DNA from: a virus
Lineage: Duplodnaviria > Caudoviricetes
Virus record (IMG/VR): IMGVR_UViG_3300031998_000011
Span: 115,397 to 179,396 of that record
Length of the DNA: 64,000 nucleotides
Direction: 5' to 3' (one strand)
Below are positions 1 to 64,000 of the stretch, piece after piece. A program made the translations under genes and the position numbers. Positions within the stretch are counted from its first letter, which is position 1. Each line of letters opens with the position of its first letter. The notes under the pieces are model-generated. The model saw only the letters and a program-made list of their open reading frames with translations, was not told the DNA's origin and searched no databases.

Positions 1-25
1 GACCAAGAACGGCCACGGCTCCTAC

Positions 26-799
26 ATGCTGCACTGCAGTTATCACAACTGGACACTCAAAGGTACAGACTATTGTATGCCGACGTGGTTCCACGGTGCT
101 GAGAACAATGTCGTGATTGACAGCTGCAACATCAAGAATGCCGTACTTGATCTGGCCCGGCCTGGAAATGAAGCAAGGAATTGCACCGTCTGCAGAGACG
201 GCGAACTGATCATCCAGATGAAGGCCAGAGCGAAGGACACCTGTGTCAACAGCGCAGGTCAGATGACCGTGCGCAGCGGCGGCGTTGCTGACCACACCAC
301 TGTGTGCAGCGGTGCCAAGCTCACTGTCAGCAGCGGTGGCATGATTATGAACACGTCTATCTACAATGGCGCCACAGTTGTGGTGCATGAGAAAGGTGCT
401 GTTCTGAATGCTTCATTGAACGGCAATCTGCATGTCACAAATGCGACCGTTCGTGGAGTCAGTGTTCTGAGCGGTCGCATATACGTCAACAGAAAGGCAT
501 CTGTCGAGCAGACCTATATCGGCTCAGCTGGCTTCATGACTATCAGCTCCGACGGTGTGGCAAGAGACACATCCGTCGATATGGGGCATGCTACTTGTGA
601 AGTCAGCTCTGGCGGTCGTGTTGAGACCATGCGCCTGGATTCCGGTGCGACTCTGATAATCTCGTCTGGAGCTGTTGCGGACGAGGTAGAGATCATGTCC
701 GGGGCCAGTGTCATCGTGCATTCCTGCGGCACTCTGCAGAACATGCATACGCATCAGGGATCGAAACTGTACGTCAACTTCGGCGGCGTTGTCAAATGA
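26..799 (+). CDS. AIDA-like beta-helical repeat protein (possibly 5'-truncated by the window edge)
   Basis: Repeats of the type TVRSGGVADHTTV / TVSSGG / EVSSGGRVET / IISSGAVADEVEI resemble AIDA-I passenger repeats. The frame is open back to the window start. No beta-barrel domain follows. Confidence 0.6.
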   Translation: MLHCSYHNWTLKGTDYCMPTWFHGAENNVVIDSCNIKNAVLDLARPGNEARNCTVCRDGELIIQMKARAKDTCVNSAGQMTVRSGGVADHTTVCSGAKLTVSSGGMIMNTSIYNGATVVVHEKGAVLNASLNGNLHVTNATVRGVSVLSGRIYVNRKASVEQTYIGSAGFMTISSDGVARDTSVDMGHATCEVSSGGRVETMRLDSGATLIISSGAVADEVEIMSGASVIVHSCGTLQNMHTHQGSKLYVNFGGVVK

Positions 800-804
800 A
801 CCTT

Positions 805-839
805 GCGAGGGCTCCGAAAGGGGCTCTCGCTTTTCTTTT
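805..839 (+). terminator. Intrinsic terminator
   Basis: GCGAGGGCTCC-GAAA-GGGGCTCTCGC hairpin followed by TTTTCTTTT. Confidence 0.9.
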
Positions 840-887
840 AGAATGGCCTTAATTTGAGCTGGTTTTCGGGCATACTAAGATGAAGCG
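831..887 (+). promoter_or_regulatory. Putative early promoter, copy 1 of a repeated motif
   Basis: TTTTCTTTTAGAATG-N4-TAAT-N8-GTTTT-C-GGGCATACT-N4-TGAAGCG, matching the copy at 1445-1502. Confidence 0.6.
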
Positions 888-973
888 GTTATCGCATAGG
901 ACCGACTTCTGCGGGCTGCTGTGTCACGGTGATACAGGGCTGAAGAAACCTCCAAAAAGAAAGGAGATAAACT

Positions 974-1408
974 ATGAAAGTTATCACTACTTACCAGTTC
1001 GATTTCATGTTTGATTTTGACAAGAACTTTGTTTTTCTCGAAGACATCGCTACGGCTATTCAGAATGATGCCAGCTTGAAGAGGGCTGTCGAAATTTACA
1101 AAATGGACGGTAAACCTGAAGAACATTTTTCGTGGTTCCCTGTGAAATATAAGGCTGCAGAGCGCAAAGCAGCCAAAGATAACGATATAGAACTTCCGGC
1201 ATGGATTCCTCTCTATTATGAGGAAAATTCCTATGACGATAAGTGGTCTGATATCGACTTCTTCCAAGGGAATGTTCGGGTTGCTCTTCATTGGCCATTC
1301 GGTGATGACATAAGCTACCGCGTGACAGGTCAAGATAACATGGCCCGTGAAGCCTGGAGCGAATGTCAAGCACTGTGGCGTGAGCAACAGAAAAAGAAAA
1401 CGGCATGA
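974..1408 (+). CDS. Hypothetical protein (AT-richer, stand-alone cassette)
   Basis: 144 aa ORF with strong AAGGAG RBS, own upstream motif and own terminator. Confidence 0.85.
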   Translation: MKVITTYQFDFMFDFDKNFVFLEDIATAIQNDASLKRAVEIYKMDGKPEEHFSWFPVKYKAAERKAAKDNDIELPAWIPLYYEENSYDDKWSDIDFFQGNVRVALHWPFGDDISYRVTGQDNMAREAWSECQALWREQQKKKTA

Positions 1409-1416
1409 AAAGATTC

Positions 1417-1453
1417 GACTGGTAGCCTTCCGGGGCGACCAGTCTTTTCTTTT
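1417..1453 (+). terminator. Intrinsic terminator
   Basis: GACTGGTAGCC...GGCGACCAGTC hairpin followed by TTTTCTTTT. Confidence 0.85.
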
Positions 1454-1502
1454 AGAATGTACCTAATGCAGGCGCGTTTTGAGGGCATAATCTACTGAGG
1501 CG
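1445..1502 (+). promoter_or_regulatory. Putative early promoter, copy 2 of a repeated motif
   Basis: TTTTCTTTTAGAATG-N4-TAAT-N8-GTTTT-GA-GGGCATAAT-N4-TGAGGCG; CATAAT is -10-like; lies ahead of the long early operon. Confidence 0.6.
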
Positions 1503-1583
1503 CAATAACCAACAGTGCAGAAGCAGCGAATGGGTCGCTGTCTTCATATGTACACAACCGCGTCTCAGAAAGGATGGCCTCTA

Positions 1584-1922
1584 ATGGAGGAAATCACAAA
1601 GTACAAAAAGCCGAGAAACGAGGTAATGGCGCAGGCTCTCAGCGTCATGCTGAAAGTGCAGGAACTCCTGCAGTCGCACATCAGGTGGTTCGAGTCCATG
1701 CGGCCCGACCAGCCTGTGGCCGGCGCACTCGTCAACCTGTCGAAGCAGATCCGCGCTGCGGACGAAGAGAAAGACCCGGAGCACTCCATCATCGGAGGTT
1801 CGTTCTATTTCTTCGTGACGCGGAAGTGCCCGCACACGGCGCAGTCCGCGAGCCTCGCCCTGGCTGAGAAGTTGTTCGACGTGAACTGCGGTATCGAGCA
1901 GCTCAAGTCCCAGCTGATCTGA
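1584..1922 (+). CDS. Hypothetical protein
   Basis: ATG after AAGGA; first gene of a tightly packed operon. Confidence 0.7.
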   Translation: MEEITKYKKPRNEVMAQALSVMLKVQELLQSHIRWFESMRPDQPVAGALVNLSKQIRAADEEKDPEHSIIGGSFYFFVTRKCPHTAQSASLALAEKLFDVNCGIEQLKSQLI

Positions 1923-1929
1923 GGTGCCT

Positions 1930-2304
1930 ATGAAAGAAGAAACAAGACAGGCACTGTCGGATCTCAGCCGGCAGGTTGAGAAGCTCCAGAACACGATGAT
2001 CGTCATGATGCGCTTCATGCGGGTCCTGTATGATCACACGAGGGCCGACATCTATCTCACAAGCGACAATGTGCACGACAAGATGTTCGGTGATGTCTGC
2101 GACACTGACTGCAAGTACGCGGACAAGGCGTTCCTGGAGTGGCTCAGGCACGAGGCTGTGTATGACATCGACAGTGACGTCGTGCGCCCCTTCCTGACTA
2201 TCGACCAGGAGCTCTACGGTCTCGACGGCGACAAGACCAAAGACTATAAGGACACCGTGTACAAAGACGGTGCATTCATCGCCGATCTCATGAACTTCAA
2301 CTGA
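1930..2304 (+). CDS. Hypothetical protein
   Basis: GAGGT RBS; codon bias like neighbours. Confidence 0.75.
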   Translation: MKEETRQALSDLSRQVEKLQNTMIVMMRFMRVLYDHTRADIYLTSDNVHDKMFGDVCDTDCKYADKAFLEWLRHEAVYDIDSDVVRPFLTIDQELYGLDGDKTKDYKDTVYKDGAFIADLMNFN

Positions 2305-2316
2305 AAGGAAAACAAA

Positions 2317-2739
2317 ATGGACGACAACAAGAAAATCAATATCAACCCTGCCATGCGCGAACAGCTGGATGCCGCGAGGAAACTGCTCGATTCTGATCCG
2401 GAACTGAATGAAGCCTTCGAGCTCTTCAAGTTCAAGCAGGATATCGCCGCCATCATCGAGCGCTGCGTGAAGTATCAGGACATCATCGTCGCGCTGAACA
2501 AGGTGGACGCTCTGAAGACGCACCCGCAGGTCATGGTCGAGTACGCGAACAGGGGCGAGGAAGCCAACGCCGAGTTCCACAAGCGTGTCGAAGAAGCGCA
2601 TGACAGCGGCGTTCTCGACGACAAACACTACGAGGAACTGAATACGATGTACCAGGTTTTCCAGGTCGGAATCATGCTCATCAAACTGTTTGACAAGAAG
2701 GAGTCTGACGATGGATCTGAAGACAAAGATCAGAACTGA
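2317..2739 (+). CDS. Hypothetical protein
   Basis: AAGGA RBS; 140 aa helical ORF. Confidence 0.8.
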   Translation: MDDNKKININPAMREQLDAARKLLDSDPELNEAFELFKFKQDIAAIIERCVKYQDIIVALNKVDALKTHPQVMVEYANRGEEANAEFHKRVEEAHDSGVLDDKHYEELNTMYQVFQVGIMLIKLFDKKESDDGSEDKDQN

Positions 2740-3034
2740 ACTGGAGAAGGCTCACTGCGCCGCCCTGAAAACGGGCGGCACGGTGGATTCCGCCGCAGCC
2801 GACGTCATCGCGGCCGGCTGCATCTTCAAGCATGTTACTGGCGCGGACTTCAGCAAGTCCATACAGTGGCAGCGTAACAATGACAACGCCGTCACTGGCG
2901 GCGTGCTGTATATCAAGGGCATCAAGATCTGCATCGGCGGGTCCAGTAAAAAGACGATCACCAGGGAGCTGGCGTTTCATGTTCACAAGCTGCTGCCCTA
3001 CTTCATCGGAGAGGAGCTTGTGGCAAATGGCTAA
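2711..3034 (+). CDS. Hypothetical protein
   Basis: AAGGAG RBS upstream of ATG 2711; overlaps both neighbours. Confidence 0.7.
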   Translation: MDLKTKIRTELEKAHCAALKTGGTVDSAAADVIAAGCIFKHVTGADFSKSIQWQRNNDNAVTGGVLYIKGIKICIGGSSKKTITRELAFHVHKLLPYFIGEELVANG

Positions 3035-3545
3035 TTGCTGCGACATTTCGATTCATATCGTGATTCCGGACAAGGAACAGGCGCAGGCTTGTTACCAGTG
3101 GCTGGAAGATGCCCGTGTGGAGGCTGACAAGAAAGGCGAAGGCTTCCAGCTCGGAAACGCCAAGCAGTGGGTGTTCGACAGCGACGTCGAGATTGACAGC
3201 CACGACGTGTCCATCTATGGTTGGATCAAGTGGGGCTGGGACGACGACGTTCCGGAGGACTTCGTGAAGACTATGCTGGACAAAGGCTGGAACATCGCGG
3301 AAGTCAACTGTGAGTTCCATGAGTCGGCCTGTCTGTATCATGGTGATTGGCACTACACAGGAGACACAGGTGTCCTGGAGGCACGTGTTCTGGATCAGGC
3401 GTACATGATGAAGTTCTACGAAGGGCTCACCGACGAGGATATCGACGCAGACGATCACTACGACAAACTGCTGGCATACGTCGAAGCCGCGCCTGACGAC
3501 CAGTTCGAAACATGGACAACACAAATCAAAGAGGTGTCTGAGTGA
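3027..3545 (+). CDS. Hypothetical protein, possibly YubB/DUF1281-type ferredoxin-like fold
   Basis: GAGGAG RBS; MANCC.I.I start, internal W.KW and E...LYHG pattern recall this phage family (weak match). Confidence 0.5.
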   Translation: MANCCDISIHIVIPDKEQAQACYQWLEDARVEADKKGEGFQLGNAKQWVFDSDVEIDSHDVSIYGWIKWGWDDDVPEDFVKTMLDKGWNIAEVNCEFHESACLYHGDWHYTGDTGVLEARVLDQAYMMKFYEGLTDEDIDADDHYDKLLAYVEAAPDDQFETWTTQIKEVSE

Positions 3546-4240
3546 AAGACTATGATGCGACACTCATGGAAGCGCTGCGTGTCAGCACTGTCAACAATGA
3601 CATCTATGCAGCATCTATCATGGACTACGAGAAGAACATTCAGAAGTTCGTCTCTATCCTGGATAAGCTGGACAGCTTCATAAAGGCTCCGTGTGTTCTG
3701 GACGCGATCTACGCAGAGATGCGCGGCAGGCGTTACCAGATCGAACTTCAGATGCGTTCTATGCGAGACCAGCTCGCGAACGATTACGAGAACGGCAACA
3801 TGACGGATGAGAGCTATGCCGCCTGGACCAAGTGGCTGGACATCGTGCAGCGCGACTATCTGCACGTGGACCGTAAGAAATGCCGGTTCCAGCACGGAGA
3901 CAGATGTCTGGTGGCAGATGCGACCGGTGTAGTCAAGGCAACGATTGTCGGGCTCCCTGATGAGTTCGATGAGACGACCTACGTCGTGAAATACGACAGC
4001 AATCATACCAAGAGCAACGATGTTATCGTCATCGAAGAGCGCATTGAAGACCGCAATCTGTTCCGGGAGACTGAAATGGAAGAGGCACTCGCTATGGCGC
4101 AGAACCTGAATGCCGTGGAACTGAACATCAGCGAGTGCGCGGAGCGTGCAGCACAGAACAATCGCTTCTTCTACCAGGGGCGACAGCGTGCGCTGCAGAA
4201 GCAACAGGAAACACTCAACAAATCGGAGAAACAACAATGA
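3542..4240 (+). CDS. Hypothetical protein with C-terminal SH3-like/coiled-coil module
   Basis: GTG start overlapping the upstream TGA; FQHGDRCLV...LFRETEMEEA. Confidence 0.7.
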   Translation: MKDYDATLMEALRVSTVNNDIYAASIMDYEKNIQKFVSILDKLDSFIKAPCVLDAIYAEMRGRRYQIELQMRSMRDQLANDYENGNMTDESYAAWTKWLDIVQRDYLHVDRKKCRFQHGDRCLVADATGVVKATIVGLPDEFDETTYVVKYDSNHTKSNDVIVIEERIEDRNLFRETEMEEALAMAQNLNAVELNISECAERAAQNNRFFYQGRQRALQKQQETLNKSEKQQ

Positions 4241-4596
4241 ACGGAACTGACAAGTACGTCGTTTTCCCGCCTGAAAACAATTCCATGCCGTTCCAGTGCG
4301 GCGAGAAGGTCTGGTACGCCAGCCTTGTGCATGAGAGACCCATTCTGGTCGAGATCGTTGACATCGACGTGGACACCGATGAACCCGGCAACGCCTACCT
4401 GGTGTTCAAGCTGAACGACACGCAGGGCGCCTTCGTGGACCAGGACGTCACGGAGGACTGGCTGTGCCGGTCGAAAGACATGGCCTGGGGCATGCTCATC
4501 CAGCATGAGCAGAAGAAGGTCGATGCGCTACGCGACGAGATCATGAAGATCGAGTGCAAGATGGCTGACTTCCGCAGACAGCAGGCGGAGATCTGA
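4237..4596 (+). CDS. SH3/Tudor-like + coiled-coil family protein
   Basis: ATGA overlap; FQCGEKVWY...LCRSKDMAW then heptad helix. Confidence 0.7.
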   Translation: MNGTDKYVVFPPENNSMPFQCGEKVWYASLVHERPILVEIVDIDVDTDEPGNAYLVFKLNDTQGAFVDQDVTEDWLCRSKDMAWGMLIQHEQKKVDALRDEIMKIECKMADFRRQQAEI

Positions 4597-4597
4597 C

Positions 4598-4948
4598 ATG
4601 GGCAACTTGAAACTCAAACCAGGTGATGTCGTCTGGGTCGTAGAGTCGAGTACTGACATCAGGCGGGCGACTGTCATCAAGCCCAGGAACGGCGAGCGCA
4701 TGTACGGGTTCGATTATCTGTTCCAGTTTGATGACAGTACGAACCCTGAACTGTACCCGAAAGAAGCCGACAACGTCTACAAGAGTCCGGCGAGGGCCTG
4801 GAACTCTCTGATCCGTGCGGCAGATAAAAGAGTGCGCAGGGCTCGTGAGGAATGGGAGTCTGCCCGTGCCTTCCGGTACAGGCTGCAGTGCGCCAAGAAG
4901 GACGCGCTGGAAGCTGAAAGGAGGCGCACCCGTGAGCACCAGGCGTAA
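4598..4948 (+). CDS. SH3/Tudor-like + coiled-coil family protein
   Basis: LKPGDVVWVV...VYKSPARAW. Confidence 0.75.
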   Translation: MGNLKLKPGDVVWVVESSTDIRRATVIKPRNGERMYGFDYLFQFDDSTNPELYPKEADNVYKSPARAWNSLIRAADKRVRRAREEWESARAFRYRLQCAKKDALEAERRRTREHQA

Positions 4949-5300
4949 ACCCCTGCAGGTCGGTCAGCACCTCTACAAGGCGGCGTATTGGAAGGTGGTC
5001 CACATCGAAGTGGTCGCCTACCACAGCACCTGGCGTGGACGTTATTACGATGTCAAATACGACAATGGCTATGTTTCCACGTGGACCAAGATTGACAGGA
5101 ACGTCTGGCTGGACAGCCCGGTGGATGCCTGGAAACAGCTGATCGAGGGACACGAGCGGTCGCTCCAGTGGTACAAAGAGTGCATCCGCGATATCCGGAA
5201 AGACATGCCCAAGTACAGGCGGGCGCTGGCCCGTGCCGAGCGCCTGCAGGCTGCCGGAAAGATCGTGCACGACATCAAGGAAAGGAAACCCAAGAAATGA
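4932..5300 (+). CDS. SH3/Tudor-like + coiled-coil family protein
   Basis: GTG start after AAGGAGG; LQVGQHLY...WLDSPVDAW. Confidence 0.7.
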   Translation: MSTRRKPLQVGQHLYKAAYWKVVHIEVVAYHSTWRGRYYDVKYDNGYVSTWTKIDRNVWLDSPVDAWKQLIEGHERSLQWYKECIRDIRKDMPKYRRALARAERLQAAGKIVHDIKERKPKK

Positions 5301-5953
5301 GCTACGATTACTTACCTGATGTGCGGTCTCTCGAAGTGAGCGTTGCGATCTGTAGCGATCACTGGGACGGTCACAGTAAGCGCATCAATCCGATCATGCA
5401 GATGGACAAGTCGAAAGTCAAGGAGATACTCAATGCCGACACTCTGATGCTTAGCCAGGCTAATTTCATGCATGGCGGAAATGACTTCCACTGGCAGGAT
5501 GAACCACATACGTCCAGCAACGAAGTCCGTGTCAGCTTTACAACGAAAGCCAGAAACTGCATAATCCCGATCATGAACGTCATCAAGTTACAGCTGCTGT
5601 ATACAACGGACACCCGTCCCTGGGTGTACGGCGAAGTTCTGTGCAAATGGAACGGCTATAACATCGTCATGGGTGAGTATGGCATGCAGGATGGCGCCAA
5701 AGCGATCAACGAGCGTGTTCTGAACATGAGCAATCTCGAACACATTATAGCGGATATCAAGCAGGATAACTACGAATGGATGGCCAGGCGTATTCTTCGT
5801 GACTGGAATTACCTGACTATTCGCCGTACATATCCGCTGACATTGGCTGGTGTTCAGGAAGAGCTGACGCATGTTTGTGAAAACTCGGAGATGTATGATA
5901 TTCTGGTCGGTATCAGGACCATCATGGAGGACTTCCAGAAATGTCGGACATGA
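5297..5953 (+). CDS. Hypothetical protein
   Basis: ATGA overlap with upstream gene; AAGGA RBS. Confidence 0.75.
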   Translation: MSYDYLPDVRSLEVSVAICSDHWDGHSKRINPIMQMDKSKVKEILNADTLMLSQANFMHGGNDFHWQDEPHTSSNEVRVSFTTKARNCIIPIMNVIKLQLLYTTDTRPWVYGEVLCKWNGYNIVMGEYGMQDGAKAINERVLNMSNLEHIIADIKQDNYEWMARRILRDWNYLTIRRTYPLTLAGVQEELTHVCENSEMYDILVGIRTIMEDFQKCRT

Positions 5954-6159
5954 CACTTGACTCATATCTGAGCAACCCGAACTACTCCGGACTCTCGGAG
6001 AAGGAAAAGCTGGTTCTTGTGTGTAACCGGCTGATCGACAAAATCATGCACGGCAAGTATGTCGGGCGTAACATGGACCACGAACGTGCGCTTCTGGACG
6101 AGGCGCACGAACGGATCCGCAAACTGGAGACGCAGGATGCAACCGGTAATCCAGCGTAA
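5950..6159 (+). CDS. Small hypothetical protein
   Basis: ATGA overlap; fills the operon gap. Confidence 0.6.
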   Translation: MTLDSYLSNPNYSGLSEKEKLVLVCNRLIDKIMHGKYVGRNMDHERALLDEAHERIRKLETQDATGNPA

Positions 6160-6361
6160 TCTGCAGATCATGAGCGATGCTGTATTGAACTTCGCGAAAC
6201 AAGTCAACGAAGGCATCGAAGTCATAAAGAACTGCAGGCATGCCGATATAGTCGGCATTCTGGACGATGAGATCACATATGTCATCAAATCGACATGTCC
6301 GTTCGAGCGTCTCAGAGAACAACTCAAGAAAGGAGTACACAATGTCTCTCAAACCAGGTGA
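6137..6361 (+). CDS. Small hypothetical protein
   Basis: GGAG RBS; fills the operon gap. Confidence 0.55.
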   Translation: MQPVIQRNLQIMSDAVLNFAKQVNEGIEVIKNCRHADIVGILDDEITYVIKSTCPFERLREQLKKGVHNVSQTR

Positions 6362-6953
6362 CGAGCGGTGGCTCGTCGTCGAGTACTTCGACGGAGACGG
6401 CAACGTTTATCCCGTGAAGATCACGTCGGATGCTTATGATGTGGACGGTACTGAGTATGGCATTCAGTCTTTACGCAGTGACGTCAGTCTGCGCGACACG
6501 GCGGTCGAGAGCGACCTCTACATCTCGGAGCTGGAAGCCTACCAGGCTCTTGTGTCGCGTATGGAGAACAATGCCGATAAATTTAAGCAGTGGCGTAAGG
6601 AGCTCCTGCGCGAGCACATTCCGGAGAAGCGTCTCAAGCTCGAACAGCTCAAGGCGCACAAGATGCAGCCGATGCCGAAGTTCCCGCGTGTTGGTGACAC
6701 CGTGTATTTCATTCGGTGGAACATATGCAAGCAGGCAGAGGTCATCGACCTGTACTACCAGAACGACGTGCTGCGTGTCCGGCTTCGTGTTGGTGATCCT
6801 TACCACAACACGGAACATGAAGATGCGGCTGACGTGTATCCCACTAAGCGCCAGTGCATTACAACGCTGATCAAGAAGCTGACGAAGTCTCACAAGGACT
6901 ACATCGACAACCTCAAGAAACAGCTGAAGGAAGACAAGAATGGAAACACCTGA
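6342..6953 (+). CDS. Tandem double SH3/Tudor-like + coiled-coil protein
   Basis: AAGGAG RBS; LKPGDERWLV...LYISELEAY and PRVGDTVYFI...VYPTKRQCI. Confidence 0.75.
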   Translation: MSLKPGDERWLVVEYFDGDGNVYPVKITSDAYDVDGTEYGIQSLRSDVSLRDTAVESDLYISELEAYQALVSRMENNADKFKQWRKELLREHIPEKRLKLEQLKAHKMQPMPKFPRVGDTVYFIRWNICKQAEVIDLYYQNDVLRVRLRVGDPYHNTEHEDAADVYPTKRQCITTLIKKLTKSHKDYIDNLKKQLKEDKNGNT

Positions 6954-7323
6954 AGTCAATGCCTACGGGAACCGTGAAGAGCACTGGGACGGCTACAAGA
7001 TCGGCGATCATGCCTGGTTCGTTCCTGACTACATCGGTACGGTTGCGTTCGGCGTCGTGACCGAAGTGCGTCTGCAGCTGGCGCCCGGCGGTCATTGTGT
7101 CGTGCCGTATCAGTATGAGTTTACTTTCGATGATCCTGAAGTAGGCGAGCGTACGTGCAATGTGGAGGCCGGTCATGTCTTCGACACAGAGGTGGAAGCA
7201 GTTCGTTGCGCGGAAGCCCTGTGTTTCGCTGAAGAGCGCGACTACGCCAAGCTGGCACATGATCTGCACGAGACACGTGTTGAACTGTCAATCCGCAGGG
7301 AAGAACTGGAGGAAGCGAAATGA
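6940..7323 (+). CDS. SH3/Tudor-like + coiled-coil family protein
   Basis: YKIGDHAWFV...VFDTEVEAV. Confidence 0.75.
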   Translation: METPEVNAYGNREEHWDGYKIGDHAWFVPDYIGTVAFGVVTEVRLQLAPGGHCVVPYQYEFTFDDPEVGERTCNVEAGHVFDTEVEAVRCAEALCFAEERDYAKLAHDLHETRVELSIRREELEEAK

Positions 7324-7601
7324 GCGTTGTTATTCTCAGCGACGGTCGTTTGTTCGACGATCACAAGCAGTTGATGATTTCTTGTCCGAAGACACCAACT
7401 ACCTATTGCTGTGTGGATTGTGCTTTGTGCGCACTGGATACAGACAAACCGGAAGACAACAGGCTTGTGTTTCTGTGCGGTTGCCGCCCAGGGTTCAGGC
7501 TTCTGTCGGAGCCTTACAAACCGCCCGTCGATTTGCAGCGTGAACAGGGTATCATCCCGGACGACCAGAAAGGAGCCGACAATGAAGTTCCAGAAGGGTG
7601 A
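7320..7601 (+). CDS. Small Cys-rich hypothetical protein
   Basis: ATGA overlap; CCVDCALC and CGC motifs. Confidence 0.6.
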   Translation: MSVVILSDGRLFDDHKQLMISCPKTPTTYCCVDCALCALDTDKPEDNRLVFLCGCRPGFRLLSEPYKPPVDLQREQGIIPDDQKGADNEVPEG

Positions 7602-7881
7602 CACCGTCTACTTCTGCGATATCGAGACACAGGAGGAAAACCAGTGTCTGGATTCAGATACTTATCCGATTGTCTGGTGCGGGCATATCGAAGACATCGA
7701 CGAGCACGGCTACATCAGTGTGAAACTGGACAAGAACAGGCTCTCCAATGCGTCGGCCATCGAGGGTACTATTGAGGACCTTCTGTACAGAACACCGGAG
7801 GAGGCTGTGTGCGAGTTCTTGTCGGACATTCGGCAGAAGCTCGAAGAACAGATCAAGGAACTGAGAGGAGGCTCCAGATGA
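7582..7881 (+). CDS. SH3/Tudor-like + coiled-coil family protein
   Basis: AAGGAG RBS; MKFQKGDTVYF...LYRTPEEAV. Confidence 0.8.
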   Translation: MKFQKGDTVYFCDIETQEENQCLDSDTYPIVWCGHIEDIDEHGYISVKLDKNRLSNASAIEGTIEDLLYRTPEEAVCEFLSDIRQKLEEQIKELRGGSR

Positions 7882-8297
7882 GTAACTATCTCGAACCGGG
7901 CCAGAAAGTCTGGTTCTGGTATCTGCGCTATAACAAGAACGACGTGCTTGAGATCACTGTGATGCATGGCACGGTGCTACAGTCCATCGAAAGCGTGTGG
8001 GGCAAGGATGCCTATGCTATCATTCCGGACGGTGCAGAGGACACAAGCCCGTGCAATGTAAATATCCTGCGTTCCCATATTGCTGAGACCAAGCAGGGCG
8101 TCTACGAGAGCCTTGTACACGGCCTTGATGATTTGATCTGGGACCTGGAGAAGAACATGGATAGCAAGGTCGATGACCTGCGGGATCAGATCCGGAAGGT
8201 CAGCGCAAAGCTCAAGCAGGCAACTGCAGCCTATGCACACAATCGAGATCTGCTGGAAGGTCTCAGAAAGGAACAAAATGGCAACCAGGACAAGTAA
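7878..8297 (+). CDS. SH3/Tudor-like + coiled-coil family protein
   Basis: GGAGG RBS; LEPGQKVWFW...IAETKQGVY. Confidence 0.75.
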   Translation: MSNYLEPGQKVWFWYLRYNKNDVLEITVMHGTVLQSIESVWGKDAYAIIPDGAEDTSPCNVNILRSHIAETKQGVYESLVHGLDDLIWDLEKNMDSKVDDLRDQIRKVSAKLKQATAAYAHNRDLLEGLRKEQNGNQDK

Positions 8298-8679
8298 GCC
8301 GAAGGAATCGGTTCCACGCTGGTACACTCTGATGAAGATTCACGAGAGACTGGCATCGTCTGAGAAACCAAAGATCAAGAAGGGCGATACCGTTTACTGG
8401 ATCAACACGGAGTGCGGCGACTGGTGGAACAAGCACTACGAGACCAATCCTGTACTGTTCCGTGGCACTGTTAAGACGAAACACAGGGACGGCATGGTGC
8501 TCGTTGTCTGGGAACCCAATGAGTGGACAGACGACGAGAACTGCAGCGAAATTCCCATGTCCCCAACGGATCTGTACAAGGATCCGATGAAGTGCATCCA
8601 GGACTGGCTTCAGGAGAACCGTAAGGAGCTTGAAACACAGCTGCAGATCCTACAGGAGGCAGTCGATGAAAACAGTTAA
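8278..8679 (+). CDS. SH3/Tudor-like + coiled-coil family protein
   Basis: IKKGDTVYWI...LYKDPMKCI. Confidence 0.75.
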   Translation: MATRTSKPKESVPRWYTLMKIHERLASSEKPKIKKGDTVYWINTECGDWWNKHYETNPVLFRGTVKTKHRDGMVLVVWEPNEWTDDENCSEIPMSPTDLYKDPMKCIQDWLQENRKELETQLQILQEAVDENS

Positions 8680-9889
8680 AGGTGCCTATGGCGAGGCACT
8701 TATCTACACAGATTTGGTGGACGACAAGAGCATTGACCAGGTCAAGCTCCTGATGGACCAGCCGTTCGTCAAGGGTCAGCAGGTTCGTATGATGCCAGAT
8801 ATCCACGCGGGTGTCGGCTGTACGATAGGAACCACCATGACCGTAAACGACAAGATCTGTCCAAACCTCGTCGGAGTCGATATCGGGTGCGGGATGCTGG
8901 CCGCGAACATCGGCAAGGTCGATGTTGACTTCGATAAGTTCGACAAAGCGGTTCGCGCCCTGATTCCCAGCGGTATGAATATCCGCAGTTGGGTGTCACC
9001 GGAAATGTTCAGGTACATGGAGATGCTGCGTATCGACACATCGCTATGGTGCAGTGACAGCATTGACGTGGATCGTGCCGAGCTGTCCATGGGAACGCTC
9101 GGAGGCGGCAACCACTTCATCGAGCTCAACCGTGCGCAGAGCAACGATGTTGTATGGATGGTCATACATACTGGCTCCCGGCACCTGGGTCTGGAGGTGG
9201 CGAATTACTATCAGAAGCTCGCCATAAAGGAACTCAAGGGATGCAAGTGGTCCAGTTCGGCAATCATCGAAGAACTGAAGCGCCAGGGCAGGCAGCGCGA
9301 GATACAGGCGACTCTGCAGAAGATGAAAGCGGAGGCGTGCAATATCCCAGATGCGCTGTGCTACCTGGAGCACGAGTCTTTCCAGCACTATATGCATGAT
9401 ATCGAGATTGTGCAGAACTATGCAGAGTTCAATCGCGATTGCATCATGTACACACTGTGCGCTGCAATGGGTTGGAAGCCGCGCTTCTCGTTCCATACCA
9501 AGCACAATTACGTGAGCATATACAGACGCATGCTGCGTAAGGGAGCCGTGTCCGCTGAGTGGGGTGATACGCTTATCATCCCGATGAACATGCGAGATGG
9601 CAGCCTGTTGTGCGAAGGAAAGGGCAACCCGGACTGGAACTACTCGGCGCCGCATGGCGCAGGGCGTGTCATGTCCCGTGTCCAGGCCAGGAACAACATC
9701 GACTTGGGGGACTACGCCCGGACGATGGAGGACGCAGGTATCTGGACTTCTTCGGTCAATCTCGGTACGCTTGATGAAGCGCCACAGGCTTACAAGCCCA
9801 TGGAGAGCATCGTCGAGAATATCCAGGATACTGTGAAGATTCTGGATGTCCTGAAACCGATCTACAACTTCAAAGCATCATCGGAGTGA
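8666..9889 (+). CDS. rtcB: RtcB-family RNA 3'-phosphate/5'-OH ligase
   Basis: MPDIHAG, VGVDIGCGM, GTLGGGNHFIE, HTGSR, HNY, RKGA, SAPHGAGR and DEAPQAYK motifs; AGGAGG RBS before ATG 8666. Confidence 0.95.
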   Translation: MKTVKGAYGEALIYTDLVDDKSIDQVKLLMDQPFVKGQQVRMMPDIHAGVGCTIGTTMTVNDKICPNLVGVDIGCGMLAANIGKVDVDFDKFDKAVRALIPSGMNIRSWVSPEMFRYMEMLRIDTSLWCSDSIDVDRAELSMGTLGGGNHFIELNRAQSNDVVWMVIHTGSRHLGLEVANYYQKLAIKELKGCKWSSSAIIEELKRQGRQREIQATLQKMKAEACNIPDALCYLEHESFQHYMHDIEIVQNYAEFNRDCIMYTLCAAMGWKPRFSFHTKHNYVSIYRRMLRKGAVSAEWGDTLIIPMNMRDGSLLCEGKGNPDWNYSAPHGAGRVMSRVQARNNIDLGDYARTMEDAGIWTSSVNLGTLDEAPQAYKPMESIVENIQDTVKILDVLKPIYNFKASSE

Positions 9890-9895
9890 TGCATG

Positions 9896-9930
9896 GAAGT
9901 CCCTGGCCGGAAGGCCGGGGGCTTCTTTTT
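9896..9930 (+). terminator. Intrinsic terminator ending the early operon
   Basis: GAAGTCCCTGGCC-GGAA-GGCCGGGGGCTTC followed by TTTTT. Confidence 0.9.
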
Positions 9931-10210
9931 ACACTTTAGGTGGACCATACTTGATCAGGCGCTCGATGTCTTTCTTGTCGTAGAACCTGTTGACGTGGCT
10001 GATCTTTATTTCCCGGATCCATCCCTTGTTCACATACCGGCGCAACGTCGGCCGGCTGCATCCAAGCATCCGCAGAGCGGCCAGCGGCCGGATTGTCTCG
10101 CACTCTCTGATATCGAATACGACATCCAGGATCGCCTTGGATTCTGCTTTGGTCACTGTCTTGTCCCATGCGAGAACCCTGCAGATGACCCATTTGGTGA
10201 TATTCTTCAT
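9929..10210 (-). CDS. MerR/excisionase-like HTH DNA-binding protein
   Basis: AALRMLGCSRPTLRRYVNKGWI...RFYDKKDIERL; AAGGAGGTG RBS on the minus strand. Confidence 0.8.
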   Translation of the reverse strand: MKNITKWVICRVLAWDKTVTKAESKAILDVVFDIRECETIRPLAALRMLGCSRPTLRRYVNKGWIREIKISHVNRFYDKKDIERLIKYGPPKV

Positions 10211-10234
10211 AGAGCACCTCCTTATAGTAAGGAA

Positions 10235-10418
10235 GAGCGGTCACACAATGGCGCAAGGCTTCGGGGAAGTTCCCATAGCTCTCACCCGGCAGCGGAAAAC
10301 CATGCCTCTCCCACCAGCGATGTGCGTCTGCAGGGCCGGTCACTGGTCTTCCCAAGAATCCGGCTTCTCCAAACGGATTCAGCCCCAGGCCTGGATGCCT
10401 CCAACTGGGGCTCTTTTG
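10235..10418 (+). ncRNA. Candidate structured small RNA
   Basis: TATAGTAAGGA upstream (10223-10233); hairpin GAATCCG/CGGATTC (10356-10380); terminator AGCCCCAG/CTGGGGCT+CTTTTGTT (10381-10420); no credible + strand CDS. Confidence 0.4.
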
Positions 10419-10490
10419 TTATTCCTCGTAGAACAAGCGGATCAGTTCCTGATAGAACTCGACGGTACCCTGCACATAAGTCTCAATCAT
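10419..10490 (-). CDS. Candidate 23-aa peptide MIETYVQGTVEFYQELIRLFYEE
   Basis: AAGGAGG RBS just upstream on the minus strand (10496-10502). Confidence 0.4.
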   Translation of the reverse strand: MIETYVQGTVEFYQELIRLFYEE

Positions 10491-10553
10491 AGGAGCCTCC
10501 TTGGTATCTGATGTACTGTAAGCAAGAAACACCATAACAAAGAGGACATTCCC

Positions 10554-11132
10554 ATGAAACATACCGACTTCTTCAACATGATAGTCCAGGAAAGCGGCGT
10601 CATCAAGACAGACGACGAAGGCAACAGCGTTTGCACATCCTGTCACGGTACAGGCAAGCATTACGAAGCATCTGTCCAGCATCATAAGAATTGCGCCTTC
10701 ATGAAGGCTGTCAACCAGCTCACGAAACTGATGCCTGACAAAAATGAACTTCAAGTTGAAAATTCGATCACGGTCGGCATGATGCTCCCGTATCTGTCCG
10801 AGATGTGCCCGGAGGAGATTGAGAAGGCGAAGGATCTGGCCGACTGCATGCAGGCTGCCGAGAACCCGGAGCAACGTGCTCATGTTGCAGACTTGGTCAC
10901 GTCCTGGTGCCGGTCGGTGAAACAGGGAATCCTGGCCGCTGTCATCCAGAGCGGTCTGCCGGACAGCAAGGCACTTCTTACGTTCCGCAACTATCTGATC
11001 TTCGAGAAGAGCAACACCAACGAGTCTCTGCGAATCGCCTTGGCGCTGTTGTCGCTGAACAACAACATAGAGGCGCTCCTGCCGACGTTTTATAAGCTGC
11101 TGACAGGCAAGTACCCGAATTACAAGCGCTGA
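10554..11132 (+). CDS. Hypothetical protein with CxxC...H...C putative Zn site
   Basis: GAGGA RBS; CTSCHGTG...HHKNC. Confidence 0.75.
   Translation: MKHTDFFNMIVQESGVIKTDDEGNSVCTSCHGTGKHYEASVQHHKNCAFMKAVNQLTKLMPDKNELQVENSITVGMMLPYLSEMCPEEIEKAKDLADCMQAAENPEQRAHVADLVTSWCRSVKQGILAAVIQSGLPDSKALLTFRNYLIFEKSNTNESLRIALALLSLNNNIEALLPTFYKLLTGKYPNYKR
10741..10764. repeat. Dispersed 23-bp palindrome, degenerate copy
   Basis: AAAATGAACTTCAAGTTGAAAATT; the right 18 nt are identical to 24200-24217. Confidence 0.7.
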
Positions 11133-11141
11133 CGCTGGCAC

Positions 11142-11152
11142 TTCTATAAGAA
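11142..11152 (+). promoter_or_regulatory. Putative late promoter TTCTATAAGAA
   Basis: Identical 11-mer upstream of the tail sheath gene (47480-47490). Confidence 0.55.
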
Positions 11153-11167
11153 TATAGGAGAACTCCA

Positions 11168-13042
11168 ATGCCATCTTATCTTGATTCCCCGCTGATGCGT
11201 GGCGGGCGGATGAATCCGTTCAGGACGTACAGCAACTACATCTACCCGAAGACTATCGACCAGGTTCTTATCTGGGCCGAATGGTTCTGGGAGCGAAACG
11301 CCAAATATCGCACGTGCATCCAGAAGTGCATCTCGTATTTCGTGTCAGGAATCAATGTTGTGCAGATGGACAAGAAGGAAGCAGCCGACTCCCAGGCCGT
11401 CGAATCCCTGCACGACATGCTGATCGACGACTACGACCTGCTGAATCTCATCAACACGGTCGGTGTGGAACTGGCCGCAATGGGGAACGTGTTCGTCTCA
11501 TGCGAACGCCCGATCAGCCGCTGGCTGTTGTGTCCTGACTGTGACTGGATGATGGCGCTGAAACAGCTGACCAAGGGTGTCGAGTTCGATTGGGACGGCA
11601 AGCAGTTCATAGGTACCTGCCCGAAGTGCGGCCACAAGGTCGTCTACAACATCCACGATGATCCGACTACTGACGAGTATGGTCGTAAGGTCCGATTCAT
11701 TTTCCGTGCGCCGCAGGACATGTTCGTCCAGTACAACCGCCTGACAGACTCCTTCCAGTACTTCTACAAGATTCCGGACGACATCAAGAACGCCATCAAG
11801 CGCGGCGAGATGGCTTATCTGCTGAACACTCCGAAGGCGTTCCTGGATGCCGTGCATCAGGACGGCGTGGTCAAGTTCCCTGACGACATGTTCTTCGCGG
11901 CCAGAACCAGAACGCTGACCCCGCTGGATGAACGGTACAAGGGCTGGGGCGTTCCGCTGTTTATGACCAGTTTCGACAACTTCATCAGACTGCAGCATCT
12001 GGACAAATTCAATGAGGCCGTCACGATGGACTACATCGCGCCGGTCCGTATCATCAGTCCGAGACCGCAGAACATCGCGGCATCTATGCATGATCAGAAC
12101 CGTTTGCCCATCGGCGGCGGCCAGTTCATGTCGTTCATCCAGAACGGTATCAAGCGTGTCAAGGACAACCCTACGACCTGGCTGGTCAGCCCGACGCCTG
12201 TCGAGTATCAGCTGATCGGCGGTGAAGCCAAAGAGCTGACACCCGTGGATCTGATGGAATGGTACGTGACCCAGATTCTGTCCGACATGGGTATTCCGCA
12301 GGAGTTCCGCCAGACGACCTTCCAGGTGGTTGCGCCGTCCATGGGCATGCGTATGTTCGAGCGACAGTGGCGTCCGAATACGAAGCCGATGGATGCGTTC
12401 ACACGCTGGGCCGGCGAAAAGATCTGCGACTACGAAAAGATGGCGAATATGCGTGTCACGCTGGACATTACCAGCTTTGTCGAAGACGACATGAACAAGC
12501 AGATGCTGTTCCAGCTGATGACCGGCGGCCAGATCTCCAAGACGAACGTTCTGAAGACACTCGGCGTGGACTTCGAGGAAGACCTCAAGATGCGCATCAA
12601 CGAGATGAAGAAGGAACGCGAGCAGTTCTCCAAGGAAGACAAGGCGCAGCAGGACCAGGAAATGGTCGGTTCTGTGTTCCCGCCGCAGGGAATCGCCGGT
12701 GTCATGCAGGCCCAGGGTGTCATGGATGCTCAGATGGCGGCCATGCAGCCACAGCAGCCGGAACAACCGGCCGGTCCGATGGGTGCGGCTCCTGCACCCG
12801 CGCCAGTTCCGGCCAGTGCTACGGAGGGCGGCGGTCAGCCGCTCGGCAGTGTTTGGGAACAGGGTGCGCAGGAGGCGCAGAGACTCTACAATGCGCCGCC
12901 TAATGTCCGTCGTCAGGAACTGGTCAATATGAAGGCGACCAATCCTGAACTGCATGCGGCTGTCACGCAGCAGCTGCAGAATATGCGCCAGCAGGTAGCA
13001 TCGGATGCTGTTGCGCAGTCTCAGATGCCGCAGCCGCAGTGA
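11168..13042 (+). CDS. Probable portal protein with Zn-ribbon insertion and Pro/Gln-rich tail
   Basis: 624 aa; first gene of the head module; portal-like layout (GWGVPL, ILSDMGIPQEF, ISKTNVLKTLGVDFEE); CPDC...CPKC insertion. Confidence 0.6.
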   Translation: MPSYLDSPLMRGGRMNPFRTYSNYIYPKTIDQVLIWAEWFWERNAKYRTCIQKCISYFVSGINVVQMDKKEAADSQAVESLHDMLIDDYDLLNLINTVGVELAAMGNVFVSCERPISRWLLCPDCDWMMALKQLTKGVEFDWDGKQFIGTCPKCGHKVVYNIHDDPTTDEYGRKVRFIFRAPQDMFVQYNRLTDSFQYFYKIPDDIKNAIKRGEMAYLLNTPKAFLDAVHQDGVVKFPDDMFFAARTRTLTPLDERYKGWGVPLFMTSFDNFIRLQHLDKFNEAVTMDYIAPVRIISPRPQNIAASMHDQNRLPIGGGQFMSFIQNGIKRVKDNPTTWLVSPTPVEYQLIGGEAKELTPVDLMEWYVTQILSDMGIPQEFRQTTFQVVAPSMGMRMFERQWRPNTKPMDAFTRWAGEKICDYEKMANMRVTLDITSFVEDDMNKQMLFQLMTGGQISKTNVLKTLGVDFEEDLKMRINEMKKEREQFSKEDKAQQDQEMVGSVFPPQGIAGVMQAQGVMDAQMAAMQPQQPEQPAGPMGAAPAPAPVPASATEGGGQPLGSVWEQGAQEAQRLYNAPPNVRRQELVNMKATNPELHAAVTQQLQNMRQQVASDAVAQSQMPQPQ

Positions 13043-13050
13043 GGTTCGTC

Positions 13051-15330
13051 ATGACACTGAAAGAACTCATCAAGACGGCCGCAGGCGAACAACTGGGTAA
13101 ACCAAATCAGCCTGTCTGGCAGGGTAACACCAAAATGCCAGAGCAGCAAAAGGTTAATGCGTACGGCTGGACTAACTCTGTTTACACGATGCCTGGTGCC
13201 AATGCCAGCGCAGCGGAGAAACAGGCTTGGTCCAACACTATGCGTGCCGATCTTATGCGCCAGAATCCGAATTTTGATTTCAATGACCCGCAACAGCGCT
13301 GGCAGTGGGATTGGGATGCCGCAAATGAGTTCATCAATGGTTACAGGGAGAGAACTAACGGAAAGTCCGGTTTTAGCTGGATGCCAAGTTTTCAGAATGA
13401 CCAGAGTAAATGGGCGATAAACCCTCTTCGGTGGATCACGTTCTACAAAGATCCATATGAACAGCAGCACAGTCAGGCAAACAGCAATCATCCTGTTATT
13501 TTCAATGCACAGCGCAGCCAGGTACAAGGGGCCCAACAGGATATCAAGCAGGACATCGCGGATATATCTGGTAAGTCGGTAGTTGCTGCATCATGGTCTC
13601 CATATTTCATGCCAGAAGTCATGGACTATCTGTCAGATGGCAGTTTTGGTAACTGGCAGAATGCACGTGACGTGAACATGCTCCGGCAGGAATATGCCGA
13701 TGCTCTGAGAGATGCCGATTATTCACCTGAGCAGATCGCGCAGATGCAGAATGATCTTGGTTACATCACAGGTGGTGATACTGTGCTTGGAAGATCTGCA
13801 AGAGCTGTACAGGACATGGCTCGTGAATGGTTGTTCCGTGGCAGCCTTATTAACTTGGCTACAGCCGGTGGAGGTCAGGCACTCGCAGCTACAAAACCTG
13901 TGCAGGCACTCGCTGCTCTAAAACCCGTGAAGGCGCTTGCTCATGCCTATAATGCTATTGGTGCTCCACTCAACACAGCAAATGCCGGCGCCGTGGGACG
14001 CATTGCAAAGGGCGGTATAAACGGTCTCGCGTCTTTTATACGTAATACAGTTGCAGGTTCTGTTCCTACAGCTGCTGCTTCGTATGGTGTGAGATCCCTT
14101 GCAGATTATGGGGAGAATCATGATGGTACAATTCATGATGTACTCATGACAATGGGTCTGAACACCCAGAGGCAGCAGTCAGCAGCCGCAAATTGGATGT
14201 TTGGTACGGGCGCAGAAGCTGAACGGGACTATGGTCGAGCAATCGCATATACGGAAAACGGTGAAAAGCGTTATTTCGATACACCTGATGGTAGCTCTAC
14301 ATGGCTGCCGATGTTCGACCAGAACGGAAACATAAGTCAGGATCTGAATGATTATCAGTTGTATCAGACATGGGCTGAAAAGAGCAAGCTGGACCCGAAC
14401 GATCCAGAAACACAGAAGAAATATGTACAGTGGTATACCAGAAACGGTACACTGGATTCCACCATTGTATTCACGCCTATGTTCCGAAGCATGTCACCGG
14501 AAGATCAAGTTGAATGCATGAATAACATGCTGAAGAATCGCAAGTTATGGAACTCCAAAGCAGGCGTCACGATTGACGAACTTCTGTCTGGCGATTCTCG
14601 TGCAGATATGTTTGCCAATGCTCTGCGTAACGACAAAGATGGTTCTATGCATCAGTTGTTCCAGGACTTCCTGATGGGTACTGATTCCGAGACTTTTGCC
14701 AAGTTCCTTGGCGCAAATGCAGGTTCTGGGACAGGTTCCGCGAAGAGTGCTAGTATGGACCTTATTTATAAGGAATTAGAGAACGGAATTGTCGGTCGCA
14801 TTGTAAATAATCCAAATGAGGCACCTGGTACGATCAGCGCGTTGCTCAAGCTGAAAATGGCTGAGAACTCTGGTAACATTGACACGAACTCCCAGGGTGC
14901 ACAAGTTGTGAAGAAAGCACTTATGACAGCGCTGGCTGACAAAGACACCATACGTAACATGGATCCGAACAAGCGTATGGAACTTACGGCTATGCTCTAT
15001 CGCTTGAGTAAGACACCGGGAGGCATGGAGTCGCTTGGTGATGACGGTTTGGCTATGGCAAAGCAGATTGAAGAGAATTTGCAAGAGAACCTGTGGAAAA
15101 CTGTCTGGAGCGATCCAATACATAACCTGCCTTTGGTATTCTCCATGATGACTTCTGCCGCAGGTTTTGATGGCATCTCCGAGGCGGCATCAAATCCTTG
15201 GACATTCTGGCTTGGAGCCGCTGCCTTGCTGGCCTGTGGTCTTTTGATTGGCGGTAGTGGTCTGGACGACGATGAAGATGACGAGGAAGACGAGTACGAA
15301 GTCGGTCTTCGCAGGAATCCCTATGCGTGA
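13051..15330 (+). CDS. Large putative internal virion protein with C-terminal TM and acidic tail
   Basis: Starts MTLKELIKTAA; ends FWLGAAALLACGLLIGG-DDDEDDEEDE. Confidence 0.7.
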   Translation: MTLKELIKTAAGEQLGKPNQPVWQGNTKMPEQQKVNAYGWTNSVYTMPGANASAAEKQAWSNTMRADLMRQNPNFDFNDPQQRWQWDWDAANEFINGYRERTNGKSGFSWMPSFQNDQSKWAINPLRWITFYKDPYEQQHSQANSNHPVIFNAQRSQVQGAQQDIKQDIADISGKSVVAASWSPYFMPEVMDYLSDGSFGNWQNARDVNMLRQEYADALRDADYSPEQIAQMQNDLGYITGGDTVLGRSARAVQDMAREWLFRGSLINLATAGGGQALAATKPVQALAALKPVKALAHAYNAIGAPLNTANAGAVGRIAKGGINGLASFIRNTVAGSVPTAAASYGVRSLADYGENHDGTIHDVLMTMGLNTQRQQSAAANWMFGTGAEAERDYGRAIAYTENGEKRYFDTPDGSSTWLPMFDQNGNISQDLNDYQLYQTWAEKSKLDPNDPETQKKYVQWYTRNGTLDSTIVFTPMFRSMSPEDQVECMNNMLKNRKLWNSKAGVTIDELLSGDSRADMFANALRNDKDGSMHQLFQDFLMGTDSETFAKFLGANAGSGTGSAKSASMDLIYKELENGIVGRIVNNPNEAPGTISALLKLKMAENSGNIDTNSQGAQVVKKALMTALADKDTIRNMDPNKRMELTAMLYRLSKTPGGMESLGDDGLAMAKQIEENLQENLWKTVWSDPIHNLPLVFSMMTSAAGFDGISEAASNPWTFWLGAAALLACGLLIGGSGLDDDEDDEEDEYEVGLRRNPYA

Positions 15331-15360
15331 CGCACCGGATTTTATACGAGAGGTAAACAA

Positions 15361-16191
15361 ATGAACGACAATCCGATTTCTCCAGCGCTTCAGACATACA
15401 AAGATGTCACAATCAATCCGGCTGTCAACAGCGCCGCACTTGGCACAATGGCTTTTGGTGCAGGTACGGTTGCCTGGGATCGTCTGATCGAGACAGCAAA
15501 GTCGCTGCTTCGTCGGCCTGTCTCCATGATGTCCGACATGACTCCAGAGGAGTTTGACTGGGAGATGGACGACATCAAGAAGGACAAGAAGCTGCGCTGG
15601 CTGATCCCAGGTGCACTTGGACTTGCTACAGCCGGCGGCAGTCTGGCTGCATCTTACAGACCGAACGAAGAGCACGGCGGACTGCTTGACTGGAACGGAA
15701 AGGCCAAGCCTCTTAATCAGAATGTGTGGCGCGGTTATATCATGCCAGGTTCACAGAATGTCAAGAAGGCATCGTTGGATAAGCTCGCGAACGATATGTT
15801 TGAGTACGGCGGTTATGTTCCAGAGCTTGACTTCAGCCAGATTGTGAACGTGCCCTATACCAAACAGCAGTTTTTCACCAACGACCCATTTCTGCAGAAT
15901 CAGCCTTATGTTCAGAACTTCGGTAAGTCTATCGTAATGGACGCGATGATGCGCAACGGTGCTGTCAATGTTCCTATGGGAATGATCTATGACAGTGCTG
16001 TTGATAAGTTCAAGCTGAAGTTCAGTTCCGGCGGCATCATGAGCACTGTGGCGAATACCATGCTGTCCAATGCGGCAGCTCGTCTGTTCACGACAGCTCT
16101 TGGCGCAGTGACTGGTCTGTCCAAAGAGAATCAGGACAGACTGGTGGAAGCCGGAACATGGGCTGGAGCCATTTCATCTGTCATCAGCTAA
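15361..16191 (+). CDS. Gly/Ala-rich putative membrane-inserting virion protein
   Basis: Hydrophobic Gly-rich segments; internal VKKASLDKLA. Confidence 0.7.
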   Translation: MNDNPISPALQTYKDVTINPAVNSAALGTMAFGAGTVAWDRLIETAKSLLRRPVSMMSDMTPEEFDWEMDDIKKDKKLRWLIPGALGLATAGGSLAASYRPNEEHGGLLDWNGKAKPLNQNVWRGYIMPGSQNVKKASLDKLANDMFEYGGYVPELDFSQIVNVPYTKQQFFTNDPFLQNQPYVQNFGKSIVMDAMMRNGAVNVPMGMIYDSAVDKFKLKFSSGGIMSTVANTMLSNAAARLFTTALGAVTGLSKENQDRLVEAGTWAGAISSVIS

Positions 16192-16201
16192 GGAGACTTT
16201 T

Positions 16202-16543
16202 ATGGATATTCAAACTGTAAAACAGGCGATGGAAAAGCGGGCCGGCGTTGGTCTGATGGCGGTTGCCAAGAGTGTTCTCGGCAGCCTCGGCGCTGGTTCC
16301 GACGCCATGACCAACACAGCCCTGTATCTGCTCGGTGCTGCAGCTCTGGCCGGTGGTGGTATCGGCGCATTTGGTGCTGACATCACGGCACACGGTAAGC
16401 AGGACGAGGATACGGTAAAGAAAGAGTACGAGAACGAGCGTCTGAAAGCGGATGTCGGCTATGTCGCCAGCCGTCTGGAAGACGAGTGGAATCGTTCCAA
16501 GACCGCAACCAAACCGAAAGCCGCGAGAGTTCTGAATGTCTGA
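16202..16543 (+). CDS. Glycine-zipper small protein
   Basis: MDIQTVKQAMEKRA; LLGAAALAGGGIGAFG. Confidence 0.75.
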   Translation: MDIQTVKQAMEKRAGVGLMAVAKSVLGSLGAGSDAMTNTALYLLGAAALAGGGIGAFGADITAHGKQDEDTVKKEYENERLKADVGYVASRLEDEWNRSKTATKPKAARVLNV

Positions 16544-16997
16544 CAACGCCGACGAACCGATCTGCATAAGCGCTGCACAGGCGCGACTGCTCACAGAGGA
16601 TGATCTGCCGGGTCGAGAGAAAGAAGACGAAGGCGATATCAAGCTGAGCAACAGCGACAATCTGTGGGCATACAGATCAGAGCACCAGATACAGGATGTG
16701 CAGGTCAGACAGTCTGACTGGGATCTGCCCATCCCTGATGATGAAACACTGGCCAAGGCTTTCCGCCTGCACTCCGTACCGCATTCCGAGATGTTCTGGA
16801 TGTCACCAGATGACGAAGAGTCTATGGCAAAGTACAACCAGATTCTCCAAGCCGCCTATGACGGAAAGATTATCATAGTAGACGAACAGAAACAATACGA
16901 CCAGAGCAAGGGCAAGTTTTTGGTGTGGCTCCGTTACGACGATGTCGCCTGGGAACTCCACCCGCGCTATGAGTTTATCCGAGAGGAGCGAAAATGA
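16536..16997 (+). CDS. Hypothetical protein
   Basis: 153 aa acidic ORF overlapping both neighbours. Confidence 0.7.
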   Translation: MSDNADEPICISAAQARLLTEDDLPGREKEDEGDIKLSNSDNLWAYRSEHQIQDVQVRQSDWDLPIPDDETLAKAFRLHSVPHSEMFWMSPDDEESMAKYNQILQAAYDGKIIIVDEQKQYDQSKGKFLVWLRYDDVAWELHPRYEFIREERK

Positions 16998-18016
16998 GTG
17001 GTCCAGCCGCAGCGTGGGGTTCCAGCCCACTTGGCTCTTACTGGAATACGGCGAATCCGCTGTCCCAAACCTTCCAGCTTACAGATCGTATCCCGGAAGG
17101 CTGGGTCAAGATGTTCCCAAACACAGAAGGCGGACGTCGTGCTGCCCATATCACATTCAAATCCGGCTTTGATGCTGCGCTTGGTGCAGGACTGATTGCC
17201 CTGTACCGCTATCTGTCGCATGTGAACCGCATGTCGGAACTTGCCAAGAGCGACAATCCGGCGCATGGTATGAAGTCACAGCTGTCCACGACGTTTGCCG
17301 GTTCCCTGAATCCTGAGAAGCAGAAGAAGAAAGCTGCTGTAACTGAACTTGAGCAGCCCAACATCTTCAGCAATGCGAACGTTCTCAGCTCTGCCATTCC
17401 CGTTGGGGCTGTTCTTCTGGCTACCAGCCTGGCGTACAAGGCAACCGATGACTATCTTGACAAGAAGCGCAATAAAGCGCTTGATGATGCTATCCGCAGC
17501 AAGGAGAACATCCTGAAGCGGCTTATCAAGACACGTTCAAGACTCGCCAAGGGTAATGCCACGGATCGCGAGGTTTCCACTGCTCTCGGCAGCATGAATA
17601 ATGATGATATCTACGTGAAGCAGGCCAACATGGAAAAGCATGCCAACTGGCTCACAGAGGCTATCAGTGATGTGAGTCGTGGCGGTATCAATGCTCTTGG
17701 TCTTCTTGGGTGCCTGGTTCTCGGTGCATCGGCGGTCGGCTCTTATTACTACTTCAGCAAGGGCGACGAGAACAACATTCGGTACAGAGCCATGAAGAAA
17801 GGTCTCAAGGAGTACTCCCGTGTGAAGTCCGGATTCACGCCAGTTGCTATCATTCCGACCAAGTCCCGCAAGTTCTTCGCAGAGATCGACGAGGAGACTC
17901 CGCAGCGCAAATCAAAACAGACAGAAGCAGTAACAGAACCGGCGCCTGTGAGTGTCCGGGATGAACAGCCTGTTCTGACTGAAACATATAACAAACCAAT
18001 CTCATTAACATTGTGA
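16994..18016 (+). CDS. Putative membrane-inserting virion protein (three hydrophobic segments)
   Basis: Modules separated by KKKAA and VKQANMEKHA. Confidence 0.7.
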   Translation: MSGPAAAWGSSPLGSYWNTANPLSQTFQLTDRIPEGWVKMFPNTEGGRRAAHITFKSGFDAALGAGLIALYRYLSHVNRMSELAKSDNPAHGMKSQLSTTFAGSLNPEKQKKKAAVTELEQPNIFSNANVLSSAIPVGAVLLATSLAYKATDDYLDKKRNKALDDAIRSKENILKRLIKTRSRLAKGNATDREVSTALGSMNNDDIYVKQANMEKHANWLTEAISDVSRGGINALGLLGCLVLGASAVGSYYYFSKGDENNIRYRAMKKGLKEYSRVKSGFTPVAIIPTKSRKFFAEIDEETPQRKSKQTEAVTEPAPVSVRDEQPVLTETYNKPISLTL

Positions 18017-18024
18017 GGACAATC

Positions 18025-18717
18025 ATGAATATCCAAACTGTTCATTCCAGTATGGTCAAGCGGGCGGGCGCCAAGGGCGAACTCGCCAGCAATCTCGCCC
18101 AGGCCGGTCTGGCTCAGATCCCGACCGTTGTTACCCAGATTCCTGGCGTCATCAATGGCGCCGGCAGCATCGTCGGTGCTTTCTCCAGCCCGGCTACCGA
18201 GGCTGAAGAATCCAAGTGGGACGATGGCGACAGCGAAGTGGCTGGTCTCCTTCCTGGTGTCGCCGGCTACCGCATGGCGCGTCGTCGCAAACGCCAGCTC
18301 AAGGCCGATGAAGGCGGCACTCCGCACTATTGGTCACAGGCCTTTGGCCCGCTGTCCGCTCTTCTGATTGCGTCTGGTCTCGGTGCTCTCGGCGGTGGTG
18401 TCGTCGGCGGTGCCACCAACGGATTCAAGAATGACACAAATGCTCTCATCGGCGCTGGTATCGGTGCTGGTGTCGGTGCCGGCGGTGCTGCTCTCTCCGA
18501 GCTTGGTGCTCTGATTGCGGCTGCCATCAAGCGTCGTCGCTCCAAGGAAGAGCAGAAAGCCTATGCGAACTCTAGTACCGCTTCCGAGTGGCTGGTTCCC
18601 GGCGTTGCCACGTACAATGCGTGGAAGACGATGGGTCGTGTGATCGGTGACTCCGAGGAACGCGAAGCCGCCAAGGCGAAAGAACAGGCTCCGGCTGGCG
18701 CACTTGCGACTGCGTAA
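18025..18717 (+). CDS. Glycine-zipper hairpin protein, paralog A
   Basis: MNIQTVHSSMVKRA; TPHYWSQ...KEEQKAYANS...EWLVPG. Confidence 0.75.
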   Translation: MNIQTVHSSMVKRAGAKGELASNLAQAGLAQIPTVVTQIPGVINGAGSIVGAFSSPATEAEESKWDDGDSEVAGLLPGVAGYRMARRRKRQLKADEGGTPHYWSQAFGPLSALLIASGLGALGGGVVGGATNGFKNDTNALIGAGIGAGVGAGGAALSELGALIAAAIKRRRSKEEQKAYANSSTASEWLVPGVATYNAWKTMGRVIGDSEEREAAKAKEQAPAGALATA

Positions 18718-18726
18718 GGTGTCCCG

Positions 18727-19452
18727 ATGCCAGATACCACAGGCACATTTAATAATCTGCTGAGAGCCAAGCAGAAGTTCATTTCGAACGTTCTCGACAC
18801 CGAGAAACCTGCGAAGATCTACCGTTTGGACGACTATAAGCAGATCAGGACTGCGCTGTTTGATAACGTGAAGAACGCTGTCAAGCAGCGCTTCCCCCTG
18901 TACAATGACCGGGTAACTCTGGCAATCGAAGATGTTGATTACGATGATCCAGACGAGATCGACATCCCGAAGCAGAAGCAGTGCATCCTGGAGGGTAAAT
19001 CCTGTGACCGCAGGTTGCGCGGTCGCTGGGTCCTCCGGGATGCAGCTACTGACAAGGTGCTCAGCCAGACCAAGCGTATGACTCTGATGCGCGTGCCTTA
19101 CATGACTGACCGTGGGACTTTCATTCGCAACGGTCATGAGTACGCTTTCACGAACATTATGCGTCTGGAACCTGGTGTATACACAAAGAAGCGCGATGAC
19201 GAAGTGTCTGCACAGTTCAATATTCAGAAGGGAACGGGTGCTGGCTTCAATATGTTCCTTACACCGGAGACAGGCATCTTCAAGATCAAACGAGGAACCA
19301 CCAGTTGTCCTGCTTACACAGTATTCAAGGACCTCGGTGTGACTGACGATCAGATGCAACAGGCCTGGGGTCAGGAGCTGTTCGAGAAGAACAAACGAGC
19401 AGGCACAGACGAGAAAGCTCGTCAGGCTGCTAACAAGATATACAACATGTGA
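18727..19452 (+). CDS. rpoB: RNA polymerase beta subunit, N-terminal fragment
   Basis: VPYMTDRGTFIRNGHEY...MRLEPGVY matches beta region B (IPLMTDNGTFVINGTER...HRSPGVF). Confidence 0.85.
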   Translation: MPDTTGTFNNLLRAKQKFISNVLDTEKPAKIYRLDDYKQIRTALFDNVKNAVKQRFPLYNDRVTLAIEDVDYDDPDEIDIPKQKQCILEGKSCDRRLRGRWVLRDAATDKVLSQTKRMTLMRVPYMTDRGTFIRNGHEYAFTNIMRLEPGVYTKKRDDEVSAQFNIQKGTGAGFNMFLTPETGIFKIKRGTTSCPAYTVFKDLGVTDDQMQQAWGQELFEKNKRAGTDEKARQAANKIYNM

Positions 19453-19460
19453 GGAACAAC

Positions 19461-21032
19461 ATGCAGACATATTCAGATTTCCAGAAGAAGGCCGAGCTTG
19501 GCGGTGCCGGCGAATACTTCCAGCGCCGTGAAGAGGAACTGGCCAAGTCAGAGATGGAGGGATACCGTGATGGTACCGCCGTGAAGTATCCGGGCAGCTG
19601 GACACAGACTCCTGGTACAGACTACTGGAATTTGGATGAGTCGAAGGTTCCGTCTGGGTATCATCAGGCATTCTGGCAGAAGATGGACAGCATCAACCGG
19701 AAATACAATGGAAACCTGTACAGGTCCTACAGACAGAAAGAGAATGATCCGACCGGGCAGGGTGTGACTACTGGGTCTATGGGTTACAAGATGCTTGCAC
19801 AGGAGCCGGAACCAATTATGCTCCCACCGCTGACAGTCACGGCTCATGATTACACGGCTGAGATGAACAAGGACTGGGACGAGCACATGAACCGGATTAA
19901 GAACTCCGGTCCTATGGACAATATTCCATCCACACAAGACTACATGACAAGTCGCTGGGGCAAGGATTGGATGACCAATCCATATCCGCAGCAACAGTCT
20001 GGAACCACGCAGGGACCCACTGTTCCGATGGTAAAGAACCAGTCGTACAAGGAGTTCTGTAAGAAGGCTCTGTTTGAGGATACGATTGGTCCCACTGACA
20101 GTATACTCAGTCTTCATACTGACAGCATCTTTGATGCGCCACGGCACACCGACAGCATCCTGGAACCGAAACTTGATACTACACTTAATCTTGGTAATGC
20201 ATGTCGTCCTGGCGGTTGTACAACAGCGCCAGATACTGGTTGGGTCAGTCGTAACCCAGAACTGGCTGCCGGTATTGGTACGCTCCTTCTCGGTGGCGGC
20301 GGTGTTCTTCTTTACAAACTCATGCAGGATGCAAAGAAGCAGAAACAAAAGCCGCTGGCCAAGTCTGGATCCGCTCGCAGTGATTTCTGGTACAGTGCGC
20401 TTGGTGCGCCGTTTTATGGAGCGGCATCAGGCGCTGCTGCGGCTGCATCTCTGGAACGTGAGAAAAAAGACATGGAGGAAGCCTTCAAGGGCACAGGGAA
20501 GAAACCTGGAAGTATGGCGGATCCCGCGACGGAAATCGAAGAGGAAGTCTGGGATCGTCATCCGGAATCGGCTCTTATTCCAGGTATCGGTGTGAACCGC
20601 ACGGATCGTCGCATTAAGCGTCAGCTCCTGAATGATAAAGGCAAGACCCCGCATTTCTGGTCGCAGCGCATTGGCAATCTTGCGCCACTCCTGATTCTTG
20701 CTGGTCTGGCTGGTGTTGGTGGTTATATGTATGCTGACAAGAAAGATTTGCGCATGGCGAATGGTAATAGTGCCAAAGGTATTGCAGCCGCTGCCGGCGC
20801 AGGTGCTGGATTCCTTGGTGGTGCGCTCAGTCTCGAAGCTGGTGGCGGTCTTGCCGCGTTGCTGACGCCGACTCGTACAAAGGAACAACAGAAGGCATAC
20901 GCCAATAGCCCAACTACCAAGGAATGGCTTATTCCTGGTCTCAGTTCCTATAATGAATATAAGACCTATGGCCGCATGTTCGCTGATAGTGACGAACGTG
21001 CAGCCAAACGCCGAAAGGAAGGCAAGGCATGA
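19461..21032 (+). CDS. Multi-module virion protein; C-terminal module paralogous to 18025-18717
   Basis: YSDFQKKA, internal YKEFCKKA; TPHFWSQ...KEQQKAYANS...EWLIPG. Confidence 0.75.
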   Translation: MQTYSDFQKKAELGGAGEYFQRREEELAKSEMEGYRDGTAVKYPGSWTQTPGTDYWNLDESKVPSGYHQAFWQKMDSINRKYNGNLYRSYRQKENDPTGQGVTTGSMGYKMLAQEPEPIMLPPLTVTAHDYTAEMNKDWDEHMNRIKNSGPMDNIPSTQDYMTSRWGKDWMTNPYPQQQSGTTQGPTVPMVKNQSYKEFCKKALFEDTIGPTDSILSLHTDSIFDAPRHTDSILEPKLDTTLNLGNACRPGGCTTAPDTGWVSRNPELAAGIGTLLLGGGGVLLYKLMQDAKKQKQKPLAKSGSARSDFWYSALGAPFYGAASGAAAAASLEREKKDMEEAFKGTGKKPGSMADPATEIEEEVWDRHPESALIPGIGVNRTDRRIKRQLLNDKGKTPHFWSQRIGNLAPLLILAGLAGVGGYMYADKKDLRMANGNSAKGIAAAAGAGAGFLGGALSLEAGGGLAALLTPTRTKEQQKAYANSPTTKEWLIPGLSSYNEYKTYGRMFADSDERAAKRRKEGKA

Positions 21033-22207
21033 AATACAGAGATATGAGGAACAACCTCATCAAGCAGGCTGCTATACAGCCTGCAGCGTATGGAGCAACA
21101 TCTCCCAATGCACCAAGATCGCAGCAGATGCTGGCCGCTCAGACTTATCCAAATGCACCAGTTGCGAGGCAGCAGACTGTGAGACCGATCAATTTCCAGC
21201 CGGCACAGGATTACTGGAAATGGCGCTCAATGCATGATCAGGGAACTGCAAATGCGCAGGGCAACTTCGGTGTCCAGCGCCAGAAAGCCGAGCGTGAATG
21301 GGAGCGCCAGAAAACCAACAATGATATGGCCCAGCAGATGGCGCAGTGGGATACCGGCTACAAGGCATCCCCCGGAAAGCAGGAGTATGACCAACAACAG
21401 GCGCAAGGACTCGACGACAGCTGGACCAGACAAATCCGTAGCGACATCGACAGTTGGTATCAGAATCCGAATATGAACGGCTTCGATATGTCCGATGCTG
21501 ATCTGATGGCAGCTGACCAGTACGGCTACAAAACATATGGCAATCGCTGGGTCCCGTTCCATCGTGAGCTCTATAACCGCAATGAGCAGATGCGCTCTGC
21601 TGAACAGGCCAACATGGCTGAATGGCACAAGGCGCTGAGCTCTTTCGTTCAGCAAAACAAAGGGCAGCAGCCCACGGCTGAACAGCGTGCGCAGCTCATG
21701 GCTGAGTTCAACAAAATCCACGGCAATCAGGCGGCCGAACGTGCTGTTGTGTATGCCAATGTCATGGCTACCCGCGATAAGATGCGTGACAGGACCACGA
21801 TGGGCGATTTGCAGGCTGGCAAGTTCCCGGTCAGTAAACCGGAAACGACATCACCGGAGACTACGACTACCACGGCGCCTGTGACAACAGGTGCGACAGG
21901 AGACGAGAGCACTGGAACACAGGGCGGTGCAGGTGGCAGCCAGAATCCGGGTGATCCAGCGTGGTACAGCGGACTGTACAACTGGATGCAGCAAAATCCG
22001 AATATGAGTGCAGGCATGGGTGCGCTCCTTTCCGGTGCCCTCATGTATGGCCTTGGTGCAGGAAACGGCAGACGCCGTAACCACGCACTTGGTCTGATCC
22101 TGGCTCTGCTCGGTGGCGGTGCTACCTGGTACGGTATGCAGAATTGGCTGTCCCCACAAGTCGCACAGACAGATAACTCTGCTGCAGCTGGTCAGACGAC
22201 CACATGA
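21029..22207 (+). CDS. Gln-rich protein with C-terminal Gly-rich membrane hairpin
   Basis: LIKQAA near N-terminus; Thr-rich linker; GALLSGALMYGLG-RRRN-ALGLILALLGGG. Confidence 0.75.
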   Translation: MKYRDMRNNLIKQAAIQPAAYGATSPNAPRSQQMLAAQTYPNAPVARQQTVRPINFQPAQDYWKWRSMHDQGTANAQGNFGVQRQKAEREWERQKTNNDMAQQMAQWDTGYKASPGKQEYDQQQAQGLDDSWTRQIRSDIDSWYQNPNMNGFDMSDADLMAADQYGYKTYGNRWVPFHRELYNRNEQMRSAEQANMAEWHKALSSFVQQNKGQQPTAEQRAQLMAEFNKIHGNQAAERAVVYANVMATRDKMRDRTTMGDLQAGKFPVSKPETTSPETTTTTAPVTTGATGDESTGTQGGAGGSQNPGDPAWYSGLYNWMQQNPNMSAGMGALLSGALMYGLGAGNGRRRNHALGLILALLGGGATWYGMQNWLSPQVAQTDNSAAAGQTTT

Positions 22208-22303
22208 CGCAACCACTAATGTAACGACAAGTAACCCTTTCCTATAAAACCAACAAAGCTATTCCAATAGCAACCAAACATACAACACAGAGGAGTCCAT
22301 ATC

Positions 22304-23050
22304 ATGGCTACCACTTACGCAGAAGCAGTGAAACGCGCCCGCATGGCGTACAGCTTCAACAAGAACGCGGCTGAAAAGTACGACGATTCCAAGCATCCTG
22401 CTCAGACCCCCGCTGAGATCGAAGCGGCTCAGCAGAAGAACCTCGAAGAAGGTCAGGCCGAGTCCAATCGCATCAAAGCGAAGCGCGACTATGACGCCGC
22501 TCAGCAGAAGAACCTCGAAGCAGGTATCGCCCGAAGCAATGAAATCAAGAGCATGAACGACATCACAAAAGCTCAGAACGCCAATCTGGAAGCTGGTCAG
22601 GCGCTGTCTCAGTTCCTTGCGAGTGCCAAGGCGTACGGCGCGAATGGCGGCATGCCTATGGAAGTCGCTGAACAGATCCTTCTGATGAACGGCACCGGTG
22701 CACTTCCGGATGATGCCAAATCGCTCGTTCCAATGGCGCAGAGCCTTGTGGCTTCCAAATACACAGATCAGAAGAACGGCATTGTGAACCGTGCCCAGGG
22801 CGAACAGGCTGTCCGTGACATCGCTCAGCAGAAGGCCAATCGCAATCTCGGTATCAGTGCCGGTGCTGGCCTCCTCGGTGGCGCTGCTGTTGGCGCCGGT
22901 ACCTACGGTCTCGCTGGTCTGTTCCCGTCTCTCAAGAAGCGTCGTCTTCTCCGTGCTCTCGTGGCTCTCGGCGTCGGCGCCGGTGCCGGTGCTGGAATCG
23001 GATACGGCGTGAATCGCGGTCTGAACAGCGGCAAGATCAACATTGGCTGA
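22304..23050 (+). CDS. Putative abundant virion protein with three 24-aa repeats and a Gly-zipper hairpin
   Basis: AAQQKNLEEG / AAQQKNLEAG / KAQNANLEAG at 72-nt period (22424, 22496, 22568); own promoter-like site and downstream hairpin. Confidence 0.8.
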   Translation: MATTYAEAVKRARMAYSFNKNAAEKYDDSKHPAQTPAEIEAAQQKNLEEGQAESNRIKAKRDYDAAQQKNLEAGIARSNEIKSMNDITKAQNANLEAGQALSQFLASAKAYGANGGMPMEVAEQILLMNGTGALPDDAKSLVPMAQSLVASKYTDQKNGIVNRAQGEQAVRDIAQQKANRNLGISAGAGLLGGAAVGAGTYGLAGLFPSLKKRRLLRALVALGVGAGAGAGIGYGVNRGLNSGKINIG

Positions 23051-23062
23051 ACATGACATTGC

Positions 23063-23103
23063 ACAGGGAGTGCGCCTGCAAGGGACGCTCCCTGTCTTCG
23101 TTC
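23063..23103 (+). terminator. Stem-loop (weak terminator or mRNA stabiliser)
   Basis: ACAGGGAG...GCAA loop...CTCCCTGT, poor U tract. Confidence 0.55.
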
Positions 23104-23119
23104 AATAAGGAGAACGCAC

Positions 23120-23842
23120 ATGAACAACATTGATTTCATGGTGAAGGTCGCCACAAAAGACCGCTCTATCGACGTGCTCCGCAGCATGATGGCTCTGCAG
23201 AAGAAAGCTGCTTTCGTTCCAAACGGAAACCCGACGCAGGCCCCAAACCAGCAGAACCAGGAAGCTGTTGACTATGGTGCGATTGCGCAGCAGATCATCA
23301 ACGGTACAGCGGGTACGCAGCCCGCGCAGACTTCCAGTAAGCCTGCGAAAGCCGGAACAAATGGAAACTCGCGTTTCAGTTTCAATCTGACTCCTGGCGC
23401 GGAATCCACCCTTCGTGGTATACTTGCCATGGGCGGTGCGGCTGGCGGTAGTACTGCTGGTTTCCGTGGCGGCGGCTGGCTCGGCGGCAGAGTTGGTCAG
23501 GGCATTGGCAGAGGTATCGGATACCTGCGTGGTTCTATCGCAAACAGAAATCTTCTGAATCCTGGCAGATTCCTGACTGGTCATCCTGAGCGTGCTCTCG
23601 CAATACCAGGTGGTTATGCGACCAGTTCCAATCTTGCGACAACGGGTAATATGGCACGTACTATCGGTAATGCGGGTCGTTCCGCTATTACAAGCCGGAT
23701 CGGTGCTGTTGGTCGTAACATCGGCACAAATATCGGTCGTGGTATCGGTGCCGTTGGTGGCGGTATCGGTGGTATGGCGCTTGGAACGCTGGCTGGCGAC
23801 GCTCTGTTCGGTGCCACGCATACTGACAAGGGCCGTGCATAA
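23120..23842 (+). CDS. Glycine-zipper protein
   Basis: GxxxG runs (GGRVGQGIGRGIG; GRNIGTNIGRGIGAVGGGIGG); LQKKAA; ends DKGRA. Confidence 0.75.
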   Translation: MNNIDFMVKVATKDRSIDVLRSMMALQKKAAFVPNGNPTQAPNQQNQEAVDYGAIAQQIINGTAGTQPAQTSSKPAKAGTNGNSRFSFNLTPGAESTLRGILAMGGAAGGSTAGFRGGGWLGGRVGQGIGRGIGYLRGSIANRNLLNPGRFLTGHPERALAIPGGYATSSNLATTGNMARTIGNAGRSAITSRIGAVGRNIGTNIGRGIGAVGGGIGGMALGTLAGDALFGATHTDKGRA

Positions 23843-23853
23843 GGAGCCGAACT

Positions 23854-24192
23854 ATGGCATACATGACATACAGAGAGTTCCTGCAGAAGCAGGCCGCCAC
23901 CAAGGTTGATACAGGCGACGAGGTTATTTCCATGGACGAGCTGCAGGCTCGTATCCAGGCTGACCACGAAGCTCGTAAACTTGGTGTTGGCGGTGCTTTT
24001 GTCAGATCACTTCCGATCTCGCTGCTGATTGCCGGTATCTCCGGACTGGCAATCGGATTGAAATCTGGAAGTCCTGCTGCCGGTATTGCCACAGGTCTTA
24101 TCACTGGCGGTGTTACGGCTGGTATGAACACAGCCCTCAACGCAAATGCAACTCCAGAGGAAGCTGGGACTTCGTTCTACGCTGCAATCTGA
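23854..24192 (+). CDS. Small membrane-hairpin protein
   Basis: MAYMTYREFLQKQAA; two hydrophobic Gly-rich segments. Confidence 0.75.
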   Translation: MAYMTYREFLQKQAATKVDTGDEVISMDELQARIQADHEARKLGVGGAFVRSLPISLLIAGISGLAIGLKSGSPAAGIATGLITGGVTAGMNTALNANATPEEAGTSFYAAI

Positions 24193-24193
24193 G

Positions 24194-24216
24194 ATTTTCA
24201 ACTTCAAGTTGAAAAT
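24194..24216. repeat. Dispersed 23-bp palindrome, perfect copy (intergenic)
   Basis: ATTTTCAACTT-C-AAGTTGAAAAT. Confidence 0.9.
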
Positions 24217-24219
24217 TAC

Positions 24220-24250
24220 GAGGACTCCACAACGGGGTCCTCTTTCTTTT
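24220..24250 (+). terminator. Intrinsic terminator
   Basis: GAGGACTCC-ACAAC-GGGGTCCTC followed by TTTCTTTT. Confidence 0.85.
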
Positions 24251-24293
24251 ATAGTAGAGTGATACGCGCAAGATACATAAGAGGAGACCAATT

Positions 24294-27200
24294 ATGCCCG
24301 AAGCACCTGTTTCACCGATACAAGCTGCCGGTACTGCGATGACCAATATCCGGCTCACACCGGATAAACCGACCAAGACTGCAGCTGACTGGGTACGCGA
24401 TATGCGCATGTCGCCCAGTGTGAACAAGACCACGACAGGTGTGGAGACTGCTTCTGTCACAGGCGATTTGATGCTGGCTACCTCGAAGAAGCTCCTCGGT
24501 ATATCCAGAGGTGAACGGGAGCCAGATCCGAAAGACTCTCTGGAGTTCCAGCGGTTCTACGGCCCAGCCGAATATTTTGCAGAGCATGTGCTCCGTGATG
24601 GTAACAAGCTGGGGCGCAATATCCTGTGGAAAGCAACAAACGTTGGCAACCTTGATTTCATGCCGGTGAATGCGCTGGATAAGCACATCAGCGACGTTTA
24701 CTACGACAGCAAGCTCGCCCAGATGATAGACGGTTCTTCTCCGCTGGAAACAGTGGATGCATCCTACAAGACCACCCGTATCGGTGAAGGCGGCGTCGGA
24801 GACCTCGATTCAGCTCCTGACGAGATGCGCACGGTGCAGCCGTCCTTTCTTGGTTTTGTAGATCCGGTCCGGTCGCCTGAAAGTTTTCGCGTCGGGTTGG
24901 ATGTCTATATGACTAAGAATGTTATGAAGGGATCCGACGGGAAATTGTATCAGAAATTCATCAATGCGCACACTGGCAAGGAAGAGCTGGTCGATTCCGA
25001 GACCATTGCCAAGTCCGTAGTGACGACGCCTGAGATGATGAACTCCAAGACCAAGTCGGTGTTCGCTATGGGAGGCCCGACTGGTGTTCGCATCGTACCG
25101 CGCAAGGACGTGGACTATTACCTGCCCAGAGCTGATGAAGCCTACAGCATGTCCTCCAACATGGTGACAATGCCGTCTGCAGTCATCGGCATGCGACTCC
25201 TGATGGGTTGCCTGCACCCGGATACAAATGTGCTGATTGCAGACGACCACAATATGATTCACATGATGCCGGCCAAGTATCTGAACGCGCACAAGCAGCG
25301 CATCCCAGGCATGACCAGCGAGTTCAAGACCGCCTGCTACGATATGCAGAACACAGTCGCCAAGCTGACACAGAAGCCGCGCTGGTTCAAGAAAATTGTC
25401 ACGAAATCCGGCCGAGTCCTCGTCACCAGTTACGACCATCGCTGGCCTGTTCTCATCAACGGTAAGATGACACTGGTCCAAGCGCGTGACCTGAAGCCGG
25501 GCGATACGATTCTGCGTTCTGCGTTCCGCGATGTTCCGAACCGACGCACGTTCCTGAACAAGCATCTTATCACGAAGGACGTCGCTTTCTTCCTGGGGCT
25601 TCTCTGCAGATCCGCCAAGAGCAACAAGCGCGGGTCTGTCACGTTCCGTTACAAGTGTGGTGCTGATGTCAGAATCCGTGATGCCATTCATTATGTCTGG
25701 GGTGACTGCAAGCCGGTGATCCGACAGTACAAGAAGGATGGGTTCTACTGCATGACTGTCCGTTGTGAAGCCATATGGCAGTATGTCGAAGACCACATCG
25801 GTTTCACCGACAGCACCCGCGATATCCCGACTGAGATTCTCAGCACATATGCCGAGATCGTTGCTGAGTTCCTGAATGGATATACCTGTGATGATACCAT
25901 GATGGGCACTGACAGCAACGAGGATATTTGGATTCTGTTCATTCCGAACATGAAGGTTCGCGATGAATTGTCCTTCCTGTTCGCCCGTATCGGTACTGAC
26001 ACGTTGTACCGCGATGCTCCTGGTGCAGATCCCAATCATGTCGAGATTGCGCTGAAGATCAGTGATACCTCCAGGCTCTGGAATGACATGTACAAAGACA
26101 CCATCAAGTACGTCTGGGAAGGTCCGCGCTGTCCTATCATGGTTGATATTGACATAAACGACAACATGTATGCAGTCGCCAACGGCATCGTGACGCACAA
26201 TTCCAAGTACCCGCTGCAGGCTATCTCACTGGACAATCGTGAGGCTCCTCTGGTCCGTACACTGGACGAAGCATCCGGAAAAGACATGTCTTCACTGGTC
26301 GGCAAGTTCCTGGGAGCCAGGTTTGCACCACAGGGTGGTGTTGTCACGGCTGTCCGTAAGGACCGCATCGACGTGATTTGGGACGACGGCAGTAAGGGTG
26401 CTGTTCCTCTGTATGTGAACTTCCCGATGAACGCCAAGGGTTTCATCAACAATACACCGGTCATCAAGGCCGGCATGCCTTTCAAGAAGGGACAGATTCT
26501 TGCCAGCTCCAACTACACGGACAAGGACGGCACGGCGGCTCTTGGTATCAACTTGAAGTCCGGTTGGATCAGCTGGAAGGGTGGCACTTACGAAGACGCT
26601 GTTGTCATTAGCGAGGAAGCCGCCAAGAAGTTGACCAGCACGACCATGTACAACACATCGGTCGATCTGGATAAGACCATCAGTCTGGGCAAGAAGAACT
26701 ACATCACCTGGAAACCTGCCGAGTACACAAAGGAGCAGATGGAACAGCTGGACGACAACGGCGTTGTCCGTCCAGGCACTGTGCTACATAAGGGCGACCC
26801 GATGATTCTGGCCGTCCGTACCAGCGAGCCAAGTCCAGGTACGATGGGTAAGCGCATCCTGACAGACCTGTCCGAGACGTGGGATCATGACCATGAAGGA
26901 ATCGTGACAGATGTGGTCAGAACACGCAAGGGTGTCAAGGTTTTCACGACAGTGACCGCGCCGGCAGAAATCGGTGATAAGATCGCCGGTCTGCACGGCA
27001 ACAAAGGCACGATTGCCCAGATTCTGCCGAAAGAACAGATGCCGCAGACCAAGCAGGGTACACCGCTTGATATCTGTTTCAGTCCTCTTGGAGTCACGAG
27101 CCGCAACAACACGGCGCAGCTTTATGAGGCGCTGCTTGGCAAGGTAGCAAAGAAGACCGGCCAGATACAGATCATGCCGGCGTTCTTCGAAGGCGACCTG

Positions 27201-29018
27201 CATGATTACGTGGAAGGCAAACTGAAAGAAGCCCATGTTCACGCAGACGATGACCTGGTCGATCCTGAGACCGGCCGCGAGATTCCAGGTGTTCTCACAG
27301 GATTCACCTATGTTCATAAGCTGAAGCACCTGGCTGAGTCCAAGTTGTCAGCCCGTGGCACTGGTGAATACTCTGCAGACGAAACACCCAGTGGAGGCGG
27401 CCGCACTGGCAGCAAACGCTTCGGTTCTCTTGAAACATCGGCACTCGTTGGACATCAGGCATTTGAGACGCTCAAGGACGCCAAGATCCTGCGCGGTCAA
27501 TCCAACGCAGACTTCTGGCGGTCCATCAGAACAGGCTCCATTCCTGTGATGCCCGGTGAGCCGCTGGTTCATAAGAAGTTCTTTGCACATCTCATCGGCT
27601 CTGGTGTGAACGTCCGCAAGACCCAGAAGGGCATCAGCACGTTTGCGCTTTCCAATGACGATGTGAATGAACTGACCGGACCAAGAGAGCTCCGCTCCAG
27701 AGACACGTATGAAGCCAAGAACTTCCGTCCAATCGACGGCGGTCTGTTCGGTCAGGACGTGTTCGGCATCAACGGCGACAAGTGGGGCTACATCAAACTC
27801 GATGAGCCGGTTCCGAACCCTGTCATGGAAGAACCACTTGCCAGACTTCTCCGTATGCCGGACAAGACTTTCATCGGTGTTGCGACCGGCAAGATCGAGT
27901 ACAATGGCATCCGTGGCCCGCTGCAGCTCCGTGATGCACTTGCGAACATTGACCTGAATAAGGAAGCCAAGAACGCGCTGATCGAACTGAAGAACGCTCC
28001 GACCAGTAAGAAGGATGCAATGCTGAAGCGCTACGTGGCAATAGAGCGCATGCGCCGTGCAGGTGTGAGTCCTGACAAGTACATGCTGGACAAAATCCCG
28101 GTGCTGCCTCCGCAGTTCCGTCCAATCACGTCGCACAACGGTCTGACGATGGTGGCTGACAGCAACTATCTGTATGCTCAGCTTCTGGATGCCAGAGATG
28201 ATGTGAGAGATGCGCGGGATCTACCGGAAGAGTTCCAGCAGCAGGCTCGTGAACGTCTGTACAAGGACTGGAAGGAATTGACCGGTCTGTACGAACCAGA
28301 AAACAAAGCCTTCAAGGCTAAGCATATACAAGGACTCCTGAAGTGGGCGCTGGGTGACAGTCCGAAGTTTGGTGCAGCGCAGAGAAAGGTTATCAGCTCT
28401 ACTGTAGACACCGTGGGCCGTGGCGTCATTACACCGAATCCCAGACTGAAACTCAATGAAGTCGGTATTCCGGAAGAGATGGCTTTCGGCATATTCTCGC
28501 CGCTGATCGAGCGCGGTCTGGTGCAGCGTGGCTACACTCCAGTGGAAGCCATAAAGCAAGTTCATGACAAGTCTCGGCAGGCTAAGGAACTGCTGACGGA
28601 AGTCATGAAGACACACCCGGTTATTATGAATCGTGCACCGACGCTGCATAAGCTGAGTGTCATGGCGTTCAACCCGGTACTTGTGACAGGACACGCGCTT
28701 CAGATCAATCCGAGTATCGTTGTCCCGTTCGGGGCCGACTTCGACGGTGACACCGTGAACATCCATGCGCCAATGTCTGACAATGCCCGTGAAGAGGCCA
28801 GACGTAAGATGTTCCCGGAGCGGAACCTGATTGCCATGAAGAACCGTCAGATAGCGTACAAACCTGAGAAGGAATACCTGCAGGGTCTGTACACTGCGAG
28901 CCATATTAACGATAAGTCCGGTGTACGCCCCATCTTAGTTAAGGATCTGAAGGAGGCGCTTGAGGCTTATCGCAAGGGACTCATCAACATTGACGATCCC
29001 ATTGACATTAAGAGCTAA
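24294..29018 (+). CDS. rpoBC: RNA polymerase beta(C)-beta'(N) fusion containing an intein
   Basis: Beta motifs: GEGG...DPVRSPES...VGL, YEDAVVISE, GDKIAGLHGNKG, SPLGVTSR, KLKH...SAR, KRFGSLE. Beta' motifs: PVLPPQFRP, NRAPTLH, catalytic GADFDGD (28731-28751). Confidence 0.95.
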   Translation: MPEAPVSPIQAAGTAMTNIRLTPDKPTKTAADWVRDMRMSPSVNKTTTGVETASVTGDLMLATSKKLLGISRGEREPDPKDSLEFQRFYGPAEYFAEHVLRDGNKLGRNILWKATNVGNLDFMPVNALDKHISDVYYDSKLAQMIDGSSPLETVDASYKTTRIGEGGVGDLDSAPDEMRTVQPSFLGFVDPVRSPESFRVGLDVYMTKNVMKGSDGKLYQKFINAHTGKEELVDSETIAKSVVTTPEMMNSKTKSVFAMGGPTGVRIVPRKDVDYYLPRADEAYSMSSNMVTMPSAVIGMRLLMGCLHPDTNVLIADDHNMIHMMPAKYLNAHKQRIPGMTSEFKTACYDMQNTVAKLTQKPRWFKKIVTKSGRVLVTSYDHRWPVLINGKMTLVQARDLKPGDTILRSAFRDVPNRRTFLNKHLITKDVAFFLGLLCRSAKSNKRGSVTFRYKCGADVRIRDAIHYVWGDCKPVIRQYKKDGFYCMTVRCEAIWQYVEDHIGFTDSTRDIPTEILSTYAEIVAEFLNGYTCDDTMMGTDSNEDIWILFIPNMKVRDELSFLFARIGTDTLYRDAPGADPNHVEIALKISDTSRLWNDMYKDTIKYVWEGPRCPIMVDIDINDNMYAVANGIVTHNSKYPLQAISLDNREAPLVRTLDEASGKDMSSLVGKFLGARFAPQGGVVTAVRKDRIDVIWDDGSKGAVPLYVNFPMNAKGFINNTPVIKAGMPFKKGQILASSNYTDKDGTAALGINLKSGWISWKGGTYEDAVVISEEAAKKLTSTTMYNTSVDLDKTISLGKKNYITWKPAEYTKEQMEQLDDNGVVRPGTVLHKGDPMILAVRTSEPSPGTMGKRILTDLSETWDHDHEGIVTDVVRTRKGVKVFTTVTAPAEIGDKIAGLHGNKGTIAQILPKEQMPQTKQGTPLDICFSPLGVTSRNNTAQLYEALLGKVAKKTGQIQIMPAFFEGDLHDYVEGKLKEAHVHADDDLVDPETGREIPGVLTGFTYVHKLKHLAESKLSARGTGEYSADETPSGGGRTGSKRFGSLETSALVGHQAFETLKDAKILRGQSNADFWRSIRTGSIPVMPGEPLVHKKFFAHLIGSGVNVRKTQKGISTFALSNDDVNELTGPRELRSRDTYEAKNFRPIDGGLFGQDVFGINGDKWGYIKLDEPVPNPVMEEPLARLLRMPDKTFIGVATGKIEYNGIRGPLQLRDALANIDLNKEAKNALIELKNAPTSKKDAMLKRYVAIERMRRAGVSPDKYMLDKIPVLPPQFRPITSHNGLTMVADSNYLYAQLLDARDDVRDARDLPEEFQQQARERLYKDWKELTGLYEPENKAFKAKHIQGLLKWALGDSPKFGAAQRKVISSTVDTVGRGVITPNPRLKLNEVGIPEEMAFGIFSPLIERGLVQRGYTPVEAIKQVHDKSRQAKELLTEVMKTHPVIMNRAPTLHKLSVMAFNPVLVTGHALQINPSIVVPFGADFDGDTVNIHAPMSDNAREEARRKMFPERNLIAMKNRQIAYKPEKEYLQGLYTASHINDKSGVRPILVKDLKEALEAYRKGLINIDDPIDIKS
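25209..26201 (+). mobile_element. Intein (331 aa) with degenerate LAGLIDADG-type homing endonuclease
   Basis: Starts CLHPDT, block B TSYDH, ends GIVTHN followed by Ser; removal restores RLLMG|SKYPLQA (beta RALMGxNMQRQA). Confidence 0.92.
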
Positions 29019-29054
29019 GGTAAGACAAATACCAGATCATACAAGGAGGCTTCA

Positions 29055-30020
29055 ATGCCATACATTCCCTACAGTCAGTTCATGCGCAAAAGCGCAGTCG
29101 CCGTTCTTACACCTGAAGCCATGCAGGCAGCTATGCAGCCGCCTCCGCAGGACCCTGGTATGATGGGAGGCCAGCCCCCGATGGATCCCTCCATGCAGGG
29201 CGGTATGATGCCTCCCGGCGGCGCACCTCCGATGGATCCGTCCATGATGGGTGGTCAACCGCCTGCCGGTGGTCAGGCACCTATGCCTCCGATGGGTGGT
29301 GCCCCTGCGCCAGCCCCAGCACCTGCCGGTGGTCTTCCGCCTGAGATCATGCAGGACCAGATGTTCATTCGGTTCCTTGCAGAAGCCTTCGGCGTTATGC
29401 TGGATCCACAGTCTGGTCAGTTCTTTGATCCGAACGGACAACCGGTTCCTCCCGAAATGCTGATGCAGGCTTACCAGGCATATATGCAGGCCATGCAGCA
29501 GATGCAAGGTGGAGCAATGCCGATGGATCCTTCCATGCAGGGCGGTCAGCCCCCGATGGACCAGATGGGTGGTGCTCCAATGGATCCCGCGATGATGCAG
29601 GGTCAGCCTCCTATGGATCCGGCAGCTGGTGGTATGCCTGCTGAAGGTGAACAGCCGATGGATCCCATGATGCAGGAACTGTCCGATCTTCTGGTTTCTG
29701 TTGTCGAGGACTCTGTTGTGACTCCGCTGAAAGATGCGGTGGAAGCCATCAACAAACAGATGAACGATCTGAAAGAACTCATCAAGGGTATGCGCGATGA
29801 GATGGACGTGGTTCGGGACCAGGTTGATGCACAGGAGCACACTACAGACAACCGTTCTGAAGAGGATACGGATGCCGAAAAAGCACTGCGTGAGCAGATT
29901 GCTGCTGATTTGAACCCGACGGTTCCTGTCGAACCTGAAGTCAAGACCGCGTCTGTTCAGCAAGAACCGGCTCAGTGGCGCCCGGTCAATATTATGGATG
30001 TTCTCAATAAACGAGGCTGA
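29055..30020 (+). CDS. Pro/Met/Gly/Gln low-complexity repeat protein with coiled coil
   Basis: YSQFMRKSA N-terminus; six PMDP repeats; heptad region; EVKTAS. Confidence 0.8.
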   Translation: MPYIPYSQFMRKSAVAVLTPEAMQAAMQPPPQDPGMMGGQPPMDPSMQGGMMPPGGAPPMDPSMMGGQPPAGGQAPMPPMGGAPAPAPAPAGGLPPEIMQDQMFIRFLAEAFGVMLDPQSGQFFDPNGQPVPPEMLMQAYQAYMQAMQQMQGGAMPMDPSMQGGQPPMDQMGGAPMDPAMMQGQPPMDPAAGGMPAEGEQPMDPMMQELSDLLVSVVEDSVVTPLKDAVEAINKQMNDLKELIKGMRDEMDVVRDQVDAQEHTTDNRSEEDTDAEKALREQIAADLNPTVPVEPEVKTASVQQEPAQWRPVNIMDVLNKRG

Positions 30021-30023
30021 ATC

Positions 30024-31130
30024 ATGGAACAGGGCGTTATCAAGCAGGCCGCGCCGGTACCGATGACACATACAAGTCGTCAGGCTTGGATTGACAATCA
30101 GAATTTTCAGAACAAGATTCGTGATATTCTGAATAGATTCAGTTCTGATGTGAAGTCTGAAATGGATAGACAGCAGCCGCCACCTGGTATACAGCCTGTA
30201 TCTGGTGTGCAGGGCAAGTGGTTCTTCCGGCGGCCTGCATCAGATGCGCCTTTCCTTGATTCTACGATTGATCCAAAACTGCAGGGCAGAACAACGACGA
30301 GGAAAACAGCAATGCTGACTTATACTGATTCCATGCAGAAGTATGCAAAAACACCTTATGCGGAACTGGCTGAAAGACGTGACGCTGGAGATGCAGAGGT
30401 CGTGAATGCTCTGAATACATCTACGCCAGCGGAGCTCGGCTGGAAGGCACTCGGTGCTGGTCTTGGTGCCGGCGGCGGTTATTTGGTGTCCAGATGGCTC
30501 CGTCGTAACGGTACGAAGAAGCAGCGCATGCTCGATATGCTGATTGGTGCTCTGATCGGCGGTGGTGGTGCTCATATTGCCCTGAACAGTGGGACTGACA
30601 ACAGCGGTCTGACACGTGCGGAGAAACTTCGTGCAGATGTTTATCGTGAATCGAAAGGTCAGACTGGCCCTGGTGATGTTGATCCCCGTGCAAAAGCATA
30701 CACAGGGAAAGACATGTTTATGGATGCCTATGGCGCATTGACCAGAGGTGTCGGCGCACTCGTTGGCGTGAAAGTCGGTGATGCTGTCATTCCTCTTGAT
30801 ACAGCACTGGCAAATGCTCATACGCACAGACTTGCTCTCAAGAATGGCATTACAAAAGCAGAAATGGGCCAGTACATGTCTACACCGCATACCCAAATAT
30901 ACAAGAGAGTTACCGGTCCTAATGGACAGGGTACTGTGAATATAATGGGTGGTGAGGGTGCCTGGGCAGGTAACTCCACTGGTAAAGTCCTGCATGGAAT
31001 TGGTTCCACTGTGAACAAAGCGATTGGCGGTGTTGGTGGTTACTTCGCCGGCGGCTATATCGGAGATCGTACAGGTAACTGGGTCTATGATCTGGTACAC
31101 GGTGACGAAGCAGACAAAGGGCGTGCATAA
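30024..31130 (+). CDS. Glycine-zipper protein
   Basis: VIKQAA; ALGAGLGAGGGYL...LIGALIGGGG; ends DKGRA. Confidence 0.75.
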   Translation: MEQGVIKQAAPVPMTHTSRQAWIDNQNFQNKIRDILNRFSSDVKSEMDRQQPPPGIQPVSGVQGKWFFRRPASDAPFLDSTIDPKLQGRTTTRKTAMLTYTDSMQKYAKTPYAELAERRDAGDAEVVNALNTSTPAELGWKALGAGLGAGGGYLVSRWLRRNGTKKQRMLDMLIGALIGGGGAHIALNSGTDNSGLTRAEKLRADVYRESKGQTGPGDVDPRAKAYTGKDMFMDAYGALTRGVGALVGVKVGDAVIPLDTALANAHTHRLALKNGITKAEMGQYMSTPHTQIYKRVTGPNGQGTVNIMGGEGAWAGNSTGKVLHGIGSTVNKAIGGVGGYFAGGYIGDRTGNWVYDLVHGDEADKGRA

Positions 31131-31139
31131 GGATTTCTC

Positions 31140-32987
31140 ATGCGGACTACGCTTGGCAGAGAACTGATCCGGTCGAAGTTGCCGGAGAAGTACAAAGGTT
31201 GGGCTGATAAGGTTCTCGACAAGAAGAACCTGACAGAACTCATGACCAAGATGGCCCTGGATGACCCTGACGGATACGTCGATGTCCTCCAGGACCTGAA
31301 CAATCTGGGTCAGACCGTCGTGTCCCTGTATGGCCGGAATACGGCTCTTCCGTTTGAAGACATCAAGATTTCAAAAGGTGTCAAGAGCCTGAACAAGCAG
31401 CTTCATGAGGTCATCGACAAGGTTCTGAATGATGACAATCTGACTGAGAAACAGAAGGAAGCCAAGATTACTGATCTCTGCTATAAGTACACCAAGAAGG
31501 TCGAGGACGCTGTATTCGCAGATAACGACCGGCGCTCAACTGCTTTCGCTTCACAGATCAACTCTGGTTCCCGTGGCAATAAGACGCAGCTCATGCAGAT
31601 GCAGTTCGGCAACATGGGTATGAAAGATGCCCTGAACCGTGACATGCCCTACATGATGATCGACCCCTATGCAATCGGCGCATCGCCGATGGGCTATTGG
31701 GTATCTGCTTCCTCCGGTCGCAAAGGTTACTACGACGTCCAGATGGCAACCGGCCAGTCCGGTTATCTTGGCAAGCGCGTGACTGCTGCAACACACGACA
31801 CTGTCATCAGTGAAGATGATTGTGGCACCACAGATACAGGCATCCCGTTCCCTGCGAACAGTGAGAAGAATATCGGTGCAGTCCTGCTTCGTCCTTGGCA
31901 TAAGTATCCGGCAGGCACAGTCGTGACTGGCAAGATGGTTGGCGAGGCTGATGAAGGCGAGGAAATGGTTCTTCGCAGCCCAATCACCTGCAAGAGCCGA
32001 CACGGAATCTGTGCCAAGTGCAGCGGTCTCGGCGAGAACGGTAAGTTCCCTGGCATCGGCGAGTTCGTTCCCATGAACGCAGCTCGTTCCTTTGTTGAAG
32101 TCATGACGCAGAGCTCAGTCGGTTCCAAGCACAAGGGCGGTGTCGGCGGCCGCAAGGTTGTCGATCCAGAAGGTGAAGATCAGCCCACCGGCTTCCGTGC
32201 AGCTGAGCGCATGTTCACTGTTCCGAAGAACTTCCCAGGCGGTGCTGTCCTGACACCTGTTGATGGTACCGTCACTAATATCCAGGCAGCGCCGCAGGGC
32301 GGCAGCTACATCACAGTTGGCGGTTCCACTGTCTATGCCTCGCCGGCTCGCACCATCAAGGTCAAGGTCGGTGACAAAGTCTATGCTGGGGACGTGCTGA
32401 CCAACGGTGTTCCAAACCCTGCCGACATTGTCGGTTACAAGGGACTCGGAGAAGGTCGCCGGTATTTCACCAACAAATTGAACTCAGTTCTCAAGGATCT
32501 CGGCTGGGGTACGGACCGCCGCAACATAGAGTCGTTCTCCAGAGCGTTCTTGAACAAGGTGGAGATTACGGACCCGGACGGTTTCGGCAACTATCTCCCA
32601 GGGGACATTGTGGACTACAGTGCAGTGGCCGCAGACTGGGAGCCGCGTGAGAACTCTATTACCACCAAGGCTGACAAGGCACTGAACATGTACCTGGAAA
32701 AGCCTGTATTGTACTACAGCGTTGGAACACGAATTACGCCCGAAGTGGCGAACACGCTGAAGAAGTACAAATTCGACGACGTGACGGTCTCCGATAAGGA
32801 ACCGCCATTCTCGGCGAAGTTCCTGCGGCCGACAGAGGCGCTGCAGCACAGCCAGTACTGGTTGCCCCGTATGGCGGGCGAACGGTTGCGCGACAGTCTC
32901 TTCGACGCAGCACGTCAGGGAATCACTGATCCCTATGACTCACCAAGTTATGTAGACAAAATAGTGGCACAGCCATTCAAACCATAA
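31140..32987 (+). CDS. rpoC: RNA polymerase beta' subunit, C-terminal fragment
   Basis: SGSRGN; bridge helix GRKGYYDVQMATGQSGYL; EDDCGT; RSPITC...GICAKC Zn site; trigger loop AARSFVEVMTQSSVGSKHKGG. Confidence 0.92.
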   Translation: MRTTLGRELIRSKLPEKYKGWADKVLDKKNLTELMTKMALDDPDGYVDVLQDLNNLGQTVVSLYGRNTALPFEDIKISKGVKSLNKQLHEVIDKVLNDDNLTEKQKEAKITDLCYKYTKKVEDAVFADNDRRSTAFASQINSGSRGNKTQLMQMQFGNMGMKDALNRDMPYMMIDPYAIGASPMGYWVSASSGRKGYYDVQMATGQSGYLGKRVTAATHDTVISEDDCGTTDTGIPFPANSEKNIGAVLLRPWHKYPAGTVVTGKMVGEADEGEEMVLRSPITCKSRHGICAKCSGLGENGKFPGIGEFVPMNAARSFVEVMTQSSVGSKHKGGVGGRKVVDPEGEDQPTGFRAAERMFTVPKNFPGGAVLTPVDGTVTNIQAAPQGGSYITVGGSTVYASPARTIKVKVGDKVYAGDVLTNGVPNPADIVGYKGLGEGRRYFTNKLNSVLKDLGWGTDRRNIESFSRAFLNKVEITDPDGFGNYLPGDIVDYSAVAADWEPRENSITTKADKALNMYLEKPVLYYSVGTRITPEVANTLKKYKFDDVTVSDKEPPFSAKFLRPTEALQHSQYWLPRMAGERLRDSLFDAARQGITDPYDSPSYVDKIVAQPFKP

Positions 32988-32997
32988 GAGGTACAGC

Positions 32998-35268
32998 ATG
33001 AAGAGTTTGATCGTTCGCAACGGTCTGATGACCAAGAACGCCGGAGACGAAGGTCCTTCCTTCGAGCAGCAGTTCGGCATTCTCACCAATTCCATGATTG
33101 CCGAGAAGCTGCCGAGCATGGACAACATGAAGCTCGCTTTCCAGCTCATCGAGAAGTCCGATGACGATACCAAAGCATGCGGCGCCGCTGTGTATATGAT
33201 TGGCAACTCTGTCGTGTTCGTGCCGTCCTTCTTCAAGGCGAACAAGATTCAGACCGGCGACATGATGTTCGTCGCCCAGACACAGCAGTTCCTGCCTCTG
33301 TCCGATGCATGGGTTGCGTGGCTGCGTGACAAAGATCTCTCAGATCCCGGCCAGCTCATACCTCGCGAGGCCGTGGGTGACAACAGTTCCGCTAAGGCTA
33401 CCACTATCCGTGACATTGCTGACCCGATCACCAAGACGGCTAAGCAGCAGATGCCAGAGTTATCCGACAAGATCCCTGGACTGTATGTCTGGAACGAGAC
33501 GAAGAATACTGCAGAGGACCAGATGAGCAAGTCTGCTAACCGTCTTGCTCCGGTATTCATGCGCGGTCTGCTGTACCTTGATCCTGATATGCAGAAGACG
33601 GCTTCCGACTGCGGCAGCGTTCTGAATGTTGCGCTGCATATGGGCAAAGACGTGGCGGAGTCCATGCTGGATAACCTCATCAAGAACGCCAACTTCATGA
33701 ACTCAACGCTGACTTTCTACAGCACGGATGCTGTGAATACCTTTGCCAAGGAAGCGGCAGCCATTGAAGAACGTGAGAACACGCCGACTGTGGAACTCAT
33801 CCTTCCGCTGACCAAGGAAGCCAAGACACTCAATTCCCAGGAACTGAAGGCTCTCCACAAGGACGGCTTCTTTATCCGAAAAGTTGCCAACGTTTATCTC
33901 GGCAAGGCTCCTGATGTGGTTCGCCAGAAAAATGTCGAAGGCATGTTCCGTACCCTGAATGCTCCTGGCAAGGCTGGCCTCCTGACTATGAACGGCAACG
34001 TTACCAAGCACAAAGTCCTGGCGCTTGTCGATACCAGAGACGGCTACGATTGCTGCTGTGGCTGGGAACGTGGCGGGCATTGGGAAGCACCGGCCGAGAA
34101 CTATAAGCGTCCGCGCCAGATGATCGTCATCACCGACGGCGAATATACGGAGCTGCCACATGATGTCATGCACAATGCTCAGGACTTCGAAGAGTGGAAG
34201 CCTGAAATGGCGGAAGGAATCGGCAAGGTCATCACCAACGGCAACTTCAAGAATGTCGAGTGGCATGACATCGTCCTGGTTCCAAGCTCCGGCTGTGCAT
34301 ACAAGATTCCGGATCGCTGCTGCCACGAAGCCAGCATCTACAGTGTTGCTGCTGAAGACTCCGGCCTGAAGGCCCCGATCATCAGCGAGGCATCTGTTGT
34401 CGTTCCGTTCGGCAGCCGCCTTATCAAGCAGAAAGGCTCCAGCGAGTTCGACCGTCCGATCTCCGTGGACGAAGCTGCCAAGAAGGAAGAAAAGAAGAGC
34501 CCGGATGCCACCACCCAGTCTCCGTATGTGACGATGGTCACGTTCGAAGTGTTCATGGGTGAGTATCTCAAGAAGAACTACCGCAAAGCCCGTGTTTACA
34601 ACAACGGCAGCGAGTTCGTGATTTCCGGCGACGGTGCTTCCAGTGAGCCGGTCTCCCTGAAGGAAGCCGCGCTGCACCTGGTGAAGGAATACGACATCGA
34701 GCCGGCGGTTGCCAAGATCATGCTCAAGGAAGCCAGCAACGGCGCTACCTATATCAGTCCGAAGAGCCAGACCTACTTCATCGAGAAGAAGGCTGAGGCG
34801 TTCGAGGGCGAGTATAACAACCCGGATGCCGATATCGCTTCCAGCAAATTCATCAACCAGCCGCCGCAGCTCCGCCAGATGGAGATGCCGACGATCCTGG
34901 AAGACCCGGCCAATCTGGAAAAGGCTGTCGAAACGGCTGCCCAGAACGGCATCAAGGAAGTGTTCGACATAACGGCGCTCAAGATTCTTGCTCGCCAGAA
35001 CCACTTCTTCGACGAGATCCACGACGATATCCCAGGCTTCATGAAGACCATCGACAGCCTGTGCCGCAAGCTGTTCCAGTTCTACTGGCACACGGACAAG
35101 ATGGAAGAGAAGTATGGTACAGTGAAAATGAAATCACTCGAAGACAGTCTCAAGTGCACACTTGACAGCCTGTCCGATCTGACCATCTTCTTCAAGCTCC
35201 GTACCGTGGACGGCACGCAGTCCACAGGCGACGTCACAGGCGAGCTGATGACTGGTCAGATGCTCTAA
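32998..35268 (+). CDS. Large head-module protein (putative inner core) with many K-x-A sites
   Basis: 756 aa; MTKNA, ITKTA, MSKSA, MQKTA, LTKEA, IRKVA, IEKKA. Confidence 0.7.
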   Translation: MKSLIVRNGLMTKNAGDEGPSFEQQFGILTNSMIAEKLPSMDNMKLAFQLIEKSDDDTKACGAAVYMIGNSVVFVPSFFKANKIQTGDMMFVAQTQQFLPLSDAWVAWLRDKDLSDPGQLIPREAVGDNSSAKATTIRDIADPITKTAKQQMPELSDKIPGLYVWNETKNTAEDQMSKSANRLAPVFMRGLLYLDPDMQKTASDCGSVLNVALHMGKDVAESMLDNLIKNANFMNSTLTFYSTDAVNTFAKEAAAIEERENTPTVELILPLTKEAKTLNSQELKALHKDGFFIRKVANVYLGKAPDVVRQKNVEGMFRTLNAPGKAGLLTMNGNVTKHKVLALVDTRDGYDCCCGWERGGHWEAPAENYKRPRQMIVITDGEYTELPHDVMHNAQDFEEWKPEMAEGIGKVITNGNFKNVEWHDIVLVPSSGCAYKIPDRCCHEASIYSVAAEDSGLKAPIISEASVVVPFGSRLIKQKGSSEFDRPISVDEAAKKEEKKSPDATTQSPYVTMVTFEVFMGEYLKKNYRKARVYNNGSEFVISGDGASSEPVSLKEAALHLVKEYDIEPAVAKIMLKEASNGATYISPKSQTYFIEKKAEAFEGEYNNPDADIASSKFINQPPQLRQMEMPTILEDPANLEKAVETAAQNGIKEVFDITALKILARQNHFFDEIHDDIPGFMKTIDSLCRKLFQFYWHTDKMEEKYGTVKMKSLEDSLKCTLDSLSDLTIFFKLRTVDGTQSTGDVTGELMTGQML

Positions 35269-35280
35269 CCAGGAGTTTGT

Positions 35281-36189
35281 ATGAGCCAGGAATCCGACGT
35301 CGAGATTCTGGAAGGGCCGGTCGTTCCGGCAGAAAAGACTCCCTCCAACACAAGGGAGTTTTTTCTTAGACCTCCGGATTGGCGATACCAGGCAGCCGTG
35401 AAGTATCTGAACGACGAGCTGCATGGTATTACGCCAACTATCCCGACGGATATCCATGTCCAGTACGCCGTCCGTGTGCTGCGGGCCTTCAACCAGCCTG
35501 CTACACGTATCTACATGGATGTGCTCTGTCCGGATGCCGTGGAGACGATCACGCTGGGTGTCATCATGAAGCACTCGGCGATTACAGCGGACATAGAAAG
35601 CTGCATCATCAGTGGCAGTACGACGGAAGAGCTGGAACTGGACGGGTTCTACATCCGGCCGGTTGTGTTCGACCTGTATGCCAAGTTGTTCTGCGATCTG
35701 TCGGGGATCACGGCTGTTCATGCCTGGATCCACGACTTTCTTTTAGAGCCCGAACGCCACAGTGAGAATACGACGCTCCTGAAAGCAAGACTGATGGCGT
35801 ACTACGGCGGCAAGAACATGGGCGGCACAGCGGCTGTCACAGGCTTTATCGACAACGAGACCCAGCAGCTCATGAAACAGATCACGGCGACGGAACAGCA
35901 GAAGCGCATCTTCGAGTACGTCGTGAGGGCTACCGATATGCGAGCCGAGGACTATGTCGCGGTCATGGAAGGAGCCGTTAAGAGTATGACGGAAAAAGAC
36001 TTTCAGGAGAAGATGCGCGACCGCGAGGAGGCCGGATCCAGTTCGCTTGAGGAACTTGCCGGTCATCTTGAGGAGGGCATCAGAGCATACAGCCAGAAAG
36101 AACTGGAGGCGATCAACTCCTCCGGTCTTGACTTTGTCAACCAATACACTCCCGTAATCATCCGAAAGGAACAGGACGATGGAAAATAA
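35281..36189 (+). CDS. Hypothetical head-module protein
   Basis: AGGAG RBS; 302 aa. Confidence 0.75.
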   Translation: MSQESDVEILEGPVVPAEKTPSNTREFFLRPPDWRYQAAVKYLNDELHGITPTIPTDIHVQYAVRVLRAFNQPATRIYMDVLCPDAVETITLGVIMKHSAITADIESCIISGSTTEELELDGFYIRPVVFDLYAKLFCDLSGITAVHAWIHDFLLEPERHSENTTLLKARLMAYYGGKNMGGTAAVTGFIDNETQQLMKQITATEQQKRIFEYVVRATDMRAEDYVAVMEGAVKSMTEKDFQEKMRDREEAGSSSLEELAGHLEEGIRAYSQKELEAINSSGLDFVNQYTPVIIRKEQDDGK

Positions 36190-37906
36190 GATATCTTCTT
36201 CCGATGAGCGCAAGCTGACGAACGCCATCGAAAGTGCTGCCATTCTGGCAAGCAATGACGCATCCCGTGACAGGAACCAGCTCCTTGCGGATGAACTCAA
36301 GAAAGAGGGCGTGGATTCCCGTTTCGCAAAAGTGGCGTCCTGTGCTTTCAACAAGCGTGTCACAGTGCTGACTTTCAAGAAGACGGCAGATGAGCACAAG
36401 GCTGATCCTTTCGAACTGACGGATGGGGACAAGGTCCTGGAACTGATGACTGGCGAAGCGCTGGAAAAGGCTGCGGCTCTCACTGCCGCCGATTTCGAGA
36501 TCACTGTTACCGGCGCTCCGATGCAGAAGGCAGCCTCTGCCGAGGCTCCTGCCCGTGCCTGCTTTGAGGACACCGTGGACTACGACCGGCTGGTCAAGCA
36601 CGTCGAGAACGTCATGACCAAGAACGCGGCCGCCATCTACGAGGTGCTCCAGAAGCAGCGCGATGTCGAAGCCGTTGCTGATTCTCTGAAGACGGAACTG
36701 GCTGATCACTTCATCAAGGATGCCAGCGCTTCCTATGCGTTCTCCAGTCTGATCAATCACTACGGCGACCGCTTCCAGAACGCCATCCAGGATAAGCTGC
36801 CTGAACATACGGACTGGACAAAGACTGCGGCAGACGCAATTTTGTTCAATGATCCAGTCTTCGACAAGGCCGCCAAGATGATCGAGATGCACGAAGCCAA
36901 CGAGAATCTGAAGGCGGTGCTGGACAAGTACGGCGAAGGGCTCACAGAGTTCTGCAAGTCGGCGGCCATGCTGGGAGATTTCGTCCAGAAGGCCGAGTCT
37001 GGCTTTGTCAAAATGGCGGCTCCACGTATGGCTGCGGAACTTGCTGGTGAGCTGGGTCTCACACCGGCCGCTCTGGGGAACTATGCAGTTGGCGCCATCG
37101 ACAACATGGTCAACGGTGTCGCGAATACAGCCGGTAACGCTTTCTCCAATGCCTATGCTCTGTACCAAGCTGGCAATGCGGCGCACATGGCTCCGAACGA
37201 AATCCTCGATGCAGACTTCCTGACGAAGGATCGCTACAGAGATCGTCTTCTTGGCTGGTCCGACATGACAGCTGATCCTCAGTTCGCCATGTATCCTGCC
37301 GAGCAGGTGTTCCTCGCCACACAGAAAGCGATGGACATGGATACCACACTGGAACGTCCGGACAAGCGCGAGGTGCTTCGCTCTTACGTGGCCCAGCTCC
37401 TGGCTCAGAATAATCGGCTCTCCACGGCGGATATCGCGGCTCTGGCTCAGACTCTTCGCGGTCTTACTAGTGCTGATGAACATGGTGCTCAGCAGATCGC
37501 TGTCAAGTCTGTTAAGGGCATGGATGAAACAAAAGCACCGGAGGCACCGGTTATCAAGGCTGTTGTTGAGGGTCGTCGCGAAGTCAAAGGTGAAGAAAGA
37601 GCCGGTCAGGTTCTGGACACCATCAAAGAGATGCGTGAAGACTACGAGAAAAAGACTGACAAGGCTCGTGAGTCGGAAGGCAACAATGATCGTACACAGC
37701 GCGAACGTGCGAGAGCTCTGGCTGATGCACAGAATGCTCGAAACCAGTTCCTGACGGATACCATGCATATTCAGATCAGAGCCAACCCACAGGGACAGAT
37801 TACATATTCACCGGGTCGTAACCAGCAACCTCTTACACAGGCTGATATCGACAATATCCTGGCGGCTGCCGAACGTGCCAATCTTGTTCCGGCTCTTCCG
37901 GCGTAA
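36179..37906 (+). CDS. Helical head-module protein with many K-x-A sites
   Basis: FKKTA, LEKAA, MQKAA, WTKTA, FCKSA, FVKMA. Confidence 0.7.
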   Translation: MENKISSSDERKLTNAIESAAILASNDASRDRNQLLADELKKEGVDSRFAKVASCAFNKRVTVLTFKKTADEHKADPFELTDGDKVLELMTGEALEKAAALTAADFEITVTGAPMQKAASAEAPARACFEDTVDYDRLVKHVENVMTKNAAAIYEVLQKQRDVEAVADSLKTELADHFIKDASASYAFSSLINHYGDRFQNAIQDKLPEHTDWTKTAADAILFNDPVFDKAAKMIEMHEANENLKAVLDKYGEGLTEFCKSAAMLGDFVQKAESGFVKMAAPRMAAELAGELGLTPAALGNYAVGAIDNMVNGVANTAGNAFSNAYALYQAGNAAHMAPNEILDADFLTKDRYRDRLLGWSDMTADPQFAMYPAEQVFLATQKAMDMDTTLERPDKREVLRSYVAQLLAQNNRLSTADIAALAQTLRGLTSADEHGAQQIAVKSVKGMDETKAPEAPVIKAVVEGRREVKGEERAGQVLDTIKEMREDYEKKTDKARESEGNNDRTQRERARALADAQNARNQFLTDTMHIQIRANPQGQITYSPGRNQQPLTQADIDNILAAAERANLVPALPA

Positions 37907-37918
37907 GGAGACTGTCCT

Positions 37919-39376
37919 ATGATGAAGAAAAGTTTCCTCCCTGAGTCCTTCAACTTCGATGTGCCTCCTGTTGAGATCATTGGCGTTGGCAGCAAAGGTC
38001 TGGACAAGACTGCGATGGTGAAACGTGCCAGTGCTTTCGATGATGTCATCGAGAAGCTGGAGAAGAAAGCCAATCGCACCTACCTCCATGTTATTACGAC
38101 TGGAGCCTATGAAACGTACGGCGCCAATCTGAACTCTGACGGATGGAACGGAGAGTCGTTTGAACTCAAGTTCCCGCATCCTGAGAACATGGCGAAGAAA
38201 GCGATGGTTCTGGACGGCGGCCTTTCCAAATATCATGATATGACCTATATGAAGGATGGTGCTGTGTACCAGGAACACCAGACCAAGACAGCTGGTGTTG
38301 ATCCGTCAGGTGAGATAATCGCCGCCAAGTACAACCCCATGATGAAACGTGGTGAGCTCATCATTGCAGTCGATACCGAGAAATGGGCTTCCAGGCTTCA
38401 GAAGAAAGCCAAAGGTGAGAACATCTACCTGAGCATTGGGGCGTCTGTGCCGTACGACGTGTGCAACATCTGCGGAAGAATTGCAAAGACAGCTTCCGAA
38501 CACTGCAGTCACTTCAAGCATCATCGCGGCGAAGTCTATGATTGTGGTGAGCGTGCCTGTGTTATGAACGACCATCCGGACTTCTACGACATTTCTGGTG
38601 TGAACGTGCCGGCCGACAAGATTGCGTTCGTGCTCCAGGAAGTTGGTCACGGCGACAAGCTGACAAAGACCAGCTCCCTGCACGACATCATGCAGCAGGC
38701 GACGCAGGCAGTCGGTGTCCGTCCGCCAATGGTACTCACGAAGGCCGCCATGATTCTGGGCAAGCTGGCTCGTATGGAGAAGCAGATCGAAGGTATTGTC
38801 GAAGGTGACAAGAAGCCGGACAAAGAGGCATTTGACCATGACGACGATGCCGAAAAAGATTTTGAACTTGAAGTTCAAAATTATCCTGCCGATGAGGTGA
38901 TCGACGGTGCAAACCGCAAAGGCATCCTTCTGACTCCGGGCATGCTGTTCAGACTGCTCGGTAAGGAATGCTCTGATCCAGACAATGCTCTAAAGGATTG
39001 TGACGACGAGAGTTGTGGCGATCTGTCCTGCATGATGCGTGAACTGGAGGATGACGAGGATGTCAATGACGAGCTGCTGGACGGTTCTTTCGACCAGCAT
39101 CCGCCTGTGGATCTGAACCTCGACAGCATTCTGGAGAAGTTCATTCCGATGTTCGGGATGACGGACCCTGCTGTCAATACACGGGTTATCCGCATCACAA
39201 TCGTCGGCGCTCCGAAACACGGTACTGTAGACAAGAAGGCGTCTCTGAATAAGTTCGCACAGGAAGCCCTGCGCCGGACATATGCCAGATACCTCATCAG
39301 TTTTGCTGCTCAGAACAACGAAAGTACCTGTATGAACGCCCTCATGAAAATAGCTGGAATCGGGAAACGCGGCTGA
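37919..39376 (+). CDS. Prohead maturation protease (HK97/herpes-type fold) with Zn-finger insertion
   Basis: YQEH, GEII, LSIG (catalytic Ser candidate), CNICG...CSH, FYDISGVNVPAD; directly upstream of scaffold and capsid genes. Confidence 0.7.
   Translation: MMKKSFLPESFNFDVPPVEIIGVGSKGLDKTAMVKRASAFDDVIEKLEKKANRTYLHVITTGAYETYGANLNSDGWNGESFELKFPHPENMAKKAMVLDGGLSKYHDMTYMKDGAVYQEHQTKTAGVDPSGEIIAAKYNPMMKRGELIIAVDTEKWASRLQKKAKGENIYLSIGASVPYDVCNICGRIAKTASEHCSHFKHHRGEVYDCGERACVMNDHPDFYDISGVNVPADKIAFVLQEVGHGDKLTKTSSLHDIMQQATQAVGVRPPMVLTKAAMILGKLARMEKQIEGIVEGDKKPDKEAFDHDDDAEKDFELEVQNYPADEVIDGANRKGILLTPGMLFRLLGKECSDPDNALKDCDDESCGDLSCMMRELEDDEDVNDELLDGSFDQHPPVDLNLDSILEKFIPMFGMTDPAVNTRVIRITIVGAPKHGTVDKKASLNKFAQEALRRTYARYLISFAAQNNESTCMNALMKIAGIGKRG
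38859..38881. repeat. Dispersed 23-bp palindrome, perfect copy (intragenic)
   Basis: ATTTTGAACTT-G-AAGTTCAAAAT. Confidence 0.9.
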
Positions 39377-39441
39377 TTACTTGCCGTGTTTTCATTTGAT
39401 AGAACACCAAACCCTGGATTACAACATAAAGGAATCCACTT

Positions 39442-40587
39442 ATGAGCAATCAACTCCAGACCAAGGCGAACCGCGTTGCCGAACTGCTCGCGCAGTACGG
39501 TCTCAACAAGGAAGCCAAACAGACTATCACGCACACCAATCTCCTGGCTCAGAACAATCTCGGTCGCGAGATGACCAATGAGATCCATGAGAACGAAGAA
39601 GGCGTCCAGGCCGATACTGAAGCAGCGGAGAACAAACCCACTGCCAAGATCGACGCCATCCCGAACGCCCAGAACCTGAACACCTCTGCGGAACAGGCCC
39701 TCGCCAACACCGGCAGCACGGTCGAGACCCAGGAATCCGATGGCTCCAGCGCTGAAATGCCTGCTGAACAGGCCAAGAGCGCTGCGGCGTTCGCCCAGGT
39801 CCTCAAGCAGATTCAGGACAAGAAAGCTGCCGCAAAGAAGGAAGAAGATTCCTTCATCACAGCTACTGAAGTGTTCGCCAAGTGGGCGTCTCTCGGCCCG
39901 CGTTCCACGAAGGAAGACGTCGCGGCTGCCCAGGCTTCTCTTGAGAAGCTCGCCTCTGTCAACCCGGCCTTCACCGCGACTCGTGACAACATCATCGCCA
40001 TGAAGAAGAACGCGGAAGTCGAAGAACTCGCGGCTGCCGCCGACATCTCTCCCGAAGACGCCGCTGCGGCTCTCGACGCTGCCGCTGCCGCCAATCCGGA
40101 AATGGATGCTCAGATCATGGACGAAGCCACTGGCGAAGCAGTCACTGACCTCGCCAATGCCGAACAGGAAGTCGGCGAACTGACGGAAGGCGCTGAAGCT
40201 CTTGCGGCCGGCGCTTCTGAAGTCCTCGGTACAGAGATCACATCCGACGACATTGCAGATGCTCTTGGCGATGTTGCCGACATGGCGGAAGAAATGGGCG
40301 TTGATCCCATCGACCTTATCGCTGCTGCGGCCCAGGAAATCCAGCAGGGCGATGAACCCGGTGATGATGACATGGAAGCCGCGAAGGAAATCATCGCGGC
40401 GGCTGCTGAGCAGGGTACATCCCCTGAGCAGATTATTCAGGAACTTGCGGCATCCATTGATGCCGATGAAATGGGCGGTGAAGAAGCCGCTGGCGCAGAG
40501 GAACCGATTGAGAAGGCAGCTTCGCTGCAGAAACAGTCGCAGAGTCCGCGTGTCGCCTACGTCATCGAACAGCTCAAAAACGTCTGA
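39442..40587 (+). CDS. Probable scaffolding protein
   Basis: Very acidic, Ala/Glu-rich, helical; strong codon bias; between protease and capsid; many K-x-A sites. Confidence 0.65.
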   Translation: MSNQLQTKANRVAELLAQYGLNKEAKQTITHTNLLAQNNLGREMTNEIHENEEGVQADTEAAENKPTAKIDAIPNAQNLNTSAEQALANTGSTVETQESDGSSAEMPAEQAKSAAAFAQVLKQIQDKKAAAKKEEDSFITATEVFAKWASLGPRSTKEDVAAAQASLEKLASVNPAFTATRDNIIAMKKNAEVEELAAAADISPEDAAAALDAAAAANPEMDAQIMDEATGEAVTDLANAEQEVGELTEGAEALAAGASEVLGTEITSDDIADALGDVADMAEEMGVDPIDLIAAAAQEIQQGDEPGDDDMEAAKEIIAAAAEQGTSPEQIIQELAASIDADEMGGEEAAGAEEPIEKAASLQKQSQSPRVAYVIEQLKNV

Positions 40588-40599
40588 GGAGACTGAAAC

Positions 40600-41037
40600 A
40601 TGGCAGAACAGGCAATGGAAAAGCTCGCTTCCGAGCTGATTGAACGCCTGGCCGCCGTGGAGACTGAGAACAAATCTCTGCGCAAGGTCAACGAAGATCT
40701 TCGCGCCCTGACGCAGCAGATGTCCACAGTCAAGCAGGCTTCCCAGGAAATCAAGCAGGTCGATGAGGACCTGCTTGACTCCACCTGTCAGAGTCTCGTT
40801 AAGAGCGGCGCTCTTAATGCTGATCAGGTGGAACAGGCAAAAGCGATCTTCAAGACAGACATGAATGCCGGCCTGACTGTCATTCAGAGTCTTCTTGACG
40901 AGCACGCTCAAGTAAAGACTGCTGCGGAACAGGCTTCCCTTGCGGGTGGCACTGTTGTCCACATCGGTCAAAACACACAGCGCAGTCCGGAAGATGAATG
41001 CATCGACCGCATGCGCAAAACACTCGGCCTTCATTAA
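40600..41037 (+). CDS. Coiled-coil head assembly protein (putative second scaffold)
   Basis: MEKLAS, TVKQAS, QVKTAA; heptads. Confidence 0.6.
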   Translation: MAEQAMEKLASELIERLAAVETENKSLRKVNEDLRALTQQMSTVKQASQEIKQVDEDLLDSTCQSLVKSGALNADQVEQAKAIFKTDMNAGLTVIQSLLDEHAQVKTAAEQASLAGGTVVHIGQNTQRSPEDECIDRMRKTLGLH

Positions 41038-41058
41038 ACCTACATAGGAGTTACAACA

Positions 41059-41700
41059 ATGGCTGGCTTCACACGCACCAACTTCGATCAGCAGATCAAC
41101 CACGCTGCTGTTCTGGCGCACGGAGCACACCCGAAGTATCGCGTCGAACACGACGGCGAACTCGATGCCTCCACGCCTGAGAAGAAACTCGCGAACTCCG
41201 CTATCAAGCAGGGTTCGGTGGTTCACCTGGATTCGACCACTGGCAAGTACAACATCGGCCTCGCCGCTGCTTCCAGCATCAACTTCCCGGTGCCCTTCAT
41301 CTCCCTCAAGAACGCTTTCGATCCCGATGTGACCACCGGCGTCGAGGGCGACACCCAGACCGTCGAGATCTACGGTTCCACCAACACCTTCAGCTTCCCG
41401 AATCCGCGCCGCTCCACGTTCAGCGCCGTCGGCGGCAAGATCACGGCTATCCCGATGACTGCCGGCTACGAAATCGAAACGACTGAGTTCGTCGATGGTA
41501 CTTATCACATCAACGACGCCCTCACCGCTGCGAAGACCACCAACATCGGCAAGCTGACAGTGGCTACTCAGGTTCCGTTCAAGGCCTCCGGCTCCGAACC
41601 GATCCTCGGCTTCGTCTCCCGCGTTCCTTACACGAACGACGCTTATCTCCAGAAGCGCATCGGGTTCTGGACCAACTTCATCCCGGCTGTCGGGGCCTAA
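41059..41700 (+). CDS. Probable capsid decoration/cement protein
   Basis: 213 aa beta-rich; extreme codon bias; immediately before the major capsid gene. Confidence 0.55.
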   Translation: MAGFTRTNFDQQINHAAVLAHGAHPKYRVEHDGELDASTPEKKLANSAIKQGSVVHLDSTTGKYNIGLAAASSINFPVPFISLKNAFDPDVTTGVEGDTQTVEIYGSTNTFSFPNPRRSTFSAVGGKITAIPMTAGYEIETTEFVDGTYHINDALTAAKTTNIGKLTVATQVPFKASGSEPILGFVSRVPYTNDAYLQKRIGFWTNFIPAVGA

Positions 41701-41718
41701 TCCAAGGAGGACTTCACT

Positions 41719-42678
41719 ATGGCTTGGGATCAAATCAAAGTTGCTTCCGTTTCTGAAGACATCCGCGCAAAGTTCGCCACCGGCGACAAGGACATGTGCA
41801 AGCAGGGCACGCTCGCTGCCAACGACTACTTCCGCACAGAAATCCGCTCCAACGGCATCCGTCGTCAGATCACTCCACCTGTCCAGGTCACGAAGGACAT
41901 GTTCGACCCGTCCGAGACCTCCGACATTCCGATCATCTACGCCGAGGTCGCTCCTCGCTCGTCCGGCGCCTACATGGTCTCCTTCGAGACTGGCCCGAAG
42001 AACGAGAACATCTACGGCAACAAGATCCGCATCGAACTCAACCGCATCATGACCAAGAAGTACAGCATCGACAAGATCCGTCTCGATGCCTACAAGATGC
42101 CTCTGCTTGAGATCCTCGAAGACCTGCTCCTCAAAGACATCATGGATGTCGAGGACAACGTCACCATCGGTCTCGACAAAGAAATCTGCGGTCCTCTGAA
42201 CACGGTCAACCCCTGGATGGGCTGCCGTCGCTATGTCACCTGCGGTGGCATCAGCCGCGAAGCTCTCGTGCACCTCAAGAAGGGCATGCCTGTGGCTCCT
42301 GGTCATCTCATGACCAAGAAGTTCCTCATGAACGACCTCACCTACTTCGATCTCGGCGCTCTCGACCGTACCGAAGTCGGCGGCGACATGGCTCAGGAAA
42401 TGTTCGTCAACGGCGTCACCACCTCCAAGATCCAGGGCATCGACACGGTCGTCACCATCAAGACCGACCTCATCCCGACCAAGGAAGTGTTCATCTACAC
42501 CGACCCGATGTACTACGGCGGCTTCTACGTCTACAACGACGTCACGATGGTCGTCGATGAAGTCGATGACATCTGGATGACCTTCTTCGCCCATGAGTGC
42601 GTCGGCGCCTCCGTGGCCAACAGCCCCGGCGTTGCCCGTGCGTCCCTCACCGGCACCCTCGTCGATTGGGAAGGCTAA
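41719..42678 (+). CDS. Major capsid protein
   Basis: 319 aa; very strong codon bias; AAGGAGG RBS; strong terminator after; order protease-scaffold-decoration-capsid. Confidence 0.75.
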   Translation: MAWDQIKVASVSEDIRAKFATGDKDMCKQGTLAANDYFRTEIRSNGIRRQITPPVQVTKDMFDPSETSDIPIIYAEVAPRSSGAYMVSFETGPKNENIYGNKIRIELNRIMTKKYSIDKIRLDAYKMPLLEILEDLLLKDIMDVEDNVTIGLDKEICGPLNTVNPWMGCRRYVTCGGISREALVHLKKGMPVAPGHLMTKKFLMNDLTYFDLGALDRTEVGGDMAQEMFVNGVTTSKIQGIDTVVTIKTDLIPTKEVFIYTDPMYYGGFYVYNDVTMVVDEVDDIWMTFFAHECVGASVANSPGVARASLTGTLVDWEG

Positions 42679-42706
42679 TCCCTCTCACCAGTCCGCGACT
42701 GATTCT

Positions 42707-42735
42707 GGCTCCCTCTTCACGGAGGGGGCCTTTTT
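42707..42735 (+). terminator. Intrinsic terminator
   Basis: GGCTCCCTCT-TCAC-GGAGGGGGCC followed by TTTTT. Confidence 0.9.
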
Positions 42736-42783
42736 CATTGTATAGTAAGGATGTACAACCATCCTAACTGAAAGGAATTTACC

Positions 42784-43596
42784 ATGACACCTATCGCAAC
42801 TATCATTCACAACCAACTGAACAACAGCCGCATGGTGAACTGGACTGCCGAAAAGCAGACCTGGCTCGAAGCCAACGGCACAGCCGAAGTCCCATACGAA
42901 ATCTGGTCTGCAGCCAACAAGGTGCAGCGCGAATCCATCAAGGCGGAAGTCACGAGCGGCTATGTCACGCTGGAGCTCCGCGTCATGAAACCCAATGGCT
43001 GCCAGGAAATCATCCCGTTCAGTCCCGTCGGCGACCTGAACGTCGCGCCGGTGCAGACGACACAGGTTATCCAGGCGAAAGTCGGGGAAGCGCAGAAGAA
43101 AGAAGAAACGCAGGAGAAGAACTACAAGGTTCTCGGCAACCGCGTTGTCGTCGCCAACAGCAAGGGCATGGACGAGCTCTCCGGCAAGTTCGGCATGAAG
43201 TCCCAGATCGTTGACCAGCCCGGCGTTGTCGAGGTCGGCGAGGATCTGAAGGACATTGTCAAAATGAGCAACGGCATCATCGAGGATCGCGGCGGCCGTG
43301 GTTTCAACAAGAAGGCTGACGAAGAGAAGGCCGAAGAGCCTGTCAGCGAGGCCGCCGAGGAACCAGTTGAAGAGCCTGCGGAAGAACCGGCTGAAGAGGA
43401 AGTCGAGGAAAAGACCGAAGAGGCAGTCGAAGAGGAAGTCAACGAGTTGCTTTCCGCTAAGAAATATGAAGAGGCACTTGAAGTTTTGACTGATTGGTTC
43501 GGCGAGGATCAGGTCACATTCAAGGCGGCCGCTCTGCGTTACACCAAAACCTTCGAGGCAGTCGTCAAGAAGTTCAAACTCAGCAAGAAGGACTGA
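42784..43596 (+). CDS. Hypothetical virion/assembly protein with (AEEP)n acidic linker
   Basis: AAGGA RBS; EEPVEEPAEEPAEE tract. Confidence 0.75.
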   Translation: MTPIATIIHNQLNNSRMVNWTAEKQTWLEANGTAEVPYEIWSAANKVQRESIKAEVTSGYVTLELRVMKPNGCQEIIPFSPVGDLNVAPVQTTQVIQAKVGEAQKKEETQEKNYKVLGNRVVVANSKGMDELSGKFGMKSQIVDQPGVVEVGEDLKDIVKMSNGIIEDRGGRGFNKKADEEKAEEPVSEAAEEPVEEPAEEPAEEEVEEKTEEAVEEEVNELLSAKKYEEALEVLTDWFGEDQVTFKAAALRYTKTFEAVVKKFKLSKKD

Positions 43597-43599
43597 CAA

Positions 43600-43932
43600 A
43601 TGGCATCTTCCCTTTTCTATGATCTGTATGGGCGCCTGCGTGGGGGACAGACGAGCAATCCTGTCGATGCGCCGATGCCGTATCAGATCAAATGCGTCAC
43701 CAGCACGGAAGCCAGTACAGGCTACAAGACCGTGACGCGCTATACTCGTTTCAACGGAGACAACCAGCACAAGATCGGTATGTGGCGTGAGATCACAGTC
43801 TTCGACAACCAGGGCAACATCACGGACTTCAAGCATGAGTTCACTGTGGACCTCTGGGCAAATGTCGAGGAAGAGACTGTGCGCTGGGTCCCGATCAACG
43901 AGTGCTGGGATTTCCCGGTCCAGAAGGATTAA
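43600..43932 (+). CDS. Hypothetical protein
   Basis: 110 aa ORF in the structural operon. Confidence 0.7.
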   Translation: MASSLFYDLYGRLRGGQTSNPVDAPMPYQIKCVTSTEASTGYKTVTRYTRFNGDNQHKIGMWREITVFDNQGNITDFKHEFTVDLWANVEEETVRWVPINECWDFPVQKD

Positions 43933-43950
43933 AGCACAGGAGCGTGACAC

Positions 43951-44541
43951 ATGGACACTGTGAAAACACCATACATCATACAGCAGGGCAGGGTTCTGGC
44001 TCGTAGACCTGAAAAGGACTACGAGACAACAGGCGCCAGTGAAGCCATCACGATTGCTTCTGTCAACGCGAATCTCACCTGCACACTCAATACAACCGCC
44101 CCATTTGTCGGCGTTGTAGACAGCAACGGTATTCTCTGGCAGCTGCCCAATCGTTGTGTCCAGTATGGTGAGTCCAGTGTCACGCTCAATCTTTCTGAAA
44201 TCTACGAAACAAAACGCATGATCTCCGTACCTGCTACGACAACAATCGCTCTGCAGGGCGGCGGATCCATGACATTCTCCCGCTACAAGGAATCCGATTC
44301 AGCCAGGGGCTTTGCCTGGAGAAACGGGACAGCCGCGATCTTCACAGATACGCTGGTTCCTGTGGTGGGTACCATTTTCTACACAGACCCACAGATGTCT
44401 GTCAGTGGCGGGACAACGACAGCCTATGCAGCGCCGACAGCATCTGCATATCCAGGCGGCTGGAAAGCGTTGTTCAGTGTTGTGCCAAAGCAGATCGCCT
44501 ATGAGGTCATCAAGACTGGAACCTATGGTGAGAACCGCTAA
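43951..44541 (+). CDS. Hypothetical beta-rich structural protein
   Basis: AGGAG RBS; Thr-rich. Confidence 0.7.
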   Translation: MDTVKTPYIIQQGRVLARRPEKDYETTGASEAITIASVNANLTCTLNTTAPFVGVVDSNGILWQLPNRCVQYGESSVTLNLSEIYETKRMISVPATTTIALQGGGSMTFSRYKESDSARGFAWRNGTAAIFTDTLVPVVGTIFYTDPQMSVSGGTTTAYAAPTASAYPGGWKALFSVVPKQIAYEVIKTGTYGENR

Positions 44542-44567
44542 ACATATAACAGAGGACACATCCTATA

Positions 44568-44960
44568 ATGAACAATCTGACACTTGAAGAGATCGAAGCG
44601 CTGAGAGCTGCCTTTTCGCAGCCGCAGACATCCAGTGCTGCAATCCTAATCTTCACTGGCATCATAGCCCTGTCGGGCTTTTTGTTTGTCATGTGGTGGA
44701 TTCTCAGCATGAAACTGAAACCGGTTGACAAACTGGAAACGCAAGTGTCAACACTGGTGGATACCGTGAACGAGATGAAGGGCAGTATGTGGTCAGAATC
44801 TTCGCTCAACAATCTCGTCCAGCTGCAGCTCCTCAAGTATATCCAGAGTCATGAACAGACCTGTCCATGCCGACTTGCTCTCACCAACAAGGCGACGACA
44901 GTTACCACGACTCCTGCCATCAATCCGAATACTACGAGCAGCAACATTCAAATTCCGTGA
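44568..44960 (+). CDS. Single-TM protein, holin-like candidate
   Basis: AAILIFTGIIALSGFLFVMWWIL followed by a coiled coil. Confidence 0.45.
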   Translation: MNNLTLEEIEALRAAFSQPQTSSAAILIFTGIIALSGFLFVMWWILSMKLKPVDKLETQVSTLVDTVNEMKGSMWSESSLNNLVQLQLLKYIQSHEQTCPCRLALTNKATTVTTTPAINPNTTSSNIQIP

Positions 44961-44970
44961 GGTTTGAATC

Positions 44971-45876
44971 ATGGCCGACATTTGCTTGACTGAAAATATA
45001 GGCGGCCAGGGCGGTATTGCCGGCGGCGGTGGCAACGAGGGTCAGTCCTCCATTGTCAGCAACGGCATTGGCTCCAACTCATACGGCTACCCTGTCCTGG
45101 AAACAGTGACGGGTGTCACGCATACCTTCACAATCCAGTTGACAAAGGACTACACCGGCGCGATCCCGCTGGATATGACCGGTATTGCCAAGGTCATGTT
45201 TGAAGCGCGGCCGACGATGAACTCGTCTGCACGGAAAATACAGAAAGAGTGTACTTTTGATGCAGACGGAAAGGTCACGCTGGAACTCGGACCGGACGAG
45301 GTGAACCACAATAATGGCGTCTGGTACGGAGAGTTCAAGCTCTATGACGCGAACGATGTGCTGCGCCACGACCACCGTGCTTATCTGTGTATCAGGAAGG
45401 GCATGGATGGAAGCAACGACAGCGATCCAAACACAATCACTGCGATGGACGTCCGGCTGGCGATTATGGATGTGTCCCCGGAAGCCAACGTGCTGCTCGA
45501 TGATCTGGAGTTCTCGGACATCCAGATCTACGCCGCTGTACAGCGCTGCATCGACGAGTGGGAGGAGAAACCGCCCACGCTGCAGACACACTTCAACTCC
45601 AAGAACTTCCCGTTCCGTGAGCATCTCATCAAGGGCGTGGTCGGTTATCTCATGCAGCAGATTGCCTACAAGTACACTCGCAACCGCATGCAGTACAATG
45701 CTGCAGGACTTACACTGGATACCAGTGACAAGGGTCCGCAGTATATCGCTCTGGCACAGGCGGCCAGAGGCGAGTGGATTCATTTTGTCAACGAGAAAAA
45801 GGCTGAACTGAACATGGGCGAGTGCTACGGCTGGATTGACATACCGCAGTTCGGCGGACTCACCGGCTGGTGGTAA
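44971..45876 (+). CDS. Probable head-tail adaptor/neck protein
   Basis: N-terminal Ig/BppU-like beta region plus helical adaptor-like C-terminal half; located after capsid. Confidence 0.5.
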   Translation: MADICLTENIGGQGGIAGGGGNEGQSSIVSNGIGSNSYGYPVLETVTGVTHTFTIQLTKDYTGAIPLDMTGIAKVMFEARPTMNSSARKIQKECTFDADGKVTLELGPDEVNHNNGVWYGEFKLYDANDVLRHDHRAYLCIRKGMDGSNDSDPNTITAMDVRLAIMDVSPEANVLLDDLEFSDIQIYAAVQRCIDEWEEKPPTLQTHFNSKNFPFREHLIKGVVGYLMQQIAYKYTRNRMQYNAAGLTLDTSDKGPQYIALAQAARGEWIHFVNEKKAELNMGECYGWIDIPQFGGLTGWW

Positions 45877-45877
45877 C

Positions 45878-46795
45878 ATGGCCGACAGTATCTTCACATC
45901 CTTTGTCTGTTCCATCCTGCCGAATAATCACAGGCAGCTATCCTGGAACGTACTTGCAGGACTGACTTTCCCTGATAATTTTCAACTTGAAGTTCAAAAT
46001 TCCAGAGCAGGTGGTCCTTGGGAGGTTCTCGCTCCGGACGTGAAGAATGTCTGTACTTGGGAAGATCCCAGACTGCGGAACTACAACAAGTACATGAACG
46101 AGCACTACAGGCTTCGTCTGTATGTCCCTGGTGAACAGGAAGGTGACGAGCCCCTGCAGGAGTATTTCTCCCCGATTGTCGCGGCCGGCACTACCGAGGC
46201 GTGGCCATTCAGCGCCGAAGCCAAGAATGTAGTTACACAGGTCGAGAAGCAGATCGAGATATCTGGTTGCACCGGTGTGCTGCTTAAAAAGAAGCACTGG
46301 GGTGTTCGGTGCCCGGACTGCACAGACTTCGATAACCAGAACACTGTGAATGAGCACTGTCCTCGTTGTCTGGGTACTGGGTACGACGGTGGCTACTACC
46401 AAGGTATCAGCATGTCTGTCCTGAAGGATACACCACAGACAGGTGAGGAACAGAGTTTTGATGCTGTTGAGGGGCATGAGACAATTACCGGCAAGTGCGT
46501 TGCGTTCCCCTGGATCCGTTACGGTGATGTCTGGGTCGAGGATGGCACAAACAAGAGGTTTTCCGTACATAAAGTCACACCGGCATCTGTGTATAAACAG
46601 ACTGTGCTGATTTATGCTTTCGAGATGCGCAAAATCGAGTACACAGACATCATGTACGAAGTGCCTGCCGATGAAAAAGTTGAGCTCAAAGACATCTATC
46701 AGTCTGATCAGGTTGCATATACACCAGAACTCGAACATGTGCTGGAAGAGCAGGCTATGTCTGACTGGCAGAAAGCACTGGAGGAGCAGTTGTGA
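45878..46795 (+). CDS. Probable neck/head-closure protein with CxxC...CxxCxGTG Zn motif
   Basis: CPDC...CPRCLGTGYDGGY; position. Confidence 0.5.
   Translation: MADSIFTSFVCSILPNNHRQLSWNVLAGLTFPDNFQLEVQNSRAGGPWEVLAPDVKNVCTWEDPRLRNYNKYMNEHYRLRLYVPGEQEGDEPLQEYFSPIVAAGTTEAWPFSAEAKNVVTQVEKQIEISGCTGVLLKKKHWGVRCPDCTDFDNQNTVNEHCPRCLGTGYDGGYYQGISMSVLKDTPQTGEEQSFDAVEGHETITGKCVAFPWIRYGDVWVEDGTNKRFSVHKVTPASVYKQTVLIYAFEMRKIEYTDIMYEVPADEKVELKDIYQSDQVAYTPELEHVLEEQAMSDWQKALEEQL
45978..46000. repeat. Dispersed 23-bp palindrome, consensus copy (intragenic)
   Basis: ATTTTCAACTT-G-AAGTTCAAAAT, extendable to AATTTT...AAAATT. Confidence 0.9.
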
Positions 46796-47466
46796 ACCCT
46801 ATCGTTACAGACTACACGAAAGAAGGTAACCCAGATACCATGCGACCAGGTGGGCTGTCTGCCTACCGAATCATGCACTGGCTCTGTAATATTCTGCAGA
46901 ACTTCTTTGCAGATCCTATCAACATCAAGGATGATCGTCTGAAGAATCTGCTCTGGCGCCAGGACAAGAAGGACGAGACCAAGCTGTTTGCCAAATTTGA
47001 CATTGGAACGGCATACGCGCAGAACACGACCAAGGCAAACACGACGCCTATGATTGTTGTCTTTGTGGGAGATACCGTGCATGACAACAGTGGTGTAAAC
47101 CTGGCGGGTGGCGCACCTATGGGGCTCAATGGAGCACGACCGATGTGGCATGACCAGTGTATCAAGATCATCCCATTGAACATAAGTATCACCACCGAGA
47201 GCTACGACGGTACGCTGTTGCTGGCTGGTCTTATTGAAGACTTTCTGACGGTAAACTCCAAGTTGCTTGTCGAGGACAGCGGCATGTTGTCGCGATTCAT
47301 CGTGCAGGGTGTAACGGCACCGAAGCATACAGGCGATGAGAAAGCAGCCAAAGAGACCTATCAGTCCTTCATTCAGATTCAGACAGTTGGTTGCATCGGA
47401 TGGGAAACTGATACGCAGGGACCTGTGTTCCGTGGCGTTCGTTCCAAGGTAGGAATCACACAATGA
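46792..47466 (+). CDS. Probable tail terminator/completion protein
   Basis: GTG start; 224 aa immediately upstream of the sheath gene. Confidence 0.5.
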   Translation: MNPIVTDYTKEGNPDTMRPGGLSAYRIMHWLCNILQNFFADPINIKDDRLKNLLWRQDKKDETKLFAKFDIGTAYAQNTTKANTTPMIVVFVGDTVHDNSGVNLAGGAPMGLNGARPMWHDQCIKIIPLNISITTESYDGTLLLAGLIEDFLTVNSKLLVEDSGMLSRFIVQGVTAPKHTGDEKAAKETYQSFIQIQTVGCIGWETDTQGPVFRGVRSKVGITQ

Positions 47467-47479
47467 TTAACGTTTTTCT

Positions 47480-47490
47480 TTCTATAAGAA
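47480..47490 (+). promoter_or_regulatory. Putative late promoter TTCTATAAGAA
   Basis: Identical to 11142-11152; followed by hairpin CAGCCGAAG/CTTCGGTTG. Confidence 0.55.
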
Positions 47491-47559
47491 CCACAATCAC
47501 AGCCGAAGAAGAGCTGACACTTCGGTTGTTAAACAATGTCAGCGGATCGGATATATCCT

Positions 47560-49365
47560 ATGGCTATTAAACAGTTCAATTTCCCTGGCGTTACACTCAC
47601 GCAGGAGTTCGTGGCTTCCAACGTCGGAAACCAGACCGTCCTGAGTGTGGCGTGCATCGGCCGGCCTTACTATCTGCACAGGGCAGATGTCTCATCCGAG
47701 GCCGCTACAGTTGAGATCAACTACAAGGCTGGCACAGCTTCCACGCAGGCGCTGCCGAACATGACGACAGAAGTTCTGCTCGATGGCACCGCCACTGTAG
47801 CCGCCGTGGACGGCTCCTCGGTCGCCATCGAGTATCAGAAGCTCTTCGTCGAGGATGGTGTGTTCGCACATGTCACCGTCACCGGCGGTACCTATGCTTC
47901 TGGCCTCAAGAGCACAGACAAGAGCGTTACGCTGAAGGTCGGAAAGAATGTGAAGTCTGGCGCTGGTCAGACGGCTGCTGCGGAGTTCGGCACCCGCGAA
48001 GCGGAAGTCGGCGATACTGTCGCGATCTCCGGCACCAGTGTTTCCGGTACTGCTGTCATCACGGCCATCATCAAGTCCAGCGATAACAGCGGCTACGACA
48101 CCGTGGTCGCAACACCCAAGGCCGGAACCATTACTGGTACAGCGGCCAAGGTCACTGAAATCAAGTTCCTTGTCACGCAGGATGCGGAGCTGTTCTCCGA
48201 TGTCACAGGCAATACCAGCGCGGTTGCTGTCAGTCTTTCTGGTGGTTCCTTCACAGTTCCTGCTACTGTGTATGGTTCTGTCGGCGGCACGTTCGCTGCC
48301 CTTCAGGACTGCAAGACGGACTTCTCCATCGAGTACCGCCAGATCGCCAACAAGTGGAAAGGCAAACTCGGCAGTGTCTACAACGCCGATGCTGTGGACG
48401 AGATCCTCGGCGGCGCCTGCATGGCGAATCCGCTGGCGCTGGCTGTCAAGCTGGCTTGCCTCGCGGCTCCCGACACGCTCGTGTATTTCACCACACCGAA
48501 CTCTGCGGATGACACCACCGCCAGTTTCCAGGAAGCGCTCGATTTCCTCAGCAAGTACGAAGAGATTTACAGCATCGTCCCGCTGACTGGCGACCGCACC
48601 ATCATTGCAGCTCTCCTGAATGACGTCATCGCGATCTCCGAAGACGAGGAATCCAAGGTCCGCCGCACCCTGTGGTACGGGCTTGACAATGTGTATGACT
48701 ACACGGAGTCCGGAAACTGGGAGCGTGTCAACAAGGTCATCGCGGCTCGCAAAGAGCTCCAGAGCTCTTACAAGGCGCAGGCTGTCTGGGCCGACGTTGC
48801 CAAGTACAACAACGAGAAGATCCCGAACTACATCCTGGCTGCGGCTCCCGCCGGCATGCGCTCTTACCAGCCATGCCATCGCCCGCTGTCCAATCTTGCG
48901 TATGACTTCCTCACTGTCAGTGAACCCAACGGCTTCACGAAGGGACAGCTGAAGGCTATTGGTGCCGAGGGCATCTGGATCATTGGCAATAACACTGACG
49001 ATGTGCCGATCAACATGCGCCAGGTCACGACAGCGGTTGCCAATGATCTGAACCAGGACGAGGAATCCATCGTCGCCAACATCGACGAGATCTGCCTGAG
49101 CCTCTGCCACATCGGTGAAGAGAGCGTTGGCTGCTCCAACATCAGTGACACCATGATCATGGCGCTATCCGACGACATCACTATTCTGATGGACAGCAAA
49201 TGCATCAACCGCTCCGGCAGCGCCTACATCGGTGCCCAGCTGATTTCCTGGACTCTGGACAAGATTTACAAGGATCCTATCAACAGGGACCGTATCTACG
49301 CGGTTATCACCTGCAACCCGCCAAAGCCGTTCAATCAGTTCAAGATTACCCTGCGGGTTATTTAA
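47560..49365 (+). CDS. Tail sheath protein
   Basis: N-terminal FPGV; about 600 aa; C-terminal PPKPFNQFKITLRV; strong codon bias; followed by a tube-size gene. Confidence 0.85.
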   Translation: MAIKQFNFPGVTLTQEFVASNVGNQTVLSVACIGRPYYLHRADVSSEAATVEINYKAGTASTQALPNMTTEVLLDGTATVAAVDGSSVAIEYQKLFVEDGVFAHVTVTGGTYASGLKSTDKSVTLKVGKNVKSGAGQTAAAEFGTREAEVGDTVAISGTSVSGTAVITAIIKSSDNSGYDTVVATPKAGTITGTAAKVTEIKFLVTQDAELFSDVTGNTSAVAVSLSGGSFTVPATVYGSVGGTFAALQDCKTDFSIEYRQIANKWKGKLGSVYNADAVDEILGGACMANPLALAVKLACLAAPDTLVYFTTPNSADDTTASFQEALDFLSKYEEIYSIVPLTGDRTIIAALLNDVIAISEDEESKVRRTLWYGLDNVYDYTESGNWERVNKVIAARKELQSSYKAQAVWADVAKYNNEKIPNYILAAAPAGMRSYQPCHRPLSNLAYDFLTVSEPNGFTKGQLKAIGAEGIWIIGNNTDDVPINMRQVTTAVANDLNQDEESIVANIDEICLSLCHIGEESVGCSNISDTMIMALSDDITILMDSKCINRSGSAYIGAQLISWTLDKIYKDPINRDRIYAVITCNPPKPFNQFKITLRVI

Positions 49366-49378
49366 GGAGGACTGAACC

Positions 49379-49897
49379 ATGTCTGACAAAATTTCTGTTT
49401 TCAATTCCCCGAATACCACGACCGAGACCTGGACACTCCAGGGCGCAGTCGTCCAGTGGGGTACCAACAACAGCGCGACTTCCGCGATTCCGATGATCCT
49501 GAACTCCATTCAGATCAGTTACGCTGTTCCGACTACGACCATCACACCTCTGAACGCCTCTGCGAGTGGCGGCGTCTCCCGTGTTGTCATCAAGGGCACC
49601 CCGGAAGGCACCCTCGTTGTCCAGACCATCTTCAGCCCGTCCATCAGCGACTTCAAGAACTTCCTGAAGGCCGTGACCAAGAGCTGCAAGCTGGCCGACG
49701 ATCAGGTCCTGTTCACACTCCGTCCATTCGGTACGCTGGAGTGCTCCAATCCGGATCGCAATACCAGCGGCAACCTGGTGTTCTACCTGCATGACCTCGA
49801 CATGCGCCAGATGGACGTTGTCATCAGCCAGCAGAACAACATCGCGGTCGTGAACATGCCTCTGCAGTTCAACTTCACGAACCTCGAAATCGAGTAA
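49379..49897 (+). CDS. Tail tube protein
   Basis: 172 aa beta-rich, directly after sheath, followed by a terminator. Confidence 0.75.
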   Translation: MSDKISVFNSPNTTTETWTLQGAVVQWGTNNSATSAIPMILNSIQISYAVPTTTITPLNASASGGVSRVVIKGTPEGTLVVQTIFSPSISDFKNFLKAVTKSCKLADDQVLFTLRPFGTLECSNPDRNTSGNLVFYLHDLDMRQMDVVISQQNNIAVVNMPLQFNFTNLEIE

Positions 49898-49921
49898 GCC
49901 CGATCACGTTGGCATACGTGT

Positions 49922-49956
49922 ACCCGCCTGTAGAGTAATCACAGGCGGGTCTTTTT
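49922..49956 (+). terminator. Intrinsic terminator
   Basis: ACCCGCCTGT/ACAGGCGGGT 10-bp stem followed by CTTTTT. Confidence 0.9.
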
Positions 49957-49972
49957 ATATAAGGAGTAGACC

Positions 49973-52474
49973 ATGAGACACGACGGAGAGCTTGTCATAG
50001 GCACAGTCATCATGTCCATGCCGGAGTACGGTATGGCGAAGGTTGAGACATCAGGCGGTACCAACAATATTAAGTCGCCCATGATGTGCTACCTGCCGTA
50101 TAGTGATGCTACTTGCGGTGCCTTGTTGCAGACTCACATCCAGGATGGTAGCTCTGTCGTCTGCATGCGCTCCCTGGACCGCCCTGATTTCGGCTTCATC
50201 CTGTGTGCTGTCAATGCTGTGAACGCAGATATGTCGGACACGCTCAATGGGCGCCAGTTCTACAACACGAACAAGATGACCACCAGGAAGACAACGATCT
50301 TCGACACGATGATCGACTCCTTGAAGGACTTCATTGGCGGTGCTTTTCACAACCACGCGAACAGCGTGGACAAGGATGTGCTACCGGGTGATGTGGATAT
50401 CGTGAACCACGGAGGATCTGCAGGGCTGCATGTGGGCCGTTACCTGACACAGCTCCGTGGCTCTCCAGTCGCTTTCATCGACGTTGCAGGCATCAAGAAC
50501 CAGATCCGTATGGTGGCTGCAACTGTAAGCACGCACACGGATACCACATTCCAGCAGACAGGTGATATCTCTGTAGACGATAATGCGCTGGATGCCGCTG
50601 AAGCCTTTGGGCTCCCGGCCGGAACAGACGTACTGACATCCGTGGATAAGCTGGATGATACTGTCGCATTTTTCAGACAGCAGGAAGTTAAGGGCGCTAC
50701 AGCCGATGGTCAGGAAAAGATCGTCGTTGCGTTCCCAGATGCAGAGTTGCACACCGACACAACAGAACCTCCTGTTCTGTCCCGCCAGCGCGAGGCATTA
50801 TCTGGCGAGCTATCCTCATTATCAGCTCATAGTGTTTCCATTGGAAAAACAGCTGGTATCCCCGCGATTCTGCAATATGGCTACGGCAAAGTCAACAAGG
50901 ATGATGCAGAAGCAAAGCAAATGGAGCTGCTGACACCTTATGAATATGAGAAGCCAGAGCAGGGCTCTACTGCTGCAAATAGCAGCGAGCAGGAAGAGAC
51001 TCCGGCGCACACACTGAATCAGGAGATCATGGATGCAGCTATCAACCAGCTTACTGAAAAGATCCTGTCTGGTGACTACATAGAAACACTAAAACAGAAG
51101 CTCGCAGAACAGGGTCTGTACATCGCACAGAGACCACTGAATCAGCAGTTCAAGTGGAATGATTCCGAGGGTAAGACAGCCGGTCCCGTCGAGCAGCAAC
51201 AGTACGACATTCCGCGCTGGCTCACGTTGACTGATCCTGCGACAGGACGCACACATGTGTATTTCGATTCCAGTGCTTTCATGCGGTTCACAGAAGACGG
51301 CTCTATTCTGTTTGTGGACGGCTACGGCAGCGAGATCCGCATGTCCCAGGGCAATATCTATATCAGCCCGGCGCTGGACCTCATACAGCGTCCCGGTAGA
51401 GACATGAGCGCGATGGTTCCCAGACACCTGTCTTTGAACACACAGGGCTACGTTGTCATCAACAGCACGAAAGCAGTATATCTGCGTTCTACAGGTGATA
51501 TGCAGCTGGCGGCTGCAACAGAGGGGAAAGGCAGGTTGTCGCTGGAGTGTGATGATCCAAGAAACACAGACAGCACAGGCATTGTAATCAAGAGCCTCGG
51601 TAACGCTGCGTTCACGGGGCACAATCTGTATGTCGGCATCAACAAGGGTACCAGTGACAGCGAAGGTCGTATCGAACAGACAGAACAGCCTGGCACGCTG
51701 ATTCTTGATGCAGGCAACAAGGGTGCTATTATCGAGCACGGACATAGTCATCTTGTAGACACGGAGCTATTCACAGTGGTTACAACAGGCACAGTGAACA
51801 CGGCATTTTCTGTCGGGAGCGGCATCATAGGATTGTATGCAGAGGCTGTTGTTGCGCCTGCTCAGTTCCAGATCTCACCGATGGACGGTGTCCAGGTTGT
51901 CAAGGTTGTCAGGGACGGCAGAGAGCGCGAGATTATCATCGACACCAACTCAAATCCGTTCATTATGATGCGTGGAGACATGGAGATGACCGGCGATCTC
52001 AGTGTCGGTAAGAGTATCCGTGCGCTGGCTGACGTTATATCTCGCCGCAGCTTGTACGTAACGAACAGCAATATCCTGGATGACAAAACGATCACGTTCA
52101 CACCGGTGGATGTCCCGGCAAATAAGCTGAATGGGAACATTGAGAAGAGCTCTGGTTCTGCATACGCACAGGCTGCTGCACAGACCTTCTACCAGGATGC
52201 CTACATAGCGAACAACAGCTTCTCGTTCCCAGAGTATTACGACATTACAGAGCTGAAGGTGCCTGGTATGGTCTGGCAGGAGGCTACTCGCAGTATCGTC
52301 GGAGATGTCTCGCAAGTTGCCTGGCAGGAAAAGCCGTTTATCAGCGTTACGGGTACGACCACTGCGTGCTACCCCGGTTGGGATATCTGGCAATCTGCCA
52401 AGATCACACAGACCGGCTATAAAGAAGCTGACCTCATTTCCAATTACATAACCAACACGACAAAGGAGAACTGA
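49973..52474 (+). CDS. Baseplate central spike (gp5/gpV/VgrG-like)
   Basis: N-terminal OB-like region; beta-strand repeats SAFMRFTEDGSILFVDGYGSEIRMSQGNIYI. Confidence 0.55.
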   Translation: MRHDGELVIGTVIMSMPEYGMAKVETSGGTNNIKSPMMCYLPYSDATCGALLQTHIQDGSSVVCMRSLDRPDFGFILCAVNAVNADMSDTLNGRQFYNTNKMTTRKTTIFDTMIDSLKDFIGGAFHNHANSVDKDVLPGDVDIVNHGGSAGLHVGRYLTQLRGSPVAFIDVAGIKNQIRMVAATVSTHTDTTFQQTGDISVDDNALDAAEAFGLPAGTDVLTSVDKLDDTVAFFRQQEVKGATADGQEKIVVAFPDAELHTDTTEPPVLSRQREALSGELSSLSAHSVSIGKTAGIPAILQYGYGKVNKDDAEAKQMELLTPYEYEKPEQGSTAANSSEQEETPAHTLNQEIMDAAINQLTEKILSGDYIETLKQKLAEQGLYIAQRPLNQQFKWNDSEGKTAGPVEQQQYDIPRWLTLTDPATGRTHVYFDSSAFMRFTEDGSILFVDGYGSEIRMSQGNIYISPALDLIQRPGRDMSAMVPRHLSLNTQGYVVINSTKAVYLRSTGDMQLAAATEGKGRLSLECDDPRNTDSTGIVIKSLGNAAFTGHNLYVGINKGTSDSEGRIEQTEQPGTLILDAGNKGAIIEHGHSHLVDTELFTVVTTGTVNTAFSVGSGIIGLYAEAVVAPAQFQISPMDGVQVVKVVRDGREREIIIDTNSNPFIMMRGDMEMTGDLSVGKSIRALADVISRRSLYVTNSNILDDKTITFTPVDVPANKLNGNIEKSSGSAYAQAAAQTFYQDAYIANNSFSFPEYYDITELKVPGMVWQEATRSIVGDVSQVAWQEKPFISVTGTTTACYPGWDIWQSAKITQTGYKEADLISNYITNTTKEN

Positions 52475-52475
52475 C

Positions 52476-53081
52476 ATGCCAGATGAAGAGAAACCCAAGA
52501 TGGTGAAGTGCCCGTGCTGCGGACAGGAAACACTGAAGAAGCCTGTCAAATGCGACAGCGAGATCGTCGATGACTATCTTGCGAGTATCATGACTGGTGT
52601 CCCGTTCAAGCATACCTTCAGACTGTTCGACGGCAAACTGCGTGTCACGGTCAGCGCTGCGGAACGTGAGGAGGCTATGAAGCTGTACCGGTTCGTGTAC
52701 ATGACTGAGTCTTCAGATATCAGCAGCAACAATAACGTGCGTGATCTGCTGGGTATCGTGAATGCTTATTGCAGCATCCAGGAGATCTATGTGCAGGCGA
52801 AGGACGATTCCAAGACATACTTCCCGGCACAGCACATTGTCAAAGCCTGCGGTGCACTGGCCGACAAGTGGGAGAACGAGGACCTGACTACGGACGAAAA
52901 CAAGAAGGCGTTTCTGGAAGACCTGCAGAAGGCCTATGCATCGCTGTCCAAGCCTGAGATTCTGTCGAGTACCCCGCCAATGATCATCAACAGGGTTGCC
53001 AGCGATTTCAGGGGCATTGAAACGATTCTGCTGGAGGCAGGGTTCGACGAAAATTTTTGGCAGGGTATCGAGTTAGCCTGA
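52476..53081 (+). CDS. Probable tail assembly chaperone
   Basis: Upstream of tape measure; CPCCG; slippery heptamer near the 3' end. Confidence 0.55.
   Translation: MPDEEKPKMVKCPCCGQETLKKPVKCDSEIVDDYLASIMTGVPFKHTFRLFDGKLRVTVSAAEREEAMKLYRFVYMTESSDISSNNNVRDLLGIVNAYCSIQEIYVQAKDDSKTYFPAQHIVKACGALADKWENEDLTTDENKKAFLEDLQKAYASLSKPEILSSTPPMIINRVASDFRGIETILLEAGFDENFWQGIELA
53051..53057 (+). other. Candidate -1 programmed frameshift site A_AAT_TTT
   Basis: X_XXY_YYZ heptamer in the zero frame; the -1 frame stays open to 53419. Confidence 0.55.
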
Positions 53082-53419
53082 TGCTCTGCCTGCCGGAGTT
53101 CGATACCTACCACATTCTTGACAAATACGCCAGAGACCCAGACGACAACCGCAATCGGCTTGCGCTTCGTGTTCTGAAGCACCGTGCAACGCTTCAGCTG
53201 CACTGGCGCAGCATGAACAGCCGTTTAGGTACGCCGGAGAACCTTGACACTCTGTTCGATCTACAAGTCGGCAGGGAAGTCAAGTTGCCGAGCATACCGA
53301 AGCCAGCTGATTTCAACAACATGTCCGAAGACCAGATGATGGATGTCTACTGGAAGGCGCTGCATAAGGTCGGGCTTGAACTTGACCCGGAAACATTAGC
53401 AAAGGCACAACAGCAGTAA
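53057..53419 (+). CDS. Chaperone frameshift extension (or separate gene from ATG 53081)
   Basis: -1 frame relative to the 52476 ORF; a TGATG overlap also exists. Confidence 0.6.
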   Translation: MAGYRVSLMLCLPEFDTYHILDKYARDPDDNRNRLALRVLKHRATLQLHWRSMNSRLGTPENLDTLFDLQVGREVKLPSIPKPADFNNMSEDQMMDVYWKALHKVGLELDPETLAKAQQQ

Positions 53420-53431
53420 GGCATTACACAA

Positions 53432-56197
53432 ATGTACGAACAGGGTCCTGTAAATTTTACTCCTAACTCACTTCTAATGAGTGGACTCGGCATGTTCGGT
53501 TTCGACATGCGCGACCCGCTGAGCGCCCAGATGGGACAGCAGCTTCTCAGCTTCCTGAAAGGTGCTGTCATTCAGCCATACTTGGGTATAAGCGCCAACG
53601 ACCCGCTGTGGAATGCCACACTGTACAGCAACATGACCAATTTCGGGATCATGATGCAGAACATGAATGCCCAGGCAAACTCTATTGGCATCTCCAAGAT
53701 GATGCAGCAACAGGCTGCATCTCGTTATCAGTTCTTCCAGGGTTGGCAACGTACAGCCACGTCTCAGTCTGATTTCGCTAAACTGGTTGCTCAGGGTAAA
53801 GCTGGTGGTTTTACAGATTATGATGCCTTCATCGAGCATAAGACACAGGGCATGATGGACAACACGGTCCTGAACATGCTCATGCAAATGAGCGGTTGGG
53901 ACCCGACTGGTCAGATGATGGCTGGCTTCAATATGCGGGAAGCAACTGCAAACGTTGCCAGGCAGGCGATGTGGCGTGGTGATGAGAATTGGCGTGTCAA
54001 GGCAGACAGACTGGGTGATATATTCTTGAACAAAAACGGTTCAAGAGAGCTGGATTACAGGAAGAGTGAGTACGGCATGATGTCACTCAATGAGTCCAGT
54101 GCCCTACTTGCTATACTGACAAAGAATCAGCCGTTCGCTGCAGGTGCCCAGACAGAGCAACAGATAGAAGACGAGCTGGAGAAACTACGTACCAGGATGA
54201 AGAACCTGACTCGCGCTATGTCTCCTCTCAAAGACTTCTTCGGCGACGATGTTCCAAGCATGGTCAGATTCCTGGAAGAGATCTCAGGAAAAGGAATCAA
54301 TCAGCTCGATAGCCAGACGGTAGCCAATCTTACCAAGAACCTTTCCAACGGTGTCGCGACAGGCGCGTTTACACTGGACCAGGTCCAGAAGATGACAACG
54401 CAACTGCAGGGTAGCTTTGCGCAGATGAATACGCCATACTATCTGGATACAGTTGCTGGCTCTCTTTCCCAAAACATTCTTATGGCTGTGAACTCTGGTA
54501 ACACACCTCTGATGATGTCTCAGGCTTCTTACCGACAGGCCGTGGCAGAACGCCAGATGAGGCAAGCTGCATCTCCCTACGCGAATAATGTGAACCTCGC
54601 CTACTCCATGTGGGAGCAGCGCAACGGTGGGGCTTACAGGAACTCTCAGGGAGAACGGGACTCCGAGGCGGCTATGGCGGCATTCCGTGAGAACTATGAC
54701 AGTCTGCTCCGTCGCGGATACAATGAGGAATCCGCGCTGCTGCAGTTGTCTGGTGCAAGCTCAATGCAACAACTGCATGATAAAGGAACACGCTCGATTG
54801 GGTACAGTGAAGCTGTTTCCGCCGGACTCGGCATGGACATAGCCAGTGCCGCAGGTGTTCGTCGTCGTGCCGCTTCTATTATCCTGTCGGAATCCTCCGT
54901 TGCTGCCAGAAGGGGCATGGACACAGTCATCAATGCCTTTATGAACGGCATGAACGGAATGACCACAGATGAAATCGACAGGATGTTCCAGGGCATGCGC
55001 GAGTCCAAGAATGCAGATGAACAGGCACAGTACGCTGCCTGGTCGAAGCTGCAGCAGGATAAGCACCTTATGGCTTTTAATGTGGACCTGCACAAGAATG
55101 CGCAGCAGCGTGATGCGGGCATTGCCATGAAGCGAGCAAATGAGCTCCGTGAACGTACCCTGATGATGGAAGAGTTGTTCGGCAGTATCATGGAGAATGA
55201 TACAACGCTGGAGACAGCTGTCACGAACCTTATCATCAACAACGGAAAAGGTATTAGTCTGGACGACATCAGAAGCAAATACAAAGATCGTCCGCTCATT
55301 ATGGATGCATTGCAGAATATCCAGAACATGTCGAAGGAAGACAAAGAGAACCTGAAAATGATCAAGGAAGCAGGCGGCATGAAAGCTGTGAAGGATTTCA
55401 TGACAGGTGCTATGTCGGACCCGGACAGAGAAGCGGCGCTGAAGCCGTTCCTTGCAGGCTATAAAGACAAGACGGTCAGTAAGGAAACACTGACAACTGC
55501 GCTCAATCTGTCAACAAGTGCTCTGAACAGGCTCACGGATGATGGCAAGAACATCAAGCAGCTTAATAACATCATAATAAGTGCTGATAAACAATTTGAA
55601 GCTATCAAAGAATCCGGATTGGACAACGAGTATTACAGAGATCGTTACTGGTCTGACTGGAAATCCGCGAAAGAGAAAATGTCTGACGAAGAGTTCCAGA
55701 AGGAGCTCAAGAAACACCATGAAGCATACGTTGCTTCCGGCCCGTCTGTTGAGCGCCAGCGTATGGTCCGCCGAGAAATGGCGAAGAAGGTTATGGAAGA
55801 CAAGGAAGGTGCTGTCAGCGATGTGCTGAAACAGGCGAAAACCATCATAACCAACTACGCAGGCGACAACGCAGATGCACTCCTGAAGAGCTATCAGAAA
55901 GATGTAATCCTGGGCAAGAAGTCTGAAAAGGACTGGAGTGAAGAGCAGCTCAAAGGCTATGCAGAACGTGATGACATCATGAAACAGCTGGCTAAGGTCG
56001 GTCAGGCTGTGAATACATCCGTCATGCAGGAGACAGGGCTGACATCCGCAGGTCTCTCTCCGGAACAGGCTATGGCGATGGCTTTTAGTGACGGCGGTAT
56101 CTTCGAGAAGCTGAACAAGGTACTGGATGATCTCGGTGGAGCATTGAAAGGTCTTCCGGAACTTATCACAAGTCTCACAAACAAGCTGAAAGGATAA
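53432..56197 (+). CDS. Tape measure protein
   Basis: 921 aa, helical, Met/Ala/Gln-rich; follows the chaperone pair. Confidence 0.7.
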   Translation: MYEQGPVNFTPNSLLMSGLGMFGFDMRDPLSAQMGQQLLSFLKGAVIQPYLGISANDPLWNATLYSNMTNFGIMMQNMNAQANSIGISKMMQQQAASRYQFFQGWQRTATSQSDFAKLVAQGKAGGFTDYDAFIEHKTQGMMDNTVLNMLMQMSGWDPTGQMMAGFNMREATANVARQAMWRGDENWRVKADRLGDIFLNKNGSRELDYRKSEYGMMSLNESSALLAILTKNQPFAAGAQTEQQIEDELEKLRTRMKNLTRAMSPLKDFFGDDVPSMVRFLEEISGKGINQLDSQTVANLTKNLSNGVATGAFTLDQVQKMTTQLQGSFAQMNTPYYLDTVAGSLSQNILMAVNSGNTPLMMSQASYRQAVAERQMRQAASPYANNVNLAYSMWEQRNGGAYRNSQGERDSEAAMAAFRENYDSLLRRGYNEESALLQLSGASSMQQLHDKGTRSIGYSEAVSAGLGMDIASAAGVRRRAASIILSESSVAARRGMDTVINAFMNGMNGMTTDEIDRMFQGMRESKNADEQAQYAAWSKLQQDKHLMAFNVDLHKNAQQRDAGIAMKRANELRERTLMMEELFGSIMENDTTLETAVTNLIINNGKGISLDDIRSKYKDRPLIMDALQNIQNMSKEDKENLKMIKEAGGMKAVKDFMTGAMSDPDREAALKPFLAGYKDKTVSKETLTTALNLSTSALNRLTDDGKNIKQLNNIIISADKQFEAIKESGLDNEYYRDRYWSDWKSAKEKMSDEEFQKELKKHHEAYVASGPSVERQRMVRREMAKKVMEDKEGAVSDVLKQAKTIITNYAGDNADALLKSYQKDVILGKKSEKDWSEEQLKGYAERDDIMKQLAKVGQAVNTSVMQETGLTSAGLSPEQAMAMAFSDGGIFEKLNKVLDDLGGALKGLPELITSLTNKLKG

Positions 56198-56200
56198 CAT

Positions 56201-56755
56201 ATGGCTGAGCGCATAAGAGTTTTCAATCAGACTGGTGGCATATCCTTCCAGCCGATACCGGATGCGAACACGTCATTCCTGACGATAACACCGGTGCGTA
56301 CTGCACAGTATTTCCGTGAGGGTACTACAGTCGGTGGCACCAATGAAGCAGGGAGGCTGCGTGCGCTGTATGCACACATGCCGGTCACTGGAGTCCATAT
56401 CCAGCAGTCTGTTGACATGAGCATCGCCAAGACGCTCAATGCTGACTTTCTGGTGTCCGAGTTTGGCGATGCTCCAGTTCAGATCATGCTTCAGGGTGTG
56501 AACTTCTACGGGAACGTCGTCTGCAGTGGCGGTTCTATGCAGCACAAGCAGATCATGGACTTCTATGAGGCGAATAAGCTGAGCGCCAATATCAAGAACC
56601 GCATTGACATCAGCATTACACCTTCTGTTTCGCCGAAGAGCGGCGTATTCCGCTGTGTGCTCTTCAAACTCAAGACGCAGACGCCCATAAAAGAAGGACA
56701 GGGCATCATTCCGGCATATACATATGAACTGGACCTGATAGGAGTCAGACGATGA
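56201..56755 (+). CDS. Probable tail tube initiator/baseplate protein
   Basis: After tape measure; tube-like FGDAPVQIMLQG motif. Confidence 0.5.
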   Translation: MAERIRVFNQTGGISFQPIPDANTSFLTITPVRTAQYFREGTTVGGTNEAGRLRALYAHMPVTGVHIQQSVDMSIAKTLNADFLVSEFGDAPVQIMLQGVNFYGNVVCSGGSMQHKQIMDFYEANKLSANIKNRIDISITPSVSPKSGVFRCVLFKLKTQTPIKEGQGIIPAYTYELDLIGVRR

Positions 56756-57201
56756 TTGAGATCAATAAGCTCTACGGAATCCTGCATGGTGCGGTGTCCG
56801 CAGCAGGTGCTTACCAGTGGTACGAGAAGAAGTTCACGGTCTGCAAGTCCAACGACAAGATCAACAATATTCTGGCTGTCATCTGCCTCACGGTACCGGA
56901 AGCCAGACGTGCTATGTTTGCCTGTCTTATCTGCCACGCGGTACTCAGCACGATCTTCGGCAAGGAGATCCAAGAACTCGACCCTGTGAATACCTATGTC
57001 CCAGTGGGCAGGCCTCCTGAAAGCGGAAATGATGATCAGCGGTTCTGTCTGTTTGATCTCATAGGCTCTACCCAGTCTTACCAGGCGCTGAAAGAGTACC
57101 TGGATGATGACATCAAGGCGAAGCTCCAGGCTCCTACCTTTATTGACTACATAGCAGCAGGTTGCCTGCAGATACTCAGGGAACTCCGTAATGAAGCGTG
57201 A
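56752..57201 (+). CDS. Hypothetical baseplate-region protein
   Basis: ATGA overlap; 149 aa. Confidence 0.65.
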   Translation: MIEINKLYGILHGAVSAAGAYQWYEKKFTVCKSNDKINNILAVICLTVPEARRAMFACLICHAVLSTIFGKEIQELDPVNTYVPVGRPPESGNDDQRFCLFDLIGSTQSYQALKEYLDDDIKAKLQAPTFIDYIAAGCLQILRELRNEA

Positions 57202-59170
57202 TCTCAGTGCCCATTCCAACGGCGTACTGCTGCTTGGGGTACATAATCTGAAAAATGCGTCCGGCTCTTCTAAGCCGGCTATGTTCTGCTGCACATCTGC
57301 GGATTACACGATGGGCATGAACGAGTTACCAACACTGAACCTTATTGTGGGTCAAGGTGAACCGATATCCGGTGAAGGTGCAACACACAGAGATAGTGAC
57401 GGCAGTCTTACAATGCTCATAGAGCAGGGCGTTGCAAAGCGCTGGGAAGACGCCAAACTGTTGCGTTGCACTTTGTATGAGGCAGATAACGACGGCACAC
57501 GCAAGAGCGCTATTTTCAAAGGCTACATAATCAGTGTTACAGAGCTTGTGAAGACCAGTGGTAATTCGACACGTTCTGTGAGAGTGCTCTGTATGGGTAT
57601 CGGGGCTATGCTCCATATTGCGCCGATTGCCGGCTACAGACAGACCATCGGTTCAATCATGGTCAACGGAGCCCAGGGACAGGCAGAGCTGCCTACAAAC
57701 GGTGTTGCACAAACTGGTTTCGTGGATCCGTTTGTGTATCTGGAAGGCGAGACGGCGGACAATCTTGTAGAGAACTACAGCAAGGATCTGCTCGGACAGG
57801 ACATCCTGACGAAAGCAGCCTATCTGTCCAATGCCATTGTTGAGCATAGCCGTAATGAGGATGTAACCAGCCTTGATACACTGTCGCAGAAGATCGCGGA
57901 GTCCAAGGATACTGGCGAGTTACACCTGGATGACAATACACTGCATATCAAAAGTTGTCTGTGGTGTGACTATGCTGTGAACACTGACGTGCTGCACAAG
58001 ACAGGAGCTGAGAAGAGTTTTAATCGGCATCTTTGTAATGCTCTGATTGATAACCTGCAACGCAGTTCTGTACTGGCGTCGCTGGTCGGCGTTCTCAGCA
58101 GCATGGATTTCCTGATGAATGTGGTTCCGCACTTCGTCTACGGAGGCTCTGCTGACGACTTCCGTATGGAGCTGATCCCGTCTGAGGCGTGGAACGCAAC
58201 GGACATCCTGACGATTCCGGACATGTTCGTTACAGGCTGCAACACGGTGCTGAACCACATGGAGCACCTGAACGATCCGGAAGTCCTGGTTGTTGATTAC
58301 TCGGACGGTGTTGGTGACACGGATGGATCTCAGACCAGCGGGCAGTCTACCGGTCTGTTTGGTGTATTCTCCCTGAACAAGGATGTCGCAGACTGGGCTC
58401 GTTTGCGGTACACCAGTGACAGAAACGTGAAGTGGCTGGAGCAGGCCAAGCGCAACATGGAGTCCAATTACTACAAGACACGGTTCTTCCGGGCTCCGGC
58501 ATGGCTGGATTTCGCATATCTCACAGATGATGTTTCAGCGGCTGTCAAAAAGACTCCGGAAGACGAACCGGACAACGACAATGAAGCCAAGGGCGGCTAC
58601 AAGACACTGACCAGCCAACAGCAGGCCGATTTCCAGCGCAGAGCACAGATTGCAGACCTGATTGCAGAGGCTATGTTCGTGTTCCTGCACGGGGCATCCG
58701 ATGTTGCCACTTTCCAGCTGACGTCTGACATTCGATTCGGTCTGAATGACTCCATCGGCTGCCTGGAAAACCATATTGGAAAGGCTGTCGATATCAAGGG
58801 CTACCGTGGTATTCTGCGACAGGTCCGATACACATATACGTCCGGTGCCTCTACAAATAGCACCTACAGCATTGTCCTGGAGCGTGTGCGTCTGATCAAC
58901 AGGAATGAGCCACATGTCAAGTGCCAGCTCTACAAGAAGCTGAATAAGAACACAGGGTCCTCTGGTATGAACAGCCTGTGGGGTGACAGCTCGTCAGGTT
59001 CCGCATCCACGTTCTCCGCTGCGCACAGTGCAATAAACAACCTGCTCGGTTCTGCTGATACCAACTTCAGTGCAACACACTCAGCAGTAAGTGGTCTGCT
59101 CGGTTCGCAGTCGTCATTCGACAGGAACGCAGCAAACGTAGCCCAGCAGATCTACAGTGCTTTTCATTAA
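57191..59170 (+). CDS. Probable baseplate hub protein
   Basis: AIFKGYIISV...VRVLC hub-like N-terminus; C-terminal 18-aa duplication. Confidence 0.5.
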   Translation: MKRDLSAHSNGVLLLGVHNLKNASGSSKPAMFCCTSADYTMGMNELPTLNLIVGQGEPISGEGATHRDSDGSLTMLIEQGVAKRWEDAKLLRCTLYEADNDGTRKSAIFKGYIISVTELVKTSGNSTRSVRVLCMGIGAMLHIAPIAGYRQTIGSIMVNGAQGQAELPTNGVAQTGFVDPFVYLEGETADNLVENYSKDLLGQDILTKAAYLSNAIVEHSRNEDVTSLDTLSQKIAESKDTGELHLDDNTLHIKSCLWCDYAVNTDVLHKTGAEKSFNRHLCNALIDNLQRSSVLASLVGVLSSMDFLMNVVPHFVYGGSADDFRMELIPSEAWNATDILTIPDMFVTGCNTVLNHMEHLNDPEVLVVDYSDGVGDTDGSQTSGQSTGLFGVFSLNKDVADWARLRYTSDRNVKWLEQAKRNMESNYYKTRFFRAPAWLDFAYLTDDVSAAVKKTPEDEPDNDNEAKGGYKTLTSQQQADFQRRAQIADLIAEAMFVFLHGASDVATFQLTSDIRFGLNDSIGCLENHIGKAVDIKGYRGILRQVRYTYTSGASTNSTYSIVLERVRLINRNEPHVKCQLYKKLNKNTGSSGMNSLWGDSSSGSASTFSAAHSAINNLLGSADTNFSATHSAVSGLLGSQSSFDRNAANVAQQIYSAFH

Positions 59171-59202
59171 GACAGGACGTTACAGGTAAATAGAGGTGAC
59201 AC

Positions 59203-60009
59203 ATGGAAAACATCTTCGATAAGATCAAAAAGGTAACGCCCAAAGCGACTGCAGAAGAACTGGAGCAGCTGGACGAAGACATTACTGTCGCGCCCATTGA
59301 GCAGTTCAAGACCAAGACGCTCAAGAACCTGGTCCTGGACTGGCAGAAGGACCAGACGCCGGAGAAAACGTCGTTCATGCTGAAGAAGCTGAAGCCGACT
59401 ATCAACTCGGCGCTTACCAGTTTTGCTCCAGGCATGGAAAAGTCCCTGTACATCAAGGCCACAAAGCTGGCTCTCGATGCGGCCCGTTCCTACGATCCAT
59501 CCTACGGCACGGATCCCAGTACCCATGTGTTCCATACCCTGAAGCGCCTGTACCGGTTCGGTGCCAAGCGCAACAACATCATGCCGGTCTCTGAACGCAG
59601 TTATGCTGAGTCACGTTATGTCAAGGAACTGGCCGCTGAGTTCGAGGATCAGAAAGGTCGCGAGCCTTCCGCGATGGAACTGGCTGATCGCTCTGGATTC
59701 TCTCTGAAGAAGATCAACAAGATTCTCGACCAGAACAAGATCAGGAACGACAGCTCCACAATCAACCCAGAGACACATCAGTCCTATGTTGGTATGTCCG
59801 ACCTGGATGACGACGATTACTTTGAGTATGTCTATGCCAGCGTCGGTCCCATTGACCAGAAGATCATGGAATGGTCCTCCGGCAAGCACGGCCGGCCGCT
59901 TCTGTCTAACACAGCAATCGCCCAGAAACTTCATGTCACACCGGCTGCCGTATCACAGCGCCGCGCCAAGATCATGGGCATGATGTCTGATGTCAGGAGC
60001 ATGTTATGA
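59203..60009 (+). CDS. Sigma-70 family (FliA/SigF-like) sigma factor
   Basis: Region 2-like AARSYDPSYGTDPSTHV; region 3 GREPSAMELADRSGFS; region 4 HTH NTAIAQKLHVTPAAVSQR. Confidence 0.75.
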   Translation: MENIFDKIKKVTPKATAEELEQLDEDITVAPIEQFKTKTLKNLVLDWQKDQTPEKTSFMLKKLKPTINSALTSFAPGMEKSLYIKATKLALDAARSYDPSYGTDPSTHVFHTLKRLYRFGAKRNNIMPVSERSYAESRYVKELAAEFEDQKGREPSAMELADRSGFSLKKINKILDQNKIRNDSSTINPETHQSYVGMSDLDDDDYFEYVYASVGPIDQKIMEWSSGKHGRPLLSNTAIAQKLHVTPAAVSQRRAKIMGMMSDVRSML

Positions 60010-60368
60010 AGCACTCCAAGGAAATCCTGCTCCTGGCTACCAAGATAGAACGTGCGGCTCTGCACACGATTCTGTCCGCTGTCTCCAGGCGGTACCAGAA
60101 AGAAGTGGCGCCCACAATGCCGTCCAGAGCAGAATCGGATTCCAAATATGCCGAAGAACTGCAGGGATTTGGAGTCAATTCCACAAAGTCCACAGCAGAA
60201 ACAGCGACGGCAGTGCGCTCAGTGCATGAAGCCTCCCGTGCCCAGCGAGACGTTGAAATCATCAATACAGGGCACAAGGGTCTGATGCTGGCATGCCTGG
60301 TGAATGCTGTGATGCGCTCTGAGAAACTGGAACGTGAGATCAAAGCAATCGAGGAGTCTCCGCAATGA
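60006..60368 (+). CDS. Hypothetical protein
   Basis: ATGA overlaps on both sides. Confidence 0.65.
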   Translation: MKHSKEILLLATKIERAALHTILSAVSRRYQKEVAPTMPSRAESDSKYAEELQGFGVNSTKSTAETATAVRSVHEASRAQRDVEIINTGHKGLMLACLVNAVMRSEKLEREIKAIEESPQ

Positions 60369-60739
60369 AAGACCTCCAGATTATACCGGCTGAAGAAGGC
60401 GCTGTCGAGTTCTATCCGAGAACAGCATCTGAGGACACAGGGCTGATGCTTCTGCAGAGGCTCTATGTCATGCTCTTCAGTGACGGTGCTACAGGCTACA
60501 GACAGGGCGATGGCGGATACACGCTGTGGAACTTTATTGAAGGCGGAAATATCCCAATCAAGGAAGTCTTCGATGCAGTCCTGGCTACCAGTTGTGCCTC
60601 TGCTGTGAACATGCTGGATGAGTCAGACAGAGAACTTATAGCCAGCTTCACCGGTGAGGGCTTCGAGGATGGCTCTGCATTACTCACGCTGATACTGCAA
60701 GACGGAACAACAGTGAAAGGAAAGCTGAACAATGGCTGA
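60365..60739 (+). CDS. Probable gp25-like baseplate wedge/sheath initiator
   Basis: 124 aa, just upstream of the baseplate J-like gene; LLQRLYVMLFS...G pattern. Confidence 0.5.
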   Translation: MKDLQIIPAEEGAVEFYPRTASEDTGLMLLQRLYVMLFSDGATGYRQGDGGYTLWNFIEGGNIPIKEVFDAVLATSCASAVNMLDESDRELIASFTGEGFEDGSALLTLILQDGTTVKGKLNNG

Positions 60740-62279
60740 TTACATAGAACCCACACAGAGCTCATTCAATAATGCCGAGAACACGGCAGCCGATGCTCTG
60801 GCGCAGTCGTCTCCCAACCTGATCACAAAGGCTGGTTCCGTCATCAGAGAACTCATTGTCCGGCCGGCTGCCTACCTTATGGCCTGGTCCAGGGATAACT
60901 TCCTGAACATGCTGGCGCAGTCCAGTGTCATGTATCTGAAAACATCCCAGGCTACAGAGAACCCAGTCGCTGATATGGTGGCATCCAATTACTTTGTCAC
61001 CAGGCTTCAGGGGACCAGCGCACGCGGTATCCTGACGCTTACACTGGCCCAGCCGGTCCTGCGCATTACAAGAGGCTCGCAGTTCGTCGTAGGCGGTGCT
61101 ACGATGGTGACGCCTGAGCAGTACCTGATTACCAATGGCGATACATCGGGAACAACATCGAATTTCACATACATCAAGTCAGTTCCCTACGGGGACTACT
61201 GGATTGCCAATGTTCCTGTTGTTAGCGCGATGCCTGGTCAACTGGAGCTTCCGGTTGGCAGCTCTGTCACAATCGGGTTCAGTACCAGCATTATCATTGA
61301 TGCAGAATTAACCAGCCCGGTTACTGGTGGTTCCAACGTTGAAACAGATGCCGAACTCATGGCTCGCGCCGAATACAACACTGCAGAGTCTGGCATCGGT
61401 TCTTTCTATGGACTGCAGAAGAAGTTCTCCAAGGCACCTGTCGCTGTGCTTGGTTTATCTGTTGCAGCTGGTGAAGACACACCGCTGCTGCGCTCCAGAT
61501 TCAACAACGTGAACATCAATCCGGGCGGCATCGTGGACTGCTATGTGAAGACAGCAAAGCAGGCGACAACAGACAATTTCCAGGTCACATGCACCAGGGT
61601 ATCCACAGAAGACGGTGACACATACGTCGGCGAAGTGCCAGCCAAGTGTGTCCTGAATGTGAACTCCATCATCGTTGGTGGTGCTACGATCAAGACGTTT
61701 ACACAGCGGTTTACTTCCAGCAGCCCGTCTGTGCCGGATGAAGGAGCGCGGCTCTCTATTCTGCAGAAGACCTATGTTGTATTCGCTGCCGGCAACATCA
61801 CCGGAGCTACAGTGGATGCCACAGTGTCCTGCACCTACATACCAGGTATCGAAGCATTGCAGCAGTACATCGACGCCGACGAGGAGCATTTCATTGGCCA
61901 GGATACGCTGGTCAAGGCTGCTGTTCCCGTTGAGATTTCCCTGCGCTGCGGATACTCAGCCAGTGCCATGCTGGCAGATGATCAGGTCGCGCTTCTGCGA
62001 CAGACCATCGCGGACTACATCAACAGTATCCCTGTAGGTACCAGAGCCATCAACTTCTCGGACATTCGAACTACATGCGCCACTGCTGTTCCAGCCGCAG
62101 ACCTGCGTCTACCCTGTGTGATGACGGGACGGGCCAGCACCAAATCAGGGGCCGTGGACACCTTCTACAACAACACAGGCATATTCGATATCGCGGATCC
62201 CGCCAACGATGATTTCTGGGACTTCCAGGCTTGCTTCTTCAGCATCACAGTTGAGAATATCAGGGTGGAGGCCGTATGA
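60732..62279 (+). CDS. Baseplate J-like wedge protein
   Basis: GSVIRELI, RLQGTSARG, VTGGSNVETDAELMAR, GIVDCYV. Confidence 0.85.
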   Translation: MADYIEPTQSSFNNAENTAADALAQSSPNLITKAGSVIRELIVRPAAYLMAWSRDNFLNMLAQSSVMYLKTSQATENPVADMVASNYFVTRLQGTSARGILTLTLAQPVLRITRGSQFVVGGATMVTPEQYLITNGDTSGTTSNFTYIKSVPYGDYWIANVPVVSAMPGQLELPVGSSVTIGFSTSIIIDAELTSPVTGGSNVETDAELMARAEYNTAESGIGSFYGLQKKFSKAPVAVLGLSVAAGEDTPLLRSRFNNVNINPGGIVDCYVKTAKQATTDNFQVTCTRVSTEDGDTYVGEVPAKCVLNVNSIIVGGATIKTFTQRFTSSSPSVPDEGARLSILQKTYVVFAAGNITGATVDATVSCTYIPGIEALQQYIDADEEHFIGQDTLVKAAVPVEISLRCGYSASAMLADDQVALLRQTIADYINSIPVGTRAINFSDIRTTCATAVPAADLRLPCVMTGRASTKSGAVDTFYNNTGIFDIADPANDDFWDFQACFFSITVENIRVEAV

Positions 62280-63670
62280 ACTGGGTAAGACGGATCAGGT
62301 TCCTTCTGGGTGCCTTCTGGTACCGGATTTTCGACGACCAAGATTTTGTACTTGGAGTTGAATTTTTCCTCAGCGTGTTCTACAAGTGTACGGGCTACCT
62401 GCTCGATAACTGGGTTGCCGGCATGTTTCCAATGCTTCCGACGGTGTATCCAGACGATATGCCGTTTGCTGTTCTCCTGGACCTTAACTCTTTGCATCGT
62501 GAATGGTTTACGTGGAAACAGTTTGTCAACAAGGACGTGACAGTAGCCGCTGGTCAGCATATCGGGAAGCCGACAGACGACGACTATGTGACACTGCACA
62601 GCGACGGCAGAGGCTGGGTTATGGATGTTGTGAGCAACACTCAGGAACCGGATTATCTGGTCGATCACCTGTACCGTGGAGAACTTGCCCTGACAAATGG
62701 GGCTGATTTCATATTTTCCGGCAATCAGATCCTGTTCTTCACAGACCCGACCAAGCTCAATATTCCGGCTGTGAAGGTTACGACTGCGGATGGTGAGCTG
62801 AAAGTCTATTTACAACTTACTGGAATTGTCGAGCGAGTTGTAAATAGCTACGATGCTATCAGTGGGTTCATGTCGCCGGAACTGAATGACTGTGCTTCTG
62901 TTGTTTGGGATATTCACCAGAACGGGGCTACCTACTACAATGCAAAGAAGTTGCTTGCGGCTGTGACAGACAGTGTTGTCTGTGACGAGGAAGGTGCCAT
63001 CAACGAACTTTGGCAGGAACAGGGCTGGAACTTTGCACGTGTGAACGACAAGATCTACGAATCGAAACTGCCATGCAATTTGCATGCCGGCGATGATGTA
63101 AGGAAGGGAACCGTGCTGTTTGGCACGATGAAGTTCTACAAGGGTTCGGAGAAACCGGCTGCCAGCGAGATTCCTGGTGTTCGGGTTCGTACGGATGCCG
63201 GTGAGCTGGTCGCGGAGAACAGCACCAAGGATCTGGTCAACATAACTGGAACGACAGCTAATGTGCTGCCCTTGACAGGCGATGCTCCGACACTTCTGAA
63301 GTATCTGAACATCTGTATCCATAACAGTCTGAATGAGAAATGCCCATATATACAGGTACAATCGGACGATCCGGACATGCCAGCCGGCAAGATAAACCCG
63401 TACGACTTTGTGATGCGCCAGTTACGTAGAGGGCGCACATGTGCTGTCCGTCTGACGGCGATTTCACTCACCAAACTGGAAGCCGCGATTCAGGTACTAC
63501 GTAAGAGCACGAATCTCGGCGGCCTCCTGACTCTTTATGTAAAGGATTCGACCGACACTGCTAATGTAACCCTGTCGGGCTTTACAGCCGACGCTGGAAT
63601 GGGCGTCGTCGCTGTGGACGCCACCGTAACGATACAGGGACAAGCAGCAGAGGCCAGAATCCTTCCATGA
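62276..63670 (+). CDS. Baseplate wedge protein (follows J)
   Basis: 464 aa; LGAFW start; position. Confidence 0.55.
   Translation: MNWVRRIRFLLGAFWYRIFDDQDFVLGVEFFLSVFYKCTGYLLDNWVAGMFPMLPTVYPDDMPFAVLLDLNSLHREWFTWKQFVNKDVTVAAGQHIGKPTDDDYVTLHSDGRGWVMDVVSNTQEPDYLVDHLYRGELALTNGADFIFSGNQILFFTDPTKLNIPAVKVTTADGELKVYLQLTGIVERVVNSYDAISGFMSPELNDCASVVWDIHQNGATYYNAKKLLAAVTDSVVCDEEGAINELWQEQGWNFARVNDKIYESKLPCNLHAGDDVRKGTVLFGTMKFYKGSEKPAASEIPGVRVRTDAGELVAENSTKDLVNITGTTANVLPLTGDAPTLLKYLNICIHNSLNEKCPYIQVQSDDPDMPAGKINPYDFVMRQLRRGRTCAVRLTAISLTKLEAAIQVLRKSTNLGGLLTLYVKDSTDTANVTLSGFTADAGMGVVAVDATVTIQGQAAEARILP
62343..62365. repeat. Dispersed 23-bp palindrome, degenerate copy
   Basis: ATTTTGTACTTGGAGTTGAATTT; 4 mismatches to consensus. 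Confidence 0.45.
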
Positions 63671-64000
63671 GCAAGTGGACATTTCAAAGAGGCGGTAACA
63701 GGGTTATCGCCGATATTCTCAGCGGCTCCGGCGAGAAGCTGAACGGTATCTATATCACCTATGCAGGAGCAGATGCTGAAGCGGCTCCTGAAGTAGATCG
63801 AAAGTTCTTCGAATACCTGGCGAAACGGTCTGCCTGTGGCTATGCCAGAATACCTGTGAGAAGCTGTTCCGTGTCTGCAGACGGTAGCATGTTGTTCACT
63901 GGTTTGTTATCCGCTTCGGATCTTATAGGGTCCAAACCGACCAAGCGGTCCCGGATCACGACGGCAACTCTGGTGTCCATGAACGAGGACCCGACGAAGG
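63667..64000 (+). CDS. Baseplate/tail-fibre attachment protein, truncated by the window end
   Basis: ATGA overlap; frame open to the end (MSKWTFQRGGNRVIADIL...). Confidence 0.6.
   Translation, partial: MSKWTFQRGGNRVIADILSGSGEKLNGIYITYAGADAEAAPEVDRKFFEYLAKRSACGYARIPVRSCSVSADGSMLFTGLLSASDLIGSKPTKRSRITTATLVSMNEDPTK

Follow-up and report, generated by a model that had tools for sequence, protein, structure and literature searches.

The palindromic site and its copies in the window

The stretch of DNA analysed here (the window) comprises 64,000 nucleotides of a 179,396-bp phage genome (G000), and carries five dispersed copies of a 23-bp near-palindrome, ATTTTSAACTTSAAGTTSAAAAT, i.e., ATTTT-S-AACTT-S-AAGTT-S-AAAAT, in which S is C or G. 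The 23-mer consists of three TT-S-AA pentamers repeated with a 6-bp period. Both this geometry and the spacings of 13.5, 14.7, 7.1 and 16.4 kb between the copies had been correctly described in the original prediction, a reading of the window sequence. The copies and their neighbouring signals are the following:

10741..10763, unstranded: site copy AAAATGAACTTCAAGTTGAAAAT with 3 mismatches and left arm AAAAT instead of ATTTT; within a 192-aa ORF (10554-11132, +), read K-N-E-L-Q-V-E-N; 23/23 identical in G001
24194..24216, unstranded: perfect-palindrome copy, intergenic, exact match
24220..24242, plus strand: terminator-like hairpin GAGGACTCC..GGGGTCCTC with a T-run, beginning 3 nt after the 24194 site
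24250..24256, plus strand: TATAGTA(G), a -10-like promoter word, one of nine copies in G000
38859..38881, unstranded: perfect-palindrome copy within a 485-aa head-module ORF (37919-39376, +), residue 314, read D-F-E-L-E-V-Q-N
45978..46000, unstranded: exact copy within an ORF of ~305 aa (45878-46795, +), residue 34, read N-F-Q-L-E-V-Q-N
62343..62365, unstranded: degenerate copy ATTTTGTACTTGGAGTTGAATTT with 4 mismatches within a 464-aa ORF (62276-63670, +), residue 23, read D-F-V-L-G-V-E-F

Exact matches to the consensus are found at 24194, 38859 and 45978, and dinucleotide shuffles of the sequence yielded 0 matches. A sequence scan recovered all five copies where the original prediction had placed them, that at 62343 being backed by related phages as well. 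This four-mismatch copy is considered valid because G002, G003 and G004 carry an orthologous site at the identical codon position, and because it is 23/23 identical in G001 although the surrounding block is only ~77% identical. Orthologous sites also occupy the matching place of the 10741 copy in G002, G003 and G004. The 24194 copy ends 77 nt 5′ of the ATG of a 1574-aa virion-type RNA polymerase beta-like gene (24294-29018), and its left edge is the exact start of homology to both G001 and G002; orthologous sites lie upstream of the equivalent gene block in G002 and G003. The 38859 copy, located ~560 nt upstream of an Ala/Glu-rich scaffold-like gene, has orthologues in G002, G003 and G004, and the synonymous differences that separate its host gene from that of G001 stop at the site. 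The 45978 copy has orthologues in G002 and G003. The genes harbouring these last two copies had been named protease and neck, respectively, names for which no Pfam or PDB matches were obtained; relatives annotate the first merely as a structural protein.

Among the window copies, only those at 24194 and 38859 are the perfect palindromes originally described. In most copies the first and third S positions carry the same base, so that the two halves are unequal.

Concerted change of the sites among related phages

Across the whole genome, 13 secure copies and one doubtful copy were counted (0 in shuffles), including the further copies predicted to exist beyond the window, which number nine. Three copies are exact and 12 have three mismatches or fewer, while a reversed control word and shuffles both gave 0; the site is also the most repeated 11-13-mer of the genome. 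The closer relative G001 (65-97% identical) matches all 14 copies at 23 of 23 bases, whereas their 100-nt flanks are 67-99% identical. The more distant G002, G003 and G004 carry 11-15 sites each, with the common layout ATTTT-NNAC-N5-GTNN-AAAAT and with inner bases changed genome-wide, the inner triplet being CAC or TAC where G000 has AAC; AAC, CAC, TAC and TCC occur as specificity variants across the five related genomes. The site consensus co-varies among related phages, and copies occur both between and inside genes. For at least seven sites of G000, an orthologue lies at the corresponding position in G002, and six site slots are common to three or four genomes.

The copies inside genes provide a second view of this process. 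The four conserved intragenic copies are all read in one frame, D-F-x-L-x-V-x-N, so that four unrelated proteins share this peptide, whose residues shift with the motif among relatives in a non-conservative manner (E to L to I). Wherever the motif is altered the encoded residues are altered as well, so that selection acts on the DNA and not on the proteins, as had been proposed. The conservation seen in relatives exceeds what the original prediction had anticipated, since it is the amino acids that change with the motif and not the motif that decays under constant residues. The strength with which a DNA signal can overprint coding sequence is illustrated here by four unrelated proteins forced into a common eight-residue peptide, and this peptide mutates in step with the signal. 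Selection on the sites as double-stranded DNA is strong; they change in concert, and their positions are conserved.

The site is two-fold symmetric, and neither its arms nor its centre display significant polarity. In the aligned copies, information content falls to background outside R-23mer-Y, and no conserved start region was found 3′ of the site. The symmetry does not reflect base pairing within a single strand: positions 6 and 18 are complementary in 2 of 13 copies versus 6.5 expected, and the pairing frequency of variable mirror positions equals or falls short of that expected if the halves were independent. An RNA or DNA hairpin or intrinsic terminator was ruled out, given that the halves vary independently without compensatory stem changes and that predicted folding is weak (mean RNA folding energy of the G000 23-mers, -1.6 kcal/mol; -1.6 to -4.3 across the three genomes tested). 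A miniature mobile repeat was discarded as well, since the flanks are unrelated and orthologous places are occupied in four genomes. The broader proposal that the conserved entity is an RNA or ssDNA hairpin (terminator, processing site or hairpin promoter), the peptide itself or a small mobile repeat could draw on the near-palindromic word and on the single reading frame in four unrelated proteins; with 8 of 13 copies non-coding and the peptide changing along with the DNA, this proposal is largely refuted and retains hardly any credibility.

It has also been considered that the sites serve replication, either as multiple origins or as inverted pairs of DnaA-box-like 9-mers bound by the host initiator. 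The relaxed DnaA-box consensus is TTWTNCACA, and DnaA boxes are nearly universal. The G002 half-site TTTTCCAC fits this consensus in 8 of 9 positions, the sites are dispersed, and the phage carries T4-like recombination and replication genes. On the other hand, TTTTSAACT, the half-site of G000, lacks the C6 and A9 conserved in the box, the site consensus differs between closely related phages, no DnaA C-terminal domain was detected by six-frame or protein searches of the phage, and bacterial genomes contain virtually no exact copy of the G000 word, all of which makes a replication role highly improbable. When compared with one genome for each of ~185,000 prokaryote species, the exact word gave a single, chance-level match, which rules out a common host site.

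The two-fold symmetry fits the dimeric or oligomeric DNA-binding protein that had been postulated, and the 23-mers are very probably protein-binding sites of some kind. From the concerted change we infer that the binder is encoded by the phage. The 23-bp word would be a cis-acting site for one such protein of two-fold symmetry, a dimer or higher oligomer, whose sequence preference would have co-evolved with all its sites, and which seems to recognise the A/T arms together with the NAC/GTN triplets while ignoring positions 6 and 18.

Position relative to genes, terminators and promoter-like words

The genome is 93% coding and 97% of its genes point in one direction. In the window, most copies (4 of 5) do lie within genes, as originally noted, but this predominance does not extend to the whole genome, where 5 of 13 copies are intragenic and the other 8 are intergenic or at the edges of genes; the extragenic enrichment has P ~4e-7 (a hand recalculation after one copy was reassigned to a gene). 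Strong terminator-like hairpins are located within 0-5 nt of copies, on either side, at genome positions 91949, 96851 and 139590, and copies adjoining such hairpins are also present in G002 and G003. The structure of the hairpin at 24220 is kept in these two relatives with different stem sequences. Several copies display a terminator-then-site or site-then-hairpin order just 5′ of genes, and copies are found where the recombination/replication module and the RNA polymerase block begin. Since the sites are enriched between genes and next to terminators, control of transcription stays alive, contrary to the original view that ordinary promoter control was not involved.

Our tentative preference, held at clearly less than even confidence, is that the bound protein acts on transcription at module borders. 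About 13 sites punctuate the almost wholly one-directional genome of 179 kb, never more than 20 kb apart, and many of them are located at gene-module borders against terminator hairpins. As an operator, roadblock or insulator acting genome-wide, the bound protein may strengthen or control the points at which transcription units end and begin. Several observations argue against such a function: some 40 candidate proteins and the domain searches gave no binder, the sites keep no fixed distance from, or side of, the promoter-like words, and the four deeply conserved copies lie well within genes, 67-950 nt from the gene start, with no obvious promoter there on which an operator could act. In addition, even spacing and extra sites in grown intervals would suit a distance-limited or architectural function at least equally well.

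We do not think that the site itself is a promoter. Under this alternative, which we regard as unlikely, the sites would be promoters or entry points for the virion-type multisubunit RNA polymerase, evenly spread to drive transcription and perhaps DNA entry. The phage indeed encodes beta- and beta'-like polymerase genes, whose homologues in Salmonella phage Arash are abundant in virions; terminator/site/hairpin layouts occur just upstream of genes, nearly all of which run one way; and the co-evolution of motif and protein resembles that of T7-type promoters, which co-evolve with their polymerases. Moreover, in other polymerase-carrying large phages the early promoter is the most conspicuous AT-rich repeat. 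According to a published review, the early promoters of such phages are distinguished by a conserved AT-rich motif (PMC7598289). The early-promoter motifs of phiKZ and AR9 (PMC7598289) and the 23-bp T7-type promoters are likewise lineage-specific, conspicuous AT-rich words, and the present phage shares a packaged RNA polymerase with phiKZ and AR9 and a one-directional genome with T7; those motifs, however, are asymmetric, centred near -10 and placed upstream of operons, whereas the present site is symmetric with several copies deep in genes. The symmetry without significant polarity or a conserved start region speaks against a promoter, as do the conserved copies that lie 67 and 100 nt inside gene 5′ ends and 400-590 nt before the next gene. 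The genome also possesses two other promoter-like words, both asymmetric and restricted to the plus strand, at least one of which is unchanged across most relatives. The first of these, TATAGTA(G), represents a promoter class of its own, not to be equated with the palindrome; the word TATAGTAAG has 9 copies in G000, plus strand only and all intergenic, and is also found in G001, G002 and G004, whereas G003 has a single copy on the plus strand. The second class consists of CTTAAT-N17-CATAAT cassettes. Two sigma-family genes are present in the phage.

A further alternative, in our opinion very unlikely, is that the sites are multiple pac-like sequences for the small terminase, allowing headful packaging to be initiated at numerous points along branched concatemers. 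Small terminases bind DNA sequence-specifically and evolve fast, and G000, G002, G003 and G004 each have a conserved site at a distance of ~0.7-2.2 kb from the minus-strand terminase block, with a further site inside the terminase gene of G004. The assemblies also behave as circular or permuted: the sequence of G001 is permuted relative to that of G000, and a 55-bp overlap is present in the assembly of G003. Nevertheless, we know of no phage with ~13 pac sites, the 153-aa gene beside the large terminase has no family match, and a packaging role predicts neither positional conservation in structural genes nor closeness to terminators.

Spacing, candidate binders and comparable systems

The regular spacing suspected in the original prediction is borne out, the sites of G000 being spread more evenly than random (largest gap 18.9 kb, P = 5e-5). 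In G002 and G003 the evenness reaches P ~1e-3 each, although the statistics of these relatives are not independent owing to shared ancestry. Where an interval has grown, an extra site is present (G002 90094, G003 48071). Such a need for a site every 20 kb or less would be explained by an architectural protein of limited range, for which the sites would act as anchor, bridging or loading points in compacting, tethering, partitioning or coating the genome. In its broad form this coincides with the first reading of the window. The symmetry of the site and the deep intragenic positions conserved across four genomes are consistent with an architectural role, which we nonetheless consider rather improbable: no ParB_N, ParA-type ATPase or HU/IHF-like gene was found, nor a tyrosine integrase or anything else pointing to a plasmid or prophage stage, and such a role does not predict the enrichment outside genes and at terminators, even if non-coding DNA is simply easier to occupy. 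A more specific version, also unlikely, is a genome-wide, distance-limited array in which a protein of no known DNA-binding family loads or anchors at one or more sites per ~20 kb and organises the one-directional genome. It might, for example, position copies of the RNA polymerase packaged with the DNA, or a factor that bridges or slides, and in this way allow any segment of the permuted genome that happens to be the first to enter to be read or pulled in. If true, this would represent a new kind of viral chromosome organisation and not a repressor-operator set.

Six-frame searches of the whole 179-kb genome, in which control genomes were positive, gave no match to ParB_N (PF02195) at E <= 0.1, and none was obtained at the same threshold for ParA-type (Walker) partition ATPases (PF13614). 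HU/IHF and HTH_3 domains were not detected by six-frame or protein searches of the phage, nor were a Cro-type gene, a recognisable repressor or a tyrosine integrase. Among ~40 candidate proteins, the only DNA-binding family encountered was that of one MerR/HTH_17 protein. The HTH gene at 9929-10210, originally put forward as a candidate binder, encodes this excisionase-like protein, which has no homologue in the site-bearing G003 and G004. Taken together, the original interpretation stands with respect to selection on DNA, symmetry, additional copies, conservation and even spacing, while partition of the ParB type, left with no partner, and the HTH binder do not.

Little is understood about large phages that carry a multisubunit RNA polymerase of their own, and the present clade is known only from metagenomes and distant isolates such as Arash. 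The site set offers a clean handle on a trans-acting protein, with few, long, symmetric sites and a natural series of specificity variants. If functional, the even spacing points to a distance-limited process on the viral chromosome, candidates being the insulation of transcription units, the loading of a factor of limited range, or organisation for packaging or entry; to our knowledge, there is no example of such a process in lytic phages.

Among known systems, the stoperators of Cluster A phages such as mycobacteriophage L5 are asymmetric 13-bp sites in one orientation, carried in dozens of copies between and inside genes by temperate phages with a repressor and an integrase; they are recognised by one phage protein, and their consensus shifts with that protein among relatives. 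The present sites resemble them as one short, dispersed site inside and between genes with a lineage-shifting consensus. Through their protein, stoperators affect the transcription that runs across them, as is proposed for the present set. Unlike stoperators, the present site is 23 bp long, symmetric and evenly spaced, with ~13 copies in 180 kb, and the asymmetric, one-orientation site and the temperate life style with a recognisable repressor that are typical of L5 and P1 were not observed (no tyrosine integrase, HTH_3, ParA or ParB). In phage P1, the C1 operators are asymmetric 17-mers, and in the Lpa-dependent late promoters a short inverted repeat replaces the -35 element, with a -10 hexamer at a fixed distance. 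Many operators or activator sites are dispersed over the large P1 genome, much as the putative operators are here, but no such -10 element follows the present site. Lastly, the RK2 KorB operators (OB) and the phage N15 centromere sites, already cited in the original prediction and 13-16 bp long, are bound by dimeric ParB-family proteins partnered with ParA-type ATPases, domains not found in the present genome. Like these sets of about a dozen scattered palindromes at variable distance from promoters, and in keeping with dispersed short palindromes of the ParB/parS or KorB type, the related phages carry 13-15 near-palindromic sites per genome, each 23 bp in length as opposed to 13-16 bp.

The 23-bp site and its genomic setting

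A pattern search for ATTTTSAACTTSAAGTTSAAAAT bore out the five copies of a dispersed 23-bp near-palindrome that the original prediction had located in the window, as well as their mismatch counts: exact matches lie at 24194, 38859 and 45978, and copies with three and four mismatches at 10741 and 62343, respectively. No match was present in 100 dinucleotide-preserving shuffles. The whole 179,396-bp phage record (G000), of which the window forms the final 64 kb, contains 12 copies at up to three mismatches and none of a reversed control word, and its most repeated 11- to 13-mers come from the 23-bp word.

Copies of the site in G000 (genome positions, with window positions in brackets)
Three mismatches or fewer: 17225, 20461, 37901, 65280, 83638, 91949, 96851, 110778, 126137 (10741), 139590 (24194), 154255 (38859), 161374 (45978)
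Four mismatches: 55221, 177739 (62343)

Conservation around the copies comprises a purine before the 23-mer and a pyrimidine after it and then ends, which indicates a compact site rather than a piece of a longer repeat. A common host site was ruled out, since the exact word occurs once, at chance level, across the genomes of about 185,000 prokaryote species (one genome each).

The plus strand of G000 carries about 97% of the predicted genes, and coding sequence takes up about 93% of the DNA. The gene set includes two matches to phage RNA-polymerase beta-subunit families, two sigma-70-family genes, and Mre11/Rad50-like, helicase, DnaB-like, primase, family-A polymerase, UvsX-like and NAD-ligase genes; a tyrosine integrase was not found in G000. 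By megablast, no close relatives were detected among deposited phages, and the nearest deposited relatives of the polymerase proteins, at about 30% identity, are those of Vibrio phages D69, D181 and D148 and of Salmonella phage Arash. In Arash virions, homologues of the two polymerase proteins are among the most abundant proteins detected (PMC10585845). The same paper does not mention promoters or repeats, and the Arash genome has neither the 23-bp word nor its arm layout.

Landmark features of G000
Window 24294-29018: RNA-polymerase beta-subunit family match, 1574 aa
Window 31140-32987: RNA-polymerase beta-subunit family match, 615 aa
L071:1229-3563 (genome 21229-23563), minus strand: two ORFs of 153 and 619 aa, which fill the stretch
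L070:15995-18410: six tRNA genes (Ser, Tyr, Met, Met, Thr, Pro)

A match to the large-terminase ATPase domain was obtained for the 619-aa ORF, whose counterpart in the related phage G002 is 84% identical. The palindrome at genome 17225 sits among the six tRNA genes, immediately upstream of a 155-aa membrane-protein gene.

Conservation and concerted change among relatives

The closest relative, G001 (178,489 bp), was recovered by scanning IMG/VR with the 23-bp word and represents a permuted, reverse-complement form of G000, built from blocks of 65-97% identity. Each of the 14 copies matches its G001 counterpart at 23/23 bases, with 100-nt flanks 67-99% identical; the copy at genome 177739 is exact even though its block is only about 77% identical. 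Within a 485-aa head-module gene, third-codon-position differences between both genomes amount to about one per five bases upstream of the site and are absent through the site and the following 30 nt. At genome 139590, G001 similarity starts precisely at the left edge of the site. A tie between the sites and the mosaic breakpoints of the pair was rejected, as this copy (window 24194) is the only one that coincides with such a breakpoint.

Three further relatives were retrieved by protein-based searches. The G000 word itself is absent from them, and each carries its own version of the layout.

Versions of the site in related genomes (identity refers to the 319-aa putative major capsid protein)
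G002: 164 kb; 87% identity; ATTTTC(C/T)AC-YYSRR-GT(G/A)GAAAAT; 15 sites
G003: 176 kb; 64% identity; ATTTT(A/C)TAC-N5-GTANAAAAT; 13 sites
G004: 176 kb; 61% identity; halves ATTTTATCC, ATTTTGTAC and ATTTTATAC around a centre of 4 or 5 nt; 11 sites

Neither the A/T arms nor the AC/GT dinucleotides vary between genomes, and the base preceding AC is altered at every site within a given genome. The simplest account of such a lineage-specific, genome-wide motif change is a binder encoded by the phage. For at least seven of the G000 sites, G002 has a counterpart in the orthologous position, and six site slots are common to three or four genomes.

Slots common to three or four genomes
192-aa gene: internal site
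485-aa head-module gene: internal site
305-aa gene: site at residue 34
464-aa gene: site at residue 23
Polymerase beta-like gene: upstream site
Minus-strand terminase block: adjacent site

Although one slot borders the terminase block, a function as multiple packaging sites is regarded as improbable. In G004, 22-bp forms with a 4-nt centre (e.g., 228, 15435, 27248, 94631, 170187) stand alongside 23-bp forms, so the binder would tolerate a one-base shift in half-site spacing. Most G004 sites pair two unlike half-sites (ATTTTATCC with ATTTTGTAC). The four-mismatch copy at genome 55221 (AAATTCCACTCCAAGTTGAAAAT, L072:15221-15243) is a doubtful 14th member of the G000 set; its left half is G002-like and its right half G000-like, and it has no orthologue in G002.

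The G002 record is labelled a provirus; it starts within the DNA-polymerase gene and is devoid of the Mre11/Rad50/helicase block, and the label is apparently a product of trimming and not a sign of integration. The layout of the site is absent from G005 (42% identity in the same capsid protein), whose top repeats are long elements of a different kind. About 13 of these elements were observed (e.g., 2261, 9200, 159809, 191787), each with AAGAAAGTGAATTGCTGG followed some 90 nt on by AAGGTTCATCGACTA..GTACCCGA; they resemble a structured insertion family and may be introns.

Selection, location and spacing of the copies

Four unrelated proteins carry the conserved intragenic slots, each read in the same frame as D-F-x-L-x-V-x-N, with x residues that vary along with the motif; the peptide in the 485-aa gene is DFELEVQN, DFLLQVEN, DFILKVEN and DFILEVQN across the four genomes. 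It had been proposed that amino acids kept with the palindrome lost would speak against a DNA-level role. The relatives display the opposite, keeping the site while the protein changes, and on these sequence comparisons selection is on the DNA. The copy at genome 65280 lies in a gene frame that requires TSA to be TCA, which explains its three C's and its mismatches.

At the variable mirror positions, Watson-Crick pairing is no commoner than expected for independent halves (positions 6/18 of G000 are complementary in 2/13 copies versus 6.5 expected), and as RNA the 23-mers fold weakly, with means of -1.6 (G000) and at most -4.3 kcal/mol (relatives). Both observations argue against a hairpin and suggest that the halves would act as two separately read half-sites, in the manner of a dimeric protein bound to duplex DNA. 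The halves are preferentially unlike, which may perhaps reflect mere avoidance of a perfect palindrome. A mobile element, in turn, is disfavored by the end of conservation at the bordering purine and pyrimidine. Taken together, hairpin, peptide and mobile readings are scarcely credible, and the copies are very probably recognised in duplex DNA by a single symmetric protein that co-evolves with them in specificity.

Of the 13 secure G000 copies, five lie inside genes and eight are intergenic or at gene edges, versus 6.8% of non-coding DNA (binomial P ~4e-7, recalculated by hand). The relatives follow the same trend, somewhat overstated by the simple gene calls used. Three copies touch strong terminator-like hairpins, as judged from a scan and individual folds; a simple custom terminator finder was set aside because it was unspecific, with as many minus-strand as plus-strand hits. 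At genome 91949 and 96851 the left arm of the site is the T-run of the hairpin, and at genome 139590 a hairpin with its T-run begins 3 nt past the site. This site-then-hairpin order is repeated in G002 and G003 with different stem sequences. Furthermore, the copy at 37901 marks the start of the recombination/replication module, that at 110778 precedes a cluster of terminator-promoter cassettes, and that at 139590 precedes the polymerase block. A transcription-unit operator, roadblock or insulator is the highest ranked of the functional readings and is put forward tentatively.

The copies also tend to be evenly spaced. Taking G000 as a 179-kb circle with 14 sites, the largest gap is 18.9 kb (P = 5e-5 by simulation), and the largest gaps in G002 and G003 are 19.3 and 21.7 kb (P ~1e-3), these tests not being independent because the genomes are related; the test was not significant for G004 or for the strict 12-site G000 set. 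The interval between the polymerase and head-gene slots grows from 14.7 kb in G000 to 18.7 kb in G002 and 31 kb in G003, and the extended interval contains an extra site within the enlarged polymerase gene. A literature word search for evenly spaced palindromes in phages returned nothing relevant. An architectural or range-limited organising role ranks second and is rather less likely than the transcriptional one.

Promoter-like words, known systems and candidate binders

Two other promoter-like words were found in G000.

Other promoter-like words in G000
Window 10223, 24250, 42741 and genome 14274, 15980, 17891, 63645, 92596, 102498; plus strand: TATAGTAAG
Genome 110893-116858, including window 848 and 1462: seven units of terminator, CTTAAT, 17 nt and CATAAT

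The nine copies of TATAGTAAG are exclusively intergenic and on the plus strand, often directly after a terminator hairpin, and the one at window 24250 lies 33 nt downstream of the site. This word also appears in G001, G002 and G004 and, as a single plus-strand copy, in G003; it probably serves one of the phage's sigma factors as a -10-type promoter word. The CTTAAT-N17-CATAAT units are limited to a 6-kb run of small genes (genome 110.9-116.9 kb) that starts 115 nt past the palindrome at genome 110778. The palindrome keeps no fixed distance or side relative to either word, lying 56 nt to several kb away on either side. The presence of these words, along with the two sigma genes, makes the palindrome less likely to be the promoter itself, and a polymerase promoter or entry site ranks third, as an unlikely option. 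A sigma-70-type reading, with TTGAAA as -35 or SAAAAT as -10, was discarded for want of a correctly spaced partner element.

Among known systems, the site set most resembles the stoperators of L5-like mycobacteriophages, the C1 operators dispersed over phage P1 and the KorB operators of plasmid RK2. In contrast to all three, the present site is long and symmetric, its host genome is an apparently virulent, polymerase-carrying phage, the set is evenly spaced, and it comes without a recognisable repressor or ParB protein. With these features, it would stand apart within the known dispersed sets of cognate binding sites, with a minority chance of being something altogether new.

Six-frame searches of G000 detected no ParB_N, ParA-type ATPase, HU/IHF, HTH_3 or DnaA C-terminal domain, and replication or DnaA-like sites are considered very improbable. 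About 40 proteins, drawn from minus-strand genes, site-adjacent genes and small core genes, were scanned against Pfam and PHROGs. Apart from polymerase, sigma, replication and terminase families, these scans gave a single MerR/HTH_17 protein and no further DNA-binding family; ranking core proteins by charge gave no clear candidate. The minus-strand HTH gene at window 9929-10210, which the original prediction had put forward as a binder, turned out to be MerR/HTH_17 excisionase-like, and its homologues are confined to G001 and G002, which rules it out for G003 and G004. A 301-aa gene (L074:1445-2350, genome 81445-82350) adjoins sites in several relatives. It was excluded because the binder must match between G000 and G001 and differ in G002, and this gene is 99% identical between G000 and G002, whose motifs differ. 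Its identity to the G001 counterpart is only 56%, and since G001 is otherwise much closer to G000 than G002 is, these values suggest a recent exchange between lineages.

Follow-up and report, generated by a model that had tools for sequence, protein, structure and literature searches.

Head-assembly and head-packaged proteins of an uncultured 179-kb phage carry a common hydrophobic-x-Lys-x-Ala signal, whose full form is [L/M/I/F]-x-K-x-A-[A/S/G], and the question is what such a signal might do there. The first-pass annotation of the window, i.e., the 64,000-nucleotide stretch of this genome analysed here, had proposed a prohead protease with Lys-x-Ala specificity and short leaders that target proteins to the capsid. 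The computed evidence presented below partly supports that reading.

The K-x-A motif in the head module

K-x-A beginning at residues 1-20 was found in 13 of 24 head-module ORFs and in 6 of the 178 ORFs in the remainder of the genome (Fisher p 4.8e-10). A count against shuffled controls, as proposed in the first-pass annotation, confirmed the enrichment, since within-protein shuffles of the head module gave 3.05±1.6 such ORFs (maximum 9; 2000 shuffles); in the tail module (42784-63670), 0 of 21 ORFs had a K-x-A site in the first 20 aa. The extended motif [LMIFVW]-x-K-x-A-[ASG] numbered 14 copies outside the head module, or 0.32 per 1000 aa, against 9.9±3.2 in shuffles; within the module it numbered 28, or 2.89 per 1000 aa (4.1±2.1 in shuffles), a ninefold higher density. 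Its reversed version occurred there just 4 times and was not enriched. When every one of the 400 a-x-b patterns was ranked without preselection over the first 25 aa of 133 head-module ORFs of five genomes, K.A came first (69 of 133 ORFs vs 21.8 expected, z≈10). In the logo, the position two before Lys was occupied by L (36%), M (26%), I (6%) or F (5%), and the residue after Ala by A (24%), S (13%) or G (12%). Tandem pentads ending on Ala were also observed, e.g., LDKTA-MVKRA-S and TVKQA-MEKRA-G.

All of the peptides quoted in the first-pass annotation, from LIKTAA at 13039 through QIKVAS at 41719, were found at their genes, among them VKQAMEKRA in 16202, MVKRA in 18013, LQKQAA in 23854 and MRKSA in 29055. 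Its statement that nearly all head-module proteins bear the motif was too strong, as about 16 of 24 (about two thirds) have a site; no convincing K-x-A site was seen at the N-terminus of ORFs 15361, 16536, 16994, 18727, 31140, 35281 and 41059.

Proteins bearing the motif

The features discussed below are as follows:

11168-13042, + strand: portal protein at the upstream end of the block (BLASTP vs Arash gp204 'portal protein', E 3e-48, 23% identity)
13039-15330, + strand: leader-bearing cargo-block protein, leader MTLKELIKTA-A (motif scan)
16202-16543, + strand: Gly/Ala-rich protein, 113 aa, leader MDIQTVKQAMEKRA-G with two tandem pentads (motif scan)
18013-18717, + strand: lineage-specific protein, leader MNIQTVHSSMVKRA-G (motif scan)
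19449-21032, + strand: lineage-specific protein, leader MQTYSDFQKKA (motif scan)
21029-24192, + strand: four accessory leader-bearing ORFs (21029-22207, 22304-23050, 23120-23842, 23854-24192)
24294-29018, + strand: virion-type multisubunit RNAP, β + β' N-terminal fusion, 1574 aa (Pfam Rpb2_6 1.2e-55, Rpb1_2 4.6e-27)
29055-30020, + strand: leader-bearing ORF, leader MPYIPYSQFMRKSA-V (site kept in 4/4 relatives)
30024-31130, + strand: leader-bearing ORF, leader MEQGVIKQA-A (motif scan)
31140-32987, + strand: RNAP β' C-terminal piece, 615 aa (Pfam Rpb1_5 2.8e-15)
32998-35268, + strand: core protein, 756 aa, leader MKSLIVRNGLMTKNA-G, 12 K-x-A sites (motif scan, relatives)
36179-37906, + strand: core protein, 575 aa (alignment of five genomes)
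37919-39376, + strand: prohead protease, 485 aa (fold match to T4 gp21, AF2 model)
39442-40587, + strand: scaffold-like protein, 381 aa, 21.5% Ala, 8 K-x-A (between protease and capsid genes)
40600-41037, + strand: 145-aa protein, leader MAEQAMEKLA-S (motif scan)
41719-42678, + strand: major capsid protein, 319 aa (phrog_2522 major head protein, E 3.9e-9)

The true start of ORF 13039 is likely 13051, and a leader of the same type stands on two G002 proteins (MTLGTLIKLA and MTLNELIKTA). ORFs 18013 and 19449 likely start at 18025 and 19461, respectively; the former lacks an orthologue in relatives G002-G005 and is paralogous (43% identity) to the C-terminal domain of 19449, a protein that contains an internal leader-like second copy (SYKEFCKKA, aa 199-207). 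The accessory ORFs bear LIKQA-A (21029), AVKRA/FNKNA-A (22304), MVKVA/LQKKA-A (23120) and MAYMTYREFLQKQA-A (23854). The MEKRA site of 16202 is kept in 3/3 relatives, and the leader of 40600 has counterparts in G002 (MADQAMEKLA-N) and G004 (...DELTKLA-S). PTKTA-A, the leader site of the RNAP fusion (aa 26-31; nt 24375-24383), is kept in 3/4 relatives. No conserved N-terminal site was found in the β' C-terminal piece, whose MTKMA (aa 35-39) recurs in 0/4 relatives, nor any conserved motif in the portal protein, where two of three K-x-A copies are kept in 0/4 relatives and the third (DIKNA, aa 207) in 2/4.

Most of the protein bodies behind the leaders are mutually non-homologous. Across the five genomes, leaders were most frequent on lineage-specific head ORFs, located between portal and protease (38 of 53), and were carried by 31 of 80 ORFs of the core. 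G003 has an 11-kb insertion encoding lipoprotein-like signal peptides that is devoid of leaders, and two genes beyond the head module do have one. Some leaders of this phage group (MTYREFLQKQA, MQTYSDFQKKA, MTYAEFEKQA) are T4-like, the TYxEF-type pattern being present in 10 of 133 ORFs vs 0.42 expected; the Y-x-[DEQ]-F-x2-3-K-x-A leader noticed in the first reading was recovered in two copies in 19449 and one each in 23854 and 29055.

Within the window, the motif clusters in the protease and in propeptide-like stretches of ORFs 32998, 36179 and 39442, the latter three having 12, 10 and 8 K-x-A sites, in line with the recurrence described earlier. In 32998 (12 copies vs 5.3 expected, z 3.2), which includes the previously quoted MTKNA, 11 of 12 sites have a hydrophobic residue two before Lys, the exception being SLKEAA with Ser. 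The ten Φ-x-K-x-A-[AS] sites of 36179 lie in the N-terminal ~290 aa with a spacing of 15-35 aa, and the conserved C-terminal half has no such sites; in the alignment of five genomes, the K-x-A columns are conserved amid 30-60% overall identity. ORF 39442, whose first site is LNKEA (aa 21-25), retains 8/8 sites in at least 2/4 relatives and 6/8 in 4/4. It gave no PHROG or Pfam match, and its putative scaffold role is suggested solely by gene position and composition. The capsid protein has QIKVA-S at aa 5-10 (K-V-A encoded by nt 41737-41745), with the K-x-A retained in 3/4 relatives; around aa 27, G003-G005, Arash and D69 have a further conserved site, [LMV]-x-K-x-A-G, but this phage reads K-Q-G there.

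The prohead protease

The first-pass annotation had taken ORF 37919 for the protease and singled out the Ser of 'LSIG' (Ser172), and the predicted structure agrees with a protease. For the AF2 model (mean pLDDT 88; Foldseek probability 0.97), the best solved match was T4 gp21 (5jbl_A; Z 11.5, rmsd 3.2 Å over 149 aa), and the assemblins of VZV (Z 7.4) and HCMV (Z 5.2) matched as well. Ser172, His120 and Asp224 do not vary among 97 sequences with identities as low as 24%. At the sequence level, there was no match to curated protease families and no similarity to gp21 (hhalign probability 0.3%).

The protein comprises an N-terminal segment, a protease domain to about aa 232, a disordered linker (233-267) and a helical C-terminal domain, and contains 15 K-x-A copies vs 3.6 expected (z 6.2). 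The N-terminal segment bears the tandem sites LDKTA (30-32) and MVKRA (35-37), K35 and A37 being at least 90% conserved in the same 97 sequences, as is K-R-A near residue 35 across a family with 3,259 cluster representatives; the C-terminal domain has a conserved KKA-S site at aa 439-442. K-x-A-S is kept within indel-rich linkers (columns ~250 and ~490 of alignment A1) that are disordered or of low confidence in the model. Most relatives have a Φ-x-K-V-A-S site in the linker; in the protease of this window, the linker K-V-A-S is missing. Residues 1-30 show conservation, with an invariant K4; the model places them within the fold, and they align with gp21 from residue 4 on, so they are not a simple disposable tag. 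Cutting is unlikely at the many K-x-A copies that fall inside folded domains of the protease core and RNAP; thus, the motif by itself cannot suffice for cutting.

Conservation in relatives and cultured phages

The motif columns hold in relatives down to 43% protease identity, while their surroundings drift. K.A column pairs are kept in 50.4% of cases vs 26.5% for all pairs (rank 2nd of 166), and Lys is retained in 66% within the motif vs 46% elsewhere. For 36179, 39442, 32998 and the leaders, most sites recur in 3-4 of 4 relatives. Some lineages have lost sites: the capsid protein of G005 has Q-I-A-A, and the RNAP of G004 has K-T-V.

Cultured carriers of proteases of the ORF 37919 family (26-30% identity) are Salmonella phage Arash (OQ632216), the Vibrio phages D69/D148/D181 and, as a farther relative, Bacillus phage G (gp19), all with Φ-x-K-x-A-[AS] sites. 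In Arash and the Vibrio phages, the genes are arranged as in our phage, running from portal through RNAP fusion, cargo, protease and scaffold-like protein to capsid protein. The scaffold-like ORF of D69 has 10 sites, nine of which are [LMI]-x-K-x-A-[AS]; the motif is found on gp220-gp223 and the capsid protein of Arash, and on gp19 and the portal of phage G. Arash virions contain the RNAP, its homologue gp206 being the most detected protein in virion mass spectrometry (PMC10585845). Unlike in our phage, N-terminal sites of Arash and D69 lie further in, around residues 21-32, with fewer short leaders on accessory proteins within the regions compared.

Comparison with known maturation systems

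The T4 capsid-targeting sequence is MKTYQEFIAE (PMC8442874); its targeting function relies on Tyr at residue 4 and Phe at residue 7, and residues 8 and 10 are required for processing (PMC9026906). Cleavage motifs are L/I-x-E in T4 and A-x-E in φKZ/SPN3US (PMC9026906, PMC10052503). Beyond the protease fold (Z 11.5), T4 and our phage both place leaders of ~10 residues, ending in a protease motif (a putative one in our phage), on unrelated, poorly conserved packaged proteins (IPI-III and Alt in T4), some of ours having T-Y-x-E/D-F in common with T4; both have a many-site scaffold (putative in our phage), and both proteases have sites of their own. The alternating P5/P3/P1 of Φ-x-K-x-A would fit the P3-x-P1 geometry of L/I-x-E and of the φKZ/SPN3US A-x-E. 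However, P1 would be Ala, P3 Lys and P5 hydrophobic here, in contrast to P1 Glu and P3 Leu/Ile in T4. ORF 37919 is also 485 aa long, its domain interrupted by a Cys/His cluster and its C-terminal 220 aa forming a helical domain, and the capsid protein is small (319 aa) and not gp23-like.

With φKZ gp175 and SPN3US gp245 (S/A/G-x-E↓), the possible analogy lies in many processed head proteins and redundant multi-site propeptides. Those phages likewise have a multisubunit virion RNAP among the head genes and a large packaged-protein bolus (their inner-body/ejection proteins), and the Ser preference at P1' is in common with SPN3US. They differ in having Glu rather than Ala at P1; here, the β and β' N-terminal parts of RNAP are fused in one 1574-aa protein, and the genomes (164-192 kb) show no sequence relation.

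Herpesvirus assemblin cleaves at (V/L)-x-A↓S, after Ala and with Ser/Ala at P1'. For instance, PrV assemblin ends at Ala225 (PMC4498786). This resembles the predicted K-x-A↓ site, and the order of protease domain, linker and C-terminal assembly domain is shared along with the fold; the linker Φ-x-K-V-A-S site of most relatives, missing in the copy of this window, adds to the likeness. Unlike in herpesviruses, P3 would be Lys rather than Val/Leu, and the scaffold is a separate gene, not nested in that of the protease.

Proposed role of the motif and its alternatives

Taken together, we consider it probable that ORF 37919 recognises and cuts Φ-x-K-x-A↓(A/S/G), where Φ would mostly be Leu or Met, with leaders acting like T4 capsid-targeting sequences. 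With the substrate strand extended, P5, P3 and P1 would share a face, and the cut would come after Ala. The protease, scaffold-like protein, capsid protein, virion RNAP and a variable cargo set might co-assemble in the prohead, the presumed cargo and RNAP genes sitting between those of the portal and the protease. N-terminal leaders of 9-15 residues would help load cargo, as in T4, and then be taken off by the activated protease. Multi-site regions (the N-terminal half of 36179, 32998, 39442) would be chopped to small peptides that exit the head, and the protease might process itself at its N-terminal tandem sites and flexible linkers. Weighing against this scenario are the many K-x-A copies in folded domains, the conserved residues 1-30 of the protease, the loss of sites in some lineages, the lack of a sequence-level match to curated protease families, and the virion mass spectrometry of Arash described next.

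A less favoured scenario, to which we give a small chance, is that the motif serves in assembly or targeting by being bound and is left uncut, e.g., as a short amphipathic element docking to the scaffold, the portal or the C-terminal domain of the protease; virion proteins would then keep their N-termini. Virion mass spectrometry of Arash speaks for it: gp206, gp221, gp223 and gp224 reached 100% coverage, several of the fully covered proteins being motif-bearing, so putative propeptides would be included. That preparation probably contained unprocessed precursors, because 116 of 272 proteins were detected. Some copies also fall in predicted helices (K282-L-A within H273-295 of the protease model), and the protease N-terminal segment is conserved and modelled inside the fold. 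However, the i, i+2, i+4 pattern, the Ala-ending tandem pentads and the small residue after Ala look like a protease site rather than helical docking, and 10-12 copies along propeptide-like regions resemble the redundant cleavage of φKZ/SPN3US (PMC9026906, PMC10052503). Sites are also kept in disordered linkers of the protease, and a gene for a gp21-fold protease is present in every relative.

It seems far less plausible that a host protease, not the phage enzyme, cuts these sites. A precedent is Staphylococcus phage 80α, where the host protease Prp cuts off capsid and scaffold leaders that imitate ribosomal protein L27; short N-terminal leaders on our capsid and scaffold-like proteins recall this case, and the specificity of ORF 37919 is only predicted. 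Nevertheless, the motif is conserved across phages with hosts as unlike as Salmonella, Vibrio and Bacillus-type (phage G), co-varies with the occurrence of the ORF 37919 family, and has its best-conserved copies in the phage protease itself. Finally, we find it scarcely credible that the motif has no function, with leaders stemming from recent paralogue duplication and K-x-A from Lys/Ala-rich composition: some leader bearers are indeed paralogues (18013 and the 19449 C-terminus) and head proteins are rich in Ala (up to about 21%), but this is already contradicted by composition-preserving shuffles (3.1 vs 13 early sites, 4.1 vs 28 extended motifs), the unenriched reversed motif, the non-homology of most bodies behind leaders, and site columns that hold where protease identity is 43% and, in cultured phages, 27-30%.

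We return to cleavage by ORF 37919 as the preferred scenario: if Φ-x-K-x-A is a true cutting site, it would represent a new specificity for a T4-type capsid-maturation protease.

Organization of the head module

The window covers the final 64 kb of the 179,396-bp IMG/VR virus record, and all of its convincing genes lie on the + strand. The features on which the analysis turns are listed below, ORFs being named by their start coordinates in the window.

11168, + strand: portal; its homologue in Salmonella phage Arash is annotated as such (E 3e-48)
Between portal 11168 and protease 37919, + strand: cargo block of ~25 kb, ORFs mostly without annotation
24294, + strand: fusion of RNAP β with the N-terminal part of β' (Rpb2_6/Rpb1_1/Rpb1_2), with a conserved leader site
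31140, + strand: C-terminal piece of RNAP β' (Rpb1_5)
37919, + strand: protease candidate, gp21-like fold in its structural model
39442, + strand: Ala-rich scaffold-like ORF directly after the protease; two small ORFs then precede the capsid gene
41719, + strand: major capsid protein (major-head PHROG match), with tail genes downstream

The protease gene sits in the head-assembly module beside the scaffold-like and capsid genes, and the same order of portal, cargo and RNAP, protease, scaffold-like and capsid genes was found in four related IMG/VR genomes (G002–G005) and in Arash. Five related genomes of 164–192 kb were located in IMG/VR and the head modules of four were compared; their proteases share 71, 58, 58 and 43% identity with the window copy, G005 being the most distant. 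In this last genome (IMGVR_UViG_3300045988_176357, loci L014–L015) TAG is a sense codon, with 29 in-frame copies in the portal match and one in the capsid match; the ORFs of G005 stay open only with TAG translated, and table 15 was used for it.

Database annotation of the module was sparse. Megablast of 36179–42678 against GenBank phages gave zero matches, Pfam and PHROG searches with 20 head-module proteins returned RNAP domains, a major-head PHROG, a PHROG lacking a function annotation and nothing else, and the ESM Atlas gave no usable matches for 32998 and 36179, two core proteins with multiple motif sites (Atlas models with pLDDT of 0.33 and 0.40).

A Lys-x-Ala motif marks head-module proteins

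The first-pass annotation had quoted a series of K-x-A peptides from the head module and had named a count against composition-shuffled controls as one check. All of the quoted peptides were found, and the head-module enrichment stood well above the shuffles. K-x-A starting in residues 1–20 occurs in 13 of the 24 ORFs at 13039–41719 versus 6 of the genome's other 178 ORFs (Fisher p 4.8e-10); per-protein shuffling gave 3.05 ± 1.6 early K-x-A, with a maximum of 9 across 2000 shuffles, and early sites are absent from all 21 tail-module ORFs. Total K-x-A counts were likewise raised over composition shuffles in the protease (15 versus 3.6 expected, z 6.2) and in 32998 (12 versus 5.3), and they exceeded the shuffled expectation also in 23120, 29055, the RNAP fusion and the scaffold-like ORF.

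The neighbourhood of the motif is just as biased. Two residues before Lys, L (36%) and M (26%) prevail over their backgrounds of 7.8% and 3.4%, followed by I (6%) and F (5%), and the residue following Ala is A, S or G in 24, 13 and 12% of cases, respectively. Sites of the extended form [LMIFVW]-x-K-x-A-[ASG] number 28 in the head module, a density of 2.89 per 1000 aa (4.1 ± 2.1 sites in shuffles), and 14 outside it, at 0.32 per 1000 aa (9.9 ± 3.2 sites in shuffles). The head module has four copies of the reversed motif, and 16 head ORFs of this genome have a site inside aa 7–37.

Codon bias at translation initiation was rejected as an origin of such a pattern, for the Lys lies at residues 7–16 and the motif is also repeated internally. 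Recognition by signal peptidase I (A-x-A) was rejected as well, since the short N-terminal leaders bearing the motif contain no hydrophobic core.

Far from the module, ~101 kb upstream of the window, there is a 310-aa ORF (positions 14311–15243 of the same genome) with eight K-x-A versus 2.7 expected (z 3.6), including four full Φ-x-K-x-A-S sites, namely LEKRAS, LTKEAS, LLKEAS and IEKVAS.

The protease candidate

According to its AF2 model (mean pLDDT 88), ORF 37919 has the fold of prohead serine proteases of the gp21, HK97 and assemblin type. Residues 1–230 match T4 gp21 (5jbl_A) with Z 11.5 and an rmsd of 3.2 Å over 149 of 165 residues, the Foldseek probability for 5jbl is 0.97, the VZV and HCMV proteases match with Z 7.4 and 5.2, and many 'prohead protease' models in BFVD match at E ≤ 1e-4. 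Sequence searches gave little: Pfam, S77/S78-type models included, returned nothing at E ≤ 0.01, the single PHROG match (phrog_16951) has no function annotation, and the protease-family profile retrieved no protease among PDB sequences, its matches there being spurious ones to designed coiled coils whose repeats are of the KIAWLLKKIAQG type. The family is tied to gp21 by structure only, since comparing its profile with the T4 gp21 sequence in hhalign gave nothing (probability 0.3%).

The family is a large one, with 127 close cluster representatives in the 90% collection and, among 50% identity representatives, 3,259 at E ≤ 1e-3 and 1,098 at E ≤ 1e-30. In a deep alignment of 97 sequences, with identity down to 24%, the LSIG serine singled out in the first-pass annotation (Ser172) is invariant together with His120, Asp224 and Ser226, and H57, H106 and H198 are conserved in at least 90% of sequences, these residues being only candidates for a catalytic assignment. 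D74, E146 and D180 are further acidic residues that are invariant. The protease domain also contains a CxxC...CxH cluster (C182, C185, C196 and H198; aa 182–198, window 38462–38512), in which two residues (C185, C196) are invariant and the other two (C182, H198) at least 90% conserved in the same alignment. The cluster resembles an inserted zinc-binding site, to which H198 may contribute rather than to the catalytic set.

The protease itself carries the motif. A site [LMF]-x-K-[RIKQ]-A-[AS] near residue 35 is at least 90% conserved across the whole family, and in the closer alignment K-x-A-S is retained in two indel-rich linkers, both disordered or of low confidence in the AF2 model. The first, behind the protease domain, reads FVLRKVAS-G in relatives and is missing from the window copy; the second has KKAS near residue 439. 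A nested protease–scaffold pair of the herpes or lambda type was ruled out, the C-terminal helical domain being unlike the scaffold-like protein (no similarity in BLASTP).

Several long homologues of the protease (P0009, P0029, P0030, P0034, P0037, P0038 and P0073; 612–884 aa) contain Hint/intein domains (PF13403, PF07591, PF14890). The RNAP fusion has a weak Intein_splicing match (E 0.008) at window 25380–26201 (aa 363–636), and its orthologues in G002, G003 and G005 are 500–1080 aa longer. The protease homologues and the longer RNAP orthologues suggest that inteins are frequent in head-module genes of these phages.

Conservation of the motif in related genomes

When all 400 a-x-b patterns were counted in the first 25 residues of 133 head-module ORFs from five genomes, K.A ranked first, with 69 ORFs versus 21.8 expected (z≈10). 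Also high were M.K and L.K, both portions of the same motif, and x-x-E patterns were absent from the enriched ones. In orthologue alignments against three distant genomes, K.A column pairs were kept in 50.4% of cases versus 26.5% for all pairs (2nd of 166), and the motif Lys and Ala were kept in 66% and 65% versus 46% for other Lys and Ala.

Retention follows the individual proteins. The N-terminal 290 residues of 36179 keep about ten Φ-x-K-x-A-[AS] columns at an identity of 30–60%, and the C-terminal half, better conserved, has zero such sites. Sites in 39442, in 32998 and in the leaders are mostly retained in three or four of the four relatives; of three K-x-A copies in the portal, two are retained in none of them and one in two. 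As for the capsid protein, G003–G005, Arash and Vibrio phage D69 share a conserved [LMV]-x-K-x-A-G near residue 27; in the window capsid (41719–42678), aa 24–30 are changed to M-C-K-Q-G-T, and an extra site is present at residues 7–9.

Leaders and their putative cargo

Across the five genomes, an early site was found in 38 of 53 lineage-specific head ORFs (those with no orthologues in two other lineages) versus 31 of 80 core ORFs. The portable leaders are 9–15 residues long, and the protein bodies behind them are not homologous. Three leader classes span protein families: MNIQTV...M-x-K-R-A-G, M-T-L-x-E-L-I-K-T-A-A and M-(x)-T-Y-x-[EDQ]-[FAY]-...K-x-A, the last being found in 10 of 133 ORFs versus 0.42 expected; MTLKELIKTA-A, MNIQTVHSSMVKRA-G and MTYREFLQKQA-A are examples. 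The T-Y class, part of which has a T-Y-x-E-F core, resembles the capsid-targeting sequence of T4, MKTYQEFIAE (PMC8442874), in which targeting is governed by residues 4 and 7 (Tyr and Phe) and processing by residues 8 and 10 (PMC9026906).

Beyond the head module, MNIQTV-type leaders open two further ORFs, 105345–106124 and 109959–110690 of this genome, which start with MNVRTVQHSMLKRA-G and MNIQTVQQALFKYA-S, lie 10 kb and 5.4 kb ahead of the window and are candidates for additional packaged proteins.

ORF 19449–21032 repeats a leader-like sequence internally (SYKEFCKKA, aa 199–207) and has a C-terminal domain (aa 346–524) with 43% identity to ORF 18013; it may be a polyprotein cut into two modules. 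In G003, an ~11-kb insertion (stitched coordinates 10526–21931, L009–L010) interrupts the cargo block and contains a 1798-aa ORF besides several ORFs whose signal peptides are lipoprotein-like (MKKLLIGLCALCALAVSA...); most of these ORFs have no K-x-A leader, and a 186-aa ORF in this range, starting with MIWSQLKTAA, has one.

Cultured relatives

By tblastn, the protease family extends to Arash (27% identity), to Vibrio phages D69, D148 and D181 (30%) and, as a weak match, to gp19 of Bacillus phage G. The motif accompanies it: Arash gp222 has LTKQA-A at aa 28–33, the Arash capsid protein LVKEA-G at aa 25–30, and gp220, gp221 and gp223 carry the motif as well. Nine of the ten sites in the D69 scaffold-like ORF are [LMI]-x-K-x-A-[AS], and the sites of phage G are LVKTA-A, LEKVA-S and LLKIA-S (gp19) and MAKQA-A (portal).

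Virion presence of RNAP is known only from the distant relative Arash, whose RNAP subunits are among the most abundant of the 116 proteins detected in its virion preparation (PMC10585845). Coverage in that mass spectrometry reaches 100% for several motif-bearing proteins, and peptide-level data are absent from the paper and its supplements; given at protein level, it therefore neither proves nor excludes processing (PMC10585845). The clade described by Weinheimer and Aylward in 2020 is probably a separate lineage from these phages, since it has capsid proteins of the T4 gp23 type (PMC7481178).

A proposed cleavage and targeting code

We propose that ORF 37919 would cut Φ-x-K-x-A↓(A/S/G), with P5, P3 and P1 sharing one face of an extended strand. 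The scissile bond is placed after Ala because the tandem five-residue units finish on Ala, the following residue is small, and the new N-termini would mostly be Ala, Ser or Gly, which are stabilising in bacteria. The same position fits the registers of T4 (L/I-x-E↓) and of φKZ and SPN3US (A-x-E↓) (PMC9026906, PMC10052503). By analogy, leaders would be removed, multi-site regions degraded, and the protease would process itself. The leaders may also target cargo into the capsid, a role that we infer because they are spread over unrelated cargo and include a T4-like class.

Such a system would work like the head maturation of T4 and φKZ, with an enzyme of their fold. As in T4, unrelated proteins begin with a short leader that closes with the (here predicted) cleavage motif; T4 cleaves L/I-x-E, and the motif here is [LM]-x-K-x-A-[ASG]. 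Multisubunit RNAP genes (24294, 31140) lie among the head genes, and their products may be packaged as in φKZ. To our knowledge, prohead-protease specificities have been established experimentally for a few groups only, namely T4 (L/I-x-E), φKZ and SPN3US (A/S/G-x-E) and HK97, and the Lys-x-Ala specificity predicted from our sequences is unlike every prohead-protease motif that we found in the literature. Herpesvirus assemblin cuts (V/L)-x-A↓S, and one such cut, at the release site, separates its protease domain from the assembly domain. The small P1 and P1' predicted here would fit this Ala↓Ser rule, with Lys at P3 as the difference, and most relatives have Φ-x-K-V-A-S in the linker behind the protease domain, where the window protein has VLQEVGH.

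Overall, we might suggest, as a tentative reading to which we give a little less than an even chance, that Lys(P3)-x-Ala(P1)↓small, nearer to herpes Ala↓Ser than to phage x-x-Glu, is the specificity of a very large, uncharacterised clade of gp21-fold proteases (more than 3,000 clusters at 50% identity, with Arash, Vibrio D69 and, as a remote member, phage G among its cultured phages), and that the portable leaders represent an ancient cargo-loading code. The idea is directly testable in cultured members (Arash and phages of the Vibrio D69 type) and with the published Arash virion data. If true, the Lys-x-Ala rule would be a new specificity for the gp21/assemblin fold, resembling the herpesvirus one, and would make mature virion proteins and packaged or injected cargo, including a virion RNAP, predictable from sequence. 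It would apply to widespread 160–190-kb phages of gut, rumen and marine sources and would offer a short candidate tag with which foreign proteins could be loaded into capsids, as with the T4 targeting sequence.
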